A DNA stretch of 64,000 bases from Nitrosopumilus sp. GTDB lineage: Archaea; Thermoproteota; Nitrososphaeria; Nitrososphaerales; Nitrosopumilaceae. Made by a program: the position numbers and the translations under genes. Of this stretch, positions 1-64,000 are shown piece by piece. Where the stretch lies: assembly GCA_963662625.1 (NCBI GenBank), contig OY759726.1, forward strand, positions 640,001 to 704,000, given 5' to 3'. The notes under the pieces were generated by a model that saw only the letters and a program-made list of their open reading frames with translations, was not told where the DNA came from and did not search any database. Positions within the stretch are counted from its first letter, which is position 1; the number at the start of each line of letters is the position of its first letter.

Positions 1-170
1 GCGACGCCGGCCTTTTGCCGGGAGTTCATTCACCGGGGTTTGGCATGCGGGGTTTTTAAGGGTTGGCCGGCACGCGGCCTGTTGCACAACCATGTCTGGA
101 TCTGTCTTTATGGGTTGTTTTCTGTACCTGAAAATCGGGTCGCGCGGCAGACTGCTGGCCTGCGGCATGG
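1..170 (+). mobile_element. Right-end remnant of an IS110/IS1111-type element
   Basis: 83-152 aligns with the reverse complement of about 60440-60510, which lies downstream of a decayed IS110 transposase. Confidence 0.5.
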
Positions 171-322
171 TAGGCCGCTCCCTCCCTGCGTCCTGTGCGT
201 CGGGCGGGCAACCTATCTCGATTCGACCTGCAAAAGGGTGAAAAAGAGGCGATTCCCGCATGACCTTGTGTTCGTACTGCTTACAAAGGCGTGTTTTTAA
301 GCAAGAATCAGAGAGTGGGATC

Positions 323-1462
323 GTGGGAGAACGAGAAAGGCTGTCTTTAATCAAAAAAATTCAGGGACAGAGGGGGTCCAAAGTCATAACATATGTGGTG
401 GGAGATCGACCTAACCTGAATTTTCAAATAGGCAGCGATACCCCTAGGCTGTTCTACGACCATTTAGTCAGGCTTGGTGACAAGATTCCAAGGTTGGATC
501 TGTTCTTGTATAGCATCGGCGGGGACACAAGCGTGCCTTGGAGAATCATATCCTTGCTCAGAGAATTTGCGGGCGAGGTAAACGTGCTGGTACCACACAG
601 AGCGTACAGTGCAGCAACCATGATTTGCATGGGTTCGGACAGCATTCTGATGGGGAGAAAGGGGGAGCTGGGACCAATTGATCCTGCCGTCACCAGCGAG
701 TTTAACCCCATCGATCCAGTAATCCAAAATAGAAAAACGCCAATCAACGTAGAGGACGTAACCAGCTACCGTGACTTGATCAAAGAGAGATTCGGCATTG
801 TTTCTTCTGAAGAGATCTCAAAAGCGTTATTGGAATTGACCAAGGCGGTTAATCCTGTTGCCTTGGGTTACATCAATCGGCACTATTCGTTCATCAGGAT
901 GGTTGCGACCAAGCTTCTGAAATCCCACAACAAACCGTGCAATGACACAGTTATTGAAGAGCTCGTAAAAGAGCTGATCGAGAAAATATACTTTCACGGC
1001 CACGGGATAGCTAGGAAGGAAGCAAAGAGCATCGGCCTGCAGGTGGTTGAGCCCGACCTGCGCTTGGAAAAGGCGATGTGGGGCCTGTACCTAGAGTATG
1101 AGAAAGAGATGACTCTCTCAATGCCTTTTGTCCCGGAGGACATCTTGGAAGACCAAAAGACAGACAGCTACACGATGAAGGCAGTTTCTGGCGCATATAT
1201 CGAGTCTGAGAACTTTTGCCACGTGTTTGAAACGGACGTGAAACTCACTGCCACAAGGGCGGTCCCACAGAACCTCGCCATAAACATAAATTTCCAGATG
1301 CCGCGGCAGGCCGACCAGGCACGACTTGAAAATGCTGACCTGAGGCACGTTCAACAGCAAATCCAGCAGGTGGTTCAGGAGGAGGTCAGGAGGCAGTCCC
1401 CCGTGGTCGGATTTGACAGCAGGGTGACCCGGCTTAACTGGCACCAGAAAGACTGGCACTAA
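323..1462 (+). CDS. SDH-family ClpP/SppA-like serine protease
   Basis: Motifs LFLYSIGG, AYSAATMI, LGPIDP, HGHGI. GTG at 323 lies about 23 nt after TTTTTAA (ORF track starts at 260). Lower GC than the flanks. Confidence 0.85.
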   Translation: MGERERLSLIKKIQGQRGSKVITYVVGDRPNLNFQIGSDTPRLFYDHLVRLGDKIPRLDLFLYSIGGDTSVPWRIISLLREFAGEVNVLVPHRAYSAATMICMGSDSILMGRKGELGPIDPAVTSEFNPIDPVIQNRKTPINVEDVTSYRDLIKERFGIVSSEEISKALLELTKAVNPVALGYINRHYSFIRMVATKLLKSHNKPCNDTVIEELVKELIEKIYFHGHGIARKEAKSIGLQVVEPDLRLEKAMWGLYLEYEKEMTLSMPFVPEDILEDQKTDSYTMKAVSGAYIESENFCHVFETDVKLTATRAVPQNLAININFQMPRQADQARLENADLRHVQQQIQQVVQEEVRRQSPVVGFDSRVTRLNWHQKDWH

Positions 1463-1608
1463 GCAGGCGAAAACGACTCGCTTGCGGAGGTGTAGTCCTT
1501 GATTATTGGCGACTGGACGATCTTGATCTGGAATTTCGAGCTTGCATACGTGGTCTTGAAGGTCGTGAACGGAACTACGCTCACGGTTACCTTGACTTTC
1601 TTTTCCAT
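1459..1608 (-). CDS. Small hypothetical protein, 49 aa (MEKKVKVTVSVVPFTT...)
   Basis: Read manually, below the ORF-track cutoff. ATG is preceded by TATA-like TTTAAATATA (about 1629-1638), and the stop overlaps the protease stop convergently. Confidence 0.55.
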   Translation of the reverse strand: MEKKVKVTVSVVPFTTFKTTYASSKFQIKIVQSPIIKDYTSASESFSPA

Positions 1609-1649
1609 TGCGCCTTGGTTTACTTGCATATATTTAAAGGATTGAATGT

Positions 1650-2250
1650 TTGGCGCGCGAGTCCACGACTGGCGCCTGCATGACGGTCATGGTGCAGGTC
1701 ATGCCGTGGGCCGCCCCCGGCACGCCCCCGTCCGGGCCGGCTTGCGCCGGCACGGCCTCTCGTTGTTGGGCCGCGGGGCGCCCCGGCGGCCGGCATGTGC
1801 CACATTATGGCAGCCGTCCCCGTCGGCCGCCACGGTTGTGGCCGACGTGCGCTTGTCTGCATGCATTCTGCGCGTGGGTGCATGTGCCACGTCCATCCTA
1901 GCGCCACATCACACGGCCGCGTTAGTGGCCGCGTACTCGGCGGCGCCGGCCGGGTTGTCGGGGCCCGTTTTTTTGATCCTCCCGTGTGCGGCGGTTCCCG
2001 GACTGGGAGGCCACCGGCACCGGGAGATCCCAAGAAGGCGTACAGGAAAGATGCCGGATCTGGGGTCAAAACCAAGATGCCGCGGCGAACACGGCGTGCG
2101 CGAACAACGGGAGCACCCGACACGCGGAAGGGTGGCCGCTCCTGGGCCGTCCCGCGATCCGACGCGCCGCCCCTGCGGCGCATGCAGGCCAACATGCTCC
2201 CGCGCATGCGGGGGCGGGGTTGGTTTCTGCGGCATGCCTTCAAATAATGC
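1650..2250 (-). pseudogene. Decayed IS110-family transposase, C-terminal half
   Basis: Frame-broken GRIKKTG...AAEYAATNAAV segment, similar to the relic at 60600-61300. Confidence 0.55.
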
Positions 2251-2289
2251 ACGCTGGTGCCGGGCAGGGTGGCGTTGGGCCTTGCTCCG

Positions 2290-3032
2290 TTACTTTTTTA
2301 ATTTCTTGGCCATTACGTACCCAAGCCCCAATGCAGCCAAACCGCCAATGGCAACCTCCCACCACTTCAATGGCTTGTCAGGACCCACTTTTTTAGGCAG
2401 GCGGCACGTTTTTGGGACTGGCGCGATTATCGAATGCCTGATTGCTGCACGATCCAAAATTACTGGCGGGGCATCATGAGGAGGATAGCTGTGTGCTGGG
2501 TTGATGTGGGCTAGCGGGTAGTCCGGCGGCGGTTCCATCTCGGACTCTATGATGCCATCCGGCATGACTTTGACGTGTATTTGCAGCTGTTCCCGCAACC
2601 GGAATGCCAGCCCGAAAACCTGGCCGTGGTCGTCTTCACGTATTTGTTTCTTGAACCCCAGGCCGATCAGCCTTTGCCGAAACAGCGAGACGTCCTTGGG
2701 GCGGATCTTGAAACACCTGCAGTGGTGCTCGTCTGATGAATTTGGCGTGTTGCTTGTCAGGATGAGGCCCCGACGATCGTGGTCCAGGTCCGTGATTCAT
2801 TCTAAAAGCAGCTGCAGGTACACCCCGTCCTCGGTTTGGACGTGGGGGACCTTGCGGAGATCGTCCGCCGTCCCGCTCAGGAGCAGGGTTTCCTGCATCG
2901 GGCCGTTCTTTGCGGTGCCCCACAACTTTGATCTGGGCCTGGTCTTTGCGCGGCCCTCGACTATTTCCACGTTGGTTTTTTTGGAGTGCTCCCTCAGCGC
3001 TTGGACCGACTTGTCGAGCTTCGGCCTGTCAT
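2290..3032 (-). pseudogene. Interrupted ORF(s) for a C-terminally membrane-anchored protein, homologous to 54083-54649
   Basis: ORFs 2290-2598 and 2797-3234 share a frame separated by a single TGA (2797-2799). C-terminal TM segment WWEVAIGGLAALGLGYVMAKK. Confidence 0.5.
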
Positions 3033-3397
3033 AGCCGGCAAGAACGGCATGGGCGGACTCGGCCGCGCCCGCCACGCCCCGGGACTGGATTTTGTGTTTG
3101 CCGGGACGGGTGACACGCCGCGTGGGAGCGCCCGGCAGTCCCGAGGAATGGGGCGGGCGCACGCCGCCATGGCAAGGGTTCGGGGCCGGGCCGCGTATAC
3201 CTGCCTGCCGTGACCGTTTTCCCATGCATAACATGCGTGATTCCGCCTATAAAGGCACGACGCCGTCCCGCGCCTGGCCGTGGGTGCCCGGGCGCCGCCT
3301 GCGTGCACGCGGCACCAGGCGCGCACGGGCCGTTAACGCGCCGCCTTGGGCAGCCCGGCGCGGGCAGGATGCGGCCTTGGCCGGGGGGCGCTCCCGC

Positions 3398-6300
3398 CTA
3401 CGTCGCCGGCGCCAGGCCTATGGCCATCGTGACCGACGAGCCGGGCGCCGGGTCGATCGCCGTGTGCACGCCCTTTATCTTGCTCGCCGCGTCCGTGGGC
3501 GAGGTCGCCACGTACCCCGCCGGGAGGGCCACCTGCGCGACCCAGTCGGCCGGCGCGATGTCGGTCTTCGACGCCGCCCCGCCGGCGCCGGTGGTGACCG
3601 CCTCCAGCTCGTTGGTGGTGTACGAGTAGACGTCGATCCTGATTCCGGGGAACGGCCCCTCGCCGGGGTCCCTGACCCCGTTGGCGTTGTCGTCCCTGTA
3701 CACCGTGGCGTACAGCGAGACGGCCTCCTCGGGCAGCACCTGGCGGAAGCCCACGTCGAAGGTGGCCGTCCCGCCCCTGGCCGGCGCCAGGTACGCGTAG
3801 AAGCTCGGCGTGGTGAGGGTGTGGTCGAACGGGAAGTAGGTGGCCTGGAGCAGCGTGAGGCGCGGCGACGGCGGTATGGCGTCAAAGGCGTACCCGCCGT
3901 CGGCGCCCGTCGTCGATTCCTGCAGGGCGCCGGTCAGCACGTCTATGGCGTACATCGCGTAGCCCGGCAGGCCGGGCTCGCCGGCGCCCTGCCTGCCGTC
4001 GCCGTCGGCGTCGGTGAAGACGGTCCCCGACAGCGTGGCGTAGACCGACGGCGACAGCGGTTCCAGCGCAAAGTCGACGGTCTGGGCGGCCCCCGGGGCC
4101 ACCGTGACCGTCCTGGAGTAGGACTGGCCCGCCGACGGGACGTGCGTGTCCGGCGCGTCCACCTGGGCGGTCCAGGGCCCGGCCGCGACGTTCGAGAAGG
4201 AATAGTACCCGCCGGCGTTGGACCTCGCGGTGTAGGTGGCCCCGGCGCCGTAGAGGGTGACGCCGGCCTCGATCCCGGCCTCCCCCGCGTCCCGGATCCC
4301 GTCGCCGTCGGAGTCGCTGAAGACCGTCCCCCGTATGGACGGGGTGGACGCGGCCCCGCGGTCCTTCCAGGCGCCGCCCTCCACCGCCCAGAGGTTGAAG
4401 CTGCGCAGCGCCAGGTCGCCGTTTGCGTCAAGCGCGTTGGGCCCCAGGGCGCCGCCCGTCCTGGCCGCGGCGGCCGCCGGCACGTGCGGGAGCACGTCCG
4501 TCCCGGTGGCGCTCTGGGCCCGGTCTATGGCCTGGCCCGCCACCCAGACGGCGTCGTAGGAGGAGTACGCGTACACCGACGGGTCCCTGCCCAGGCCGTC
4601 CCTGACGTACTTTGCGACGGCGGCCGTCGCGTCGGTGCGCTGCTCCTTGAACTGGATGGAGGTCAGCCGCGTGGACTCCGCGAACGCCAGCGCCGCCGGG
4701 TCGGCGGTGATCCTGGGGCTGTTGGCGTTCACGCCCGCGTCGAACCACTTCAGCGAGGGGAGCGCGTCCGTGGCGGCCGCGGCGGCCGACAGGCCCGCCA
4801 GCTCGGCCCACCCGAGGAAGAGCACCCCCACGCCCGAGGCGTCGGCGCGGCCCTGGACGGCGGCCTGCGCGGCCCGCGCCGTGGCCGCAAAGTCCGCCGT
4901 GCCCGGCTCGTAGGGCACCCGCGACGCCACGGTGCCGCCCCTGGCCTCGTAGGCCGCCGCGGCGGCGGCGAGCATGTCGTTCCCCCAGGTGTCGTTCCTG
5001 TATATTATCACCAGCGAGTCCGTGCCCGAGTCGACGGCGTGCTGCGCGAGCAGCGGCGCCAGGGAGGTGCTCGTCGGGCTCATCCGGAATATCCCGTCGG
5101 GCTTTGCCAGCGACGGCGCCGCCGAGCAGCAGCTCACCAGCACCATCCCGTTGGCGTTGACATAGTCGGCCACGTACTTTACGCTGGCGCTGGTCGGGAC
5201 CCCGAGCACCACGTCGACGCCCTGGGCCTTGAGGGACTGGATCTGCCTCAGCGTGGTCGGGCCGTCCAGCCCGTTGTCCTGGTACGGCGCGGCCAGCGTC
5301 CACCCCCTGCCCTGCGAGGCGAGCCACGCGTTGAGGTCGTCGACGGCCTTGGCCGACGCCAGCCTGGCCTCCTGCCCCTCCAGCTTTACGGCGGGCGCCT
5401 CGGAGAGCAGCAGCCCCACCTTGACGCTGCCTGCAAGCGGCGTTACGCACGCGCCGGTGTACGGGTGCTGCCCCTGCCCCGGCCCGCACACCCCCGTGGA
5501 GACGGATGTGCCGTCGGTGGTCGCCGCCGCCCGGACGCCGGCGTTCCCCGCCAGGTCGGAATAGTCTATCGAGAACGTGACGGGGGCGCCCAGCGACGCC
5601 AGGTCCGTGAACGTCCGCGACGCCGTCCACGCGTTCCCCTGCCCGCCGGCGGCCTGGGCCGCGGAGCCGTTGATCGTGGCCGAGGGGGCCGATATCGGCT
5701 CGGACGCCGCGAACCCCAGCGTCACGGTGTCGCCCACGGTGGCAAGGCCGGGGTCGGCGTTCGACGAGTACATGGTGACGGAGAGGAGCGACGGGGCCTG
5801 GCCGTCGGCCGCGGGGACGGTGCGGGGCCCGGCAAGCGCGTTGCCGTCGGCGTCGCGGATCCCGCCGCCCAGGGTGAGCGTCGCCGTGGCGTGGGCTGGC
5901 ACCGCGGGGCCGCCGAACGTCACCGCGGCCGAGGGGCCGGATATTGCGGCGGCCGTGGCGGTCCTGGGGCCCCCGGGCGACAGCTCCAGGCCGGTAAAGT
6001 CCGCGGCGGCGGCCGTGACGGGCTCGGTGAAGGTGACGGTTATCTGGTTGGGCCCGGTCACCGCCGAGGAGGCGTGGAGCGGCGGGAGTCCCACGTTGCT
6101 GTAGGTCACCGACGAGCCGTCCGTCGTCGCGGTCACCCGCGCCCCGGCCTGCCCGTCCAGGCCGGTATAGTCTATCGTGAACGCGACCCCGCCGTCGGCG
6201 TCGCCCTGGCCCATGGTCCTGGACGCGGTCCACTGGTTGCCCGACGGGTTGGAGACGCCGGTCACATGGATGCCGCCGATGGTCACCGTGGGGATGGCCA

Positions 6301-9300
6301 CCGTCTCGGAGGCCGTGAAGGTCACCGTGACGGCGTCCCCGACCGTGGCCTGGTACGCGCTCGTCGCGTTGTCCGACGATATGGAGACGGCGGTCAGCGC
6401 CGGCGGCTGGCCCGCCGTGGCGCGCTGGCCGCTGGCCCCCGCAAACGCGGCACCGTCGTTGTCCACCACCCCGGTGCCGATGTCGAGGATGGCCGTGGCG
6501 TCTGTGGACACGCCGGGGCCCCCAAAGGCAAGCACCAGGGTGGCCGAGCCCGAGCCGGATACCGCCGTGACGGCCCTCTGGCCCCCGGGGAAGAGCTGCA
6601 GGTTGGCAAAGTCGGAGGCGGCGGCGCGGACGCCCTCGGAGAAGACCAGCGTTATCTGGTTCGGGCCCGTGACTGCCGCGGACAGCAGCACTGGGACCTG
6701 CCCGGCGGTGACCGCGACGTTGTCCAGCGCCGTAAGCGGGTTGCGCACCAGGTCGGCCACCTGCGACGACACATCCATGACGCCAGAGGCCCCCACCGGG
6801 GCCCTGCCGCCGCCGAAGGTGAGCACTATGGTGTCGGTTCCGGAGCCCGATGCCGCCGTGACTTCCCTCATGTCCGCGCTGCCGCTCAGCCACAGGTTGG
6901 TAAAGTGCGCGGCCTCGGCGTCGACGGGTTCTGAGAACCTGACGGTGATCTCGTTGCCGTCCGTGACCGACGCGGAGACCAGCGTCGGGGGGGCCCTATT
7001 CTCGATCCTTATGGTCTTTGCCCCAAGCGCGATGTCGGCCAGGTCCTTGACGGCGGTGACCTGGACCGTCCCGGTCGTGGTGTCGGGGGCGCGACTGCCG
7101 ATGTAGGTTATGTAATGGATCGAACCGCTCAGATTCGTGTCCGTGACGTTCCTGTAGTCGTCGGTGCCCAGCACCAGCCCCGTGTAGGACGAGCCGGCGT
7201 GGGCTTTGACAGCCTCGGAGTAGGCCACGGCTATTGTCATGCCGGAGGCAAACTCCCCCCGGAGCGCGACCGGGGCCTGCCCGTCGGCCACCGGGATGCC
7301 GGGGTACCTGGCATCAGGGGCCCTCGGCTTCGTGTACCCGTCGGCATCCCCCGCGAACTTGTTGCCCGCGGCATCTGTCACCGAGTCCAGGATGTCGATC
7401 TTTGCGGTGGAGTCGGTCTTTGTGACCCTTGGGCCGTCAAAGGCAATGAGGTATGCGGATCCCGCCCCCGTGACGCCCGTGATCTTTCTGGCGTCCGGGG
7501 AGGCGCCGGGCCCGGGGATGATCCTGAGGTTGTCAAAGTCCGCCCTCGTGGCAGATACCCTCTCGGAGAACTCCGCGGTAAGCTGGTTGGGGCCGGTGAC
7601 GGACATCCTCACGGAGGGGGCCTGCCCGTCGCCGACCAGCTGGTCGTTGAGCGGCCTTATCATGTTTGGCGTGGCGGCTTTGTCGATCAGGGCAGATATG
7701 TCGATGGTCGCGTGGGAGCCGGTGGGGGCCTTGCCGCCGGCGAAGGTGAGCGTTATGGTGCTGGGGTTGGGGAAGGCGATGCCATCGACGGCCCGCGGGT
7801 GGTTGCCGTTGAGCCTCAGGTCGTAAAAGTTGTTCTCGTATGCGGTCACGGGCTCCGAGAACACCAAGGTTATCTGGTTTGCGGCCGTGATCTTGGCGGA
7901 GACCAGCTTCGGGATCTGTCCCGCCGTGACGGTGTAGGTTATGTACCCGGGCGCGTCCGGGACCCAGAGCCTGTTTCCGGCGGGATCGGAGATTCCCCCG
8001 GTGACGCCTATGGTTCCCGAGGTGCCGGTGGGCACGGCTGGGCCGCCGAAGGTAAGGTCAAGGATGGCGGAGGAGGAGTTGGTGGTGTCCGGGGATACGG
8101 AGTTGACGTTCCTGTAGCTGCCGTCGGACAGGCGGAACGACACGAACGCGGACCGTATGTCGCCGCCGGCGGGCGCCGTGACGGGCTCTGAGAACTCCGC
8201 GGTCGCCTTGTTGGGCGCGGTGATGGAGATCGACTCCAGGACGGGCGCCTGCCCGTCGCCGACCGGGATTGCGTATTTCTTGCTGGCAGTGATCGGGTAG
8301 ATTACCCCCGGATACCCCCCCGCGAACTTGTTGGCCGCCGAGCGGTCGGCTACCCGGTTTGATATGTCGATGTAGCCCTGCGCGTCGTCGCCTACGCCCT
8401 TGCCGTCAAAGGTCATGGTGTAGGTGGAGCCCGATCCCGTAAAGCTTGTGATCTCTCTTGCGTCGGTGCTGCCGGCCATGGTGCCGATCCCAAAGCCGGC
8501 AAAGTGATCCCTTGCAGCATAGACGGGCTCCGAGAACTCCGCGGTAAGCTGGTTGGGCCCGGTGACGGACATCTTCACGGTGGGGGCCTGCCCGTCTCCG
8601 ACCCGCTGATTGTCGAGATTCCCGATCGTGTTACGCGGGGTGGCGGCGTCGTAGACGCCCGTGATGTCTATGGTGGCCGTGGAGCCGGTCGGGGCCCCGT
8701 TCCCGCCGGAGTCGTCGGCAAAGGTCAGGGTGTATGTGGCGCTCGGCCCGTTGCCCGGGGATATGCCGGTGATCAACCTTGCGGTGGTGCTGCCGTCGAG
8801 CCTCAGGTCGCCGAAGTCTCCCAGCACGGCGGTGACGGGCTCGGTAAAGATCGCGGTTATTTCGTTGGGCGCGGTGATCCTGACAGAGTCCACGGCCGGG
8901 ATCTGCGCGGCCTCCACGGTTCCGCCCCTCACCGGGGCCAGCCTGTTGCCCGTGGCGTCCGCCACGCCGCTGCTGACGCTGATGGCTGCGGTCTTGCGCA
9001 CGCCTACCGGGCCCGGCGTCGTGTCGGTGCCGATGTCAAACGTGATCTTAAAGTCCGAGGCGGCTGTGCCTTCCGACACGGTGGTTATTCCCCTGGGGGC
9101 GCGCTCGCCGGAGATTGTCAGGTTCGTGACGTTGGAATAGTTGCTATTGTCCCACGCCGTTACGGTGGGTGCATTCATGCGCTCGGAGAACCTCAGTGTG
9201 ACCTGGTCGCTCTCTGTGATGCCAGCCCATTCCAGCCTCGGCGCCTGGCCGTCGTGGACTGCCGCGTTGAACTCGGTGGGGACCGGGTCGCCGGCGAGGA

Positions 9301-10636
9301 GCGCGTGCACGTTCCCCGCAACGTCGGTCAGCGAGTCCTTGACGGTGACGGTCGCCGTGGCGCCCGTGCCCACCCCGTCGCCGTCAAACGTCAGGGTGAG
9401 CGTGTCGGTGCCGGAGCCGGCGACCGCGGTGATGCTCCTGTCCTCCCGGTCGGCGGTGGTGGTGGTGTCGCCGTCGGCGTCTATCACCAGCGCGCCGAAC
9501 GTGCCCGCGCCGGCCAGGACCCGCTCCTGGGACTTTATGGTTATCGTGTTGGGGCCCGAGACCACCATGTACTTGGCGTTCGTCTCGGCGCCTTCTGCCG
9601 GGTGGTCTGCGAGAGCCGGCCTCTGGCCGTCCAATACGGCTACGTTGTATTGCTGCCTTGACGCGTTTGCTGGGGTCGCATCGTCCCTTACCGTGCCGAC
9701 GTTGACCAGGCCCGCGTCTGACACCCCCATGCCTGCACCCGAGAACGTTATGGTGGTGACTCCCGTGGAGGCATCATGGATAACGGTGTCGGGGGCACCA
9801 AGCGACTTGCCGCCTATCCTGAATGCCGAATATGCGCCGGCATCCGAGCTGTGGGGCAGGGGCTCGGACCATTCCACCTGGATCGTGTTGGGGCCCGTGA
9901 CGCGGGCGGATAGGACGTCGGGGGCCTGGGCGTCAGCCAGGTCGGTCTGGCCCCGGGAGGATTCGGCGAGCGGGTTCATGGAGACGTCCCTGATTTTGTC
10001 GGACAGTGTGATGGATCCCGTGGCGCTAGTCTTGGCATCGGTGCCGTAGAATGTTATGGTGTGCGTGTCGGTGCCGGAACCCAGGACCTTCATGATGTTC
10101 CTAGGCGTGTTGGCATGCCCGTTCTGGATTATTCCGAGGGCGGTATAGTCGGCGATTGTTGCCAGCACCCTCTCGTCATAGGTTACGGTGACCACCCTCG
10201 GGCCCGTGACGCTGGCGGACGCAAGCGAGGGCGCGAGGCCGTCGGTCGCCACGACGGACTCGTTGGTGTACGTCTTGGCGTCGTCATCCAGGGCCACCGT
10301 GCCGGTGAGCCTCACGGTGGGCGTGGCGTCCGCGTCCAGCGCGTTGCCGGAGGGCAGGACCAGGGTCGCGGTGGCGGCGCCGTCAGAGTGGGTAATTGAA
10401 GCGGGATTCACGCCGTCGACCGTGAAGGCGGCCTGGCTGGAGGTCAGGTCATCCACGCCGGCCGCGAAGGTCACCGTCACCTGCAGGTTCGCGGCGGCGT
10501 TGTCATCGGAACCTCCGGTCTGCGCCCCCTCGAGGATGTTGCCGGGGGCCGTCTGCGCGAGGGACTCGCCTGCCAGCGAGGGGGCCATGATCGCCGACGC
10601 GGCAAGGATCGCGAGCAGCGCGGCATGGGACCTCGT
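3398..10636 (-). CDS. Giant secreted protein, paralog A (Ig-like repeats + type I substrate-binding domain + 3 SdrD_B-like repeats); inferred ACG start
   Basis: 7.2-kb open frame. Signal peptide RSHAALLAILAASAIMAPSLAGESLA, repeats DGQxP...TGPNxxTxxFSE, LivJ-like domain and GTVFxDxDGDG repeats. ORF track uses an upstream TTG at 10765. Confidence 0.9.
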   Translation of the reverse strand, partial: TRSHAALLAILAASAIMAPSLAGESLAQTAPGNILEGAQTGGSDDNAAANLQVTVTFAAGVDDLTSSQAAFTVDGVNPASITHSDGAATATLVLPSGNALDADATPTVRLTGTVALDDDAKTYTNESVVATDGLAPSLASASVTGPRVVTVTYDERVLATIADYTALGIIQNGHANTPRNIMKVLGSGTDTHTITFYGTDAKTSATGSITLSDKIRDVSMNPLAESSRGQTDLADAQAPDVLSARVTGPNTIQVEWSEPLPHSSDAGAYSAFRIGGKSLGAPDTVIHDASTGVTTITFSGAGMGVSDAGLVNVGTVRDDATPANASRQQYNVAVLDGQRPALADHPAEGAETNAKYMVVSGPNTITIKSQERVLAGAGTFGALVIDADGDTTTTADREDRSITAVAGSGTDTLTLTFDGDGVGTGATATVTVKDSLTDVAGNVHALLAGDPVPTEFNAAVHDGQAPRLEWAGITESDQVTLRFSERMNAPTVTAWDNSNYSNVTNLTISGERAPRGITTVSEGTAASDFKITFDIGTDTTPGPVGVRKTAAISVSSGVADATGNRLAPVRGGTVEAAQIPAVDSVRITAPNEITAIFTEPVTAVLGDFGDLRLDGSTTARLITGISPGNGPSATYTLTFADDSGGNGAPTGSTATIDITGVYDAATPRNTIGNLDNQRVGDGQAPTVKMSVTGPNQLTAEFSEPVYAARDHFAGFGIGTMAGSTDAREITSFTGSGSTYTMTFDGKGVGDDAQGYIDISNRVADRSAANKFAGGYPGVIYPITASKKYAIPVGDGQAPVLESISITAPNKATAEFSEPVTAPAGGDIRSAFVSFRLSDGSYRNVNSVSPDTTNSSSAILDLTFGGPAVPTGTSGTIGVTGGISDPAGNRLWVPDAPGYITYTVTAGQIPKLVSAKITAANQITLVFSEPVTAYENNFYDLRLNGNHPRAVDGIAFPNPSTITLTFAGGKAPTGSHATIDISALIDKAATPNMIRPLNDQLVGDGQAPSVRMSVTGPNQLTAEFSERVSATRADFDNLRIIPGPGASPDARKITGVTGAGSAYLIAFDGPRVTKTDSTAKIDILDSVTDAAGNKFAGDADGYTKPRAPDARYPGIPVADGQAPVALRGEFASGMTIAVAYSEAVKAHAGSSYTGLVLGTDDYRNVTDTNLSGSIHYITYIGSRAPDTTTGTVQVTAVKDLADIALGAKTIRIENRAPPTLVSASVTDGNEITVRFSEPVDAEAAHFTNLWLSGSADMREVTAASGSGTDTIVLTFGGGRAPVGASGVMDVSSQVADLVRNPLTALDNVAVTAGQVPVLLSAAVTGPNQITLVFSEGVRAAASDFANLQLFPGGQRAVTAVSGSGSATLVLAFGGPGVSTDATAILDIGTGVVDNDGAAFAGASGQRATAGQPPALTAVSISSDNATSAYQATVGDAVTVTFTASETVAIPTVTIGGIHVTGVSNPSGNQWTASRTMGQGDADGGVAFTIDYTGLDGQAGARVTATTDGSSVTYSNVGLPPLHASSAVTGPNQITVTFTEPVTAAAADFTGLELSPGGPRTATAAAISGPSAAVTFGGPAVPAHATATLTLGGGIRDADGNALAGPRTVPAADGQAPSLLSVTMYSSNADPGLATVGDTVTLGFAASEPISAPSATINGSAAQAAGGQGNAWTASRTFTDLASLGAPVTFSIDYSDLAGNAGVRAAATTDGTSVSTGVCGPGQGQHPYTGACVTPLAGSVKVGLLLSEAPAVKLEGQEARLASAKAVDDLNAWLASQGRGWTLAAPYQDNGLDGPTTLRQIQSLKAQGVDVVLGVPTSASVKYVADYVNANGMVLVSCCSAAPSLAKPDGIFRMSPTSTSLAPLLAQHAVDSGTDSLVIIYRNDTWGNDMLAAAAAAYEARGGTVASRVPYEPGTADFAATARAAQAAVQGRADASGVGVLFLGWAELAGLSAAAAATDALPSLKWFDAGVNANSPRITADPAALAFAESTRLTSIQFKEQRTDATAAVAKYVRDGLGRDPSVYAYSSYDAVWVAGQAIDRAQSATGTDVLPHVPAAAAARTGGALGPNALDANGDLALRSFNLWAVEGGAWKDRGAASTPSIRGTVFSDSDGDGIRDAGEAGIEAGVTLYGAGATYTARSNAGGYYSFSNVAAGPWTAQVDAPDTHVPSAGQSYSRTVTVAPGAAQTVDFALEPLSPSVYATLSGTVFTDADGDGRQGAGEPGLPGYAMYAIDVLTGALQESTTGADGGYAFDAIPPSPRLTLLQATYFPFDHTLTTPSFYAYLAPARGGTATFDVGFRQVLPEEAVSLYATVYRDDNANGVRDPGEGPFPGIRIDVYSYTTNELEAVTTGAGGAASKTDIAPADWVAQVALPAGYVATSPTDAASKIKGVHTAIDPAPGSSVTMAIGLAPAT

Positions 10637-10637
10637 C

Positions 10638-10775
10638 TCATTCCACCCCCACGGTAGCGGCGGGCCCCGGGCCCGCGGGGACGCGGCCTGTGACGAAAGG
10701 GCCACATGGCCCGCATCCTGCCGCGGCGTGCGGAACTGTTTTTGCGGGTCCCGTCGCCATGTCAAATCCCCTCAT
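10638..10775 (-). CDS. Leader ORF, 45 aa with CGPC motif, upstream of paralog A
   Basis: MRGFDMATGPAKTVPHAAAGCGPCGPFVTGRVPAGPGPAATVGVE*. ATG about 23 nt below TTTTAATA. Same position as the B/C leader ORFs. Confidence 0.6.
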   Translation of the reverse strand: MRGFDMATGPAKTVPHAAAGCGPCGPFVTGRVPAGPGPAATVGVE

Positions 10776-10797
10776 GGTGGTCTAGTGTAGTAATCAG

Positions 10798-10805
10798 TAT
10801 TAAAA
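10798..10805 (-). promoter_or_regulatory. TATA box for the paralog A transcript
   Basis: TTTTAATA on the minus strand at canonical distance from ATG 10775. Confidence 0.6.
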
Positions 10806-10827
10806 CCACTGCATTCACTAGCTGCAA

Positions 10828-10905
10828 GAGGTCACGTATGCTGACCGTTTAACCAACAAGGCGCGATCCTGCTGATCCTTATGGCAGGAGGTGCTAGTAC
10901 GTGCG
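10828..10905 (+). mobile_element. Left end of an IS66-like element
   Basis: Near match to the reverse complement of about 53510-53587 (GAGGTCACGTATGCTGACC...). Confidence 0.65.
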
Positions 10906-12138
10906 TGCGTACATGCACGGGAAGGAGGGCAGATCCATACGCCAGACGGGCAGGCTGCTCAACAGGCCGTACTCCACGGTGCGCAGGTGGCTCCTGCATG
11001 CCGTGGAGAGCGGCGGCATGTCCGGCAGGCATGACGCGGCGCCGCCCGGCGCCCCCTGCAGGCGGGACGCCTCCCAGCTCAGGGAGCTCAGGGCGGACCT
11101 GGTGGCCGGGCCCAGGAGGTGCGGCCTGGAGTCCGGGGCGCGGGCCGCGCCGCTCGTCGTGCGGCACGTGCAGGACAGGTTCGGCGTGCGGCACGGCGAC
11201 CGCGGCATGTACGACCTACTGGTGAGGCCGGGCTTCCCGCGCGGGAAGCCCGGGCCCGGGCACCCCAAACCGGCCTCGGAAAGCGCGAAGGCCGGGTTCA
11301 AAAAAAAGCGGCGGGCGCCGCCAGGCGGTACGCCGTCCTCGCCGGGACGAGTCCTCCCACATAATCGGGCGGGACGCCAGGAACGGCTGGTACCCGAGGG
11401 GCAGGGAGGCCGCCACGCCGGTCAGCCCCTCCAGGGAAAGGTCCTGCCCGTTCGGGGCGCGATCCGGGAACTGGTCCGGCTGCAGGTCCTGCGACGAGGC
11501 AAACGGTGACAGCTTCACGGGCTTTCTCTCGTACCTGCACGGGAAGCACGGTAAGTTCGTGATGCCCGTGGACAACGCGAGCTACCGCAAGTCCAAGAAG
11601 TTGGACTTGTGCCATGACGCGTTGCCTGCGGACACGGGCACCTTGCCGAACCTCCTGCGCACCCTGCCCTGAAACCTTATGGACGTAGTTACGGTGTTAA
11701 ATATTGGATCATCTTGACGGTCTTGACCACCCCGCTGCCAGGCATGGCCCGTATCGGCTCCTGCATCTCCCCCGTGCCGTCGTGCAGGACGTTGGACGTG
11801 CCGTGCCTGATCCCCTTCCACTGTACCTCTGCCGGGTTCAGCTCCGGCGTGTAGGGCGGGGAAGTACTCCAGCACCACGTCGCCCTTGAACCCGTCCAGC
11901 GCCCCTGCCAAGGCGGTGCTGCGCCACGTGGGGGAGTGCGGGGACGTCCGGCTGGAGCACTTTCCCCCGCACGCCCCGGAGCTTGACGGCGCCAGGGTGC
12001 AGTGGAGGGTGGCGGGGAACTCCATGGGCAAACCGCCTGTACGCGGACGGCGGGGAGGCCGTGGGGCCCATACGCGCCATGATCCGCAAGAGGGAGATCG
12101 TTCCGGTCAAAATGAACGATTGCTTGATGTGTTGACTA
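10905..12138. mobile_element. Nested decayed IS630-family fragments in both orientations
   Basis: Winged-HTH ORF A homologous to 50258-50830, A-run frameshift site at 11300, DNASYRKS and LEHFPPHAPEL motifs. Inverted end TACGGTGTTAAATATTGGATCA at 11690 and end GTTGACTA at 12131-12138. Confidence 0.8.
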
Positions 12139-12319
12139 CGGGCACGCTCCACGTTGGGGTACCTCGCCCCCGGCAGGTACGCCGGGCCGTGGCAGCAGTG
12201 CGAGGAGGACGCCAAGCGGGGCGACAAACGGACGGTTGGAGGCGAAAAGTGTGCATGAATTGCCGCCAAAAGTGGGATCAAAGAGAGGGAGCCACTCCAT
12301 GGGCGTGCGTCCCTCGCGG

Positions 12320-12405
12320 GAGTCGGCAATCCGTTCGTTTGGTTATGGGCACGCCTGTGGCAGGTGCCGTCTGAAACCGGCTTTTTCGGTACGCCTGTAG
12401 TTGCG
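12320..12405 (-). mobile_element. Left-end remnant of an IS110/IS1111-type element
   Basis: Aligns with 59760-59848 and the reverse complement of 49137-49230. Confidence 0.6.
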
Positions 12406-12423
12406 TGGGCCCGTGGCAGACAC

Positions 12424-15400
12424 CTACGGCGACGCCGCCAGGCCTATCAGCATGGTGACCGACGAGCCGGGGGCCGGGTCGACTGCCGTGTAGGCGCCTG
12501 CCACCCCGGTCACGGGGTCGGCCGGGGCCGTCGCGACATAGCCGGCCGGCGGGTACGCCTGCGCCTGCCAGTTGGCCGGCAGCAGGTCCGTCTTCGTGGC
12601 CACGCCGTCGTCGCCGGTGGTTATGGCGTCTATCGTGTTGATGGTGTACGAGTAGATCTGGACCTGCGCCCCCGGGAACGCGGCCTCGCCGGCGTCCCTG
12701 ATGCCGTTGGCGTTGGCGTCCATGTAGGCGGTCACCGACAGGGACACCCGCTCGGACTGCGGCACGGGGTAGAAGCCGACGTCGAACGTCTCGACTGCGC
12801 GCCTCTCCGGGGTGACGTACGAGTAGAAGGCGTCCGTGCTCAGGGTGTGGCCCGGCGGGAAGTAGCCCGTCTGGACCAGCGTGAGGCGCGGCGCCGGCGC
12901 TATGCTGTCGAAGGCGTACGTGCCGTCGGGGCCGGTCGTGGCGGTCACCGACTGGCCGGACAGCGCGTCGATGGCGTACATCGTGTAGCCTGCCATGCCG
13001 GCCTCGCCGGAGCCCCGCGTGCCGTCGCCGTCGGCGTCCACGAAGACCGTCCCGGTGACGGTGGCGTAGTTGGACGCCGAGAGCGGCTCCAGCGCAAAGT
13101 CGACCGTCTGGGTGGCGCCCGCCGCCACGGTCACCGTCTCGAAGAAGGACTGGCCCACGGACGGGACGTGCGTGGCCGGCATGGCCACCTGGACTGTCCA
13201 GTCGCCGCCCGCCACGGCCGAGAAGGAGTAGTACCCGCCGGCGTTGGACCTGGAGGTGTACGAGGTGGAGCCGTTGAACAGCGTCACGTCTGCCTCGATG
13301 CCCGCCTCGAGCGCGCCCTTCGCGCCGTTGCCGTCGGCGTCGCTGAAGACGGTCCCCTGCACGGACGGGGTGGACACGGTGCCCAGGTCCTTCCAGGCGC
13401 CGCCCTGGACAGCCCAGAGGTTGTAGTTGCTCAGTGCCAGGTCGCCGTTGGCGTCCAGCGTGTTGGGGCCGATGGCGCCGCTGGTCCTGGACGCGGCCAC
13501 CGCGGGGACGTGCGGGAGCACGTCCGTCCCGGTGGCGCTCTGGGCCCGGTCTATGGCCATCCCGGCCACCCAGACGGCGTCGTACGCGGAGTACGCGTAG
13601 GTCGTCGGGTCCCTGCCGAGGTTCTCCCTGACGTGTTCCATCACCTCGACGGTCTTGTCGGTGCGCTGCTCCTTGAAGTGGATGGAGGTCATGCCGGTGG
13701 AGGTGGCAAAGGCGAGCGCCGTCGCGTCGGTGACGATGTTCTGGTTGTTTGCGTTCTGGCCAGCGTCGAACCACGTCAGCGAGGGGAGCGTGTCCGTGGT
13801 GCTCGCGGCGGCCGACAGGCCCACGAGTTTTTCCACCCCGATGAAGAGCACCCCCACTCCGGAGGTGTCGTCGAGTCCCGCGGCCGCAGTCTCCGCCTCG
13901 GCCGCAGTCTCCGCAAAGTCCGTCGTGCCCGGGTCGTACGCCACCTGGGCGATCACGGAGCCTCCCCTTGCCTGGTATGACGCCGTCACGGCGTCAAGGA
14001 GCCCGGCGCCCCAGGTGTCGTCCCTGTATATGATTACCAGCGAGTTCTTGCCCGAGTCCACGATGTGCTGGGCGAGGATCGGCGCGTGCGAGACGCTGGT
14101 GGGGCTCATCCGGAAGACGTTGTCGGGCTGTGCCAGTGATGGCGCCTCCGAGCAGCAGCTCACCAGCACCATCCCGTTGGTGTTGACATAGTCCATGACG
14201 TAACCGACGCTGGAGCTGAAAGGCACTCCGAGCACCACGTCTGTGCCCTCGTCCCTGAGGGCCTGCACCTGCGCCAGCGTGGTCGCGCTGTCAAATTTGG
14301 TGTCGGTGTACGGCGCCACGAGCGTCCAGTCCCTGCCCTGGTCTGCCAGCCACTGGTTAAAGTCGGTCACGGCCTTTGCGGAAGTCAGTATGGTCTCCTC
14401 ACCTGCCAACTTAAATCCCTCTGCGTCAGAGAGCAGCAGCCCCACCTTGACGTTGCCGGCAAGCGGGGTTATGCACTGGCTGGTGTACGGGTGCGGCTCC
14501 TGCCCCGGCGGGCACTGGCCCGTGGAGACGGCGCTGCCGTCGGTGGTGGACACCACCCGGACCCCCTGGTTCATGGAGTCGTCGGCATAGTCCACCGAGA
14601 ACGTTATGGAGGCGCCCAGCGACGCCGCGTCGGTGAAGGTCCGCGCCGCCGTCCACTGGTTGCCCGATGCGTTGGAGGCCTGGACGGTGGAGCCGTTCAT
14701 GGAGACTATGGGGTCGGAGATCGGCTCGGACGCCGTGAAGCTCAGGGTCACCGTGTCGCCCACGGTTGCAAAGCCCGGGTCGTCGTTGGACGACGCCAGG
14801 CCCACGAACGGCAGCGACGGGGCCTGCCCGTCGGCGGCGGCGACGTTGAGCGGCCCGGCAAACATGTTGCCGTCGGCGTCCGTGATGCCGGAGCCCACGG
14901 TGACTGACGCCGTGGCGTAGGCCGGGACCGCGGCGCCGCCGAAGGTCACCGTGACGGAGGAGCCTGCGCTGGCGGCGCCGGTGACGTTCCTGACGCCGCC
15001 CGGTATCAGGGTCATGTTGGCAAAGTCAGCCGCGGAAGCCGTCACGGGCTCGGTGAATGTCACCGTGACGGAGTTGGGCCCGGTCACCGCCGAGGAGACG
15101 TGCAGCGGCGAGAGCCCCACGTTGCTGTAAAAGACCGACGAGCCGTCGGTGGTGGCCGTCGCCCGCGTGCCGTCGTTGCCGTCCATGTCTGAATAGTCGA
15201 TCGTGAAGGCGAGCCTGCCGTCGGTGTCGCCCTGCTGCATCACCCTGGAGGCGGTCCACTGGTTGCCCGTCAGGTTGTAGACGCTGTCGGCGGCGTTGCC
15301 GTCGATGGTGACCGCCGGGAGCGATATCGCCTCGGACGCCGTGAAGCCCAGGGTCACCGTGTCGCCCACGGTGGCCTGCGAGGCGTTTGTCTGGTTGTCG

Positions 15401-18400
15401 GAGGACATGGTGACGCTGGACAGCGCTGGCGGCTGTCCCGCCTCCGCCCTGTAGCCCGTGACGGCCACGAACGCGGTGCCGTCGTTGTCCACGATTCCCG
15501 TGGTGACGTCCAGCAGGGCGGTCGCCGCCGTGGACACGGCGGGGCCGTCAAACGTGAGCGTTATGGTGTCCGTGCCGGAGCCCGAGACCGCCGTGACGCT
15601 CCTGGGGCCCCCCGGGAATAGCTGCAGGTTGGCAAACGCCGAGGCGCCGGCGGTGACCCCCTCGGAGAAGGCCACGGTTATCTGGTTCGGGCCCGTGACG
15701 GCCGCGGACACCAGGACTGGCACCTGCCCGGCGGCCACCATGTAGCCGGTCTTTGGCGAAAGGGCGTTTCCTATCAGGTCGGCTATGGAATCCGACACGT
15801 CCATCTGGCCGGAGGTCCCCACGGGGGCCTTGGGGCCGTCAAACGTGAGCGTTATGGTGTCCGTGCCGGAGCCGGCGGCGCCGGTGACGTTCCTGGGATC
15901 GACGGCGTCGCCCACCACCAGACCGGTAAAGTCCGCGGCAGACGCCGTCACGGGCTCGGAGAATGTCACCGTGACCCGGTCGCTGCCGGTGATCCTGGCG
16001 GACAGAAGGGTCGGGTCGCCCATCGCTTCCACCTTTATGCTCCCTGCCTCGAGCGCGATGTCGGCCAGGTCCTTGACGCCGGTGACGTTGTTGATCACCC
16101 CGGTGGTGGACCGGTCCACGTCGTCGCCCGTGAAGAGCAGCTGGTGCGTCGCGGTCGTGAACTGCCCGCCAGCAGGGTCCCTGTTGTCGTTGGCGCCAAA
16201 CACCAGGTCGGGGTAGGAGGTCACCGCGTTGGCGGTCACGCCCTCAGAGTACACGATCTTTATGGAGTTGGCGTCGGCGAACTCCCCGCGGAGCACCAGC
16301 GGGGCCTGCCCGTCGGAGACCGGCACCCCGGCGAACTTGCCCTCCGTCTGGGGGGTCTTGGTGCCGTCGGCGGAGAATCCCGCAAACGCGTTCTGGCCGC
16401 GCGAGGTGTCCGATATGCCGGCCATTATGTCGATCTTGGCGGTGGCGTCGGTCCCTACCGCGTCGCCGTCGAAGGCCATGGTGTACGTGGAGCCCGATCC
16501 GGCGAATCCCGTGATCTTCCTTGCCTCGTCCTCGTAGAGGACGTTGTTGCTGCTGTCGGTGCCCGCGGCGATCATGAGGCCGTCAAAGTCCGCCAGTTCA
16601 GTGGCGACCGGCTCGGTGAACTCCGCCGTCAGCTGGTTGGGGCCGGTGATCGACACCGTCACCCTCGGCGGCTGCCCGTCCTCTACCGCCTTGTCCTGGA
16701 GGGGCTTTAGCGTGTTCCGCGGGGAGGCGTTGTCGATCGGGCCCGCTATGTCCACGGTCGCGACCGCGTCGGTCCCCACCGGGTCCCCGTCGAAGGTCAG
16801 CTCGACCGCGGCGGCGATAGTGGAGACGTTCGTGACGGCCCTCGCCGTGGGGCTGCCGTCGATCCTCAGGTCGGTGTAGTCGCCCGGAAACGTGCTTACG
16901 CTCTCGGAGAACTCCACGGTCAGCTGGTTGGGGCCGGTCACTTTGGCGGAGAGCACCGTCGGGATCTGCCCCGCCTTGACGGCGTAGTTGACGTACCCGG
17001 GCGGGCTCGGCACCTGGAACGCGTTTCCTGACGTGTCCTCGATTCCGCCGGTGACGTTTACCGTCCCGCTGGTGCCGGTTGGCACGCCCGTGCCGCCGAA
17101 GGTCAGCTTGATGGAGGCTGACGGCTCACTCGTCACATCGTTGATGTTGCGGAAGTTGCCGTCGGACAGGCGGAACGCCACGAACGCGGACTTGAGGTCG
17201 CCGCCGTCGGGCTCTTTGACCGCTTCGGAGAACTTTGCGGTCACCTGGTTGGGCCCGGTGATGGAGATCGACTCCAGGGCGGGCGCCTGGCCGTCGCCGA
17301 CCGGGACGTCCGCGTACTTGCCGGCGACGGGCTCGGTGGCGGCGCCGTCACCGTCACGGACCACGAACTTGTTGCCCGCCGGCCTGTCGGCCACCTTGCC
17401 GGAGATGTCGACGTAGCCGGTCGCGTCGTCGGCGACGGGGTCGCCGTTGAAGGCCATGGTGTACGTGGAGCCCGATCCCGCGAATCCCGTGATCTTCCTC
17501 GCTTCCCCGCCGGTGGTGGGGCCGATCGTGAGGCCGTCAAAGTCCGCCATCCTCGCGATGACCGGCTCGGTGAACTCCGCCGTCAGCTGGTTGGGGCCGG
17601 TGATCGACAGCTCCACCTCCGGCCGCTGCCCGTCGGACACCGGCTGGTTGTCGATGTCGACTTTTCCGATGGCGTTGGGGGGAGTCGCGCCGTCTACCAC
17701 GCTCTTTGAGATGTCTATGGTGGCCGTGGCGCCCGTGCCCACCTTGTCGCCGCCGAAGGTCAGGGTGTATGTGGCGCTCGGCCCGTTGCCCGGGGATATG
17801 CCGCTGAGCGTTCTTGCGGTGGCGCTGCCGTCGATCCGCAGGTCGTTGAAGTCTCCCTGCACTGCGGTGACGGACTCGGTGAACACCACGGTCACCTGGT
17901 CGGGGCCGGTGATCTCTATGGACTTGACCGCCGGCCTCTGCGAGGCGTCCACGGCGACCCCCGACCTCGCGACGATCGGGTTGCCCTTGGAGTCCAGCAC
18001 GCCTTTGCCCACGCTGATGGTGCCGGTGCTGTCGGCCGGGGCGCTAGCAAGGGGCGGGACGTCGTCGTTGGAACCAAAGGTGATGTCGTAGGCGTTTGGA
18101 ATGGAGGAGTGGGCGGCGGCGCTGGTCAGGGTACTGGCCGTGCGCTGGCCCGTGACCAGGAAGTCGGTGATGTTGGTCAGAACGCCGCCGGTGGTGGCGG
18201 TGATGGTGCCGCCACCCATGGCCTCGGAGAACGTCACGGTGACTTTGTTGGCTGTGGTGATACCCGCCGACACCAGGGTGGGCGCCTGGCCGTCGTAGAC
18301 TGCCACGTCGGTGACCTGGGCGGGGACCGGGTCGCCGGCGAGGAGCGCGTGCACGTTCCCCGCAACGTCGGTCAGCGAGTCCTTGACGGTGACGGTCGCC

Positions 18401-19683
18401 GTGGCGCCCGTGCCCACCCCGTCGCCGTCAAACGTCAGGGTGAGCGTGTCGGTGCCGGAGCCGGCGACCGCGGTGATGCTCCTGTCATCCTGGTCGGCGG
18501 TGGTGCTGGTGTCGCCGTCGGCGTCTATCACCAGCGCGCCGAACGTGCCCGCGCCGGCCAGGACCCGCTCCTGGGACTTTATGGTTATCGTGTTGGGGCC
18601 CGAGACCACCATGTACTTGTCGTCCGTCTCGGCGCCTTCTGCCGGGTGGTCTGCGAGAGCCGGCCTCTGGCCGTCGGTCACTATCACGTTCAGCCGCGCG
18701 GCCGAGTCGTTCGCAGACGTCGCGTCGTCTGACACCACGCCTACGTTGAGGAGGCCCGTGGCCGAGACTTTCAACGCGGTGCCGGTCGCCAGCGTTAGCG
18801 TGGTGGTGCCGTTAAGATGGGTGGCGCCGTCGTTGGCAAGCGTCACTATCTTGCCGTCAATCCTGATGTTGGTATAGTCCTCAGCCGTATCGCTCGCGTC
18901 GGACAGGGTTTCGGACCATTTCACCTGGATCTTGTCGGTGCCCGTGACCGTGGCCGACACGACGTACGGGGCCTGGGCATCAATCAAATCCTGCTCGGGG
19001 ACCGCGGCCAGCTCGTTCGTGGCAAGGTCGGCCACGCCGCCGGAGATGGCTATAGTCCCACTGGCCCCGGTCGAGGCCGGGGTGCCGTAGAAGGTTATGG
19101 TGTGCGTGTCGGTGCCGGAGCCCGAGAGCTTCATGATGTTCCTGGGCAGGTCAGTGGCGCCCTCGACGCCCTGGTTTATCTCCAGGGTGGTATAGTCGGT
19201 AATCTTTGCGACCACCCTCTCGTCGTACTTTACGGTGACCTTGTTCGGGCCGGTGACCGCGGTACCCGCGGCGACGACGCTGGGCTTGACGCCGTCGGTC
19301 GCCACGACGGACTCGTTGGTGTACGTCTCGGTGGCGTCGTCAGCCAGGTTTATCTCGCCGACCAGCCTCACGAGCGGGGTTGCAGAGGCGTCGAACGCGT
19401 CGGCATTAGCTATGGTCAGGGTGGCGCTGAGGTTATTCGTAGCATTCTCAACGCCGGTGGTAGCGGCACCGTTGACCGTAAAGTCAGCAGTGTCACTTAT
19501 GTTATCTGCCACTGCGGCCGCAAAGGTGACTATCACGGTGGTCTTGCTGGTGTTGTCCGCGCCGCCGGTCACCGCGGACTTGAGGATGCTGTCGGGGGCC
19601 GTCTGCGCGAAGGACTCGCCTGCCAATGAGAAAGCGGACACCATTGACACCGCGAGTATCGCGAAGAGTACCGTGTTGTTCAT
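12424..19683 (-). CDS. Giant secreted protein, paralog B (2419 aa)
   Basis: Signal peptide MNNTVLFAILAVSMVSAFSLAGESFA. Same domain architecture as A. Confidence 0.93.
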   Translation of the reverse strand: MNNTVLFAILAVSMVSAFSLAGESFAQTAPDSILKSAVTGGADNTSKTTVIVTFAAAVADNISDTADFTVNGAATTGVENATNNLSATLTIANADAFDASATPLVRLVGEINLADDATETYTNESVVATDGVKPSVVAAGTAVTGPNKVTVKYDERVVAKITDYTTLEINQGVEGATDLPRNIMKLSGSGTDTHTITFYGTPASTGASGTIAISGGVADLATNELAAVPEQDLIDAQAPYVVSATVTGTDKIQVKWSETLSDASDTAEDYTNIRIDGKIVTLANDGATHLNGTTTLTLATGTALKVSATGLLNVGVVSDDATSANDSAARLNVIVTDGQRPALADHPAEGAETDDKYMVVSGPNTITIKSQERVLAGAGTFGALVIDADGDTSTTADQDDRSITAVAGSGTDTLTLTFDGDGVGTGATATVTVKDSLTDVAGNVHALLAGDPVPAQVTDVAVYDGQAPTLVSAGITTANKVTVTFSEAMGGGTITATTGGVLTNITDFLVTGQRTASTLTSAAAHSSIPNAYDITFGSNDDVPPLASAPADSTGTISVGKGVLDSKGNPIVARSGVAVDASQRPAVKSIEITGPDQVTVVFTESVTAVQGDFNDLRIDGSATARTLSGISPGNGPSATYTLTFGGDKVGTGATATIDISKSVVDGATPPNAIGKVDIDNQPVSDGQRPEVELSITGPNQLTAEFTEPVIARMADFDGLTIGPTTGGEARKITGFAGSGSTYTMAFNGDPVADDATGYVDISGKVADRPAGNKFVVRDGDGAATEPVAGKYADVPVGDGQAPALESISITGPNQVTAKFSEAVKEPDGGDLKSAFVAFRLSDGNFRNINDVTSEPSASIKLTFGGTGVPTGTSGTVNVTGGIEDTSGNAFQVPSPPGYVNYAVKAGQIPTVLSAKVTGPNQLTVEFSESVSTFPGDYTDLRIDGSPTARAVTNVSTIAAAVELTFDGDPVGTDAVATVDIAGPIDNASPRNTLKPLQDKAVEDGQPPRVTVSITGPNQLTAEFTEPVATELADFDGLMIAAGTDSSNNVLYEDEARKITGFAGSGSTYTMAFDGDAVGTDATAKIDIMAGISDTSRGQNAFAGFSADGTKTPQTEGKFAGVPVSDGQAPLVLRGEFADANSIKIVYSEGVTANAVTSYPDLVFGANDNRDPAGGQFTTATHQLLFTGDDVDRSTTGVINNVTGVKDLADIALEAGSIKVEAMGDPTLLSARITGSDRVTVTFSEPVTASAADFTGLVVGDAVDPRNVTGAAGSGTDTITLTFDGPKAPVGTSGQMDVSDSIADLIGNALSPKTGYMVAAGQVPVLVSAAVTGPNQITVAFSEGVTAGASAFANLQLFPGGPRSVTAVSGSGTDTITLTFDGPAVSTAATALLDVTTGIVDNDGTAFVAVTGYRAEAGQPPALSSVTMSSDNQTNASQATVGDTVTLGFTASEAISLPAVTIDGNAADSVYNLTGNQWTASRVMQQGDTDGRLAFTIDYSDMDGNDGTRATATTDGSSVFYSNVGLSPLHVSSAVTGPNSVTVTFTEPVTASAADFANMTLIPGGVRNVTGAASAGSSVTVTFGGAAVPAYATASVTVGSGITDADGNMFAGPLNVAAADGQAPSLPFVGLASSNDDPGFATVGDTVTLSFTASEPISDPIVSMNGSTVQASNASGNQWTAARTFTDAASLGASITFSVDYADDSMNQGVRVVSTTDGSAVSTGQCPPGQEPHPYTSQCITPLAGNVKVGLLLSDAEGFKLAGEETILTSAKAVTDFNQWLADQGRDWTLVAPYTDTKFDSATTLAQVQALRDEGTDVVLGVPFSSSVGYVMDYVNTNGMVLVSCCSEAPSLAQPDNVFRMSPTSVSHAPILAQHIVDSGKNSLVIIYRDDTWGAGLLDAVTASYQARGGSVIAQVAYDPGTTDFAETAAEAETAAAGLDDTSGVGVLFIGVEKLVGLSAAASTTDTLPSLTWFDAGQNANNQNIVTDATALAFATSTGMTSIHFKEQRTDKTVEVMEHVRENLGRDPTTYAYSAYDAVWVAGMAIDRAQSATGTDVLPHVPAVAASRTSGAIGPNTLDANGDLALSNYNLWAVQGGAWKDLGTVSTPSVQGTVFSDADGNGAKGALEAGIEADVTLFNGSTSYTSRSNAGGYYSFSAVAGGDWTVQVAMPATHVPSVGQSFFETVTVAAGATQTVDFALEPLSASNYATVTGTVFVDADGDGTRGSGEAGMAGYTMYAIDALSGQSVTATTGPDGTYAFDSIAPAPRLTLVQTGYFPPGHTLSTDAFYSYVTPERRAVETFDVGFYPVPQSERVSLSVTAYMDANANGIRDAGEAAFPGAQVQIYSYTINTIDAITTGDDGVATKTDLLPANWQAQAYPPAGYVATAPADPVTGVAGAYTAVDPAPGSSVTMLIGLAASP

Positions 19684-19684
19684 C

Positions 19685-19807
19685 CTAGATCATGCCCTCC
19701 ATAGTTCCTATGGGTGGCAGACTCTCAAAAATGCCCTCTGCTGGGGGCGTGCAACGCTTGCATTCCGCCACGGTACGTGGCACTAGTACATTGAATTCCG
19801 CTTTCAT
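19685..19807 (-). CDS. Leader ORF, 40 aa with CKRC motif, upstream of paralog B
   Basis: MKAEFNVLVPRTVAECKRCTPPAEGIFESLPPIGTMEGMI*. ATG about 25 nt below TTTTATATA, and TAG-G-ATG junction with B. Confidence 0.6.
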   Translation of the reverse strand: MKAEFNVLVPRTVAECKRCTPPAEGIFESLPPIGTMEGMI

Positions 19808-19831
19808 GTTAGACTTACGTATGGAATTGAG

Positions 19832-19840
19832 TATATAAAA
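19832..19840 (-). promoter_or_regulatory. TATA box for the paralog B transcript
   Basis: TTTTATATA, also present upstream of C (48984-48992). Confidence 0.65.
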
Positions 19841-19986
19841 GTAGTGTTAAAAATTGCGGCGGCCTGGGATCGGAATGCGGGTTTTTTCATCCTGTGCCAA
19901 ACACGGACAGCTTGCGCTCCCGGCAGATGCAGGAGGCTGCAGGGCCGGGCCGGGGATCTCGCCGCCACGTTCTGCCGGGCCTTCCA

Positions 19987-20118
19987 TAGTCAACGCACTG
20001 TCTACTCGTTCATTTTAGGCGTAATGGGTTCCTTTTCGAGCATGATGACGGGCATGAATTCTTCCACATGGTACGTGTTGGCGGCTCGCCGTTGGACGAT
20101 TTCATAATGCGCTGACTA
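19987..20118. mobile_element. 132-bp MITE, probably IS630-derived
   Basis: Terminal IRs TAGTCAACGCA / TGCGCTGACTA. Second copy at 49236-49368, and the end matches the IS630 end at 12110-12138. Confidence 0.7.
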
Positions 20119-20227
20119 CAGTTGCCGCGTCTTGGAACGCGGTGCCCGGGGGCCGCCTGCCCGTGCAACCCGCTCGGGGCCGCCCTCCAAATCCATATAT
20201 GATAACGGTTGCGAAATTTTGTAACTT

Positions 20228-21235
20228 ATGGACGCCCCCCCGATGGAAAGGCTTGACCCGTCTGGAATGCACAAGGTCTACGACAGGTGGCCCGACATAG
20301 CACGCGACGCGTACGACTCCGAGATGCCCCCCGCGGACTTTGACGACGTGGACCACATAGTGTTTTCGGGAATGGGCGGTTCCGGCACCGTGGGCGACCT
20401 GTTCTCGGCCGTCCTCTCCAGGACGGACGTGCACGTGACCGTCGTGAAGGGGTACCTGCTGCCAAAGACGGTCGACGACCGGACGCTGGTGGTCTGCACC
20501 AGCGTGTCGGGGGACACCGCGGAGACCCTGGCGGTGGCTGCGGAGGCAAGCAGGCTCGGCTGCAGGATGATCGGCTTTGCCTCGGGCGGCAGGCTGGAGC
20601 AGTTCTGCCGCGAGAACTCCGTGGAGTTCAGGAGGATCCGGGAGTTCCTGAACCCCCGCTCGTCGTTCCCGTCATACGTCTACTCCATGATAAGGGCGCT
20701 GGATCCGATCCTCCCCATGGGCGGGGGCGACGTGAAAGAGTCGCTGCGGAAGCTGTCCGGCCTTGGCGGCACGATAGGCTCCGCGCACGTCGGCCCCGAC
20801 AACCCGTCCTACGCGCTGGCGCGCTGGATGCGCGGGATCCCGCTGATCTACTACCCGTGGGGGCTGCAGGCCGCGGCCACCAGGTTCAAGAACTCCGTCC
20901 AGGAGAACATGAAGAGCCACGCGATGACCGAGGACGTGCTGGAGGCAAGCCACAACGGCATAGTGTCGTGGGAGAACAGGTCCCGGGTGGTCCCCGTGAT
21001 CATCAGCGGGGAGGACGACCACGCAAAGACCGGGGAGAGGTGGGGCATCCTCAGGGAGTTCTTTGCGCAGAGGGGGATCGACTTCATGGAGGTCAGCTCC
21101 GGCGGCGGAAACATACTCTCAAAGATCGTGGGCCTCATCTACCGGCTGGACTATGCCACCATCTACGGCGCCGTGCTGCGGGGCACCGATCCCTGCCCCG
21201 TCTCCCCCATCGACTTTGTCAAGGAGAGGGCGTAG
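20228..21235 (+). CDS. SIS-domain bifunctional phosphoglucose/phosphomannose isomerase-like protein
   Basis: GMGGSG, SVSGDTAET, ENMK and EASHN motifs. Confidence 0.85.
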   Translation: MDAPPMERLDPSGMHKVYDRWPDIARDAYDSEMPPADFDDVDHIVFSGMGGSGTVGDLFSAVLSRTDVHVTVVKGYLLPKTVDDRTLVVCTSVSGDTAETLAVAAEASRLGCRMIGFASGGRLEQFCRENSVEFRRIREFLNPRSSFPSYVYSMIRALDPILPMGGGDVKESLRKLSGLGGTIGSAHVGPDNPSYALARWMRGIPLIYYPWGLQAAATRFKNSVQENMKSHAMTEDVLEASHNGIVSWENRSRVVPVIISGEDDHAKTGERWGILREFFAQRGIDFMEVSSGGGNILSKIVGLIYRLDYATIYGAVLRGTDPCPVSPIDFVKERA

Positions 21236-21271
21236 GGGCCGGAAACGCGCCGGCGCGGGGGGCGCCCGCGG

Positions 21272-21721
21272 TCACGCCGGCGGCAGGCTCTTCCTGAAGC
21301 AGTCGCCCAGCCGCTTCTTGTACCGCACCTTCACCACGCCGCTGACCCTCCACTCGCACACAGTCTTCTTGCCGTCGCGGGAGGTGTGCGCCACCACCTC
21401 GATCCTGTCGCCCGGGTAGCCCCGCCACTCGGACCACTCCGAGAACCTCCCGTTGTACACGCACTCGCAGCCCTCGCTGCACCCGACCCGGCTCGACGCG
21501 TCGCGCTCGAGCCTCTTTACCACGAAGTTCTCAAAGTGCCTGACGAGTTCCTCGGTCTCCGGCTCCGTCGGGGTGGCGCAGTCGGACTGCTGGTCCTTTC
21601 CTGGCAGGTACAGGCGGGCGATCCTGAGGTCGTGCGGGTTTATCAGCCTCGCGTCATAGATCAGCTCGTAGCACTCCTGGCCGTCGCACGGGGGCATGTC
21701 TGTGTACTTGGCCGGCGGCAT
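21272..21721 (-). CDS. Cys-rich hypothetical protein
   Basis: 149-aa ORF with plausible composition and 8 Cys. Confidence 0.6.
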   Translation of the reverse strand: MPPAKYTDMPPCDGQECYELIYDARLINPHDLRIARLYLPGKDQQSDCATPTEPETEELVRHFENFVVKRLERDASSRVGCSEGCECVYNGRFSEWSEWRGYPGDRIEVVAHTSRDGKKTVCEWRVSGVVKVRYKKRLGDCFRKSLPPA

Positions 21722-21998
21722 TAAAAGAAGTTTCTAAAGGCTGCGGGGGCCCGGCTCCTGCCGCGGGGGCGCCGACCCGCGGCGCGGCTCCCCCGCACCG
21801 TCCCGGGGCTGGCCGCTTGCCCGGCGTCCCGCCCCGGCGCGTGCCGCCGCGGCGGCGCCGGATCCGCGCTCCCGCGGGCGCCCGTGCCGGGCCGCGTGCG
21901 GGAGCTGCCGGAAGGGGGCCGGGCGGCGGGCGGCACCCGCGGGGGGCGGCCGCGCCCCAGCTACGCTTTAAACCGGCAGCCGCCAAGGTAATCCAGGT

Positions 21999-23240
21999 TT
22001 GGCAAGAGACGACAGCCCGAGGACCCCGGGGCCCGTTGCGTGGGCGGTCTTCCTGTTCTCGATCGCCGTCGTGCTGGCCAGCTTCGTGTCGGTGTTCTTC
22101 CCGTCGCTGGTGCAGGTGTCAGTCGCCGTGGACATACCGGGCGTCGAGCAGGTCACGCCGGACCCGTTCGAGGCCGGCCCGTGGGCGGGCTGGGTGGCGG
22201 CCTCGTGGGCGGCCGTGTTCGGGACGTGGGCGCTGCACCGCATGCGGGCGCTTCCGGCGCCCGTGTCGCGGGGGCTGAGGGCGCTGTTCTCGTTCGAGGT
22301 GTCCAGGAGGGTCGCGCTAGCGTCGGTGGCCGCCCTGCTTGCGGCGTACGCGGCGGCCGCGGCCGGCGAGCTGGGGGAGGAGGAGGCCTACGAGGACTAT
22401 GCCGGGGTCAGGGAGAGGCTGGAGGGATGGTCCATAGGCCAGGCCGCCGGCTCGTTTGAGCCCCACGTCAGGTACCTCCTGCTGTCCGCGTCGATGGCGG
22501 TGTTCGGAAGCTACAAGGCGGCGCCGTTCCTCGCCAGCATCGCGCTGCTGCTGGTGACGTACCTCCTCACGGAGAGGATCACCGGCAAGCGGTTTGCCGG
22601 GATCGCGTCCATGGCGGTGCTGATGCAGAGCAGCGTGTTCCTGACGTACGACACCACGGTGTCGTACACGAACTTCTGGATACTGTTCTACATGGTGTCG
22701 CTGTACATGGCCTACAGGTTCTGGCCGCTGTCGCCCGTGGCGTACCTGGCTTCCCTTCCCGCAAAGGCGCTGACCGCGGCCTTCCTGCCGATGTCCATCG
22801 CGTTCATCCTGCAGTGCCGCATCCCCCGGGGGCGGAGGGTCGCCGCGGCGTCGGTCACCGCCGCGGCGGTGGCAGCCGTGGGCGCGGCGGCCGCCTTGGC
22901 CGGCGCCGCCTCCGGCGGGGAGGCTGGCGGGGAGGGGTACAGCGAGAGGGAGTTCTTGGCAGGGTTCGCGTCGTTTGCCTACCAGCTGCGGTTTGACTGG
23001 GCCGTCATGCTGTTCTGCGCCCCGCTGGTGGCGGGCCTGTTTGCGGCGTCCAGGAGCGGCGCGGGGCACGCGGAGTCGGTGATGCTGATGATCGCCGGGA
23101 TGCTCCTGATAGCGCCGATCCTCACCGGGTTCACGAACCAGACGAACCAGCCGTACAGGTTCGTGCCGCTGGCAGTGTTCTTCGCGATGGGCGTGGGGGT
23201 CATCCTCTCCAGGATGCCGGCCGGAGAAACGTCCAGATAG
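21999..23240 (+). CDS. Polytopic membrane protein (possible GT-C-like glycosyltransferase)
   Basis: Many TM segments with FEPHVRY and QPYRF loops. Confidence 0.75.
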   Translation: MARDDSPRTPGPVAWAVFLFSIAVVLASFVSVFFPSLVQVSVAVDIPGVEQVTPDPFEAGPWAGWVAASWAAVFGTWALHRMRALPAPVSRGLRALFSFEVSRRVALASVAALLAAYAAAAAGELGEEEAYEDYAGVRERLEGWSIGQAAGSFEPHVRYLLLSASMAVFGSYKAAPFLASIALLLVTYLLTERITGKRFAGIASMAVLMQSSVFLTYDTTVSYTNFWILFYMVSLYMAYRFWPLSPVAYLASLPAKALTAAFLPMSIAFILQCRIPRGRRVAAASVTAAAVAAVGAAAALAGAASGGEAGGEGYSEREFLAGFASFAYQLRFDWAVMLFCAPLVAGLFAASRSGAGHAESVMLMIAGMLLIAPILTGFTNQTNQPYRFVPLAVFFAMGVGVILSRMPAGETSR

Positions 23241-23670
23241 ACTCCAGCGTGTCCCCGGGGGCCGTCGGGTAGCCGTCGTGCGCGAACCTCACCAGGTGCG
23301 TGACCCCGCCGTCCAGGCTGTCGGACAGGTTCGTGCTGGCGACCAGCCCGTAGGAGTCGAAGGCCTGTACCTGCGCGCGGCGTATCACCTGGTAGTCGTC
23401 CCCGCCGATGCTGACGACGGGGTCGCTCCGGCGCGAGGCCTCAAAGTCCAGGAACGAGTCTAGGGCAGGGCCGTTTATGCTGGTGAACTTTGTGGACTCC
23501 GTGTACGCCACGAGCGCCCCCCCGGAGTCACGCAGCGTGCTCTGCACCAGGATGAACACCCCGTCGCCTATCTCCGTCTGGTACGCAAGCGCGCCCCCGG
23601 GCGGGAGGGCCGCAAGGCATGCCAGGGCAAGCGCGATCCCCGCGTACGGCAGCGCGGCGGCCCCGTTCAG
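23200..23670 (-). CDS. Hypothetical exported protein; probable CTG start coupled to the upstream stop
   Basis: Frame is open upstream of 23559 through a signal-like stretch (AGIALALACLAALPP) to a CTG overlapping the TGA of the ThiF gene. Confidence 0.6.
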   Translation of the reverse strand: MNGAAALPYAGIALALACLAALPPGGALAYQTEIGDGVFILVQSTLRDSGGALVAYTESTKFTSINGPALDSFLDFEASRRSDPVVSIGGDDYQVIRRAQVQAFDSYGLVASTNLSDSLDGGVTHLVRFAHDGYPTAPGDTLESIWTFLRPASWRG

Positions 23671-25004
23671 CCGGGCCGCGCCAGCCCCCTGCCCAGCAGC
23701 TCGTTGTAGAGGGACACCGCGTCGTCCCCGTCCTTCGGCCCCACCACCATGGCCGACCCCGTCTTCATGAAGCTGACCGACAGCTCGTCGGTGCGCAGCG
23801 ACAGCCCCAGGTCCCCCTGGTTCTCCACCAGGAAGCCCCTGTCCCTCGCGGCGCGGGTCACCCCCTGCACGTCGAGTTCAAACGTCCTGGCCGGCGTGAT
23901 GGAGAACGTCCTCCTGCCGCCGTTCCGCCCGCAGAGCTCCTCCAGGATCATCTCCTCTGCGGCGCCCTCCTCTGCGGCGCCCGTGCCGCACGCGGGGCAC
24001 TCGTCGGCCCTGGAGGTGCGGGTCGTGGCAAAGTCGAGGCTCTCGACGTCCACGTGGAGGATCCTCCCGGACAGGGCCGGTTTTTTTGCCAGCATCACCT
24101 TGACTGCCTCGGCTACCTCGACCCCCGCTACTATGGACAGCACCGCAGGGTGCACGCCCTCTATGCTGCACGTGGGCATCGAGCCCTCCTCGAGGGCCGG
24201 GAACACGCAGTGGTAGCACGCGCTGCTCCCGGGCACCACGGTGAAGGCCTGCCCGGACACGCCCACCGCGGCGCCCGTCACGAACGGGATGCCGAGCCCG
24301 ACGCACGCCTTGTTCAGCGCGTACCTCGCGTTGACGCTGTCAAGCGCGTCGATCACGACGTCGCAGCCCCCGACCACCTCGGGCGCGTTGCGCTCGTTGA
24401 CGGAGACGGCCAGCGGCTCGATCCTGCAGCCGGGGTTCAGCCGGGCCAGCTTCTTGGCGGCGACCTCGACCTTGACCTGCCCCACGTCGCCCTCGTCGAA
24501 CATGGTCTGCCTGGGCAGGTTGGACAGCTCGATCACGTCCCTGTCCACTATGCGCAGGGTCCCGACCCCCATCGCCGCGAGCCTGGTCGTGATGGGGTTG
24601 CCCAGCCCCCCTGTCCCGACCACGCACGCCCTGGAGTTCTTGAGCCTCAGCTGCCCGTTGTACCCGATCTCCTCCAGCATGACCTGCCTGGAGAACCTGT
24701 CAAGCTCCCTGTCCGACAGCTGGCCCGAGCCTCCGGCCACGGCGGGCAGGATGTACACCTCGTCGCCGTCCCGGAGCTCGGTGCCCATCCCGTCGGAGAA
24801 CTTTGCGTTCTTCCCGTTTACGTATATGTTGATGAGCGAGCGCGGGCTGCCGTCCGCCTCGAGCACGCGCCTCTTGAAGTCGTCTCCCATGGACTCGGAG
24901 ACCCTCGCGAACGCCTCTGCCAGCGACGCGCACTCCACCTTGGACCTTACCTCCCCTCCCCCCTGGTTGAGCACGGACGGGACCGTGAACGTGATCTCCG
25001 CCAC
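23667..25004 (-). CDS. MoaD/SAMP ubiquitin-like domain fused to a ThiF/MoeB (E1-like) adenylyltransferase
   Basis: N-terminal beta-grasp ending ILPAVAGG, then RFSRQ, GTGGLG, SNLPRQ and CxxC pairs. Confidence 0.92.
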   Translation of the reverse strand: MAEITFTVPSVLNQGGGEVRSKVECASLAEAFARVSESMGDDFKRRVLEADGSPRSLINIYVNGKNAKFSDGMGTELRDGDEVYILPAVAGGSGQLSDRELDRFSRQVMLEEIGYNGQLRLKNSRACVVGTGGLGNPITTRLAAMGVGTLRIVDRDVIELSNLPRQTMFDEGDVGQVKVEVAAKKLARLNPGCRIEPLAVSVNERNAPEVVGGCDVVIDALDSVNARYALNKACVGLGIPFVTGAAVGVSGQAFTVVPGSSACYHCVFPALEEGSMPTCSIEGVHPAVLSIVAGVEVAEAVKVMLAKKPALSGRILHVDVESLDFATTRTSRADECPACGTGAAEEGAAEEMILEELCGRNGGRRTFSITPARTFELDVQGVTRAARDRGFLVENQGDLGLSLRTDELSVSFMKTGSAMVVGPKDGDDAVSLYNELLGRGLARPG

Positions 25005-26219
25005 CTACTTTACCACCGCCGATATCTGCCCTACGTCCGCCCGCATCACCCTCGGCTTTGGGAGCACCTCCATGATGGACTCGGTCGCCTTGAGCCCGTT
25101 GCCGGTGACGTAGCACACCACCGTCTCGTCCCTGTCGACCATGCCCTGCTCCACCATCTTCCGCAGCACCCCCACGGACACGCCCCCGGCGGGCTCGGTG
25201 AATATGCCCTCGGTCCTTGCCAGCAGCCGTATCGCGTCGAGTATCTCCCCGTCGTCGGCCTCCCCGGCGTGCCCGCCGTACTGTTCCAGCCGCCGCAGCA
25301 CGTACCTGCCGTCCCCGGGATCGCCTATGGCCAGGCTCTTGGCCACCGTGTCCGGGCTCTCCACCGGGACCACCTCGGCGTCCTTCCTCTTGAACGCGTC
25401 GACCACCGGGGCGCAGCCGCGCGGCTGGGCCGCGGCCACGCGCATTCCGGAGACGTCGCCCAGGAGCGAGACCTGCTGCAGCTCCTCGAAGCCCTTGCAT
25501 ATGGCGTTGAGCATGGCGCCGCTCCCGACCGGGACCACCAGGCGGTCGGGCACCCCCCACCCGAGCTGCTCGGCCACCTCGTAGGCGAGCGTCTTGGACC
25601 CCTCGACGTAGTGCGAGCGCATGTTGATGTTCACGATGCCTATCCCCCTGCTGTCCCCGATCTGGGCCGCTATCCTGTTCGCGTCGTCGTACGTCCCGTC
25701 CACCGCGATGTAGTTCGCGCCGTACGACAGCGCCTGGGTGATCTTCGCCATCTCGAGGTTGCTGGGGGCAAACACGTGGCACGGGAAACCGCCCCTTGCC
25801 GCGTGCGCCGCCGTGGCCGACGCCAGGTTGCCCGTGGACGCGCAGCCCACCGCGGACAGCCCCAGCTCCCTTGCCTTGGATATGGCGACGCCGGCCGGCC
25901 TGTCCTTGAAGGAGAACGTCGGGTTCACCGAGTCGTTTTTGACGTAAAGGTTGTCAAGGCCCAGCTCCCTGCCCAGGTTCACCGCCCGGGTCAGGGGGGT
26001 CATCCCCGCGCCGATGCTGACGATGTTGGACCTGTCCTCCACAGGCAGGAGCTCAAAGTACCTCCAGTACGTCTGCTCGCGGCCCGCGAAGGTGTCGCGG
26101 GACAGCCGCGGGAAGTCATAGGCGACGTCCAGCGGCCCGAAGCACTCGTCGCACACGTACCTGAAGGCGGTCTCGTACCCCTTCCCGCACTCCCTGCACC
26201 GCAGCGACGTCCTTGCCAA
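25005..26219 (-). CDS. thrC: Threonine synthase
   Basis: N-terminal Zn ribbon, NPTFSFKDR, ASTGN, PVGSG, EPAG. Confidence 0.9.
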   Translation of the reverse strand: MARTSLRCRECGKGYETAFRYVCDECFGPLDVAYDFPRLSRDTFAGREQTYWRYFELLPVEDRSNIVSIGAGMTPLTRAVNLGRELGLDNLYVKNDSVNPTFSFKDRPAGVAISKARELGLSAVGCASTGNLASATAAHAARGGFPCHVFAPSNLEMAKITQALSYGANYIAVDGTYDDANRIAAQIGDSRGIGIVNINMRSHYVEGSKTLAYEVAEQLGWGVPDRLVVPVGSGAMLNAICKGFEELQQVSLLGDVSGMRVAAAQPRGCAPVVDAFKRKDAEVVPVESPDTVAKSLAIGDPGDGRYVLRRLEQYGGHAGEADDGEILDAIRLLARTEGIFTEPAGGVSVGVLRKMVEQGMVDRDETVVCYVTGNGLKATESIMEVLPKPRVMRADVGQISAVVK

Positions 26220-26622
26220 GATGATTAGCTCCCTGCGCGCAATAGATAAAAAATCCTAATATCAAGTTAAGCATTGCTTTATTTTTCCCGCCTAAAAATT
26301 CAGCAATAGTTGAGGCAAACCACTACGAATGGATCGTCTGGGGCCAGATACTTGAAAAAAATCACCAAAGGGCGGGGATTTTTGCAAATCTTTCATGCCC
26401 GGGCACGGCATTTGCCGGTTTTTGGCGGCAGGCGCCATTCCGGGGGCCGCGCGGGGACGCGTCCAGGGGGTGCCGCCTGCCTAGGCTCGCCCCGGAAGGG
26501 CCGCGGCGCGGTTCCGCCGCCGTCCGGGCAATCGTTCGGCCGTTGCTCGGATCCCGGAGGCGCGGGGCCTGCGCGGCCGCCCCGTTCCGGGATGCGCGGC
26601 CGCGTGCCCCCGGCCCCGGGCG

Positions 26623-26970
26623 TCACTCTGGCCCGGCGCGCCGGAACGCCAGGCTGTTGTGGAAGCATACGTCCTTGCCCAGGTGGCACGCGGGGCCGGA
26701 CGGGTCCACCAGGTATATGAGCGCGTCGGAGTCGCAGTCCACCAGGACCTCCCTCACCCTCTGGGTGTTGCCGGACTCTTCGCCCTTCATCCAGAGCTTT
26801 CCCCTCGAGCGGCTCCAGAACCACGAGTTGCCGGTCTTTCCGGTAAGCTCCAGCGACTCCCTGTTGGCGTACGCCAGGGTGAGCACGTCCCTCGTCTCGG
26901 CGTCCTGCACTATGACGGGCACCAGCCCGCCGCCCTTCTCAAAGTCGATCCCGTCGACCGGCACGTCCAT
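26623..26970 (-). CDS. hisI: Phosphoribosyl-AMP cyclohydrolase
   Basis: FWSRSR, KGEESGN, DCDSD, ACH...CF. Confidence 0.96.
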   Translation of the reverse strand: MDVPVDGIDFEKGGGLVPVIVQDAETRDVLTLAYANRESLELTGKTGNSWFWSRSRGKLWMKGEESGNTQRVREVLVDCDSDALIYLVDPSGPACHLGKDVCFHNSLAFRRAGPE

Positions 26971-26992
26971 GGCGTGTGGCGGGCCGCCGGGC

Positions 26993-27796
26993 TTATAATC
27001 TTACGGGGACGCCCAGCTCCCGGAGCCTCCGCTTCACCCCGTTGACGCCGCGGGCCTCGTAGTGGAATATGGACGCCGCCAGCGCCGCGTCGGCGTTTGC
27101 CCGGGAGAGGACGTCGGCCATGTCGTCTGGGCTCCCGCAGCCGCCGGAGGCGACGACCGGGACGGAGACCGACGCCGCCGCCTCCCCGGTGAGCAGCGTG
27201 TCGTAGCCGTCCTTCGTGCCGTCCCTGTCGATGCTGGTAAGCAGTATCTCGCCGGCCCCGAGCGCCTCTGCCCTCCTGGCCCACCCCATGGCGTCGATGC
27301 CGGTCCCCCGCTTGCCCCCGTACGTGAAGACCTCGTACCAGAACCCCCTGCCGCCCTCGCGGAACACGCTGCCCCCCCGGCCTACGTCGTAGTTGCGCTT
27401 TGCGTCTATGGCAACCACGACGCACTGCCTGCCGAACAGCTCCGCCAGCCTGCCGACCAGGCCCGGGTCCCCCACGGCGCCCGTGTTTACCCCCACCTTG
27501 TCGGCGCCGTTGAGCAGTATGTTCCGCGCGTCGTCAACCGAGTTGACGCCGCCGCCCACGGTGAACGGGATGTCGATCACCCGCGCCACGTCCCGGACCA
27601 TGCCGGCGATCGCCCGCCGCCGCTCCTCCGACGCGGTGATGTCCAGGAAGACAAGCTCGTCGGCCCCCTCGCTGCTGTACCTCGCCGCAAGCTCCACGGG
27701 GTCGCCGGCGTCCCTCATGGACCCGAATTGCAGCCCCTTCACCACCCTGCCGTCCCTCACGTCGAGGCACGGTATGACCCTCTTGGTGAGCGTCAT
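26993..27796 (-). CDS. hisF: Imidazole glycerol phosphate synthase cyclase subunit
   Basis: [38 protein letters not shown]. Confidence 0.97.
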
Positions 27797-28500
27797 GCCA
27801 GGGCCTTTGCCTCCCTGATGCCCAGCTTCCCCTCGTAGAGCGCCCTGCCCAGGATCACGCCCGACGCGCCGCGCTCCCGGACCCTGCGCACGTCGTCCGG
27901 GCCAGATATCCCGCCGCTTGCGATCACGCTGGCTCCCCGGACGCCGCACGCCCGACCCAGAAAGTCCAGGTCCGGCCCCCGCATCGTCCCGTCCCTGCCC
28001 ACGTCGGTCAGGAGGAACTCGGTGAACCCGGCCGAGGCGAGTCCCCCCATGGCCTCGAGCAGCCCGACCCCGGCGCGCTCCCTCCACCCGCGGACGACGA
28101 CCTCCCCGCCGGCGTGGTCCACCGACACGACGACCCGCCCCATGCCGATCCGGGAGGAGGCCCTCTCGAGCGCCGGCCTGTCCTCGAACGCCATGGTCCC
28201 CACGACGATCCTGGCCGCGAGCGCCGCCGCCTCCTCGGCGGCCCCCTCGCTCCTCAGCCCCCCAGCTATCTCCACAGGTATGGACGCCTTCCCGGCGATC
28301 TCCCCCACCACGCCGCGGTTGGAGCCGCTGCCCAGCGCCGCGTCGAGGTCCACCAGGTGCAGCATGTCGGCGCCCTCCCGCTCCCACTCCCGGGCCACGG
28401 CGACCGGGTCGTCAGAGTACGCCGTCCTCTGCCGCGGGTCCCCCCTGTACAGCCGGACCACCCGGCCCCCCATCAGGTCGATTGCCGGGATCACCCTCAC
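27793..28500 (-). CDS. hisA: ProFAR isomerase
   Basis: VIPAIDL, LHLVDLD, TDVGRDG; GTG start. Confidence 0.96.
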   Translation of the reverse strand: MRVIPAIDLMGGRVVRLYRGDPRQRTAYSDDPVAVAREWEREGADMLHLVDLDAALGSGSNRGVVGEIAGKASIPVEIAGGLRSEGAAEEAAALAARIVVGTMAFEDRPALERASSRIGMGRVVVSVDHAGGEVVVRGWRERAGVGLLEAMGGLASAGFTEFLLTDVGRDGTMRGPDLDFLGRACGVRGASVIASGGISGPDDVRRVRERGASGVILGRALYEGKLGIREAKALA

Positions 28501-29105
28501 TTTCTGCACTCCCGGATGAAGTTGCGTATGATCGTGGCGCCGGCGCCGCCGGACTTTTCGGGGTGGAACTGCGTCCCGAAAAAGTTCCCGCTCTCGACCA
28601 CCGCGGGGATCATGTCCCCGTAGTCCGACTCTGCGGTGACTATGCCGCCGCTGGCCGGCGCCGCCCTGTACGAGTGCACAAAGTACGCCCAGGAGCCGTC
28701 GGGCACCCCCTCGAGGAGCCTCCCGGGCCTCCTGATCGCCAGGTCGTTCCATCCCATGTGCGGGATCTTCATCGACCGGGGCAGCGACACCACCTCGCCC
28801 CCCATCACCCCGAGGCCCTCCTCGTCCCCCTCCTGGCTCCTCTCGAAGAACATCTCCATCCCGAGGCATATCCCCAGCACCGGGGTGGACCCCCCGGCGT
28901 ACTCCAGGAGGCCGGCCCCGGGGGCCCCGGCCACCCTCCTGATCGCGGGATCAAAGCTTCCCACCCCGGGCAGCAGCAGGCCGTCAAACGCGTTAGGCCC
29001 CGCGAACTCCGTGATGACCCGCACGTCGGCCCCCTCCCGCTCCAGGGAGTTCCTCAGGCTGAAGATGTTCCCCGCGCCGTAGTCAAATATCGCCAGGCTG
29101 GTCAT
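28497..29105 (-). CDS. hisH: IGP synthase glutaminase subunit
   Basis: DYGAGN, GICLG, QFHPEKS. Confidence 0.97.
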   Translation of the reverse strand: MTSLAIFDYGAGNIFSLRNSLEREGADVRVITEFAGPNAFDGLLLPGVGSFDPAIRRVAGAPGAGLLEYAGGSTPVLGICLGMEMFFERSQEGDEEGLGVMGGEVVSLPRSMKIPHMGWNDLAIRRPGRLLEGVPDGSWAYFVHSYRAAPASGGIVTAESDYGDMIPAVVESGNFFGTQFHPEKSGGAGATIIRNFIRECRK

Positions 29106-29693
29106 CTACATCGAGCCCTTCGTGCTCGGGGGGCCCTCCTGCCGCGCGTCCGGCGACGACGCGGCCCTGAACGCCACCGCCAGCGCCTTGATGGCGGCCT
29201 CCACCATGTGGTGGTGGTTCTGCCCGTACCTCACCTCCAGGTGGACGCAGCAGTTGAGGTTCTGCAGCAGCGACTGGAAGAAGTGCCCGAGGTCCTCCCC
29301 CGAGACGCCCTCTATCCTGCCCCGCCCCAGTTCCATGCCGAGCTTCCAGTACGGCCGCCTTACCAGGTCCACCGTGGCCTCGGCAAGCGACTCGTCCATC
29401 GGCACCGACGCGTGGCCGAACCTGGCTATGCCGTCCCTGCCGCCCAGCGCCCCGTCCACCGCCGCCCCGATGGCGATCGCCGTGTCCTCGACGAGGTGGT
29501 GCTCGATCCCGTCAAGCGACCTGGCGGAGACCTCCAGGTCCGCCATGGCGTGCTTGCCGAACGCGGCCACCAGGTGGTCCAGGAAGCTTATCCCGGTGTC
29601 CGCCCCGGTCCTTCCCGTCCCGTCTATGTCGACCGACACCGACACGGCGGTCTCCTTGGTCTCCCTCTTGATGGTCGCCTTTCTCCCCCTCAT
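29106..29693 (-). CDS. hisB: Imidazoleglycerol-phosphate dehydratase
   Basis: RETKET, HHLVED, PMDESL, NHHHMVE, PSTKG. Confidence 0.97.
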
Positions 29694-29720
29694 CTTGCCC
29701 ACACGGGTGTTACGGTTACG

Positions 29721-30689
29721 CTACTCTAAATTTAATGCCTTCGGAAGCAGGTTTACCGACGCCAGGGCCATCCGGGCCCCCCCGCGCCTGAACATCTCCA
29801 GCTTCTCCCCCGGGCTGCTGCTGGTCCCCGTGATCCCGCAGAATGCCGCGTCGGCCCCCAGCCTGGCGGCCTCCCCGGCCATGAGGAGGTCCTCCATCGA
29901 GTCCCCCACGTACAGGCAGCGGGACGAGCCCATGCCCCTCATGGAGCGGATCAGCGGCTCGGGGTTGGGCTTTGCCATCTCCCTCGGCTCGTCCTCGAGG
30001 AAGAAGGAGTTCTCCAGGTCGAACCAGTCTAGCAGCCCCCCCAGGGAGTGCCTGGCCGACTCCCTGCCGCGCCCCGTGACCAGCGCTACGTTCGTCCCGA
30101 ACCTGCCCCGGAGGGAGTCGAGCAGCCCCCCGCCTGCCAGGACCACGTCGTTTTCGATCAGCCCCGGCCCCGGGAACTCGGAGTCGCGGCCGTACAGCCT
30201 GCGGTACAGCCGCTGGCCGTAGAACATCTGGTCGAACGTCCTGCGCAGCGGGCTTTCTGCGCCCGTCCCGGGATATGCCATCCCGTCGGCGACGTCGGCG
30301 ACGTCGGCGAGCCCCCGGACGTACGCCTCCGCCGAGGCGATCCCCGTGGAGTCGCAGTGGGCGATCACGTCGAGCACGAACCGCCGCTGGTCCCTGCCCA
30401 GCCGCCTCGCCGCCGCTATGGAGAGCACCGCGGCGTACGCCAGGTCGACCTCGTCGTTGAACCCGCCGGTGGACTTGAACCCCTCGATCACCGCCTGGTC
30501 CACCGGCATGCCGTCGGCTATCCCCGCGTGCCTCTCCAGCGCGTGCCGCACCGTGCCGCGTATCGCGGCGCCGTATGAGCGCGCCACGTCGACCAGCACC
30601 CCGTCGCAGTCGAATACCACAGAGTCCACGTCCGGCGCCGCGGGGGGATCCCCGAGGTACACCATCTCGTCCACGTCGGCGGCGGTCAT
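29721..30689 (-). CDS. HAD-superfamily hydrolase (candidate histidinol phosphatase by context)
   Basis: FDCDGVL, KPNP, VGDS; lies inside the his operon. Confidence 0.85.
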   Translation of the reverse strand: MTAADVDEMVYLGDPPAAPDVDSVVFDCDGVLVDVARSYGAAIRGTVRHALERHAGIADGMPVDQAVIEGFKSTGGFNDEVDLAYAAVLSIAAARRLGRDQRRFVLDVIAHCDSTGIASAEAYVRGLADVADVADGMAYPGTGAESPLRRTFDQMFYGQRLYRRLYGRDSEFPGPGLIENDVVLAGGGLLDSLRGRFGTNVALVTGRGRESARHSLGGLLDWFDLENSFFLEDEPREMAKPNPEPLIRSMRGMGSSRCLYVGDSMEDLLMAGEAARLGADAAFCGITGTSSSPGEKLEMFRRGGARMALASVNLLPKALNLE

Positions 30690-31756
30690 CGCAGCAGGTC
30701 ACGTATCGCTAGCAGGAACCTGGAGTTCATCTCCCTGGTGCCGACCGTCACCCGGAGGCACCCCTCGTGGGAGCCGATCCGCCCCAGCTGCCGGATCGAG
30801 ATCCCCTGCTCGGCCAGCGCCGCCGAGACGCGCCTGTGGGCGCCGCGCGCGTCGAAAAGCACGAAGTTGGCCTTGGAGTCGAACACGTCGAACGCGTCGT
30901 GCTGGCGCAGCCCCTCGATGATCCGCGCCCGCTCCGACCTTACGGCGGCCGCGGCCTCGAGCATCTGCCGGGGCCTCTCGAGCGCCAGGATGCCCGACTC
31001 GATGGCGATGGTGCTCAGCGGGTACGGGTACTGGAGCACCCTGTTGAAGGCGTCGGCAAACCGCCTGCCCGAGATAAAGTACCCCAGCCTGAGCCCCGCC
31101 AGGCCGAACGCCTTGGAGAGCGTCCGCACCACGACCAGGTTGTCCATGGACCTCGCCATGCCCGACACCGTATGGTCGCCGAACTGCCCGTACGCCTCGT
31201 CGATTATGACCAGCCCGTCAAACGACCTCACGAGCTTGCGCAGGGACGCCCTGGGGAACTGGAACCCCGTGGGGTTGTTCGGGGAGTCCAGGTACAGTAT
31301 GTCGGCGCCGGCAGACGCCTCCAGGAACTCCCCGACGTCCAGCCTCATGTCCTCGGAGAACGGGATACCGGTCACCGGGACCGAGTACAGCCTGCACCGC
31401 TCCTCGAAGAACCCGAAGGTGGGATCCGACGTCAGGACCCTGGTCCGCCTCGACGCGAAGTTTGCCAGCACCAGGTCCAGTATCTGGTCCGACCCGTTGC
31501 CCACGCCGACCATGCCGGGCGGGACCCCGGCGAACTTCGAGATCGCGCGGATCAGCCGCTCCGTGCCGCCCAGCGGGTACTGCCGCACGTCGGAGCCCCG
31601 CCTCGCCGCCGAGATTATCTCCTGCTGGAACTGCCTGGGGACGGCGTAGTTCTCGTTGGAGTCAAGCCTCAGCGAGTCCCGCGGGGGCTCGGGCTTTTGG
31701 TACCCGGCGGCGGAGGCGTAGGCGTCCACCTTCCTCCCGAACCAGCCGGCCCTCAC
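30686..31756 (-). CDS. hisC: Histidinol-phosphate aminotransferase
   Basis: LDSNEN, PNNPTG, DEAY, RTLSKAFGLAGLRLG. Confidence 0.96.
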   Translation of the reverse strand: MRAGWFGRKVDAYASAAGYQKPEPPRDSLRLDSNENYAVPRQFQQEIISAARRGSDVRQYPLGGTERLIRAISKFAGVPPGMVGVGNGSDQILDLVLANFASRRTRVLTSDPTFGFFEERCRLYSVPVTGIPFSEDMRLDVGEFLEASAGADILYLDSPNNPTGFQFPRASLRKLVRSFDGLVIIDEAYGQFGDHTVSGMARSMDNLVVVRTLSKAFGLAGLRLGYFISGRRFADAFNRVLQYPYPLSTIAIESGILALERPRQMLEAAAAVRSERARIIEGLRQHDAFDVFDSKANFVLFDARGAHRRVSAALAEQGISIRQLGRIGSHEGCLRVTVGTREMNSRFLLAIRDLLR

Positions 31757-33027
31757 CGCAGCCTCCCCCGTACGGCCTCGTAGTGGTTCGGGAGCCCCTC
31801 GGCGCGCGCCAGCGCCCGCAGGGGCCCCGAGATCCTCGCCAGCGCCGCCCTGGAGGCGGTGACCTCGGTGCCCAGCTTGAGGAAGTCCAGCACGGAGAGC
31901 GACCCGCGCGCGGCGCCCGAGCCGTTGGTGGGCAGGACGTGGTTGGAGCCCAGGAGGTAGTCGCTTGCGGACGACGGGGTGTGGCCCCCCAGCAGCACCA
32001 TCCCGGGGGAGGTTATCCCGGCGGCCGTCCGCCGCGGGTCCCTCGTCATCACCTGGAGGTGCTCGGGGGCGAGCAGTTCCGCCAGGTCGGCCGCCGCCTT
32101 TTGGGACCGGCACACCGCGACGAACCCGTTCTCCCTGAGGCTCTGCCTCACGATGTCCCCCCTCTCCACGCCCCCGGCAAGCCGCAGCAGCTCGCGCCTG
32201 ACGGAGGACGCCAGCGACCGCGAGGAGGTGATCAGGAAGCACCTCGAGTCGCGGCCGTGCTCCGACTGGGAGACGAGGTCCAGCGCCACGTGCCTGGGGT
32301 CGGCCGAGGCGTCCGCGATTATGCCCAGCTCGGTGGGGCCGGCCAGCATGTCGATGGCCGTGCGCCTGCTCGCGACCGACTTTGCGAGCGTCACGAAAGA
32401 GCCACCCGGCCCAACGATCTTGTCCACCCTCGGTATCGACTCCGTCCCGACAGACAGCGCCGCGATGGCCTGCGCCCCGCCGGCCCGGTAGACCTCCGTC
32501 GCGCCGCAGATGCTCGCGGCCACCGCGGTCAGCGGGTCGACCCCGCCGCCGGGGGCCGGCGGGGACACGACCGCTATGCGCCCCACGCCGGCCACCCTCG
32601 CCGGGACGACCGACATCACGACGGAGCTCGCGTACCTCGCCAGGCCGCCGGGGACGTAGCACCCGGCGCTCCGGATCGGGACGAACCTCTTCGACACCCT
32701 GACCCCGCCGGACGCGACGGACCTGTCCCTCAGGGACGACCTCACGGCCGACTCCGTCCTCTCCAGCCTGGCCTTTGCCAGCCTGATCGCCCCCACCTCC
32801 TCCGGCGAGACCCTCCCGAACGCCTCCCTGATCTCGGCCCCGCCCACCGCCAGGGAGGGCGGCGCGGCCCCGGAGAACCTCCTCTCGTACCTGCGGACGG
32901 CGGCGTCCCCGTCCCTCCGGACGTCCCTGAATATGGCCTCGACCAGCGCGGCGTCCCCGCGGGGCGCCCCCGCCGCCAGCTTCTCGGCGGCGGCCGCGAC
33001 GTCGGTGACCTCGATTGTCCTGATCAA
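31753..33027 (-). CDS. hisD: Histidinol dehydrogenase
   Basis: YVPGG, GGAQAIAAL, KIVGPG, AGPTE, APEHL, GSNHVLPT; TTG start. Confidence 0.96.
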   Translation of the reverse strand: MIRTIEVTDVAAAAEKLAAGAPRGDAALVEAIFRDVRRDGDAAVRRYERRFSGAAPPSLAVGGAEIREAFGRVSPEEVGAIRLAKARLERTESAVRSSLRDRSVASGGVRVSKRFVPIRSAGCYVPGGLARYASSVVMSVVPARVAGVGRIAVVSPPAPGGGVDPLTAVAASICGATEVYRAGGAQAIAALSVGTESIPRVDKIVGPGGSFVTLAKSVASRRTAIDMLAGPTELGIIADASADPRHVALDLVSQSEHGRDSRCFLITSSRSLASSVRRELLRLAGGVERGDIVRQSLRENGFVAVCRSQKAAADLAELLAPEHLQVMTRDPRRTAAGITSPGMVLLGGHTPSSASDYLLGSNHVLPTNGSGAARGSLSVLDFLKLGTEVTASRAALARISGPLRALARAEGLPNHYEAVRGRLR

Positions 33028-34001
33028 TTCTCCTCGTCGCGCTTTATCTCCTCCAGCTCCAGTATCTGGCGCGGCTCGTGCACCACGAGCCCCTGCGCGA
33101 TCTTCCGCATGCGGGGGATGAGCTTGTGAAAGTCTTCTTTTCTTACCACGGTGTTCACGCCGTACCAGCCGTCCTCGCTCAGCGGGCTGACCGTCGGCCT
33201 CTTCAGGGACGGCACCTGCGCCAGGAGCCTGGCCAGGTTGGCCTCCCTCACGTTGAGGTATATGTGGAGGTACCTCCTCCCGCGCACCGCCCCCCTCATC
33301 AGCGTCACGATGTCGAAGATCTTCTCGCGCTTGGCTGGGTCCCCGAGGGAGCCGCGGTTGGCGATCAGGTGCGCCGTCGACGAGAGCACCTCGTCGGCTA
33401 TCCTGAGCTTGTTCTGCCTCAGCGTGGTCCCCGTCTCGGTCACGTCCATTATCGCGTCGGCGTCGTCGGGGGGCTTGGCCTCGGTGGCGCCAAACGACAG
33501 GTGGATCTGCACGGCCCTGTTGGTGCCCATCCTCTTCCACGGGGTGACGGTGAGCGGCTCCTTGGAGCCGTGGTACCTCTTGTAGGACTTTAGCTGCTTG
33601 AGGAACCTGGCCGCCGTCGTCAGGTACTCCGAGGATATGCGGAGCGTCTTCTTTTTTTTGCCATAGTCGGCGATCATGGAGTCGAGGTCGGCGTAGCGGT
33701 ACTTGTCGGGGAACGCCACCACCAGGCGGATCCGCCCGTACTCCAGGTCCAGCATCGGCGCGACGTCGGCCCCGGTCTCCGCGACCCAGTCCCTCCCGGT
33801 TATCCCCACGTCGTACAGGCCCTCGTGCACCAGCGTGGGGATCTCCTGCGGGCGCAGCATCTTGACTACTATGCCCGGGTCGTCGAGGAACACGCGGTAG
33901 GTCCTGCCCTTCCTGTTGACCCGGGTCCAGGACCTCTCGAGGATCCTGAAGGTGGCCTCCTCGAGGCTGCCCTTGGGGATCGCGAACTTTACCTGGGCCA
34001 T
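33024..34001 (-). CDS. hisG: ATP phosphoribosyltransferase
   Basis: AIPKGSL, GITGRD, GATEAKP, DVTETGTTL. Confidence 0.96.
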   Translation of the reverse strand: MAQVKFAIPKGSLEEATFRILERSWTRVNRKGRTYRVFLDDPGIVVKMLRPQEIPTLVHEGLYDVGITGRDWVAETGADVAPMLDLEYGRIRLVVAFPDKYRYADLDSMIADYGKKKKTLRISSEYLTTAARFLKQLKSYKRYHGSKEPLTVTPWKRMGTNRAVQIHLSFGATEAKPPDDADAIMDVTETGTTLRQNKLRIADEVLSSTAHLIANRGSLGDPAKREKIFDIVTLMRGAVRGRRYLHIYLNVREANLARLLAQVPSLKRPTVSPLSEDGWYGVNTVVRKEDFHKLIPRMRKIAQGLVVHEPRQILELEEIKRDEEN

Positions 34002-34034
34002 CTCGTATCCATGGGGGCGGGCCATATAATATGT

Positions 34035-35288
<1,254 letters not shown>

Positions 35289-35289
35289 G

Positions 35290-36384
35290 CTACCTCACTA
35301 TCCTCAGCAGCTTGTCGTCCCTGCTGTCCGGGAAGCCCTTCCCGTCCGTGTTGGAGGTGATCACGTAGAGGCTCCCGTCGTCCCCGGACGCCACGTCCCT
35401 GACCCTTCCCGTGCCGCTGAGGATGGACTTTTGGGACGGCAGCCCCTCCTCAAAGTCCAGCTGGTACAGGTTCGCGGCGCGCAGCGACGCCATCACGAAC
35501 GGGGAGCCCAGGCCCAGCCTGTCCCCGGAGTAGTGCAGGATGCCGCCGGGCTCTATGCTGGGGTCGTAGCACAGGACCGCGTCCTCGAACCTGTCGTCGC
35601 CCCCGCACTCCTGCTCCGGCCACCCGTAGTTGCCCCCGGGCAGGACCAGGTTGATCTCGTCGTTCTTGTCGGGGCCGAGCTCCGCCAGGTACATGTTGCC
35701 GGCCGCGTCCCATGCCATCCCCTGCGGGTTCCTGTGGCCGTACGAGTACACCGGCGATCCCGGGAAGGGGTTGTCTGCGGGCACGCTCCCGTCCGGGTTG
35801 AGCCGCAGCACCTTTCCCGATAGCGAGCCGAGGTCCTGCGGCATGTGCGAGGAGTCCGAGACGCTCCCCGTGCCCACGTACAGCTTCCCGTCGGGGCCGA
35901 ACTTCAAGAACCCCCCGTTGGAGAAGGCCGAGCCCGGGATCCCGTCAAACACGGTGCTGGCGCCTGCCAGCCTGTTCCCGGACTCCGTGATGCGCAGCAC
36001 CTTGTTCCAGAGGCCGCCGCCCTCCTCGTACGTGAGGAACACGTAGATGAAGTGGTTCGATGAAAAGTCGGGATCCAGCGCCACCCCCAGCAGCCCCCCG
36101 TCGAAGACGTCGGCCGGGCGCAGGGTCGCCAGCGGCTCCTCGAGGAGGATGCCGCCCTGGACCACCCTGATGGTGCCGCCCTTCTCCGTGACGAAGACCC
36201 TGTCCCCGGACACGGCTATGGACCTCGGGCGGGAGAGGTTTTCTGCCAGGACCTCCACGGGGCCGCCCCCCGGCCCCCCCGGCCCGGGTTCGGGCAGCGG
36301 GATGGGGTCGTCCGGGGAGCTGAGCACTAGGATGGAGAACGTCACGCCTGCGGCGATCGCCCCGATGCTGAGTCTCTTGTCCAC
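35290..36384 (-). CDS. PQQ-dependent sugar dehydrogenase (GSDH family), membrane-anchored or exported
   Basis: FGPDGKLYVGTG, YGHRNPQG, DEIN, NYGWP; GTG start before a hydrophobic segment. Confidence 0.9.
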   Translation of the reverse strand: MDKRLSIGAIAAGVTFSILVLSSPDDPIPLPEPGPGGPGGGPVEVLAENLSRPRSIAVSGDRVFVTEKGGTIRVVQGGILLEEPLATLRPADVFDGGLLGVALDPDFSSNHFIYVFLTYEEGGGLWNKVLRITESGNRLAGASTVFDGIPGSAFSNGGFLKFGPDGKLYVGTGSVSDSSHMPQDLGSLSGKVLRLNPDGSVPADNPFPGSPVYSYGHRNPQGMAWDAAGNMYLAELGPDKNDEINLVLPGGNYGWPEQECGGDDRFEDAVLCYDPSIEPGGILHYSGDRLGLGSPFVMASLRAANLYQLDFEEGLPSQKSILSGTGRVRDVASGDDGSLYVITSNTDGKGFPDSRDDKLLRIVR

Positions 36385-36514
36385 GCAGGTATGGTCGCGC
36401 CGGATCCTATTAATTACTTTCAGGCCCAGCGGCCTGCCGCGTGACCGGGTTCCCGGGCACGGAAAGGCAGCCCCGGGGGCCGGTACGGGCGGGGCCGCGC
36501 GGCAGGCCGGGCCC

Positions 36515-37760
36515 CAGTTAAGCGAAAAGTAGACCAAATAGTCAACTCTCGCAATTCCAAACAGATCAACAGGGGATGGGCCCCGACAAGACTTGAATTG
36601 TCTCGAAACAAGACCCGCCAGGGCCGCGACATGGTGAACGACCCCCGCCTATATCAGGGTGTCGTCTCCGGCATGCGCGGGTTCCTGGCCCCGCTCATGC
36701 GGCCAGCGGGCCGCAACGCCGTGTTCGGAGTGGACGCCCTCAACCGGGGCATGCTTGGGGCCGCGCTCCGGGACTCGTCGGTCGGGGGGTGCGCCAACGC
36801 GGCCAAGGCCGTGCACGGCAGGGCGGCCCCCTCGGACAGGTGGTTCGCCTCGGCGCTCAGGGGGGCAGGCGGCGCCGGGATCCAGGATGCCCTCGGCGGC
36901 GCCGTGGGGAGGCAGGCGGCCGCGCTCAAAAAGGCCGGAAGGCTGCCCCGCAAGCCCTCCATCGCCATCGACATGCACCTGATACCGCGCTACGATTCCG
37001 CGCCGGGGCCCGGGCTGACCCGCTCCAGGAGCAAGAACGGGACCAAGCTGTTCGAGAGGTACATCACGGTCCAGTGCGTCGGGGGCAGGTACCCGCTGGT
37101 TTTGGGCGCGTACCGCGTGAACATGTTCGATTCCGTGCCTGGTTTCGTCGAAAAGGCGCTGCGGTCGGTACGGGACGCCGGAATCGGGCCCGGCCTCGTC
37201 CTGCTGGACAGGGAGTTCTTCACGGTGGAGACGATCAGGGCGCTGGACAGGGCCCGCGTCGGGTACCTCATGCCGTGCAGGAACACCGGCAACGTGGTGG
37301 CCGCGCTGCGGGAGTTCGCGCGCAACGCCAGGCCCGGCGTGTCCCCGGTGACGATCGAGGGGCGGAACTCCGCGGGGTACCACATCAAGATCGAGGAGAG
37401 GAAGAAGTGCGACGATCCCTCCGTCCCCGAGGAGCGGTACATCGGGTTTGCGACCAACCGCCCCGCAGCCAGCGCAAGGGGGTACCCGCGCAGGTGGGGC
37501 ATCGAGACGTCGTACAGGGTTATAGAGTCCATGAGGGCCAAGACCAGGGTCGCCGACGAGGGGGCCCGCATGCTGTGCTTCTACTACTCGCTGCTGGCGT
37601 ACAACGAGTGGGTGGTGGTGCGGGCCGTCCTTTCTGGAAGGGGTTGCAGGAACGGCGTGATGACCCAGCGGGCGTTCGCCTACCAGTTGGAGTCGGCCCG
37701 GATACTGGAGCCCAAGCCCCCGCCATGAGGGGGCAGGATCGGGTACATTTCGCTTAACTG
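36515..37760 (+). mobile_element. ISH3-type (IS4-like) insertion sequence, apparently intact
   Basis: TIRs CAGTTAAGCGAAAAGTA / TACATTTCGCTTAACTG and a 5-bp target duplication GGCCC. Confidence 0.9.
36598..37728 (+). CDS. DDE transposase of the ISH3-type element
   Basis: IAIDMH, LLDREF, YPRRWGIETSYR. Confidence 0.9.
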   Translation: MSRNKTRQGRDMVNDPRLYQGVVSGMRGFLAPLMRPAGRNAVFGVDALNRGMLGAALRDSSVGGCANAAKAVHGRAAPSDRWFASALRGAGGAGIQDALGGAVGRQAAALKKAGRLPRKPSIAIDMHLIPRYDSAPGPGLTRSRSKNGTKLFERYITVQCVGGRYPLVLGAYRVNMFDSVPGFVEKALRSVRDAGIGPGLVLLDREFFTVETIRALDRARVGYLMPCRNTGNVVAALREFARNARPGVSPVTIEGRNSAGYHIKIEERKKCDDPSVPEERYIGFATNRPAASARGYPRRWGIETSYRVIESMRAKTRVADEGARMLCFYYSLLAYNEWVVVRAVLSGRGCRNGVMTQRAFAYQLESARILEPKPPP

Positions 37761-37805
37761 GGCCCTTGGGAAAGCGTATTATACGGCCCGGATCCATGTA
37801 GGGTC

Positions 37806-37895
37806 AGCGGGGTGGGGAAGTCAGGCCATTTGGGACTAGGTCATCCCGGCGGGCTCATAACCCGCAAATCAGTAGTTCAAATCTACTCCCCGCTA
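37806..37895 (+). tRNA. Initiator tRNA-Met (CAT) with a 15-nt D-loop intron (37825-37839)
   Basis: Acceptor stem AGCGGGG/CCCCGCT (A1-U72, one mismatch), GCGGG-CTCATAA-CCCGC anticodon arm and GTTCAAATC T-loop. BHB motif AGTC-AGG...GACT-AGG. Confidence 0.93.
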
Positions 37896-37896
37896 C

Positions 37897-39222
37897 TCAT
37901 CGTCCATACCTGCACAGCCACGGCAGCGACTCGCTGAAGGCGGGCTCCGGGTTGATCCGCCCCGCCCTCTGGGCCGGCCGCGACAGGTGCCTGTGGGCGG
38001 AGATCTCCGGCAGGTACAGCCGCCTCTCGAGCCTCCTGGGGACCACCAGGGTCCGCCTCTCGGCCGACCTCGCCCCGCACCTGGCGCACCGGTACCCCTG
38101 GCCTGCCCCCTTGGACTTCATCGACTTTGAGCACCTCCCGCAGAGGGGGTTGGAGCTTACCTCGTTCCTCGCCAGTGAGAGGACCTCCATGGACTCGACG
38201 TTGAGCACGCGGGGGAAGTTCCGCGACGCCCTGCGGACCCCGCCCCCGACGCGGATCCTGTCGCCCGGGATCAGCCCCATGGCCGCCTGCGCCATCCCGG
38301 TGGGCCTGTATACGGCGCACCCGAACCGCCCGCCCTCAAGCGAGATCGTGAAGAACGCGTGCCCGCCCCGGGCCGTCCTCGGCCCGGCCGCCACGGTGCC
38401 GGTGAGCGTCCCCGACGCGTAGGGCCTCAGGTCGGCGGGCCCGAGGCGGTTCTTCAGGTGGTCCCCCGTGCCCTGGTTGGACTGGAAGATCATGTGGCCG
38501 TCCAGCCTCTCGCCGGCCTCCAGCGTCCCCGCCGCGCGCAGCAGTGAGGGGGCGCTCTCCCCGCGGATGCCGCAGAAGACAGGGTCGGGCCCGCGGGGCG
38601 TGATGAGCACCCTGCGCCTTTTCTCGTCAAAGCTGCAGAAGGTGTCCGGGTTCTCCTCCTGCATGCGCCGCACGCTCCGGGCGGACACCGCGCGCCTTTT
38701 CCCGAACATCCGCCGCCTCCTGTAGCTCAGCAGCTCCAGTGTGTGGTCGCCAAAGCGGTAGCCCACCGCGCCTATCGCCCCGACCAGCCCCTGGCCGTTC
38801 CCCCGGAAAGAAAAGTCCAGGCCGTGCTCTGCGGCGAGCCTCCTCGCCTTCCCCCGGCCGACCAGCTGCCACAGCGCAAGCTCGCTGAACCTGGCAAGCG
38901 CGTCGGGGACGTCCAGGCCCTCGAGGAAGACGAGTCCGGGGTTGGCGCCGTTGGGCGTGTCGGAGTACCTCTCCACGAGCCCCCTCACCTGGTCCTTGGC
39001 ATCCGACGGGCTGGCGGTCCTGACCTTCAGCGCGACCGCCCCGTTGCCGCGGGTCTTCCAGGGTATGTTGGGGTTGAGCCTCACCAGCCTGGGAAAGCCG
39101 AGGAACTCCGCGCCCCGCTCCCTGAGCCGGCCTGCGATCTTGTATGCGAGGAACGTGGTGCACATCCCCTCCGGGGAGTCGGTGTCGTCGATGCCTATGT
39201 GGAGCGTGGCGTCCATCACCAC
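37897..39222 (-). CDS. tiaS: tRNA(Ile2) agmatidine synthetase
   Basis: GIDDTDS..GMCTT, RLNPNIPWKTRGNG, NQGTGDH, OB fold and Zn ribbon. Confidence 0.95.
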   Translation of the reverse strand: MVMDATLHIGIDDTDSPEGMCTTFLAYKIAGRLRERGAEFLGFPRLVRLNPNIPWKTRGNGAVALKVRTASPSDAKDQVRGLVERYSDTPNGANPGLVFLEGLDVPDALARFSELALWQLVGRGKARRLAAEHGLDFSFRGNGQGLVGAIGAVGYRFGDHTLELLSYRRRRMFGKRRAVSARSVRRMQEENPDTFCSFDEKRRRVLITPRGPDPVFCGIRGESAPSLLRAAGTLEAGERLDGHMIFQSNQGTGDHLKNRLGPADLRPYASGTLTGTVAAGPRTARGGHAFFTISLEGGRFGCAVYRPTGMAQAAMGLIPGDRIRVGGGVRRASRNFPRVLNVESMEVLSLARNEVSSNPLCGRCSKSMKSKGAGQGYRCARCGARSAERRTLVVPRRLERRLYLPEISAHRHLSRPAQRAGRINPEPAFSESLPWLCRYGR

Positions 39223-39297
39223 GTGGCGGGGCCCGGCACTTTTAGTTGTTTGACCCGCAGTTGGTTTAAATTGTTACCGGGGCCCTCCTAGGGCGGG

Positions 39298-40293
39298 TTG
39301 ATTGTCATAGACGAGGAGAGGATCTTCGAGGAGATCCGGGCCAGGAAGGCCGTGTCGGTCTCCCTGAACGGCCCGGACGGCATCCTGCCCAAGGTCCAGG
39401 AGACCGCGGTGAGGATCACCGAGAGGTTCGGCATCCCGGCCTTCGTCCTGGCCGACACGACGTGGGGGACGTGCGACCTGAACTCTGCCGGCTCGAGGGT
39501 GCTGGGCGCCGAGGTCCACTTCAACATAGGGCACACGATCAACACCGGCACCATGGGGGACGGCGTGGTGCTGGTGGACGCGTTTGACGACGTGGGCTTT
39601 GACGCCGTCGCCAGAAAGTGCGCCTCGGAGCTGGGGGAGAGGAGGGTGTCCCTGGTCACGGACAGCCAGCACCTCCGCCAGGTGGACGGCGTGAGGGCGA
39701 TCCTGGAGGGCGCCGGGATGGACGTCACGGTGGGCAGGGGCAGGGGGCAGCTGAACGACGGGCAGGTGTTCGGGTGCGAGTTCTACCCGGCGACGGGGCT
39801 GAAGGACGTGGTGGACGCCTACGTGTTCCTGGGCCAGAGCAACTTCCACGCGGCCGGGATCGCGCTGTCCACTGGCAAGCCGACGTACGTGCTGGACCCG
39901 TACTTTAACGAGGTCCGCGAGGTCACGGAGTTTGCCCTGAAGCTGAAAAAAAAGGCCACCATGGCAGTCTACAGGGCGGCCGGCGCCCGGACGTTCGGGG
40001 TCATCGTGGGGCTCAAGGAGGGGCAGCTGTCCAAGGTGTTCGCGCTGAAGTTCAAGAAGGAGCTGGAGAGGCGCGGGAAGGACGTCCAGCTGTTCGCGCT
40101 GACCGACATCACGAACGAGAGGCTGCGGAACCTGAAGGGGATCGACGCATTCGTCCAGGTGGCCTGCCCGAGGATCTCGACGGACAACCGGTTCGACATG
40201 CCCGTGCTGTCGACCCCGCAGGCAAACGCGCTGCTGAAGATCCTCGACGGGGAGGGCATAGAGGGGTACCTCGAGGCGCCCCACTGGCTTTGA
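39298..40293 (+). CDS. dph2: Diphthamide biosynthesis enzyme Dph2
   Basis: WGTCD, GQVFGC, ACPRI Fe-S cysteines. Confidence 0.93.
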   Translation: MIVIDEERIFEEIRARKAVSVSLNGPDGILPKVQETAVRITERFGIPAFVLADTTWGTCDLNSAGSRVLGAEVHFNIGHTINTGTMGDGVVLVDAFDDVGFDAVARKCASELGERRVSLVTDSQHLRQVDGVRAILEGAGMDVTVGRGRGQLNDGQVFGCEFYPATGLKDVVDAYVFLGQSNFHAAGIALSTGKPTYVLDPYFNEVREVTEFALKLKKKATMAVYRAAGARTFGVIVGLKEGQLSKVFALKFKKELERRGKDVQLFALTDITNERLRNLKGIDAFVQVACPRISTDNRFDMPVLSTPQANALLKILDGEGIEGYLEAPHWL

Positions 40294-40302
40294 GGCGCCC
40301 CG

Positions 40303-41373
40303 TCACGGCCTCAGCAGGATCTTCCCGAAGAGCCCCCTGCCCCCGAGCATCCTCGCGTGCGCCGCCGCCGCCTCCTCTAGGGGGTAGGCGGAGTCTATGA
40401 CCGATCTTATCCTGCCCCGGGACATCCAGCGGAGGCCCTGTTCCAGTTCTGCCCGCGTGCCCTGTGTCGAGCCCAGGATGTTGATCCCCTTGAAGAAGAC
40501 CTGCCTGAGATCCGTCCGCGTGTCATACCCCGTGGTGGCCCCGGTGGTGACGACCGTCGCGCCGTACTTTAACAGGGCCAGCTCCCTGTTCCAGTGCGAT
40601 CCCCCGATGTGCTCGAATATGACGTCCACCCCGGGCACGCCGCCCCAGGGTTCCGGGACTCCCCTGGCGATGGCCCGGACCTCCCCGTCCCAGCCATCCC
40701 TCCTGTGGTCCACGGCATGGTCGGCCCCGAGCTCCAGCAGCCTGTCCAGCTTGTCGCCGCTCGCGGTGGCGATCACGGTGCACCCGAACAGCTTTGCGAT
40801 CTGGATCCCGTAGTTCCCGACGCCCGAGCCCCCTCCCATCACCAGCACCAGCTGGCCCGGCCGGATCCCCGCCCTGCCCACCAGCATGTGCCACGAGGTG
40901 AGGAGCGTCATGGACGCGGCGGCCGCGTCCTCGTGCGAGACGTTGTCCGGGAGTTTGACCACGTTGGGTTCTGGCAGGTGGGCCAGCTCGCAGTACCCTC
41001 CCCACAGCGGGCCGGTCTCGAACCCCCAGATCCTCCGGCTCCTGCAGTCGTATTCGCGGCCGCCGGTGCACGCCTTGCAGGTCCTGCACGACAGGTTTCC
41101 GTGGGAGACCACCCGGTCGCCGACGCGCACGTCCCTTACCTCGTCGCCCACGGCGGTCACCGTGCCCGCCGCGTCGGTGCCCGAAACGTGGGGCAGCGGG
41201 ATCGCCAGCGGCTTTCCCCTCATCCCCCATATGTCGTCATAGTTCAGGGCCGCTGCCCTCACCCTGAAGACGACCTCGTCGGGCTTTGGGACCGGCTCGG
41301 GGATGTCCTTGATCTGCAGGATCTTGCCAAAGTCGTCGTCCGTGGCGTACTTTTCATATACCAGGGCCCTCAT
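40303..41373 (-). CDS. Zinc-binding medium-chain dehydrogenase/reductase
   Basis: CxxCxxCx7C structural Zn site, GGSGVG, GKILL. Confidence 0.9.
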   Translation of the reverse strand: MRALVYEKYATDDDFGKILQIKDIPEPVPKPDEVVFRVRAAALNYDDIWGMRGKPLAIPLPHVSGTDAAGTVTAVGDEVRDVRVGDRVVSHGNLSCRTCKACTGGREYDCRSRRIWGFETGPLWGGYCELAHLPEPNVVKLPDNVSHEDAAAASMTLLTSWHMLVGRAGIRPGQLVLVMGGGSGVGNYGIQIAKLFGCTVIATASGDKLDRLLELGADHAVDHRRDGWDGEVRAIARGVPEPWGGVPGVDVIFEHIGGSHWNRELALLKYGATVVTTGATTGYDTRTDLRQVFFKGINILGSTQGTRAELEQGLRWMSRGRIRSVIDSAYPLEEAAAAHARMLGGRGLFGKILLRP

Positions 41374-41569
41374 GGTTTTGTGCGGTTCTTTCTCTAGTTA
41401 TATGAGCTTCGGGCGCGGTTAGCCGTACAAAGTTCGGGTCGGATTCAGCATGGCGGGGAGCGCTGGCCGCGGTTTAGCGCGTGTCAGAGAACAGGACGGC
41501 GCGGGGGTGTCCGGGTTGTGGTTGCATGCAAAAGCGACGGGGGGTGGCCCGCCGGGCCCCGTGGGGTGC

Positions 41570-44500
41570 CTACGGCGACGCCGCCAGGCCTATCAGCATG
41601 GTGACCGACGAGCCGGGGGCCGGGTCGACTGCCGTGTAGGCGCCTGCCACCCCGGTCACGGGGTCGGCCGGGGCCGTCGCGACATAGCCGGCCGGCGGGT
41701 ACGCCTGCGCCTGCCAGTTGGCCGGCAGCAGGTCCGTCTTCGTGGCCACGCCGTCGTCGCCGGTGGTTATGGCGTCTATCGTGTTGATGGTGTACGAGTA
41801 GATCTGGACCTGCGCCCCCGGGAACGCGGCCTCGCCGGCGTCCCTGATGCCGTTGGCGTTGGCGTCCATGTAGGCGGTCACCGACAGGGACACCCGCTCG
41901 GACTGCGGCACGGGGTAGAAGCCGACGTCGAACGTCTCGACTGCGCGCCTCTCCGGGGTGACGTACGAGTAGAAGGCGTCCGTGCTCAGGGTGTGGCCCG
42001 GCGGGAAGTAGCCCGTCTGGACCAGCGTGAGGCGCGGCGCCGGCGCTATGCTGTCGAAGGCGTACGTGCCGTCGGGGCCGGTCGTGGCGGTCACCGACTG
42101 GCCGGACAGCGCGTCGATGGCGTACATCGTGTAGCCTGCCATGCCGGCCTCGCCGGAGCCCCGCGTGCCGTCGCCGTCGGCGTCCACGAAGACCGTCCCG
42201 GTGACGGTGGCGTAGTTGGACGCCGAGAGCGGCTCCAGCGCAAAGTCGACCGTCTGGGTGGCGCCCGCCGCCACGGTCACCGTCTCGAAGAAGGACTGGC
42301 CCACGGACGGGACGTGCGTGGCCGGCATGGCCACCTGGACTGTCCAGTCGCCGCCCGCCACGTCCGAGAAGGAGTAGTACCCGCCGGCGTTGGACCTGGA
42401 GGTGTACGAGGTGGAGCCGTTGAACAGCGTCACGTCTGCCTCGATGCCCGCCTCGAGCGCGCCCTTCGCGCCGTTGGCGTCGGCGTCGCTGAAGACGGTC
42501 CCCTGCACGGACGGGGTGGACACGGTGCCCAGGTCCTTCCAGGCGCCGCCCTGGACAGCCCAGAGGTTGTAGTTATGGAGCGCCAGGTCGCCGTTGGCGT
42601 CCAGCGCGTTGGGGCCGATGGCGCCGCTGGTCCTGGACGCGGCCACCGCGGGGACGTGCTGGAGCATGTCCGTGCCGGTGGCGCTCTGCGCCCGGTCTAT
42701 GGCCATCCCGGCCACCCAGACGGCGTCGTACGCGGAGTACGCGTAGACCGTCGGATCCCTGCCGAGGTTCTCCCTGACGTGTTCCATCACCTCGACGGTC
42801 TTGTCGGTGCGCTGCTCCTTGAACTGGATGGAGGTCATGCCGGTGGAGGTGGCAAAGGCGAGCGCCGTCGCGTCAATGGTTATCCTTGGGGTATTTGCGT
42901 TTATGCCGGAATCGAACCACGTCAGCGAGGGGAGCGTGTCCGTGGTGCTCGCGGCGGCCGACAGGTTCACGAGTTCGGCCCATCCCAGGAAGAGCACCCC
43001 GACGCCCGAGAGGTCGGCGCGTCCCTGGACTGCCGCCTGCGCGGCGGCCGCCGTGTCCGCAAAGTCCGTCGTGCCCGGCTCGTACGCCACCTGGGCGATC
43101 ACCGAGCCGCCCCTTGCCTGGTATGACGCCGTCACGACGTCGAGGAGCCCGGCGCCCCAGGTGTCGTCCCTGTATATGATTACCAGCGAGTTCTTGCCCG
43201 AGTCCACGATGTGCTGGGCGAGGATCGGCGCGTGCGCGACGCTGGTGGGGCTCATCCGGAAGACGTTGTCGGGCTGTGCCAGTGACTCCGCTGTAGAGCA
43301 GCAGCTCACCAGCACCATCCCGTTGGCGTTGACATAGTCAATGACGTAACTGACGCTGGCGCTTGTCGGGACGCCCAGCACCACGTCTACGCCCTCGGTC
43401 TTGAGGGCCTGCACCTGCGCCAGCGTGGTCGGGCCGTCGATCCTGTTGTCCTGGTACGGGGCCACGAGCGTCCAGTCCCTGCCCTGGTCTGCCAGCCACT
43501 GGTTAAAGTCGGTCACGGCCTTTGCGGAAGTCAGTATGGTCTCCTGACCCTCCGCCTTGAATTCTGGCGCGTCAGAGAGCAGCAGCCCCACCTTGACGTT
43601 GCCGGCAAGCGGGGTTATGCACTGGCTGGTGTACGGGTGCGGCTCCTGCCCCGGCGGGCACTGGCCCGTGGAGACGGCGCTGCCGTCGGTGGTGGACACC
43701 ACCCGGACCCCCTGGTTCATGGAGTCGTCGGCATAGTCCACCGAGAACGTTATGGAGGCGCCCAGCGACGCCGCGTCGGTGAAGGTCCGCGCCGCCGTCC
43801 ACTGGTTGCCCGATGCGTTGGAGGCCTGGACGGTGGAGCCGTTCATGGAGACTATGGGGTCGGAGATCGGCTCGGACGCCGTGAAGCTCAGGGTCACCGT
43901 GTCGCCCACGGTTGCAAAGCCCGGGTCGTCGTTGGACGACGCCAGGCCCACGAACGGCAGCGACGGGGCCTGCCCGTCGGCGGCGGCGACGTTGAGCGGC
44001 CCGGCAAACATGTTGCCGTCGGCGTCCGTGATGCCGGAGCCCACGGTGACTGACGCCGTGGCGTAGGCCGGGACCGCGGCGCCGCCGAAGGTCACCGTGA
44101 CGGAGGAGCCTGCGCTGGCGGCGCCGGTGACGTTCCTGACGCCGCCCGGTATCAGGGTCATGTTGGCAAAGTCAGCCGCGGAAGCCGTCACGGGCTCGGT
44201 GAATGTCACCGTGACGGAGTTGGGCCCGGTCACCGCCGAGGAGACGTGCAGCGGCGAGAGCCCCACGTTGCTGTAAAAGACCGACGAGCCGTCGGTGGTG
44301 GCCGTCGCCCGCGTGCCGTCGTTGCCGTCCATGTCTGAATAGTCGATCGTGAAGGCGAGCCTGCCGTCGGTGTCGCCCTGCTGCATCACCCTGGAGGCGG
44401 TCCACTGGTTGCCCGTCAGGTTGTAGACGCTGTCGGCGGCGTTGCCGTCGATGGTGACCGCCGGGAGCGATATCGCCTCGGACGCCGTGAAGCCCAGGGT

Positions 44501-47500
44501 CACCGTGTCGCCCACGGTGGCCTGCGAGGCGTTTGTCTGGTTGTCGGAGGACATGGTGACGCTGGACAGCGCTGGCGGCTGTCCCGCCTCCGCCCTGTAG
44601 CCCGTGACGGCCACGAACGCGGTGCCGTCGTTGTCCACGATTCCCGTGGTGACGTCCAGCAGGGCGGTCGCCGCCGTGGACACGGCGGGGCCGTCAAACG
44701 TGAGCGTTATGGTGTCCGTGCCGGAGCCCGAGACCGCCGTGACGCTCCTGGGGCCCCCCGGGAATAGCTGCAGGTTGGCAAACGCCGAGGCGCCGGCGGT
44801 GACCCCCTCGGAGAAGGCCACGGTTATCTGGTTCGGGCCCGTGACGGCCGCGGACACCAGGACTGGCACCTGCCCGGCGGCCACCATGTAGCCGGTCTTT
44901 GGCGAAAGGGCGTTTCCTATCAGGTCGGCTATGGAATCCGACACGTCCATCTGGCCGGAGGTCCCCACGGGGGCCTTGGGGCCGTCAAACGTGAGCGTTA
45001 TGGTGTCCGTGCCGGAGCCGGCGGCGCCGGTGACGTTCCTGGGATCGACGGCGTCGCCCACCACCAGACCGGTAAAGTCCGCGGCAGACGCCGTCACGGG
45101 CTCGGAGAATGTCACCGTGACCCGGTCGCTGCCGGTGATCCTGGCGGACAGAAGGGTCGGGTCGCCCATCGCTTCCACCTTTATGCTCCCTGCCTCGAGC
45201 GCGATGTCGGCCAGGTCCTTGACGCCGGTGACGTTGTTGATCACCCCGGTGGTGGACCGGTCCACGTCGTCGCCCGTGAAGAGCAGCTGGTGCGTCGCGG
45301 TCGTGAACTGCCCGCCAGCAGGGTCCCTGTTGTCGTTGGCGCCAAACACCAGGTCGGGGTAGGAGGTCACCGCGTTGGCGGTCACGCCCTCAGAGTACAC
45401 GATCTTTATGGAGTTGGCGTCGGCGAACTCCCCGCGGAGCACCAGCGGGGCCTGCCCGTCGGAGACCGGCACCCCGGCGAACTTGCCCTCCGTCTGGGGG
45501 GTCTTGGTGCCGTCGGCGGAGAATCCCGCAAACGCGTTCTGGCCGCGCGAGGTGTCCGATATGCCGGCCATTATGTCGATCTTGGCGGTGGCGTCGGTCC
45601 CTACCGCGTCGCCGTCGAAGGCCATGGTGTACGTGGAGCCCGATCCGGCGAATCCCGTGATCTTCCTTGCCTCGTCCTCGTAGAGGACGTTGTTGCTGCT
45701 GTCGGTGCCCGCGGCGATCATGAGGCCGTCAAAGTCCGCCAGTTCAGTGGCGACCGGCTCGGTGAACTCCGCCGTCAGCTGGTTGGGGCCGGTGATCGAC
45801 ACCGTCACCCTCGGCGGCTGCCCGTCCTCTACCGCCTTGTCCTGGAGGGGCTTTAGCGTGTTCCGCGGGGAGGCGTTGTCGATCGGGCCCGCTATGTCCA
45901 CGGTCGCGACCGCGTCGGTCCCCACCGGGTCCCCGTCGAAGGTCAGCTCGACCGCGGCGGCGATAGTGGAGACGTTCGTGACGGCCCTCGCCGTGGGGCT
46001 GCCGTCGATCCTCAGGTCGGTGTAGTCGCCCGGAAACGTGCTTACGCTCTCGGAGAACTCCACGGTCAGCTGGTTGGGGCCGGTCACTTTGGCGGAGAGC
46101 ACCGTCGGGATCTGCCCCGCCTTGACGGCGTAGTTGACGTACCCGGGCGGGCTCGGCACCTGGAACGCGTTTCCTGACGTGTCCTCGATTCCGCCGGTGA
46201 CGTTTACCGTCCCGCTGGTGCCGGTTGGCACGCCCGTGCCGCCGAAGGTCAGCTTGATGGAGGCTGACGGCTCACTCGTCACATCGTTGATGTTGCGGAA
46301 GTTGCCGTCGGACAGGCGGAACGCCACGAACGCGGACTTGAGGTCGCCGCCGTCGGGCTCTTTGACCGCTTCGGAGAACTTTGCGGTCACCTGGTTGGGC
46401 CCGGTGATGGAGATCGACTCCAGGGCGGGCGCCTGGCCGTCGCCGACCGGGACGTCCGCGTACTTGCCGGCGACGGGCTCGGTGGCGGCGCCGTCACCGT
46501 CACGGACCACGAACTTGTTGCCCGCCGGCCTGTCGGCCACCTTGCCGGAGATGTCGACGTAGCCGGTCGCGTCGTCGGCGACGGGGTCGCCGTTGAAGGC
46601 CATGGTGTACGTGGAGCCCGATCCCGCGAATCCCGTGATCTTCCTCGCTTCCCCGCCGGTGGTGGGGCCGATCGTGAGGCCGTCAAAGTCCGCCATCCTC
46701 GCGATGACCGGCTCGGTGAACTCCGCCGTCAGCTGGTTGGGGCCGGTGATCGACAGCTCCACCTCCGGCCGCTGCCCGTCGGACACCGGCTGGTTGTCGA
46801 TGTCGACTTTTCCGATGGCGTTGGGGGGAGTCGCGCCGTCTACCACGCTCTTTGAGATGTCTATGGTGGCCGTGGCGCCCGTGCCCACCTTGTCGCCGCC
46901 GAAGGTCAGGGTGTATGTGGCGCTCGGCCCGTTGCCCGGGGATATGCCGCTGAGCGTTCTTGCGGTGGCGCTGCCGTCGATCCGCAGGTCGTTGAAGTCT
47001 CCCTGCACTGCGGTGACGGACTCGGTGAACACCACGGTCACCTGGTCGGGGCCGGTGATCTCTATGGACTTGACCGCCGGCCTCTGCGAGGCGTCCACGG
47101 CGACCCCCGACCTCGCGACGATCGGGTTGCCCTTGGAGTCCAGCACGCCTTTGCCCACGCTGATGGTGCCGGTGCTGTCGGCCGGGGCGCTAGCAAGGGG
47201 CGGGACGTCGTCGTTGGAACCAAAGGTGATGTCGTAGGCGTTTGGAATGGAGGAGTGGGCGGCGGCGCTGGTCAGGGTACTGGCCGTGCGCTGGCCCGTG
47301 ACCAGGAAGTCGGTGATGTTGGTCAGAACGCCGCCGGTGGTGGCGGTGATGGTGCCGCCACCCATGGCCTCGGAGAACGTCACGGTGACTTTGTTGGCTG
47401 TGGTGATACCCGCCGACACCAGGGTGGGCGCCTGGCCGTCGTAGACTGCCACGTCGGTGACCTGGGCGGGGACCGGGTCGCCGGCGAGGAGCGCGTGCAC

Positions 47501-48835
47501 GTTCCCCGCAACGTCGGTCAGCGAGTCCTTGACGGTGACGGTCGCCGTGGCGCCCGTGCCCACCCCGTCGCCGTCAAACGTCAGGGTGAGCGTGTCGGTG
47601 CCGGAGCCGGCGACCGCGGTGATGCTCCTGTCATCCTGGTCGGCGGTGGTGCTGGTGTCGCCGTCGGCGTCTATCACCAGCGCGCCGAACGTGCCCGCGC
47701 CGGCCAGGACCCGCTCCTGGGACTTTATGGTTATCGTGTTGGGGCCCGAGACCACCATGTACTTGTCGTCCGTCTCGGCGCCTTCTGCCGGGTGGTCTGC
47801 GAGAGCCGGCCTCTGGCCGTCGGTCACTATCACGTTCAGCCGCGCGGCCGAGTCGTTCGCAGACGTCGCGTCGTCTGACACCACGCCTACGTTGAGGAGG
47901 CCCGTGGCCGAGACTTTCAACGCGGTGCCGGTCGCCAGCGTTAGCGTGGTGGTGCCGTTAAGATGGGTGGCGCCGTCGTTGGCAAGCGTCACTATCTTGC
48001 CGTCAATCCTGATGTTGGTATAGTCCTCAGCCGTATCGCTCGCGTCGGACAGGGTTTCGGACCATTTCACCTGGATCTTGTCGGTGCCCGTGACCGTGGC
48101 CGACACGACGTACGGGGCCTGGGCATCAATCAAATCCTGCTCGGGGACCGCGGCCAGCTCGTTCGTGGCAAGGTCGGCCACGCCGCCGGAGATGGCTATA
48201 GTCCCACTGGCCCCGGTCGAGGCCGGGGTGCCGTAGAAGGTTATGGTGTGCGTGTCGGTGCCGGAGCCCGAGAGCTTCATGATGTTCCTGGGCAGGTCAG
48301 TGGCGTTCTCGACGCCCTGGTTTATCTCCAGGGTGGTATAGTCGGTAATCTTTGCGACCACCCTCTCGTCGTACTTTACGGTGACCTTGTTCGGGCCGGT
48401 GACCGCGGTACCCGCGGCGACGACGCTGGGCTTGACGCCGTCGGTCGCCACGACGGACTCGTTGGTGTACGTCTCGGTGGCGTCGTCATCCAGGGCCACC
48501 GTGCCGGTGAGCCTCACGGTGGGCGTGGCGTCCGCGTCCAGCGCGTTGCCGGAGGGCAGGACCAGGGTCGCGGTGGCGGCGCCGTCAGAGTGGGTAATTG
48601 AAGCGGGATTCACGCCGTCGACCGTGAAGGCGGCCTGGCTGGAGGTCAGGTCATCCACGTCGGCCGCGAAGGTCACCGTCACCTGCAGGTTCGCGTCGAT
48701 GTTGTCAACGGAACCTCCGGTCTGCGCCCCCTTGAGGATGCTGTCGGGGGCCGTCTGCGCGAAGGACTCGCCTGCCAATGAGAAAGCGGACACCATTGAC
48801 ACCGCGAGTATCGCGAAGAGTACCGTGTTGTTCAT
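41570..48835 (-). CDS. Giant secreted protein, paralog C (2421 aa), near-copy of B with A-like patches
   Basis: Translation matches B except the N-terminal domain, binding-domain loops and a few isolated residues. Confidence 0.93.
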   Translation of the reverse strand: MNNTVLFAILAVSMVSAFSLAGESFAQTAPDSILKGAQTGGSVDNIDANLQVTVTFAADVDDLTSSQAAFTVDGVNPASITHSDGAATATLVLPSGNALDADATPTVRLTGTVALDDDATETYTNESVVATDGVKPSVVAAGTAVTGPNKVTVKYDERVVAKITDYTTLEINQGVENATDLPRNIMKLSGSGTDTHTITFYGTPASTGASGTIAISGGVADLATNELAAVPEQDLIDAQAPYVVSATVTGTDKIQVKWSETLSDASDTAEDYTNIRIDGKIVTLANDGATHLNGTTTLTLATGTALKVSATGLLNVGVVSDDATSANDSAARLNVIVTDGQRPALADHPAEGAETDDKYMVVSGPNTITIKSQERVLAGAGTFGALVIDADGDTSTTADQDDRSITAVAGSGTDTLTLTFDGDGVGTGATATVTVKDSLTDVAGNVHALLAGDPVPAQVTDVAVYDGQAPTLVSAGITTANKVTVTFSEAMGGGTITATTGGVLTNITDFLVTGQRTASTLTSAAAHSSIPNAYDITFGSNDDVPPLASAPADSTGTISVGKGVLDSKGNPIVARSGVAVDASQRPAVKSIEITGPDQVTVVFTESVTAVQGDFNDLRIDGSATARTLSGISPGNGPSATYTLTFGGDKVGTGATATIDISKSVVDGATPPNAIGKVDIDNQPVSDGQRPEVELSITGPNQLTAEFTEPVIARMADFDGLTIGPTTGGEARKITGFAGSGSTYTMAFNGDPVADDATGYVDISGKVADRPAGNKFVVRDGDGAATEPVAGKYADVPVGDGQAPALESISITGPNQVTAKFSEAVKEPDGGDLKSAFVAFRLSDGNFRNINDVTSEPSASIKLTFGGTGVPTGTSGTVNVTGGIEDTSGNAFQVPSPPGYVNYAVKAGQIPTVLSAKVTGPNQLTVEFSESVSTFPGDYTDLRIDGSPTARAVTNVSTIAAAVELTFDGDPVGTDAVATVDIAGPIDNASPRNTLKPLQDKAVEDGQPPRVTVSITGPNQLTAEFTEPVATELADFDGLMIAAGTDSSNNVLYEDEARKITGFAGSGSTYTMAFDGDAVGTDATAKIDIMAGISDTSRGQNAFAGFSADGTKTPQTEGKFAGVPVSDGQAPLVLRGEFADANSIKIVYSEGVTANAVTSYPDLVFGANDNRDPAGGQFTTATHQLLFTGDDVDRSTTGVINNVTGVKDLADIALEAGSIKVEAMGDPTLLSARITGSDRVTVTFSEPVTASAADFTGLVVGDAVDPRNVTGAAGSGTDTITLTFDGPKAPVGTSGQMDVSDSIADLIGNALSPKTGYMVAAGQVPVLVSAAVTGPNQITVAFSEGVTAGASAFANLQLFPGGPRSVTAVSGSGTDTITLTFDGPAVSTAATALLDVTTGIVDNDGTAFVAVTGYRAEAGQPPALSSVTMSSDNQTNASQATVGDTVTLGFTASEAISLPAVTIDGNAADSVYNLTGNQWTASRVMQQGDTDGRLAFTIDYSDMDGNDGTRATATTDGSSVFYSNVGLSPLHVSSAVTGPNSVTVTFTEPVTASAADFANMTLIPGGVRNVTGAASAGSSVTVTFGGAAVPAYATASVTVGSGITDADGNMFAGPLNVAAADGQAPSLPFVGLASSNDDPGFATVGDTVTLSFTASEPISDPIVSMNGSTVQASNASGNQWTAARTFTDAASLGASITFSVDYADDSMNQGVRVVSTTDGSAVSTGQCPPGQEPHPYTSQCITPLAGNVKVGLLLSDAPEFKAEGQETILTSAKAVTDFNQWLADQGRDWTLVAPYQDNRIDGPTTLAQVQALKTEGVDVVLGVPTSASVSYVIDYVNANGMVLVSCCSTAESLAQPDNVFRMSPTSVAHAPILAQHIVDSGKNSLVIIYRDDTWGAGLLDVVTASYQARGGSVIAQVAYEPGTTDFADTAAAAQAAVQGRADLSGVGVLFLGWAELVNLSAAASTTDTLPSLTWFDSGINANTPRITIDATALAFATSTGMTSIQFKEQRTDKTVEVMEHVRENLGRDPTVYAYSAYDAVWVAGMAIDRAQSATGTDMLQHVPAVAASRTSGAIGPNALDANGDLALHNYNLWAVQGGAWKDLGTVSTPSVQGTVFSDADANGAKGALEAGIEADVTLFNGSTSYTSRSNAGGYYSFSDVAGGDWTVQVAMPATHVPSVGQSFFETVTVAAGATQTVDFALEPLSASNYATVTGTVFVDADGDGTRGSGEAGMAGYTMYAIDALSGQSVTATTGPDGTYAFDSIAPAPRLTLVQTGYFPPGHTLSTDAFYSYVTPERRAVETFDVGFYPVPQSERVSLSVTAYMDANANGIRDAGEAAFPGAQVQIYSYTINTIDAITTGDDGVATKTDLLPANWQAQAYPPAGYVATAPADPVTGVAGAYTAVDPAPGSSVTMLIGLAASP

Positions 48836-48836
48836 C

Positions 48837-48959
48837 CTAGATCATGCCCTCCATAGTTCCTATGGGTGGCAGACTCTCAAAAATGCCCTCTGCTGGGGGC
48901 GTGCAACGCTTGCATTCCGCCACGGTACGTGGCACTAGTACATTGAATTCCGCTTTCAT
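48837..48959 (-). CDS. Leader ORF, 40 aa CxxC, upstream of paralog C
   Basis: Identical to 19685-19807; TATA at 48984-48992. Confidence 0.6.
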   Translation of the reverse strand: MKAEFNVLVPRTVAECKRCTPPAEGIFESLPPIGTMEGMI

Positions 48960-49136
48960 GTTAGACTTACGTATGAAAGTGAGTATATAAAAGTGCATTG
49001 AAATCATTTCACACTATTGTCAACGTGTGCCACTCGGGCGGCGGCGCGGGCGGGATCCCACGTCCCGGGCGGCGGCCGGGGGCCGGCGATCGCCGGAGTC
49101 GGGCCGGCGCTCCCCCCGGCGCCGGATCCGGGCCCG

Positions 49137-49625
49137 GCAACCACGTGCGCCCCGGAAGAAGCCGGTTTCAGGTGGCGCCTGCCATAAGCGCGCCAGGAAG
49201 CAAACAAACGGACTGCCGGTACCGGCAAGGAAGCGTGGTCAACGCATCGTCTGTCCGTTCATTTTGGGCGTGACGGGTTCCCTTTTTGGGTACGGCGGCG
49301 GGCGTGGATTCGCCCACGATGCGTGTTTTGGCGGCTCACTGTCGGGCGATTTCATAAGGCGTTGGCTACGCGTGAAGGCTTCCGGGGCGGGGAACCGGCG
49401 CGCGGACGGCGGGGGGCGCTTCGCGGGGGCCGGCCTGCGCAAGGAATTCATGCGGGCGGCAGCGACGGGCCGGGAAGGAGAAGTGGCATGTAACGGGCGG
49501 GCCCGGGCCGGAGGCCGCCAGGATGGGGTTCTCCGCGATGCCGGGGAACGCGAGGCGCGTCCCGGAGTCCTAGCCGGCGCGGCACGGGACGTGCCGGCTT
49601 CCCGGGAACGGGGCCGGGCGTGGCG
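49137..49625 (+). mobile_element. IS110/IS1111-type left end plus decayed transposase N-terminus
   Basis: FAGAGLRKEFMRAAATGREG corresponds to VGTNLHEEFMQVAVMDREG at 59645-59700 and to the G(I)DLHK start typical of IS110 DEDD domains. Confidence 0.65.
49236..49368. mobile_element. Second copy of the ~132-bp MITE, inserted in the IS110 left end
   Basis: Absent from the homologous left end near 59750; imperfect terminal IRs. Confidence 0.7.
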
Positions 49626-49629
49626 TGGT

Positions 49630-50891
49630 TACGGTGTTAAGTATTGGACCACCTGGACTGCCTTGGCCTCCCCGTTGCCAAGCATGGCACGTACCGGCTC
49701 CCGCATCTCCCCCGTGCTGCCGTGCAGGACGTTGGACGTGCCGTGCCCGGTCCCCTCCCGCCGTGCCTCTGCCGGGTTCAGCTCCGGCGCGCGTGGGGGA
49801 AAGTACTCCAGCACCGCGTCGCCCCCGAACCCGGACAGCGCCCCTGCCACCTTCTTGGACTTGTGGGAGCTCGCGTTGTCCACGAGCATCACGAGCTTCC
49901 CGTGCAGGTACGAGAGAAAGTCCGTGAAGCTGTCGCCGCTTGCCTCGTCGCAGGACCTGCGGCCGGACCCGTTCCCGGACAGCGCCCCGAACGGGCAGGG
50001 CCTCTACCTGGGGAGGCTGACCGGCGTGGCGGCCTCCCCGCCCCTCGGGTACCAGCCGTTCCTGGCGTCCCGCCCGATTATGTGGGAGGGCTCGCCCCCG
50101 GCGAGGACGGCGTACCCCGGGGGCGTAGTAACGGCGTTAAGCATTGGACCACCTGGACTGCCTTGGCCTCCCCGTTGCCAAGCATGGCCCGGATCGGTGC
50201 CTGTATCCGCCCCACACAGTAGCGCATGGAGTCTGGCGCGCCGTGCCTGATCCAATTTTAATCACGGATACTGCGTACCCCCTGGCGATGCCAGCCGCTT
50301 TTTTTGAACTCGGCCTTCGCGCTTTCCGAGGCCGGTTTGGGGCGCCTGGGCCTGGGCTTCCTCCACGAGAAGCCCAGCCTCGCCAGTAGGTCGTACATGC
50401 CGCGGTCGCTGTACCGCACGCCGAACCTGTCCTGCACGTGCCGCACGACGAGCGGCGCGGTCCACGCCCCGGACTCCAGGCCGCACCTCCTGGGCCCGGC
50501 CACCAGGTCCGCCCTGAGCTCCCTGAGCTGGGAGGCGTCCAGCCTGCAGGGGGCGCCGGGCGGCGCCGCGTCGTGCCTGCCGGATATGCCGCCGCCCTCC
50601 ACGGCATGCAGGAGCCACCTGTGCACTGTGGCGTACGGCCTGTTGAGCAGCCTGCCCGTCTGGCGTATGGACCGGCCCTCCTTCCTGTGCATGTACGCCA
50701 GGAGCCTGGTGGCCGCCTTGGGGTCCTCCTCATCCCTGTGGCACTGCCGCAGGTATGACATGCGCGTGTTTGGGAGGAACATGCCTCCCGTGGGTATCGA
50801 TGACTTCATGGGGGCGGTGCGGGTTTCCACGTATTGGATCTTTTGGTCAGGGATTGTTGTCCGAGTTGTGATCCAATATCAATCACGGGTA
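49630..50891 (-). mobile_element. IS630-family element, disrupted by a nested 142-bp mini-copy (50129-50270)
   Basis: IRs TACGGTGTTAAGTATTGGACCA / TGATCCAATATCAATCACGGGTA, HTH ORF 50258-50830, A7 frameshift site, VDNASSHKS and APELNPAE motifs. Confidence 0.85.
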
Positions 50892-51591
50892 CTACGCCCC
50901 CCAACCCTCCGGCGGCGCGGCCCGTCGCCCAGCCGAGGAAGGCGCACGGGGCGGGCGCGGCGGTCCCGGCGGGCCTGCCCCGGGGCGGGCACGCCGCTGC
51001 GTGCCACGTCCCGGGCGGGGAGGCCGCGCGGGAGAGGCGGCTGGCCGGGCACCGGGCAAGGACGGCGCGGGAGAGGACGCGCTCCAAGAACCCGGCGCGC
51101 GGGATGCCCCCGCGAGGGCGGGCCGGGATCCCCGGGGCGCCGTTCTCGCGTGCGTGCGTGCGGGAGCTGCGCGGGCCGGGGGGCAGGGGGGCGTGGCGGG
51201 CGCCCCGGGACCGCCGGGTTCCCGGACGGGGGCGCCGCCGACTGCGACGCCGGGATCAATGCTGCGGCGGACGGGAACGCCCGGCTCCCCGCCGCGGTTA
51301 CCGGGGCGGCCGGGCGGGGTCCCCGGTGGCGGGGCCCGCGGGCGGCGTGCCTGGCGCGGGCCCCTGCCCGGTCTCTGCAAGGCCGTGCGGCGATCCCTCG
51401 CGCGCGGGATCGCGCGCGGCGCGTTCAATGCGCGCGGGAAGGGCGCTGGGGCCGCGGCCAAGGCGCGCCTTGGCCGGGATCGATCCCGCCTGCTTGCGCC
51501 CGGCTCCGCGGTGCTGGGCTTTGCGTTGACCTCTAGTCAGCTGGCCGGCAAGGAACCCACGTTTAACTCTGGAAGTGGCCCGGTATGGGTG

Positions 51592-52155
51592 ATGGGCAAA
51601 AAACGCCACGGTGAGATCATGCGGGTTTTGGGCGCCGAATGCGGATTTGCCGCGGCCATGAGCAGCGGCTTTGCCATGTTCGCGATCATGCTTTCGCTGA
51701 CCATATCTTACTATCAGATTGACGTGTGGGCCCTGACGGCAATCATGATCGGGGTATCGTTCGCTTGCGTTCTGGCCAGGGTGGGCCTGTTCGCGTCATG
51801 CCCCTCAATCTACAAGCCCAGAGAAGTGATCAGGCCGGTATTAGTCCTGATGGTCTTGCCCGTCATGGGCGGGGGCGCGCTGGGGATAGCGGCAGGCTAT
51901 TGGTACAACTACCACCCCGGAAACGCATTGTGCGAAAAGGTGGAAGGTGCAGGATCGGATCCGCTCGGCGAGGAATATGTCGAGCTTGGGCCGCCCGGCG
52001 AAAGATTGGCGGGCGGGTGCGCAGACTTTAGGGATGGCGCGCGGCCGTTTCTCAATGCGGTACTAATTCCGGTTTCGATGCTGCTCGCGTTTCCATCGCT
52101 TGCCTCGCGCGGGACTTTGGTGCTGCCAGAAGGCGGCGGCCAGGAATCCGCGTGA
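51592..52155 (+). CDS. Hypothetical membrane protein, about 4 TM
   Basis: ATG 51592 after TTTAA, hydrophobic segments, lower GC. Confidence 0.7.
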   Translation: MGKKRHGEIMRVLGAECGFAAAMSSGFAMFAIMLSLTISYYQIDVWALTAIMIGVSFACVLARVGLFASCPSIYKPREVIRPVLVLMVLPVMGGGALGIAAGYWYNYHPGNALCEKVEGAGSDPLGEEYVELGPPGERLAGGCADFRDGARPFLNAVLIPVSMLLAFPSLASRGTLVLPEGGGQESA

Positions 52156-52186
52156 AGGGCGCTGCGCGGTGCCGCCCCTCGGTTTT

Positions 52187-52291
52187 GCGCCTTCTACGGA
52201 GTGTTTTTGCGGTGTGCGCCAGCAGGAGGCGTACCAGTATTCCGTCGCACAGGACTGGCGCCTTCTACGGAGTGTTTTTGCGGTGTGCGCC
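52187..52291. repeat. Two exact 34-bp direct repeats separated by 37 bp
   Basis: GCGCCTTCTACGGAGTGTTTTTGCGGTGTGCGCC at 52187-52220 and 52258-52291. Confidence 0.9.
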
Positions 52292-52305
52292 GGGGTTTGA
52301 TAATG

Positions 52306-52404
52306 ACGGGGCGCGAAGACGGAGATCCCGGCAAGGCGCAAGAGGAATGCGGCCGGGACGGCCACGCCGATCAAGGGAACCCCGACGGCGGCGAATGCGG
52401 CTGG
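52306..52404 (+). pseudogene. Decayed copy of the 33-aa acidic ORF at 55987-56088
   Basis: Start ATG>ACG, stop TAG>TGG, TATA TTTTTATA>TTTTTGCG. Confidence 0.75.
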
Positions 52405-52800
52405 CCGGCGGCCGGCGCCCCCCGCATTTTTCCCTGGCCTAAACGCGCAAGTCCGGGCCCGCGCCGGATTCGTTCCCGGGGGGTGGGCCCGCACGGCACG
52501 GGGGGCCGGGCGGCGACTTTAACCCAACAGATCTAATGAGATTTTGTTTGGTGGCCGGAACTGCAAAAAAAAAACAATGTGATTTGAAATGCGGTTTATT
52601 TGATCTTCGGAGTTCCGGCGCATTGCCGGCCGTGGCCGCAGGTAGATCACATTAGGTAGCTTATCATACCGTCGATAACGTGCCTGAGTGATCACTTGTG
52701 ATCACTTTTTCACGCCTAGGTGATCTACCTAGCGTGAAATTTTCGGTTATTTACCCCTTATTGACCCCCAAAAAGCAAATAGCAGGCGTGTTAATTTCTA

Positions 52801-53587
52801 TATGCGCTGATCCGGAACGGCCCGCGCATCGCGCCGCGGGCGCGCCCCGTCACGCTTGTCGCGGCCGGTTTCGCGATCCTCACCCCCGTGATCTCCCGCA
52901 CGGCCCCCGCCGCCTTCCCGAACGGGACGGCCGCGTGGCGCAGCGCGGCCACCGCGGCCACCGCGTTCCTGCCGCAGCTCCCGCGCGCCGGGAGGCCGCT
53001 TGGCGCCACGTGCCCCCTGCCGCACTTGGGGCACGCGGCGGTCTGGACGGCGCGGCGCGTCTCCGTCACGGTAACCTCAAAGCCCGGCATGTCCCGCGTG
53101 GCGGGCCTGCCCGGCACGGTCCTGCGGCCGCACCGGCCGCACCCGGGCGGGACGCCCCCCTCGAACCCGTGGCGCACCGTGCGCCCCGGCGCGTGCCCGC
53201 GGGACGCCCCGCGGTGCCCCGGCTGCCCGCCGGGCTTCCCCGCGGGGGCCCTGCCGCCGCCCCCCTCCGGAGCCGCCTTCCGGGCCTTCCTCCTCGCCCG
53301 CCTGGCTTCCTTCCATCCCGGCGACTTGGCCGACGGCGGGGAGTGGGCGTTCCCGGGGTACGCGAGGCGGGCCCGGGGCCTCCTGGTTTCTGCCACCGCC
53401 TCCTTGTTCACTGCCACCACCTCCTCGTATTTTGGCTTGATCGAGCCGGCATCGCCGGGCGCCCGTGCCAGCATGCCCTCCAGCTGCCTGGCCGTTCTGC
53501 GCCTTGCCACGCACGGACTGGCACCTACCGCCATAAGGATCAGCATGATCGCGCCTTGCTGGTTAAAGGGTCAGCATACGTGACCTC
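52801..53587 (-). mobile_element. Truncated, decayed IS66-family element (transposase N-terminal half)
   Basis: NAHSPPS, GGQPGHRG, CGRCG and CPKCG Zn finger, HTH region; imperfect end repeats GCTGA(C/T)CC. Confidence 0.8.
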
Positions 53588-54082
53588 ATACGAGCCGTCA
53601 GTAGCAATTAATTTAAGGCATGCGTTCCTAAACATCATATGGATAAAATCACAAAATCAGATTCAGCCAGAATTCAATCCCACGCAGCCAAGACCGGCAC
53701 CAACGCCGGTTTTGCGCGGAGAGCGCAGTCTGCAGCCGACAAAAACCAATAATTCGCGATCTAGCGCGGGTTGATGGCGGCGCGCCGCGCCTGCTGGGGG
53801 CGTTTTTTTTTTTTTTTTTTTTTTGATGCTACGGCGGCCCCGCCCGGGGTGGCGCCCGCGGATAATTTCGCATCCCGAATGGCCGTACGGCAGCCCGTCG
53901 CATGACCCGGCACGATCCACGGGCCATGGCCTAGGCGGGCAAAACGGCAATATTGAGGCGCGCCCCAGACACCTCGGAATGCATCGCGTCATGTGGACCG
54001 GGGGCGGGGGACGCCGCGCCGGCCACAGTCCCCCGGCTGCCGGACCGCGCGCCACGCGGGGTTCTAGGGGATGAGGCCCAAG

Positions 54083-54649
54083 ATGGCAGACTACAAGACA
54101 CACTACCCGGCCTCCGTAAGGCTGTACGGCGATCCCCGCGCACGCAAGATCACGTACGACGACAACCAGGACAGGGTACTTGTCACCGAAGTCAGCTCGC
54201 CACTCCAGACACTGGAGTCGATCTTCCTGCGGGAGGGCTTTTCCCGTACCATGCTTGAAGAAAAAAAGCGGGGCCAGATATCGCAGGGGCTGGTAAAGCG
54301 CCTGACTGCCGACTGGGACATGCACGTCCGGTTCATTCGGCTGCACCGGGGGAGCATCGCGGTCGACGCTGAGGTCGAGACGTCAAGGGAATACCTGGAA
54401 CACCTTGGCGGAAGGTGGATCTCCGTGATTTACGAGGTGATCGAGATCCTTCAAAGGAACGGGCTGGAGTGCGCGATATGGCACAAGCGCGCACGCAGGT
54501 ATGTCAGCAGCATACTCAGAGACGGAAGGCTGGGGCTCGACTGGACGTCCGGAAAAACAGAATGGAAGCCGGCGGTAGCCGGCGCTGCGGCCGGCGCCGC
54601 CGTTGGCATAATAATTGGCCTGCTGTTGAACCTCCGAGAAGACGAGTGA
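54083..54649 (+). CDS. Hypothetical protein with a C-terminal membrane anchor
   Basis: Clean ORF with C-terminal TM AVAGAAAGAAVGIIIGLLL; homologous to 2290-2796. Confidence 0.75.
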   Translation: MADYKTHYPASVRLYGDPRARKITYDDNQDRVLVTEVSSPLQTLESIFLREGFSRTMLEEKKRGQISQGLVKRLTADWDMHVRFIRLHRGSIAVDAEVETSREYLEHLGGRWISVIYEVIEILQRNGLECAIWHKRARRYVSSILRDGRLGLDWTSGKTEWKPAVAGAAAGAAVGIIIGLLLNLREDE

Positions 54650-55157
54650 TCCACGGGTTCAAGGCACGCGGCCCCGTTCCGCGAGGCCGGCTCGCGCTAG
54701 CTGGGCCACGCAGGAATAAAGCGCTGGAACCATGGCGGCGATCAAGGGCCCCTGGCGCCGCGTGCACCGTGCTGGATCCTGGTGCACACCTCCGCCGTCC
54801 ACGGGCGCCACGGCCGTTCCGGTTTTGGCCCCCCGGCATGCTCCCTTCTGCACGCCGTCCCGGGATCTTCCGGCGCCGTCGCGGCCGTGCCCTGCCCGGG
54901 ACGCCGCGATCAAAATCTGTTTCGGTCTGGCAAATTGATCTCATGGACTTATGCCCGGCGCTATACTAGGCCTTGGCTGGCACCGCCCCATCGTACTCAG
55001 CTCCAGAGTGGTGGGTGCAGGCACGCGGCCCCGCGTTCGGTTGCGTGAAACAAGCCTCCTTGGGCCATGGTAACGCGAGACCGCACGCCGTGCGTCATGT
55101 ACCGGATGGCCCATAGATTTACAATAGGATTGTAGTGAAGGGAATCGCCGGTTGGCC

Positions 55158-55667
55158 CTATGCTCCTCTGAAACCAAGCGTGATGAAAAATGCAACAAAT
55201 AGCACCAAACCTATAAAAAATATAAAATTGATCATATTCAAGAGCCTCGCCTTTGACTTAATCTCATCTTCGGCACTCTTTAAGCACTTTACGTATTCGT
55301 CAATTATCGCTTCATGGTAATCCTCTTTCGCAGATTCTGTCCAGCTTTTGATCACGCCAAAATCCGTTTTGGAGCCTTTCATCATGTGCGTGCCCAGCAG
55401 CACGGTTTGTTGAGATTCTGCCCCGTTTGAGTATATGCAAATTATTATCGTAAGGAACATTAGAAGCGAGCCTATCGCCAGCAGGTTAAGTGAACTGTCC
55501 AATTGGAATCCTTCTGGTGCGGCAAGCGAACCATAAAACCCAATCATAACAGTTGCAATAATTCCTGACACCATCATCATGTCTTTCGTTTTTTTGGTCA
55601 GACTTTCTGATGCCTTCTCCCTTCTTTCATATTCCAACCTCAGCTCTTCAATAAACTCCTCGTTCAT
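55158..55667 (-). CDS. Hypothetical 3-TM membrane protein
   Basis: Low-GC ORF with N-terminal helix, 2 TM, loop and C-terminal TM. Confidence 0.75.
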   Translation of the reverse strand: MNEEFIEELRLEYERREKASESLTKKTKDMMMVSGIIATVMIGFYGSLAAPEGFQLDSSLNLLAIGSLLMFLTIIICIYSNGAESQQTVLLGTHMMKGSKTDFGVIKSWTESAKEDYHEAIIDEYVKCLKSAEDEIKSKARLLNMINFIFFIGLVLFVAFFITLGFRGA

Positions 55668-55688
55668 CGCCTGCAACCTCGACAACTC

Positions 55689-55697
55689 TTTTATAAA
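55689..55697. promoter_or_regulatory. Likely bidirectional TATA box
   Basis: TTTTATAAA sits about 20-22 nt from divergent ATGs at 55667 (-) and 55717 (+). Confidence 0.55.
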
Positions 55698-55716
55698 TCA
55701 ACGCGCAATTATCCAC

Positions 55717-55830
55717 ATGGTTGAAGACAGTGACGATAACCTTGGTAAGCCTATACGCGTGGGAGGTAAAATCAAGCGCGCGTGGTTCTCAGAGGAAAGC
55801 TCCTCAGACTCTTCGGATGACGAAGAGTAA
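55717..55830 (+). CDS. Small acidic protein, 37 aa
   Basis: MVEDSDDNLGKPIRVGGKIKRAWFSEESSSDSSDDEE, followed by a T-run. Confidence 0.5.
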   Translation: MVEDSDDNLGKPIRVGGKIKRAWFSEESSSDSSDDEE

Positions 55831-55986
55831 TCTTATTTTTTTGAACACATAGCTACCCCGGCGCAGTCGCCCCGATGGACCGGCCCCTGTGCCGTGTGGG
55901 CCTGGCGCCCCTGGGCATGAATCTAGCGCGGGCCTGAACTTGTACGTCTAGGCTAGGGTAAAAAATGCAGGAGCGATGAATGCCGG

Positions 55987-56088
55987 CTACTTGTCGTATT
56001 CATCATTGTTGGGATTCTCTTGATCAGCGTGGTTGTCTTGATCGTATTCCTCTTGCGTCTTGTCAGGATCTCCGTCTTGGTGTCCCAT
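55987..56088 (-). CDS. Small acidic protein, 33 aa
   Basis: MGHQDGDPDKTQEEYDQDNHADQENPNNDEYDK*. TTTTTATA upstream and T-run downstream; decayed paralog at 52306. Confidence 0.55.
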   Translation of the reverse strand: MGHQDGDPDKTQEEYDQDNHADQENPNNDEYDK

Positions 56089-56428
56089 TCTTATCAAACC
56101 ATTGTGCCGCACTCCCCTATAAAAACACTCCAGCGAGAAAGCGCAAGATTAAGAGGCGATACCGCGCAGCGCCGAGCACTTCACGCGGATTCCCGGCTGC
56201 CGCCCTCTGGCAGCACCAAAGTCCCGCGCGAGGCAAGCGATGGAAACGCGAGCAGCATCGAAACCGGAATTAGTACCGCATTGAGAAACGGCCGCGCGCC
56301 AGGCCCTCCAAAAACCGCAGGGCGAAACTTGCATAAATCGCCATCGACTTGCTCTGCAAAAACGGCAACCTGGGTTTAATCTGAAGAAACTTGGCGGCGT
56401 CCTGGGTTATTCCATACTATCTGGATTC

Positions 56429-56773
56429 ATGCTCTCCATCCTGATATTTGCAGGAATTGACGCGTCGGAAACTGGAATGGCGATCGCCCTGTTGGAGGCT
56501 GTTGCGGGTGTCCCGGGTTCTCACCACCCTTACCTCGTGCCGATCATTGCAATATTCTTAACAGTTGGCGAGGCCGTAGTGATCGTAATCAGCATAAGGC
56601 GCATATATGAACACGGATATGCTGGTGCGGTTGTTTCTGGCATGGGGTTCTTTGGGACGTTGTCGGTATTTGGGGGGGCGGTGGAGGATGTCCAAGCTTT
56701 GACTTACGCGGGGATCGCCATGTGGGCTGTGGGTTGCATTGCGGTTAGGCTCGATGGGCGCAGCGGCAACTAA
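56429..56773 (+). CDS. Small membrane protein (true start may be upstream)
   Basis: Several TM segments; frame open upstream. Confidence 0.65.
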   Translation: MLSILIFAGIDASETGMAIALLEAVAGVPGSHHPYLVPIIAIFLTVGEAVVIVISIRRIYEHGYAGAVVSGMGFFGTLSVFGGAVEDVQALTYAGIAMWAVGCIAVRLDGRSGN

Positions 56774-57218
56774 AAGCTCGTGTGGATCCGAGGAAGGCAA
56801 TTTCCTGACGCTGCGGGACTTTGGGATCCAAGCGGCCGCCTGAAATCCCGGCCGGGGGCGATGGCACGGGCCCCGCGCGGCCCTCCCACAAGAGCATCGG
56901 GGGCGGGATACGATGCCGCGGGGCCTGCCCGGGCATGTCCGGCACCACTGCGGGGAGAGGCTGCGCGGATCGCGTCACATGGATGGCTGCGGGGTGCCGC
57001 CGCTTGCGTGTGGGCTAAGATGGGACACAAAATCGATCAGGAAAGGCAGCCCCGAATGGGGAGGGACGCCCACTGGTAGGCGGGATAATTTTCGTGCCCT
57101 ACAGATCGCTTCATGCTGAGCCACGGTCAAATATGCTTTAAAAAAAATCTTATTCACTCCCGTGTGTCTTAATCAGCAACATAATTGCAGTATTTTGGCA
57201 TAAACGAAGGATGGCAGC

Positions 57219-57893
57219 GTGTTGAAAGGATCAAAACAGCCAAAGTGGCAGATTCCAACAGATAAGCTGGCATTAGGGGCAGCGCATTCCCTCCGCAACG
57301 CCGGCAGGCTATCGCAAGATGCCAAATTATTGTTTAAATCTGGGAGTTACGCGTCGTGCGTATCACTGGCGGTTTTGGCGTTGGAAGAGCTAGGAAAAAT
57401 GTTTTTGTTGCTACATGTAATCCAAACCAAATCTGAGATAACACAAAAAAAGTGGGACGATAAATTCAAGGATCACCGAAAGAAAATACGGTTCATAACT
57501 GAATATTTACAAATGTGTTACAACAACAATCCGCATGAAGACATTTACAAATTATCCAGGCGGTTGGAGAGGTTGGGAGAGGAAAAAACAAAGGCATTTT
57601 ATGTGGACTGGGATAACGGCGCCGGCAAGTGGAGGTATTATGACAGGCACGAGCCCGATAAGCAAAAAATCGCAGAATATGCTTTGAAATACTGTGAAAA
57701 ACTTGTCGTCATCTCAAACAAGATTTTTGACGAAGACGACTCTGGCGATCCTGAAGAAATAATAAAGCTGTTCCGATCAGGAAAAGCCTATGCCTTTTGC
57801 AAAAACTGCGGATTATGCATGATGACGCCGACGGAATTAAAGTGGCATGGCGGACTCTGCGGCATCAACCTAAATTGGCACAAACTGAACTAA
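57219..57893 (+). CDS. AbiV-family (HEPN) abortive infection protein with a C-terminal Cys cluster
   Basis: NAxRLxxDAxLL, ALEELGK, HxxK and FYVD motifs. Confidence 0.85.
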   Translation: MLKGSKQPKWQIPTDKLALGAAHSLRNAGRLSQDAKLLFKSGSYASCVSLAVLALEELGKMFLLLHVIQTKSEITQKKWDDKFKDHRKKIRFITEYLQMCYNNNPHEDIYKLSRRLERLGEEKTKAFYVDWDNGAGKWRYYDRHEPDKQKIAEYALKYCEKLVVISNKIFDEDDSGDPEEIIKLFRSGKAYAFCKNCGLCMMTPTELKWHGGLCGINLNWHKLN

Positions 57894-57914
57894 AGCTTTT
57901 TCAGAACTGCTCTT

Positions 57915-58316
57915 GTAAGAGTTACCCCCATGCCGCCAGGGTAGCGCCTGACAGCAGGTCCCTGAACGCCTGGCAGACGTTCTGCCCCCTCCCGCGCCAG
58001 GCCGTCATGCGGGCCATCAGGATCCCGAACGCACCCGTCCCGTCCTCGGTCTTGAGGGAGTGCCTTGTCTTCCTGGCTATCGCCGACGGCCTCAGGCTGC
58101 GCTAGGCCAGGTTGTTTGTGGATCCCATGCCCGGGCGGGGCAGGAACGTGAACGGGTGGGGGGCGGCCCGCCCAGGCGTCGCGCCGAACCGGCACCCCGC
58201 CCGCGAGCACTCCCCGGCGGGCCGGGACGCATCCCCCGCCATGCCGCCGTGCCGCTTCCTGTCGTCCGGGCCCGGCTCCAGGGCCTTGGCCCTGTGGGTA
58301 GGGGGTAACCTCTTAC
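57915..58316 (-). mobile_element. 402-bp internally deleted IS66 derivative
   Basis: TIRs GTAAGAGTTACCCC / GGGGTAACCTCTTAC, 8-bp target duplication CTGCTCTT, relic TNNLA*RSLRP..IARK motif. Confidence 0.9.
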
Positions 58317-58636
58317 CTGCTCTTTTGCCAACTCGTACTTGGAGTATGTCTACAGTGGCGATCATTGAAAACCCCGGATGGGACGGTGCGGGAGCCTGCA
58401 GGCGTCCGGTTCTACCGAGCGCGTCCTGAAATACCCTGAAACTACACGCTTCAGGCCCGACAGCGTCTCGCATAGCAGCGATCAAAAGTTCTTGAGCGCC
58501 AAGGACTTCCTGTCGGCATGCCCCGTCACGTCAAGCCCGGCGGGGGGCGTCCCCGGGTATTCAGACAGGGCGGCGGGCGCCTTCGCGGGGGCGGGATCGG
58601 GCGCGTTTACCTTTACTGACAACCCGAAAGCGGTGA

Positions 58637-59302
58637 TTACGCGTCAGGTCTAATGAATTTCTTCACAGTATATTCTATCGCGTTTTTTGGGGTGTGGTTT
58701 TGCCAATAGAGATCATAAAAGCTGCCTGCAAAACGCCTAAATCGATCCACGCGCTTTTCAAAGTCATCATATGTGAGTTTAATGCCTTCATCGTGATCAA
58801 CGAACATGCGATCTTTGACGAACCAGCTCCCGTGTGCCATTATGTTGCGTAATTCGTTGTCCATCCCGGTCACTATGCTACTTTCAAGTCCTTTTTTCTC
58901 CAGTTCAGAAATAATTCGCCCATACGTGGATCTTTTGCCTAGTTTCGGGCCTATTTTTTTCAGATCCAGCCCGAACAGTAAAAGCCTCTTCATTATTTCA
59001 AATTCCGAATGTGCACATTCGGCAAGTAGTACAAACGGCATAACCTCCTTCTCCCTTTCAAAAGTTCCAAAAGAGTCGTGTTTTTTGCTCAGATTGAAAA
59101 AGACGGCGTCCCTCTGTTCCAAAAAAGATAATGCTCTGCAGTTGCCATAATATTGGAGGTTGGTCCTTTCTCTTATTGACCATTCGGTGTCAGGATCAAA
59201 TTCCGGTTGCTTTTTGAAAAATTGGTTCGAGTCTAAAAACTGGTAAAGCCTCCTTGCAAGAATCGTCATGCGCTGTACGTCACGGTCATAGTTGTAGGAC
59301 AT
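58637..59302 (-). CDS. Hypothetical protein with HEPN-like RxxxxH motif
   Basis: LRNIMAHG preceded by TYGRII; low GC. Confidence 0.7.
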   Translation of the reverse strand: MSYNYDRDVQRMTILARRLYQFLDSNQFFKKQPEFDPDTEWSIRERTNLQYYGNCRALSFLEQRDAVFFNLSKKHDSFGTFEREKEVMPFVLLAECAHSEFEIMKRLLLFGLDLKKIGPKLGKRSTYGRIISELEKKGLESSIVTGMDNELRNIMAHGSWFVKDRMFVDHDEGIKLTYDDFEKRVDRFRRFAGSFYDLYWQNHTPKNAIEYTVKKFIRPDA

Positions 59303-59619
59303 GCCATCTGGGTTTCTATTTAGTTCTAATTAATGGGTTTAGAGTTTTTGGTTATGGGCTCTGTTCAATCAGGGTGATATGACCGTCCTGCAGTTCTAAA
59401 GCGGGCTTTGGAGCTTCTCCCGGGCTGGCCCTGTCGGCACCGGGGTTTAGGAGAACGGGATCCCATCATTGGAATAGCGTTTCAGCTCCTCCTCGGCCTC
59501 CCTTTTGACCTTCTCCATGTCGATCCATTCAGATTTGAACGAGTCCGGCGATTCTATGGTTTATTTGGTCTCGGCTTCTATCGTATTCATGGTGTCCAAC
59601 AATTCGTCCGGGCTGAACC

Positions 59620-59850
59620 TGTCCGCCTGTTCCAAACCACTTCCCTTCCCGATCCATCACCGCCACCTGCATGAATTCCTCGTGCAGGTTGGTTCCCACG
59701 CACTCCCCCGCCGTCCGTGCACCGGTTACCCTCCCCGGAGGTCTTCACGCGCTTCCTCACCGGAGCCGGCAATCCGTTTGTTTGCTTCCTGGCGCGCTTA
59801 TGGCAGATACCATCTGAAACCGGCTTCTTTCGGGGCGCATGTGGTTACTG
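59620..59850 (-). mobile_element. IS110/IS1111-type left end plus transposase N-terminal fragment
   Basis: VGTNLHEEFMQVAVMDREGK; end shared with 12320-12405 and 49137-49230. Confidence 0.65.
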
Positions 59851-59918
59851 GGGAGAAATTTTCAATAATAGTCACTATGGGCATAGTAATTATATAGATT
59901 TCATTTCCAGTTTAAGCT

Positions 59919-60080
59919 GTGGCTTGGGTTGCAGTAGCTGCAGTAGCTGTAGTTGGTGCATTGGCATATGTACTATCAAAAGATGCAGATCAGCCTCGAT
60001 GCCCTTACTGCAAGTCGGTTGTTAAGAGATATGCACGCAGGTGTCCTAAGTGTAAGGCTAAATTAGGATGGGAAGTATGA
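59919..60080 (+). CDS. 53-aa TM plus zinc-ribbon protein
   Basis: MAWVAVAAVAVVGALAYVLSKDADQPRCPYCK...RCPKCK. TATA at 59888-59896 and ATGA overlap with the next gene. Confidence 0.7.
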   Translation: MAWVAVAAVAVVGALAYVLSKDADQPRCPYCKSVVKRYARRCPKCKAKLGWEV

Positions 60081-60418
60081 CAGTTGGAAAATTCCAAACC
60101 CGCATGATTAGATTTGTAAATAAAGTGAGTCGTTATTCTCCAATTTACTATCTAGTAGTCATTATATCCTTATTTCTATTACAACTAGATATTTTCAGAG
60201 AAACAATTCCCATTGAGGATATAATTAACGTGATCATATCTATTGCCATATTCACTTTTTCAACTAATTGCATAGATAAGATGTTGAAACGAAGCAGGTT
60301 AGATCCTAAGCCTTTTCTTTACTGTCCTACATGTGAAAATGCAAAGATGAGGACAAAAGGAGAGTGGGTTTGTGAAAACTGCCAACAGGTTTTTTCACAA
60401 CCAAAAAAAGATGTATAA
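60077..60418 (+). CDS. 2-TM plus zinc-ribbon protein
   Basis: Two TM helices, CPTC...CENC; very low GC. Confidence 0.75.
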   Translation: MTVGKFQTRMIRFVNKVSRYSPIYYLVVIISLFLLQLDIFRETIPIEDIINVIISIAIFTFSTNCIDKMLKRSRLDPKPFLYCPTCENAKMRTKGEWVCENCQQVFSQPKKDV

Positions 60419-60439
60419 TCCACGTATGTACTACAAATA

Positions 60440-61330
60440 GTTTGTTGCGCAACTCGGTTTTCAGGCACGGAAATAGCCTTGTGAAGACGGGTTCAGGCAG
60501 GGTTACGCACCTATGTTAACCACCCAGGCGTAGTTGCCGCAATGTATCCCGTGGCTTTTCCGATCCGTGACTGGGTTGCACGGCATGGGATTCATGGCCA
60601 GCGCTGGCAGGACTGTCCGGGATGCGGGCAGCGCGTGGGGGTCACCCCCGGCGCGCCTTCCACGTCCTGGCCAGCGTGCACCGGCACGGCCTCTCGTTGC
60701 GGGACTAATAGGGCGTCCTGGTGGCCGGCATGTGCCGCATCATGGTGACAATCTTGTGGGCCACCATGATTATGGCCGGCCCGTGCCTGTCCGCGTGCCT
60801 CCGGCGCGCGGACGCGTGCGCGGCCTCCATCCTGGCGTCGTGCCGCACGGTCACGTCCGCGGCCCCGCGCATGGCCCAGCTGGCCAGGCTGCTGGGGTCG
60901 ATCTTCTTGATCCTCCCCGCGTACGGCCGGTTCCCCGACTGGCAGGCCGCCGGGCACGGCCCGGCCCACGACGCCGCCTGCCTTGGCCCCCTGGACCCCG
61001 GGGACGTCCCCTATCCCGGGGGCCATCAGCACCGCGGCGAGCGCGCCGGCGCCGGCCGTGCCGGCCGGCAGCCTCGCGTCACCGTTGTGGGCGGCCTCCA
61101 TCCCGGGGGCCCCCCGTCACGGAGATCTCCTCCGTCAGGTACCCCGCCTGCCGGGCGCGCCGGCCCGGGACCGCCCCGTCGCACGCGGAGCCCGGCCCCG
61201 CGGACTCCGGCTGCCCCCAGAGCCTTTTCGGAGTGCATGTCCGCGGCGTCCACCCGGGCGTCGTGGCGGCCTGGGAGGCTGCGGGCGCGGCCAAGTCTTC
61301 TTCACCTGCGTGGTCCACGTGCGGGTGCGC
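60440..61330 (-). mobile_element. Decayed IS110-family transposase C-terminus and right end
   Basis: MAPGIG, GRIKKIDP, VAHKIVTMMRHM segments, frameshifted. Confidence 0.65.
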
Positions 61331-61356
61331 GGTCGCCGCAAACGATGAAAAACCGG

Positions 61357-61689
61357 TCACAGCTCGGGGCCGCTGTAGGAACCGAGCCCAAAGTATTTTG
61401 CCACGTCGTCATACACCTTGCTTCTGTGCGCAATCACATGGACGGTGATCTTGCCCTCGTCGCGCTTCACCTCGTAGACGATCCTGTAACGGAAGGGATC
61501 CAGGCGTATTGATCGCATGCCCTTCAGGTCCTGCGTGAGTTTCTTGCCCAGATGCGGATTACTTTCCAGGTCGTCGATGGCGCCGTTGATCGCTTTGAGC
61601 AGCTTGGGATCTGATTTTTTTGCGAGTTTTTTGTAGTTCTTGCCGCAGCGGTTTGATAGCTCTACGGTGAGACCCTTGCCTTCGTCCAC
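61357..61689 (-). CDS. RelE/ParE-family toxin
   Basis: LESNPHLGKKL..DLKGMRSIR...YRIVYEV...IAHRSKVY. Confidence 0.9.
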   Translation of the reverse strand: MDEGKGLTVELSNRCGKNYKKLAKKSDPKLLKAINGAIDDLESNPHLGKKLTQDLKGMRSIRLDPFRYRIVYEVKRDEGKITVHVIAHRSKVYDDVAKYFGLGSYSGPEL

Positions 61690-62006
61690 GGTACCGCCCT
61701 GCCCTCTTTGGCCTCTGCCATGCTTGATTCCAGCTCCTTCATCAGGATGGCGTCGTTTAGGATCTCCAGAGTTTCTTGCTGGCCTTCAGAGAGCCTGGGC
61801 CTGGCAATCTTTCCCTTTTTGAATATGTTCACGTGTATTTTTTCAATGTCCACGGCGGGTCTGCCGGAGCATGCCGCGTCGGCCAGCATGAAAAACGGCA
61901 CCGCGTCGTAAAGGTCGAGGCCCCCTCGCAGCGCCGGGATGCCCTCCGGGAGGTTCATGGCCGCGGCTTTTTGGCGGAATACGGTCTCTTTGGTTTTTGG
62001 CGGCAT
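61662..62006 (-). CDS. Putative antitoxin
   Basis: Overlaps the toxin from upstream. C-terminus ETLEILND..LMKELESSMAEAKEGR is typical of RelE partners. Confidence 0.7.
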   Translation of the reverse strand: MPPKTKETVFRQKAAAMNLPEGIPALRGGLDLYDAVPFFMLADAACSGRPAVDIEKIHVNIFKKGKIARPRLSEGQQETLEILNDAILMKELESSMAEAKEGRAVPWTKARVSP

Positions 62007-62007
62007 G

Positions 62008-62496
62008 TCAGATCATCGACCACTCCTCTAGCTCCTGCCACGCGTCCTCGCACTGTTTTTTCTTGAAATACCCCTGCTTGTTCTTGACTCTCTCGATTAT
62101 TTTGGCTTTTGTCATTTTCGGGTGTATCCTCTTGAGAAAGTGGATGGAGGCCAGTATTTCAAGTCTGGCCGGATCATGTTTTTTGTCGCTCATAAACTCG
62201 ATAAACTTGTCGAATTTTCTTTGTGTGGGTTTTGCAAAATGCCCGGCGGCCGGTATCCTGTGATATACCTCCTGCAGCGTGAATCCGACGCTTGCCAGGT
62301 GCGAGGAGTACGGGCCACGAAGGTACCATGAGAAGTTGTGCCCCAGGTAGATCCCGAATGCCTGCATCAGGTAAACCGTCTTTTGCAGGGTTAGCCTGCC
62401 GTTAAACGTGGACATGTCGAAATTGTCCAGATTCCTCAAGACCACCCCCAGGTTAATTGCCTCGTCACTGATGCTGTCTGACATGTTTGCCACCAT
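62008..62496 (-). CDS. SocA/Panacea/YwgA-like winged-helix protein
   Basis: RLTLQKTVYL and W..RGPYS..L motifs. Confidence 0.7.
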   Translation of the reverse strand: MVANMSDSISDEAINLGVVLRNLDNFDMSTFNGRLTLQKTVYLMQAFGIYLGHNFSWYLRGPYSSHLASVGFTLQEVYHRIPAAGHFAKPTQRKFDKFIEFMSDKKHDPARLEILASIHFLKRIHPKMTKAKIIERVKNKQGYFKKKQCEDAWQELEEWSMI

Positions 62497-63207
62497 TCCT
62501 TGGTTGGGGACTGTATTCCAACGCTATATCTATATTGTTTGAGCCCGGGCGCGCTTTATTTTGTGTGAAACTGTAAGGGGGATCCACGCCTGCCTGATCC
62601 GCGCAAGATCCCATGATTATATGCCCGCGGCATGGTTCAAAAAGATTGCTGGTGTGAGCGTGCCCAGTTCGTCGCTTCAGGGGCGAGGATTCCACAATAT
62701 GCGCGCCGTGGGGCCTAGACATCGGAATTTTCGCCTGCTGTGGGCGGTTTTGGGGGCTGGATGTACCGCTGCCCTGACACGTCCATATAAAAACCCCTGA
62801 AATTCCATGGTGGTACGACCCGTAGCCCGGGGGCGGCTCCAAGCGTAGACGCCCAAAGTCCCCGCTGTCGTGCCGGGGCACGTTGCTGACCTCCCCTAGG
62901 CGGATCCCGCAGTGTCTGCCGCGCTGCCATTGATGGCCATTCGTGGCCCCGTGCCGTGCGGCATGCCCGCACGCATCCCGTCATGCCCGCACGCTTGCCC
63001 TCGATTATGACCCCGGGCGTCCCCATGGGATCCTGACCGGCCTCCATGATCTAGGTACGTCTGATCACACTGCAAATGTTTTTTCGCCGGATGATCCAAT
63101 AATATTTTCTCTGCCCACAAAACCATATTTTGCAGTAGAAATCGTTGGCATCTGGAATAAAAGCAGGAAAGCAGGAGATATATACCGCTGTCAACGGGAG
63201 CAGGATC

Positions 63208-63972
63208 ATGCAGGAGAGAATGCTGAGCACCGTGGGGATGCGGCGGGAGGCAGGCTCCAAGTACGTGGTCTCGTATGGGGGCGGCATCAACTCCACCGCA
63301 ATGATCGTTTTTTTGGTCAACAGGAAACTCCCACTTGACTACGTCGTGTTCTCTGACACTGGTGACGAGATGCCTGAAACGTACGAGTACTTGGACGTGA
63401 TGGGAAGGTATCTCAGGAGAAGGAACATAGCGTTTGAGGTCGTAAGGGTACGAAACAAGACATCGCTGTCAGATCGATGCCTCAAGCGGAAAGTGATCCC
63501 GTCGCAGATCTGGAGGTGGTGCACCCGCGACATGAAGGTGAGGCCCATACACGCGTTTTACCGGAAACTGCACGCCCACGTCTACCAGTACATGGGGATC
63601 GACTACGGGGAGGTCCGCAGGATGAAGCCCGCAAAAGTCGACTATGTGACCAACCTGTACCCGCTAATAGACTTTAAGATGGGGAGAGACGAGTGCGTCC
63701 GAGTGATCAAAAAGGCCAGGCTTCCAATTCCGGTGAAGAGCGGGTGCTACATGTGCCCGTTCAACAACATTGAGAGGTGGCAGGAAATCTATGAGAAGCA
63801 CCCTGATCTGTACCGATACGCCATGAAGGTTGAGGAGAACGGCAAGCATTTTGGGAAGCAGAGCCTGGCACCGAAGGGGCATACGCTGCGCGGGCTGGAA
63901 GGACTAATCAAGACAGGAAGGTTGCCCGTCGTCCAGGTTGACAGCCCATGCGGCAGTGAGTGCATGGTCTAG
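63208..63972 (+). CDS. PAPS-reductase-like PP-loop protein
   Basis: SYGGGINS, DTGDE, RWCT..MK..P, YPL, KSGCYMCPF; ATG about 24 nt after a TATA-like GATATATA. Confidence 0.85.
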   Translation: MQERMLSTVGMRREAGSKYVVSYGGGINSTAMIVFLVNRKLPLDYVVFSDTGDEMPETYEYLDVMGRYLRRRNIAFEVVRVRNKTSLSDRCLKRKVIPSQIWRWCTRDMKVRPIHAFYRKLHAHVYQYMGIDYGEVRRMKPAKVDYVTNLYPLIDFKMGRDECVRVIKKARLPIPVKSGCYMCPFNNIERWQEIYEKHPDLYRYAMKVEENGKHFGKQSLAPKGHTLRGLEGLIKTGRLPVVQVDSPCGSECMV

Positions 63973-64000
63973 TTTTCCTCCCCCGCCGGATCGTCTATAT

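Follow-up and report, generated by a model that had tools for sequence, protein, structure and literature searches.

Gene conversion between paralogs is a well-known process. In Borrelia vlsE, Neisseria pilE/pilS and Anaplasma msp2, one expression site is combined with many promoterless partial cassettes and high-frequency switching. Helicobacter pylori carries three full-length adhesin paralogs, babA, babB and babC, at three loci, and intragenomic conversion among them yields chimeric genes (PMC4552749). The Staphylococcus aureus lpl tandem cluster (PMC2568036) is a reported example of ectopic conversion and concerted evolution of paralogs, and concerted evolution has been surveyed across prokaryotes (PMC6053082). 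An archaeal case, the VARTIG module of Thermococcales, involves a large protein with several Ig domains, one of which is hypervariable through recombination (PMC8416519).

Here we describe three giant surface-protein genes, A, B and C, in a 64,000-nt window of the genome of a Nitrosopumilus sp. (1.86 Mb, 99.5% complete; the window is the whole stretch of DNA analysed). The genes and the mobile-element remnants beside them are as follows.

3398..10765, minus strand: gene A, an open frame of 2,455 codons from TTG, with ~71-73% nucleotide identity to B and C and a decayed start region
12424..19683, minus strand: gene B, 2,419 aa, adjoining a divergently oriented phosphoglucose isomerase gene
41570..48835, minus strand: gene C, 2,421 aa, a B-type scaffold whose first domain is A-type and whose binding domain is partly A-like
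10828..11604, plus strand: IS630-like transposase fragment, 63 nt upstream of A
49847-50698: inverted copy of A's IS630-like transposase fragment, upstream of C, 91-94% identical

The products are secreted proteins of ~2,420-2,455 aa, in which ~16 Ig-like domains are combined with three SdrD_B domains and a type-I periplasmic-binding domain. Pfam matches exceeded the curated cut-offs for Peripla_BP_6 in A (95.4 bits; cut-off, 31.7), ANF_receptor in A, B and C (63-80 bits), Big_5 (53-67 bits) and SdrD_B (65-85 bits, in three stretches per protein). The binding domain also matched PDB 4mlc_A in sequence (E = 1.6e-12); in B and C it occupies residues ~1,740-2,110. In a predicted structure of C residues 1-340 (mean pLDDT, 81), beta-sandwich domains occupy residues 33-129, 144-237 and 243-339; the repeat spacing is consistent with these limits, and a fold search with this N-terminal model returned tandem Ig/FN3 arrays. 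VARTIG differs in that its C-terminal Ig domain varies through exchange between genomes and variable partner genes lie downstream (PMC8416519). In A, B and C it is the N-terminal domain that is exchanged, among paralogs of one genome, and there is no partner module. The locus of B is syntenic with that of a same-genus relative, phosphoglucose isomerase neighbour included, and C adjoins mobile-element debris. B occupies the ancestral locus, a point new here. Between B and C lie housekeeping genes: the his operon, HMG-CoA reductase and TiaS.

How alike are B and C? The relevant stretches are these.

48836..48994, minus strand: promoter and leader of C, 98.7% identical to B 19684-19842, with a TATA box and an upstream ORF
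C 48837-48959 and B 19685-19807, minus strand: 40-codon upstream ORF, ending 1 nt before the main ATG
43569..48488, minus strand: B-matching tract of C, 4,920 nt, corresponding to B 14423-19342; two-copy depth in read run X2
42363..43568, minus strand: mosaic island of 1.2 kb in the periplasmic-binding domain of C, corresponding to B 13217-14422
41570..42362, minus strand: 3' tract of C, corresponding to B 12424-13216; 0 of 793 positions differ, and identity stops at the stop codon

An earlier note on this DNA had called B and C essentially identical over about 4.9 kb. From C 48488 to 43569, 2 of the 4,920 columns differ, both within the sole differing codon (C 48307/48306; residue 177, GGC/AAC), and the first 105 coding bases show no difference (0/105). 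The common promoter that it proposed also stands: 2 of the 159 upstream promoter/leader bases differ, and TATA box, leader and ATG are the same in both genes. The identical 793-nt block at the 3' end (C 42362-41570) had been missed. B/C identity begins 159 nt upstream of the gene and ends at the stop codon and so spans one gene unit. Within it, stalk and anchor are identical, and the differences lie in the outermost Ig-like and the ligand-binding domains.

The first of these differences involves the following segments.

48489..48730, minus strand: A-type patch in C, residues 36-116, all of the first beta-sandwich domain except its last strand
10287..10528, minus strand: A counterpart of the patch, the presumed donor; GC 0.71, versus 0.72 in A's neighbouring 5' sequence
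19343-19578, minus strand: B counterpart of the patch; 113 of the 242 alignment columns (47%) separate it from C

The first domain of C, previously described as near-identical to A and unlike B, is indeed A-type at 110 of the 113 sites that separate B from C; of the other three, A sides with B at 1 and matches neither gene at 2. The A=C identity stretch around the patch runs from C 48732 to 48478. Within the patch A and C differ at 5 nt (2.1%; A>T, G>A, C>T, C>A and G>A), all five of them non-synonymous, and exact runs of 182 and 35 nt are shared with the A copy, which lies 38 kb away and is 98% identical. In a window over most of the patch (A 10405-10229), pS between A and C is 0.00, compared with a gene-wide A-B pS of 0.35. 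The proposal that the N-terminal domain is swapped between loci is thus strongly supported for A and C by site patterns, a 3SEQ-like test and read contigs. Transfer probably went from A to C, since the GC content of the patch fits A's surroundings while B's version fits those of B and C; this evidence on direction, GC continuity, comes from one genome. Domain 1 is the least conserved part of the protein between species. It is 25-42% identical to outgroups (two sister species and two metagenome proteins), of which P0005 alone is closer to the B type. Set against the near-zero divergence of B and C, the five A-C differences imply that the patch is not the latest event or that the donor was an A-like allele absent from this genome.

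The bab genes offer a comparison (PMC4552749). Exchange at the 5' end extends over ~60-240 bp from the start codon in babA/babB/babC and over 106-347 nt in C, and in both cases the 3' parts are kept alike. The bab products are bacterial beta-barrel outer-membrane proteins, a family unrelated to A, B and C. Their genes carry a CT-repeat phase-variation switch that is also moved by conversion, whereas A, B and C have no repeat switch. Many chimeric bab genotypes were found across 160 isolates; A, B and C are known from one genome (PMC4552749 for the bab side of each comparison).

Two further blocks are common to all three genes.

C 47468..47821 = B 18322-18675 = A 9278-9631, minus strand: 354-nt block, one whole Ig-like domain (C residues 339-456)
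C 46902..46949 = A 8721-8768 = B 17756-17803, minus strand: 48-nt block, exact in the three genes

The larger was reported earlier as a near-identical block of ~350 bp and was borne out at the same positions, with 349 of 354 matches (1.4% diverged) between flanks that are 50-65% identical. The smaller is likewise exact in A, B and C, although its A coordinates had been given one base off, as 8722-8769. In a 60-codon window of the 354-nt block (A 9535-9356 = B 18579-18400), dS is 0.00 against a gene-wide A-B dS of 0.48; pS in this window is 0.00 for both A-B and A-C, a single value because B = C there. All 5 differences in the block are non-synonymous. Given this combination of synonymous identity and exclusively non-synonymous change, we conclude that purifying selection alone is insufficient to explain the block. 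Across the two A-derived tracts, the patch and the 354-nt block, 10 of 10 nucleotide differences are non-synonymous.

Could such tracts arise by chance? The earlier note had allowed that no significant conversion tracts might be found; we found them to be significant in permutation, 3SEQ-like and codon-shuffle tests. The longest A-C run of concordant polymorphic sites numbered 83, compared with a maximum of 6 in 10,000 shuffles, and with C as child and B and A as parents, a 3SEQ-like test gave a maximum descent of 102 (null maximum, 7). Exact A-B runs reached 165, 113, 51 and 48 nt (codon-shuffled null mean, 29; maximum, 56), and the best 354-nt A-B window held 349 matches (codon-shuffled null maximum, 297). 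Tract edges fall in conserved DNA coding for DGQxP inter-domain linkers and agree with the predicted-structure domain limits; apart from this linker-coding DNA, no common motif was seen at the tract ends. A, B and C resemble other prokaryotic cases of ectopic conversion and concerted evolution in having near-identical tracts in diverged paralogs, synonymous identity and a probable dependence on general homologous recombination. They differ in that the tracts coincide with whole Ig-like domains, the genes are 7.3 kb long, three event ages occur in one locus and the host is an ammonia-oxidising archaeon.

The second region in which B and C differ, the island at C 43568-42363, had escaped the earlier note. 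Among its 112 B/C differences, A = C at 62, A = B at 35 and A equals neither at 15; B and C disagree in 78 codons, 53 of them non-synonymously. On this sequence evidence, the binding domain of C is also a mosaic, which is new here. A blastn search of the rest of the genome returned no donor at least 90% identical for the B/C-different island, which may have been imported from another strain or may simply be old.

The start of A also sets it apart, which had likewise gone unremarked. TATA box and leader are kept in B, C and two sister species and are missing from A, and the ancestral ATG of A is out of frame with its open frame. By these signs A no longer has the promoter, leader and in-frame ATG that are otherwise conserved, a further new point, and it could therefore be a poorly expressed or silent copy. 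As for the leader itself, a structured RNA was considered and rejected (best Rfam E = 0.79; folding z-score, -1.6; one compensatory pair by eye); its substitution pattern fits a translated small ORF better.

Assemblers and polishers are notoriously misled by paralogs that are identical for 4.9 kb and lie 29 kb from each other. Perhaps collapsed or over-polished paralogs, or a chimeric join, had placed A-type sequence in C? We drew on De Bruijn contigs of four public runs (X1-X4; three samples, one study), built independently of the genome assembly; such contigs give no phasing past 31 nt of identity and can lose rare variants. X1 and X4 possibly represent the assembly's own source sample, so that the best-matching runs may be the source of the assembly itself; X2 is a different sample. 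Independent contigs of X1 (48437-48695 and 48666-49207) and X4 (46726-48495 and 48493-49077) contain, with 0 differences, the junction words specific to C at either end of the patch. In X2, depth was ~23-25 over parts unique to B or C, 45-50 over B=C parts and 50 over the A=C part of the patch, and the block at 47468-47821 formed a separate 354-nt contig of depth 70.1 that breaks exactly at the predicted identity boundaries. These k-mer depths stand at 1:2:3, as the assembly predicts. Listed contigs of the four runs across 43569-48488 contain 0 other letters. An assembly artefact is therefore highly improbable. The C mosaic, the form shown by contigs of the four runs, stands at single-copy depth in the second sample with no alternative form listed, and no alternative letters in the patch are listed for X1 or X2, contigs in which rare variants can be lost.

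Two oddities were seen in the contigs. One X2 contig (41569-42659) is B-type at 42363 and 42477 but C-type beyond these positions, and in X3 the patch is covered by an A-type contig alone. Bubble popping or low depth can produce either.

We consider it probable that A, B and C became mosaic by ordinary RadA-type ectopic gene conversion whose tracts end in conserved linker DNA. The paralogs would recombine by ectopic, non-reciprocal conversion through the cell's RadA machinery (the genome has a Rad51/RadA family match of 297.9 bits), and because tracts end in linker-coding DNA, whole protein domains are exchanged. The events differ in age: the A-to-B/C exchanges of domain 4 (354 nt, 1.4%) and domain 1 (242 nt, 2.1%) are older, and homogenisation of B and C, with one codon differing in 4.9 kb and none of the bases at the 3' (0/793) and 5' (0/105) ends, is very recent. 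The B/C tracts may halt at the patch and the island where homology ends, or because selection keeps the two specificity regions apart, or both. Conversion mostly makes B and C alike, one event having swapped the outermost domain. Older mosaicism was seen among tandem binding-domain paralogs of a related genus. In the same-genus relative G001, four ~1,300-aa paralogs, 65-73% identical, share no exact run of >40 nt; hence, recent conversion is not universal in the family.

Might C instead be a very recent whole-gene duplicate of B whose two islands were later imported by allelic exchange with other strains, rather than from A? The single gene unit of B/C identity, the mobile-element debris beside C with B at the syntenic locus, the island with no near-identical donor in the genome and the 5 sites at which the patch departs from A all fit such a history. 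It passes over a 98%-identical patch donor 38 kb away with its long exact runs, and the 354-nt and 48-nt blocks require intragenomic exchange regardless. Nor did close alleles from other strains appear: a near-length protein search returned nothing outside this genome closer than 39% identity, and a search for shorter fragments of the N-terminal 340 aa, through which mosaics in other samples might have surfaced, yielded no fragment at E <= 0.001. We regard this history as unlikely. The earlier note likened the genes to vlsE, pilE and msp2. Segmental, probably non-reciprocal copying into a surface-protein gene is common to both, and conversion among the three paralogs is upheld by tracts, tests and reads. 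What is not upheld is a programmed system, in which A would be a silent full-length donor, B and C expression sites and the outer and binding domains targets of frequent, directed conversion. The missing start signals of A, the location of B/C differences in distal and ligand-binding domains that plausibly determine specificity, the low conservation of domain 1 and the 10 of 10 non-synonymous differences would suit it. However, cassettes, a single expression site and frequent switching were not found. There are three full-length copies only: blastn searches of the 1.86-Mb genome with the 5'-terminal 3,163 nt of A or 1,771 nt of B matched nothing beyond the three genes, and tblastn of residues 1-460/500 found generic Ig repeats (27-44% identity), none covering domain 1. 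B and C both have TATA box, leader and ATG, the bulk of conversion makes the genes more alike instead of diversifying them, and one mosaic is seen in two samples. Near the gene starts we saw neither an invertible element nor a simple-repeat switch. A search for RVT_1 gave no reverse transcriptase in the genome; a diversity-generating retroelement was rejected on this ground and because the patch substitutions are not the adenine-specific changes that it requires. Such a dedicated system is, in our judgement, quite improbable. Under ordinary conversion, the head-domain differences would be a by-product of recombination between repeats, possibly a useful one, and a dedicated switching device is not supported.

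To our knowledge, little is known of cell-surface evolution in ammonia-oxidising archaea, and the present case is one of read-supported shuffling of whole domains between giant surface-protein genes in such an organism. The 4.9-kb identical repeats, separated by 29 kb, pose a hazard for assembly and could allow deletion or duplication of the block holding the his operon, HMG-CoA reductase and TiaS. More speculatively, and in our view doubtfully, conversion may be adaptive in this probably host-associated archaeon, with A a translationally disabled full-length reservoir that gives whole "head" modules (the outermost Ig-like domain and ligand-binding segments) to two expressed genes whose stalk and anchor are continually homogenised. 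If true, the adhesin-repertoire switching of bacteria would have a minimal counterpart in an archaeon, driven by host, phage or ligand pressure. The contrast between identical stalks and differing outermost and binding domains points to the parts that most likely set what these proteins bind.

Three paralogous genes for giant secreted surface proteins lie in the window:

3398-10765, minus strand: gene A, 2,455-codon open frame
12424-19683, minus strand: gene B, 2,419-codon open frame
41570-48835, minus strand: gene C, 2,421-codon open frame

They share one architecture, beginning with a signal-peptide-like N-terminus. There follow about 16 repeats, each 95-125 aa long, which have Big_5 matches in Pfam (a strand-motif search found its motif in 12 of them), a type-I periplasmic-binding domain (Peripla_BP_6/ANF_receptor) at aa ~1,780-2,117 that matches PDB 4mlc_A by sequence (E = 1.6e-12), and, at the extreme C-terminus, three SdrD_B domains (Pfam). 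The structure predicted for C aa 1-340 (9-row alignment, mean pLDDT 81) has three beta-sandwich domains, at 33-129, 144-237 and 243-339; tandem Ig/FN3 arrays were the best PDB matches of this model.

We aligned the three genes with their flanks, listed every difference between B and C and counted these by region:

Promoter/leader, 159 columns: 2 differences
First 105 coding nt: 0
Patch, the A-type first domain of C (C 48730-48489), 242 columns: 113
C 48488-43569, 4,920 nt: 2, both in one codon
Island in the binding domain (C 43568-42363), 1,206 columns: 112
Last 793 nt of B and C: 0

At the 113 differing sites of the patch, A carries the C state at 110, the B state at 1 and neither state at 2; only 5 nt separate A from C there. 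The island is mixed: A sides with C at 62 sites and with B at 35, and matches neither gene at the remaining 15. Over the whole gene, identity is 71.4% between A and B and 73.2% between A and C. All three genes also have in common a 354-nt block (349/354 matches) and a 48-nt exact block. The alignment reproduced the earlier note's coordinates for the shared tracts to within a base.

Could chance or protein constraint produce this pattern? The longest run of concordant A-C polymorphic sites was 83, against a null maximum of 6 in 10,000 shuffles of the polymorphic sites, and in a 3SEQ-like walk that treated B and A as the parents of C the maximum descent was 102 (null maximum, 7). Exact A-B runs of 165, 113, 51 and 48 nt were observed; when the codons of the A-B alignment were shuffled, the longest run averaged 29 nt, with a maximum of 56 nt. 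Windows inside the block and the patch have a synonymous divergence of 0.00, compared with 0.48 gene-wide between A and B. Hence, constraint at the protein level cannot account for the identity. Across the two A-derived tracts there are 10 nucleotide differences, all non-synonymous; this is suggestive but marginal, since by our estimate about three-quarters of sites are non-synonymous.

An assembly artefact was considered as well. We compared C with independently built contigs of four public runs (three samples, one study). Two runs, X1 and X4, which may be the source of the assembly itself, have contigs crossing both patch edges with 0 differences (48437-48695 and 48666-49207 in X1; 46726-48495 and 48493-49077 in X4), and the last of these extends into unique sequence upstream of C. 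The distinguishing letters at each edge are 3-14 nt apart, so C-specific 31-mers must be present in the reads. For X2, which comes from another sample, depth was 23.1 for a contig that skips the patch (B's version), 24.6-25.2 over C's island and 45-50 over the parts where B equals C. Within the patch it was 28.1 where C-specific and 50 where A-identical, and a separate contig spanning exactly 47468-47821 had a depth of 70.1. These depths are those of 1:2:3 copies, matching the assembly's prediction, and the same mosaic is found in two samples. All contigs listed over the 4.9-kb B=C tract had 0 other letters, although contigs lose rare variants and give no phasing across long identity. One contig in all four runs matches C to 46358 and resumes at 47647, and 37 other letters fall in the stretch between these points; its depths (17.5, 8.95, 5.97 and 3.67) do not follow those of the organism, and it may come from a relative or from another gene with similar Ig repeats.

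The permutation tests, the zero synonymous divergence and the read contigs together back the earlier proposal of segmental gene conversion among the paralogs with a swap of the N-terminal domain. We conclude that this is a well-supported, cleanly resolved case of ectopic gene conversion, an ordinary process. A search of the open-access literature and bioRxiv found no paper reporting that surface-protein paralogs of ammonia-oxidising archaea undergo gene conversion, and to our knowledge such conversion with a domain swap is undescribed in this lineage.

The tract ends lie in DNA common to all three genes. The left patch edge is in the conserved end of the signal peptide and the right edge in a 38-nt stretch identical across A, B and C; the block starts at a DGQxP linker and stops just before the next. 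In the C protein, the patch (aa 36-116) takes in domain 1 except for its last strand, and the block (aa 339-456) is a complete domain. Such ends are what one would expect of homologous recombination that is primed by short, conserved linkers; the genome encodes a RadA homologue. GC is 0.72 before the patch and 0.71 inside it in A and, in the same order, 0.58 and 0.60 in B; in C it rises from 0.58 to 0.69 on entering the patch. From this composition we infer that the transfer ran from A to C. The A-derived tracts are 1.4-2.1% diverged from A and B and C are essentially undiverged, which makes B/C homogenisation the most recent event. It may stop at the patch and island because homology ends there or because selection removes convertants.

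In a same-genus genome, the sole homologue with the same leader also adjoins a divergently oriented phosphoglucose isomerase gene (61% identity), which places B at the ancestral locus. C is flanked by an alcohol dehydrogenase gene and a run of mobile-element fragments. An IS630-like fragment lies 63 nt upstream of A, with an inverted copy, 91-94% identical, upstream of C. The upstream regions of A (10766-12423) and C (48995-52200) are patchworks of repeat fragments that recur widely in the genome. They include IS630-like HTH fragments. Coordinates of these, and of the promoter and small-ORF unit described next, are:

10901-11509, plus strand: IS630-like HTH fragment
50258-50830, minus strand: IS630-like HTH fragment
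19685-19840: promoter and small-ORF unit of B
48837-48992: promoter and small-ORF unit of C
L015 (locus in another genome of the genus) 5815-5985, minus strand: same unit
L022 (likewise) 1480-1680, plus strand: same unit

In B and C, a small ORF of 40 codons follows a TATA box at a distance of 24 nt and stops 1 nt before the main ATG. All three genomes of the genus have this unit immediately 5' of the giant gene; in them the ORF has 40-42 codons and keeps its frame and its N-terminal, central and C-terminal motifs. Among the 151 genomes searched (the window's own and 150 others drawn from the family) the unit matches 4, and 24 of the 25 other genera sampled gave no match; the sole match outside the genus, in one genome of one other genus, is weak and partial (E = 0.004, model positions 4-88 only). 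The unit has no Rfam match. The ORF may encode a leader peptide that is translationally coupled. Gene A has neither the TATA box nor the conserved small-ORF sequence, and by our reading the ATG equivalent to the B/C start is out of frame with its 2,455-codon frame. Its only in-frame starts are TTG 10765, GTG 10705 and ATG 10588, the last of which would cost it the signal peptide. With these losses A may, to judge by its sequence, be weakly expressed or silent; its body is intact, and all indels relative to B are in frame.

Is this a programmed variation system? The suggestion of a diversification system is not supported. The first ~3 kb of these genes have no extra copies or fragments anywhere in the genome, no reverse transcriptase was found there, two copies (B and C) carry the promoter, and one mosaic recurs in two samples. 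Neither inverted repeats nor simple-repeat tracts occur at the gene starts. The closest parallel is the Helicobacter pylori bab adhesin family, in which, as one paper describes, three loci swap 5' and 3' segments by gene conversion, giving chimeric genes (PMC4552749). The likeness is one of mechanism, not of family.

The host genome is a single contig of 1,858,698 bp (GC 63.4%). It encodes archaeal AmoA, and among the window's genes are those for TiaS, diphthamide synthase and HMG-CoA reductase; hence the host is an ammonia-oxidising archaeon. Its high GC falls inside the 47-67% that one paper reports for sponge-associated members (PMC7848895), which is only a consistency and not an identification. 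Within the window, GC is 0.52-0.58 at 1-2000 and 54000-64000 versus 0.66-0.74 between, and these low-GC ends hold defence and mobile-type genes:

260-1462: ClpP-like SDH protease
57219-57893: AbiV-like HEPN
61357-61689: ParE toxin
63145-63972: PAPS-reductase-domain gene

The SdrD_B C-terminal module occurs at 29 loci of the whole genome, A, B and C included (other examples, C1:1711629-1712450, 1436822-1437451 and 109539-110048). At 24 of the 29, no more than 10 residues separate its end from the stop codon, the open frames being as long as 3,035 aa. It resembles a surface-attachment or sorting module common to a large secreted-protein family.

Four paralogs in a same-genus relative showed no recent tracts. 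Related genera have older, domain-level mosaicism among tandem binding-domain paralogs: in one genome, the members of one pair share ~50% identity over their first half and 70-88% over their second, and another pair has 87% identity and a 129-nt exact run. Within this surface-protein family, shuffling thus appears to be habitual. B and C (span 12424-48835) are direct repeats, identical over 4.9 kb, around 22 kb of housekeeping genes that include the histidine operon, HMG-CoA reductase, TiaS and a diphthamide synthesis gene, and recombination between them would delete or duplicate this block.

Follow-up and report, generated by a model that had tools for sequence, protein, structure and literature searches.

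The question raised by this locus is how the messages of three giant surface-protein genes are translated when the promoter ahead of each gene is placed for a short open reading frame (ORF) of 40 or 45 codons, which ends at the start of the giant gene. The window, that is, the whole stretch of 64,000 nucleotides that was analysed, belongs to a complete genome of 1.86 Mb and 63% G+C, and contains three paralogs of about 2400 aa each, A, B and C, whose signal peptides end in LAGES(F/L)AQT. The giants show Pfam matches to Big_5, Peripla_BP_6/ANF_receptor, SdrD_B and CarboxypepD_reg, and tracts have been exchanged among them by gene conversion; giant C is a mosaic of B and a single A-like tract. 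The three genes are the following:

3398-10636, minus strand: giant gene A, about 2412 aa counted from an ACG codon, frame intact
12424-19683, minus strand: giant gene B, 2419 aa, with a signal peptide, Ig-like repeats, a periplasmic-binding/ANF_receptor domain and SdrD_B domains
41570-48835, minus strand: giant gene C, 2421 aa

As originally predicted, each giant is preceded by a short ORF (45, 40 and 40 aa in A, B and C, respectively), and a TATA-like box is present ahead of each short-ORF ATG:

10638-10775, minus strand: upstream ORF of copy A, 45 codons and TGA, or 40 codons if counted from a second ATG at 10760
19685-19807, minus strand: upstream ORF of copy B, 40 codons and TAG, peptide MKAEFNVLVPRTVAECKRCTPPAEGIFESLPPIGTMEGMI
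48837-48959, minus strand: upstream ORF of copy C, 40 aa, the same as that of copy B
10798-10805, minus strand: TATA-like box of copy A, TTTTAATA, first ATG 22 nt downstream
19832-19839, minus strand: TATA box of copy B, TTTATATA, upstream-ORF ATG 24 nt downstream
48984-48991, minus strand: TATA box of copy C, same letters as in B, ATG 24 nt downstream

All three leaders exist, but those of B and C, starting at the TATA box, show 100% identity; they are therefore counted once, and the window contains only two independent leader sequences. Genome-wide, ATGs opening at least 100 codons peak 20-24 nt past TTTWWWWW, and past TTTAWAWA the peak of long-ORF ATGs is at 22-23 nt, with 18 of 26 ATGs within 20-26 nt. 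Since long-ORF ATGs pile up at this distance from the TATA box, leaderless starts are the norm in this genome. The spacing of 22-24 nt found ahead of the short ORFs matches this leaderless peak, and for this reason the short-ORF AUG should be at the 5' end of the mRNA or 1-2 nt from it.

The giant N-terminus has one orthologue in each of the two other species of the genus, G001 and G002, and both of them show the short ORF:

G002 leader: short ORF MKAEFNRLVPLIPARYSYCPRAEGIFVSLPPVAFTTMEGMI, 24 nt after the TATA box, junction TAG, a, ATG
G001 leader: short ORF MKAECNVLVPRIVAANYFEAYCTEGIFVNLSALQDMGGMI, 24 nt after the TATA box, junction TAA, g, ATG

The short ORFs of G001 and G002 have 40-41 codons and the downstream ATG opens a homologous signal peptide. 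The upstream sequences of B, G002 and G001 show no conserved TATA-like box 22-33 nt ahead of the main ATG. A metagenome contig (L053) contains the G001 leader with a differing sequence above the TATA box. Among 301 genomes of the family, blastn with the leader matched four (G000, G001, G002 and G019); the match in G019 has 25 nt (E 0.002) and was taken as noise, thus the leader is found only in genus g1. A covariance model of the leader, run on 151 genomes of the family, recovered its training sequences and three matches with E of 0.5-1, also taken as noise, so that this search too placed the leader in genus g1 only; it did not detect copy A. Scanning metagenomes with a DNA pattern of the signal peptide gave 11 loci, 10 of them unrelated bacterial-looking genes and one relevant (L053), and scanning genome contigs with a peptide pattern gave 44 stretches, three of which encode a relative (G001, G002 and a Nitrosotalea MAG). 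The Nitrosotalea protein has only the signal peptide in common, starts about 25 nt past its own TATA-like box and shows no upstream ORF. A giant in G003 was discarded as a witness of the leader, since its match is internal to a 5172-aa ORF and is uninformative on this region. The comparison is based, therefore, on three independent species-level sequences and the very divergent copy A. Between species, an island of conservation begins at the TATA box and ends with the signal peptide (about -165 to +85), mostly with 60-87% identity, whereas identity outside it, in the flanks and the mature protein, is 20-45%, and the first 300 aa of the giant are 35% identical. These bounds indicate that promoter, leader and signal peptide form one conserved module before a fast-evolving protein. 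The short ORF is a real feature, conserved within one genus.

The original prediction placed the short-ORF stop exactly one base before the main start in every copy. This holds for B and C, where TAG, one base and ATG follow each other, but copy A has ACG in place of ATG. The junctions are TAG-g-ATG (B and C), TAG-a-ATG (G002), TAA-g-ATG (G001) and TGA-g-ACG (A), and stop and start are adjacent on the same strand, as in gene pairs coupled by termination-reinitiation. The codon of copy A is the following:

10634-10636, minus strand: ACG, equivalent of the main ATG of B and C, in the frame of the giant and one nt past the upstream stop

The closest ATG in copy A (10639-10641) is in the third frame, and no ATG, GTG or TTG occurs in the frame of giant A from 10717 to the signal peptide. 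Three options may explain this junction: translation may re-initiate at ACG, copy A may be a silent donor for gene conversion, or the base call may be wrong. For copy A, either re-initiation tolerates the ACG or the coupling model fails; for annotation, giant A is a gene without a canonical start at the conserved position. The junction also bears on another explanation, in which the giant protein really begins with the short ORF, joined to the rest by a programmed +1 shift at the stop, so that the protein would have an extended signal peptide as in very large secreted proteins. The frame of the giant is indeed +1 relative to the short ORF in all four sequences, such a shift needs no start codon and copy A has none at its junction, and one giant of a second family, described below, has an in-frame 5'-proximal ATG which adds 28 aa. 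However, the junction ATG and a normal signal peptide are kept in three species, a signal peptide beginning at residue 42 would be unusual, and, by reasoning on codon pairing, the codon before the stop (AUC, AUU or GAA) would re-pair poorly in the +1 frame. We regard this explanation as very improbable.

Whether the short ORF is a coding frame was assessed on A, B, G001 and G002, in which it is the sole frame of six that is free of stops throughout. The gaps between B and G002 are of 3 and 6 nt, both multiples of three, and the site of the stop is kept exactly despite a change of TAG to TAA. By chance, the frame of B would be open with a probability of 0.16, and it would stay open through the 41 substitutions that separate B from G001 with a probability of 0.25 and through the 27 that separate it from G002 with one of 0.46. 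Beyond the open frame, conservation also covers the 5'-terminal start and the place of the stop. Copy A contributes less, since its leader (70% G+C) is open or nearly open in most frames and 42% of its composition-matched shuffles are open, so that its open frame alone says little. Coding on the opposite strand was considered and rejected: 48-aa plus-strand ORFs lie over A, B and C and start at non-equivalent places, every antisense frame of the leader is stopped in at least one of the four sequences, and the conserved antisense frame in G001 ends just inside the leader. Differences per codon position are flat (6/11/10, 14/13/14 and 14/13/11), with no third-position excess, and the peptide looks weakly constrained on these counts. 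In the first 10 codons, three of the four codons changed between B and G001 are synonymous, which hints that the N-terminal part of the peptide may be constrained.

This last observation would suit an alternative to coupling in which the peptide itself is functional, either in cis, through stalling of the nascent chain at the stop or at Cys codons in response to a metabolite or to redox state, or in trans, as a partner of the surface protein. Two blocks, MKAE(F/C)N(V/R)LVP at the N-terminus and EGIF...M(E/G)GMI at the C-terminus, are kept in three species, one or two Cys are present in each peptide, and cysteine-sensing leaderless short ORFs of mycobacteria, as that report presents them, are a precedent (10.1101/834739). 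Against it, neither block is present in copy A, whose peptide ends in TVGVE, no overall third-position excess is seen, there is no run of Cys codons, the downstream gene is unrelated to cysteine metabolism, and the peptide lacks a hydrophobic segment able to monitor secretion. No homologue of the peptides was found among proteins of 22-70 aa in a protein collection from which these short ORFs are absent, and Pfam-A gave no family for three of the four peptides and one chance-level hit (E 0.14, below the cutoff) for the fourth. The CxxC motif, from which metal or redox sensing had been proposed, weighs on the same side. The original prediction named conservation of both frame and CxxC in further homologs as its test: the frame is kept in the two other species, and CxxC is missing from both, G002 having one Cys in this segment (ARYSYCPRAEG) and G001 reading AANYFEAYCTEG there, its peptide containing two Cys 17 residues apart. 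The CxxC codons fall within the 30-nt segment of lowest conservation in the leader, with 37-47% identity versus 63-87% in the two flanking windows, or 80-83% and 67-87% when these two are taken singly. Sensing through CxxC is thus unsupported, since the motif is missing in both other species and falls in the least conserved segment, and so is a role of the peptide as a small cofactor of the surface protein, given the lack of homologues and of a Pfam family and the flat codon-position differences.

The similarity between copies A and B/C was also part of the argument for a peptide. Their leaders are divergent in DNA, as had been noted, to the point that the similarity is not significant (450 of 2000 shuffles reach the score). 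At the peptide level, C-x-x-C-x-P occurs in A and in B/C, but the other motifs claimed are loose: the 'P..TV' match has unequal spacing (P-A-K-T-V in A and P-R-T-V in B) and 'M[KR]..F[DN]' requires a gap. The best A-B alignment is ungapped and runs from the second ATG of A (10760), with 40 codons in each and 10 of the 40 residues identical, among them V-P, both Cys, P and G; its score is reached by 147 of 5000 shuffles, so the similarity is marginal. The frame pair which shows VP...A.C..C.P...G, that of the short ORFs, scores 33, and the other eight frame pairs score 27 or less, which is in favour of a functional peptide. Taking together the points for and against, a function of the peptide sequence seems distinctly unlikely.

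Folding of the leader RNA brings in the region of the main start. The predicted hairpins and a Shine-Dalgarno (SD)-like motif are the following:

19681-19733, minus strand: predicted hairpin of copy B, made up of the upstream ORF's 3' half, in which CAUUUU pairs with the stop, the spacer and the AUG
10631-10698, minus strand: predicted hairpin of copy A with CGU-ACG pairing, -37.9 kcal/mol, z -1.5, reached by 15 of 200 shuffles, not significant
19696-19700, minus strand: GGAGG, complementary to the 3' end of 16S rRNA, inside the copy B upstream ORF; main ATG 12 nt downstream

The RNAalifold structure pairs GGCAUUUUUG... with ...AUGAU(C/U)UA(G/A)(G/A)AUG, and the hairpin takes in GGAGG, the stop and the main AUG. 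The hairpin has -22 kcal/mol in B (z -3.7, 0 of 200 shuffles), -24 kcal/mol in G002 (z -3.2) and -16 kcal/mol in G001 (z -1.3, not significant). Pairing of the region from -20 to +3 is matched by 2 of 200 shuffles in B, 5 in G002, 66 in G001 and 38 in A; the pairing probability of the start codon is only 0.42-0.85, often equalled by shuffles. In the consensus structure 94% of the cells are paired, a value that no shuffle reaches, and the two helices that cover the main start (5 and 6) show seven one-sided wobble-compatible pair changes, three broken cells and no double compensatory change. The support for a consensus hairpin is suggestive only, because it comes from three sequences which also define the structure. 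Folding of the whole leader gives z of -1.6 (B) and -1.5 (A). The GGAGG motif is retained in C and G002, and G001 has GGGGG in its place; the 3' end of 16S rRNA (...GGATCACCTCCT / ...GGAUCACCUCCU) bears the anti-SD CCUCC. The distance of 12 nt between GGAGG and AUG is longer than usual. A crude count showed no enrichment of SD-like motifs before the starts of adjacent ORFs (189 of 547, versus 171 and 170 of 547 at control positions), in an ORF set made noisy by the many spurious long ORFs of this G+C-rich genome.

Part of these data would also agree with a leader that is not translated, namely a structured 5' UTR with a role in stability or regulation, or a conserved 5' cassette of a variable surface-protein family, in which the open frame is incidental. 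Substitutions are even over codon positions, conservation at the nucleotide level spans promoter, leader and signal peptide as a single block, and B and G002 have a significant local hairpin. Gene conversion takes place between the paralogs, so a conserved 5' block could serve recombination, and the B leader, with 53% G+C in a 63% genome, resembles non-coding DNA. The objections come from the frame and from the promoter: one frame is open in all four sequences with indels in multiples of three and a stop kept through the TAG to TAA change, and in a genome whose long ORFs start at that spacing, an AUG lying 0-2 nt from the 5' end would serve for initiation. Moreover, a search of Rfam 15 returned no match at E up to 1 in 19500-20000 and 10450-10950. 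An untranslated leader is considered unlikely. A further explanation starts from a T5 run in the short ORF (GGCATTTTTG), which B, G001 and G002 all keep unchanged. Oligo-T stretches terminate transcription by archaeal RNA polymerases, and this one would act as the terminator of a transcription attenuator, passed when a ribosome follows the polymerase. However, T5 is short, copy A is without any T run, and Ile-Phe codons, or pairing with the region of the main start, would account for the run just as well, which makes attenuation at this run highly unlikely.

The preferred reading, to which we give a probability of about one half, is that ribosomes translate the 40-codon upstream ORF from a leaderless start and pass to the giant gene by termination-reinitiation, and that this may open the hairpin over the main start. 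Translational coupling was one half of the original prediction and is the best-supported reading, with the frame, the 5'-terminal ATG and the arrangement of stop, one nt and ATG kept in two further species. From the promoter spacing, transcription would start about 22-24 nt past the TATA box, and the short-ORF AUG, at the 5' end or 1-2 nt from it, would be where ribosomes normally enter in this archaeon. The ribosome translating the 40 codons is predicted to melt the hairpin in which the short ORF's 3' half pairs with the main start region, would terminate at UAG or UAA one base ahead of the AUG of the giant, and would re-initiate at this AUG, perhaps aided by the GGAGG located 12 nt upstream. 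The act of translating the short ORF would matter and the sequence of the peptide would not, CxxC being incidental.

A similar layout was sought in the whole genome, as a TATA box, an ATG 14-37 nt further on which opens 20-70 codons, and a stop at most 8 nt from the start of an ORF of at least 200 codons. The scan gave 17 rows, equivalent to 12 distinct main ORFs, and the six longest are B, C and four FG-GAP-like giants (F1-F4). These four are unrelated to A/B/C, have 1504-2731 aa and all begin with MLK. Their upstream ORFs have 35-39 codons and end in TGC-TGA across the main ATG; the upstream frame is free of stops over the last 110 nt, and the other two frames show 1-3 stops each, except one stop-free frame of F3. 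The upstream ATG is 17 nt from the TATA box in F1 and 29-33 nt in F2-F4, and from the latter spacing F2-F4 would have a 5' UTR of roughly 5-10 nt and would not be strictly leaderless. A fifth FG-GAP-like member has its 5'-proximal ATG in the frame of the giant, which it extends by 28 aa. By judgement, the genome contains about 11 plausible genes of at least 1500 aa, six of which have this layout, to which A, with ACG, may be added. G001 and G002 gave no clear orthologues of F1-F5, and the FG-GAP giants of G001 differ in their N-termini and upstream regions.

From this second family a wider proposal may be drawn, tentative and rather doubtful: that in this thaumarchaeon, with its leaderless type of initiation, giant secreted protein genes are, as a rule, translated not from a start of their own but via a short ORF, located at the mRNA 5' end or a few nucleotides from it, acting as an obligatory ribosome-loading site which hands ribosomes over at its stop, that two unrelated families acquired this layout independently, and that the hand-over is robust enough to work with the ACG of copy A. 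If true, a long, structured and possibly long-lived leader would be compatible with leaderless initiation, and the short ORF would set or regulate the flux of ribosomes onto messages of 7 kb. How genes with long 5' leaders are translated in archaea that rely on leaderless initiation is poorly understood, and a 5'-terminal short ORF abutting the start of a giant, in a layout that recurs in a second family, would be a concrete and testable case of ribosome hand-over. It would matter more if giant surface-protein genes turned out to be linked to such ORFs in general. Short ORFs of this kind also matter for annotation, being absent from the protein collection searched.

Several known systems share part of this arrangement. 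In the vsp and vlp genes of mycoplasmas, promoter, leader and signal peptide are highly conserved ahead of a mature protein that varies and is swapped between paralogs. The genes described here resemble them in the conserved 5' module ahead of a variable mature protein and differ in the upstream ORF; the mycoplasma genes are bacterial, and we know of no conserved upstream ORF in their leaders. Arrest leaders such as SecM and TnaC have a conserved arrest motif at the C-terminus of the peptide and act by stalling of the ribosome on the leader. The peptides found here end in M(E/G)GMI-stop in three species and in TVGVE in copy A, and the nucleotides of this end also form the hairpin and GGAGG. 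The original prediction stated that no description of the arrangement was known, which is too strong, since precedents exist in mycobacteria (10.1101/834739) and in Haloferax volcanii (PMC10117724); no report linking upstream ORFs or leader peptides to Thaumarchaeota was found in the literature searched.

The closest system described is that of mycobacteria, where leaderless short ORFs encoding polycysteine are reported to control downstream genes (10.1101/834739). According to that account, these unannotated short ORFs open the mRNA ahead of the main gene, the ribosome-binding site downstream is said to be sequestered in an RNA duplex, and ribosomes on the short ORF decide downstream expression; the ORFs described here may be like them in these respects. 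They differ, as described there, in being bacterial and in having a run of Cys codons and targets in cysteine metabolism, whereas the short ORFs of this genus show at most two separated, non-conserved Cys ahead of a surface protein of 2400 aa. With neither the Cys run nor a cysteine-metabolism target, they are not members of the mycobacterial attenuator class, and the stop that abuts the main start points to re-initiation rather than to stalling. Ribo-seq in the archaeon Haloferax volcanii revealed novel small ORFs in 5' UTRs, located within a few nt of the neighbouring gene or extending into it, which its authors liken to uORFs and leader peptides (PMC10117724), and which the short ORFs of this genus resemble. 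That work concerns another phylum, and the sections of it considered here show no function for these ORFs and state no link to giant secreted proteins; the evidence presented in this study is comparative only. Termination-reinitiation coupling has been shown in the same archaeon, whose mRNAs are mostly leaderless, and archaea in which SD motifs seldom serve de novo initiation are reported to employ them for re-initiation (PMC6728339). The pairs described in that report resemble the present ones in having stop and start on the same strand, overlapping or a few nt apart, with an SD-like motif in the upstream ORF, for which GGAGG is a candidate here; they are ordinary protein genes with overlapping stop and start, while here a 40-codon ORF with a weakly constrained peptide is separated from the giant by a 1-nt spacer. 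Judged by its sequence, the pair formed by the short ORF and the giant gene may be an instance of this termination-reinitiation coupling.

Giant C shows a mosaic structure when compared with its paralogs A and B, the three giant surface-protein genes of the window being distributed as follows:

3398-10636, minus strand, giant A
12424-19683, minus strand, giant B
41570-48835, minus strand, giant C, mosaic

Most of the length of C is 100% identical to B, from which it departs at gene nucleotides ~5250-6450 (79-97%), and the fragment at ~150-300 shows 99% identity to A and 50% to B. Between nucleotides ~1050 and 1350, A, B and C are all 98-99% identical. Judged from their sequence, these identity patches look like gene-conversion tracts between surface-protein paralogs. 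Giant A has an ACG at 10634-10636 (minus strand), the site of the ATG in B and C, and no canonical start was found in its frame near this position; despite this, the frame of roughly 2400 codons is unbroken.

The promoter, leader and signal peptide of the type present in G001, another species of the same genus, are identical in a metagenome contig (L053) and in the G001 locus (L038) from the TATA box onward and unrelated before it. Since B and C show the same pattern, the TATA box marks the start of the duplicated or converted unit. The B/C leader (19685-19839), which contains the short upstream ORF, has 53% G+C, the whole genome 63% and the giants 67-68%; the orthologous leaders of G001 and of a third species, G002, range from 41 to 49%. 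Base composition at this locus seems to differ widely among the three congeners.

Each of the three leaders is overlapped by an antisense ORF, exactly 48 aa long in every case:

10706-10852, plus strand, over the leader of A
19692-19838, plus strand, over the leader of B
48844-48990, plus strand, over the leader of C

They look like a coincidence: those of A and B start at non-equivalent positions and the antisense frames over the G001 leader are closed. The divergently transcribed neighbour of copy A, ORF 10901-11506 (plus strand), shows weak helix-turn-helix matches (HTH_33 and HTH_23, both under Pfam cutoffs) and could be what is left of a transposase-like gene or of a regulator.

Outside the window, the same genome contains a second family of giant secreted proteins, FG-GAP-like, with an MLK... 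N-terminus and unrelated to A, B and C (contig C1):

117263, minus strand, main start
1325283, plus strand, main start
1421760, plus strand, main start
1429271, plus strand, main start
1598929, plus strand, ORF opening of the fifth member

These genes likewise lie 100-145 nt downstream of strong TATA boxes. An upstream ORF of 35-39 codons, ending TGC-TGA across the main ATG, precedes four of them; in the remaining one, the ATG nearest the 5' end shares the frame of the main ORF and lengthens it by 28 aa.

A protein with fibronectin-type repeats from a Nitrosotalea MAG (L056, 950-1060, plus strand) appears to start at a TTG ~25 nt past a TATA-like box, and no upstream ORF precedes this start. 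The end of its signal peptide (FLAGESFAQT) nearly matches that of the giants, and this cleavage-site motif, as read from the sequences, may be common to surface proteins throughout the family.
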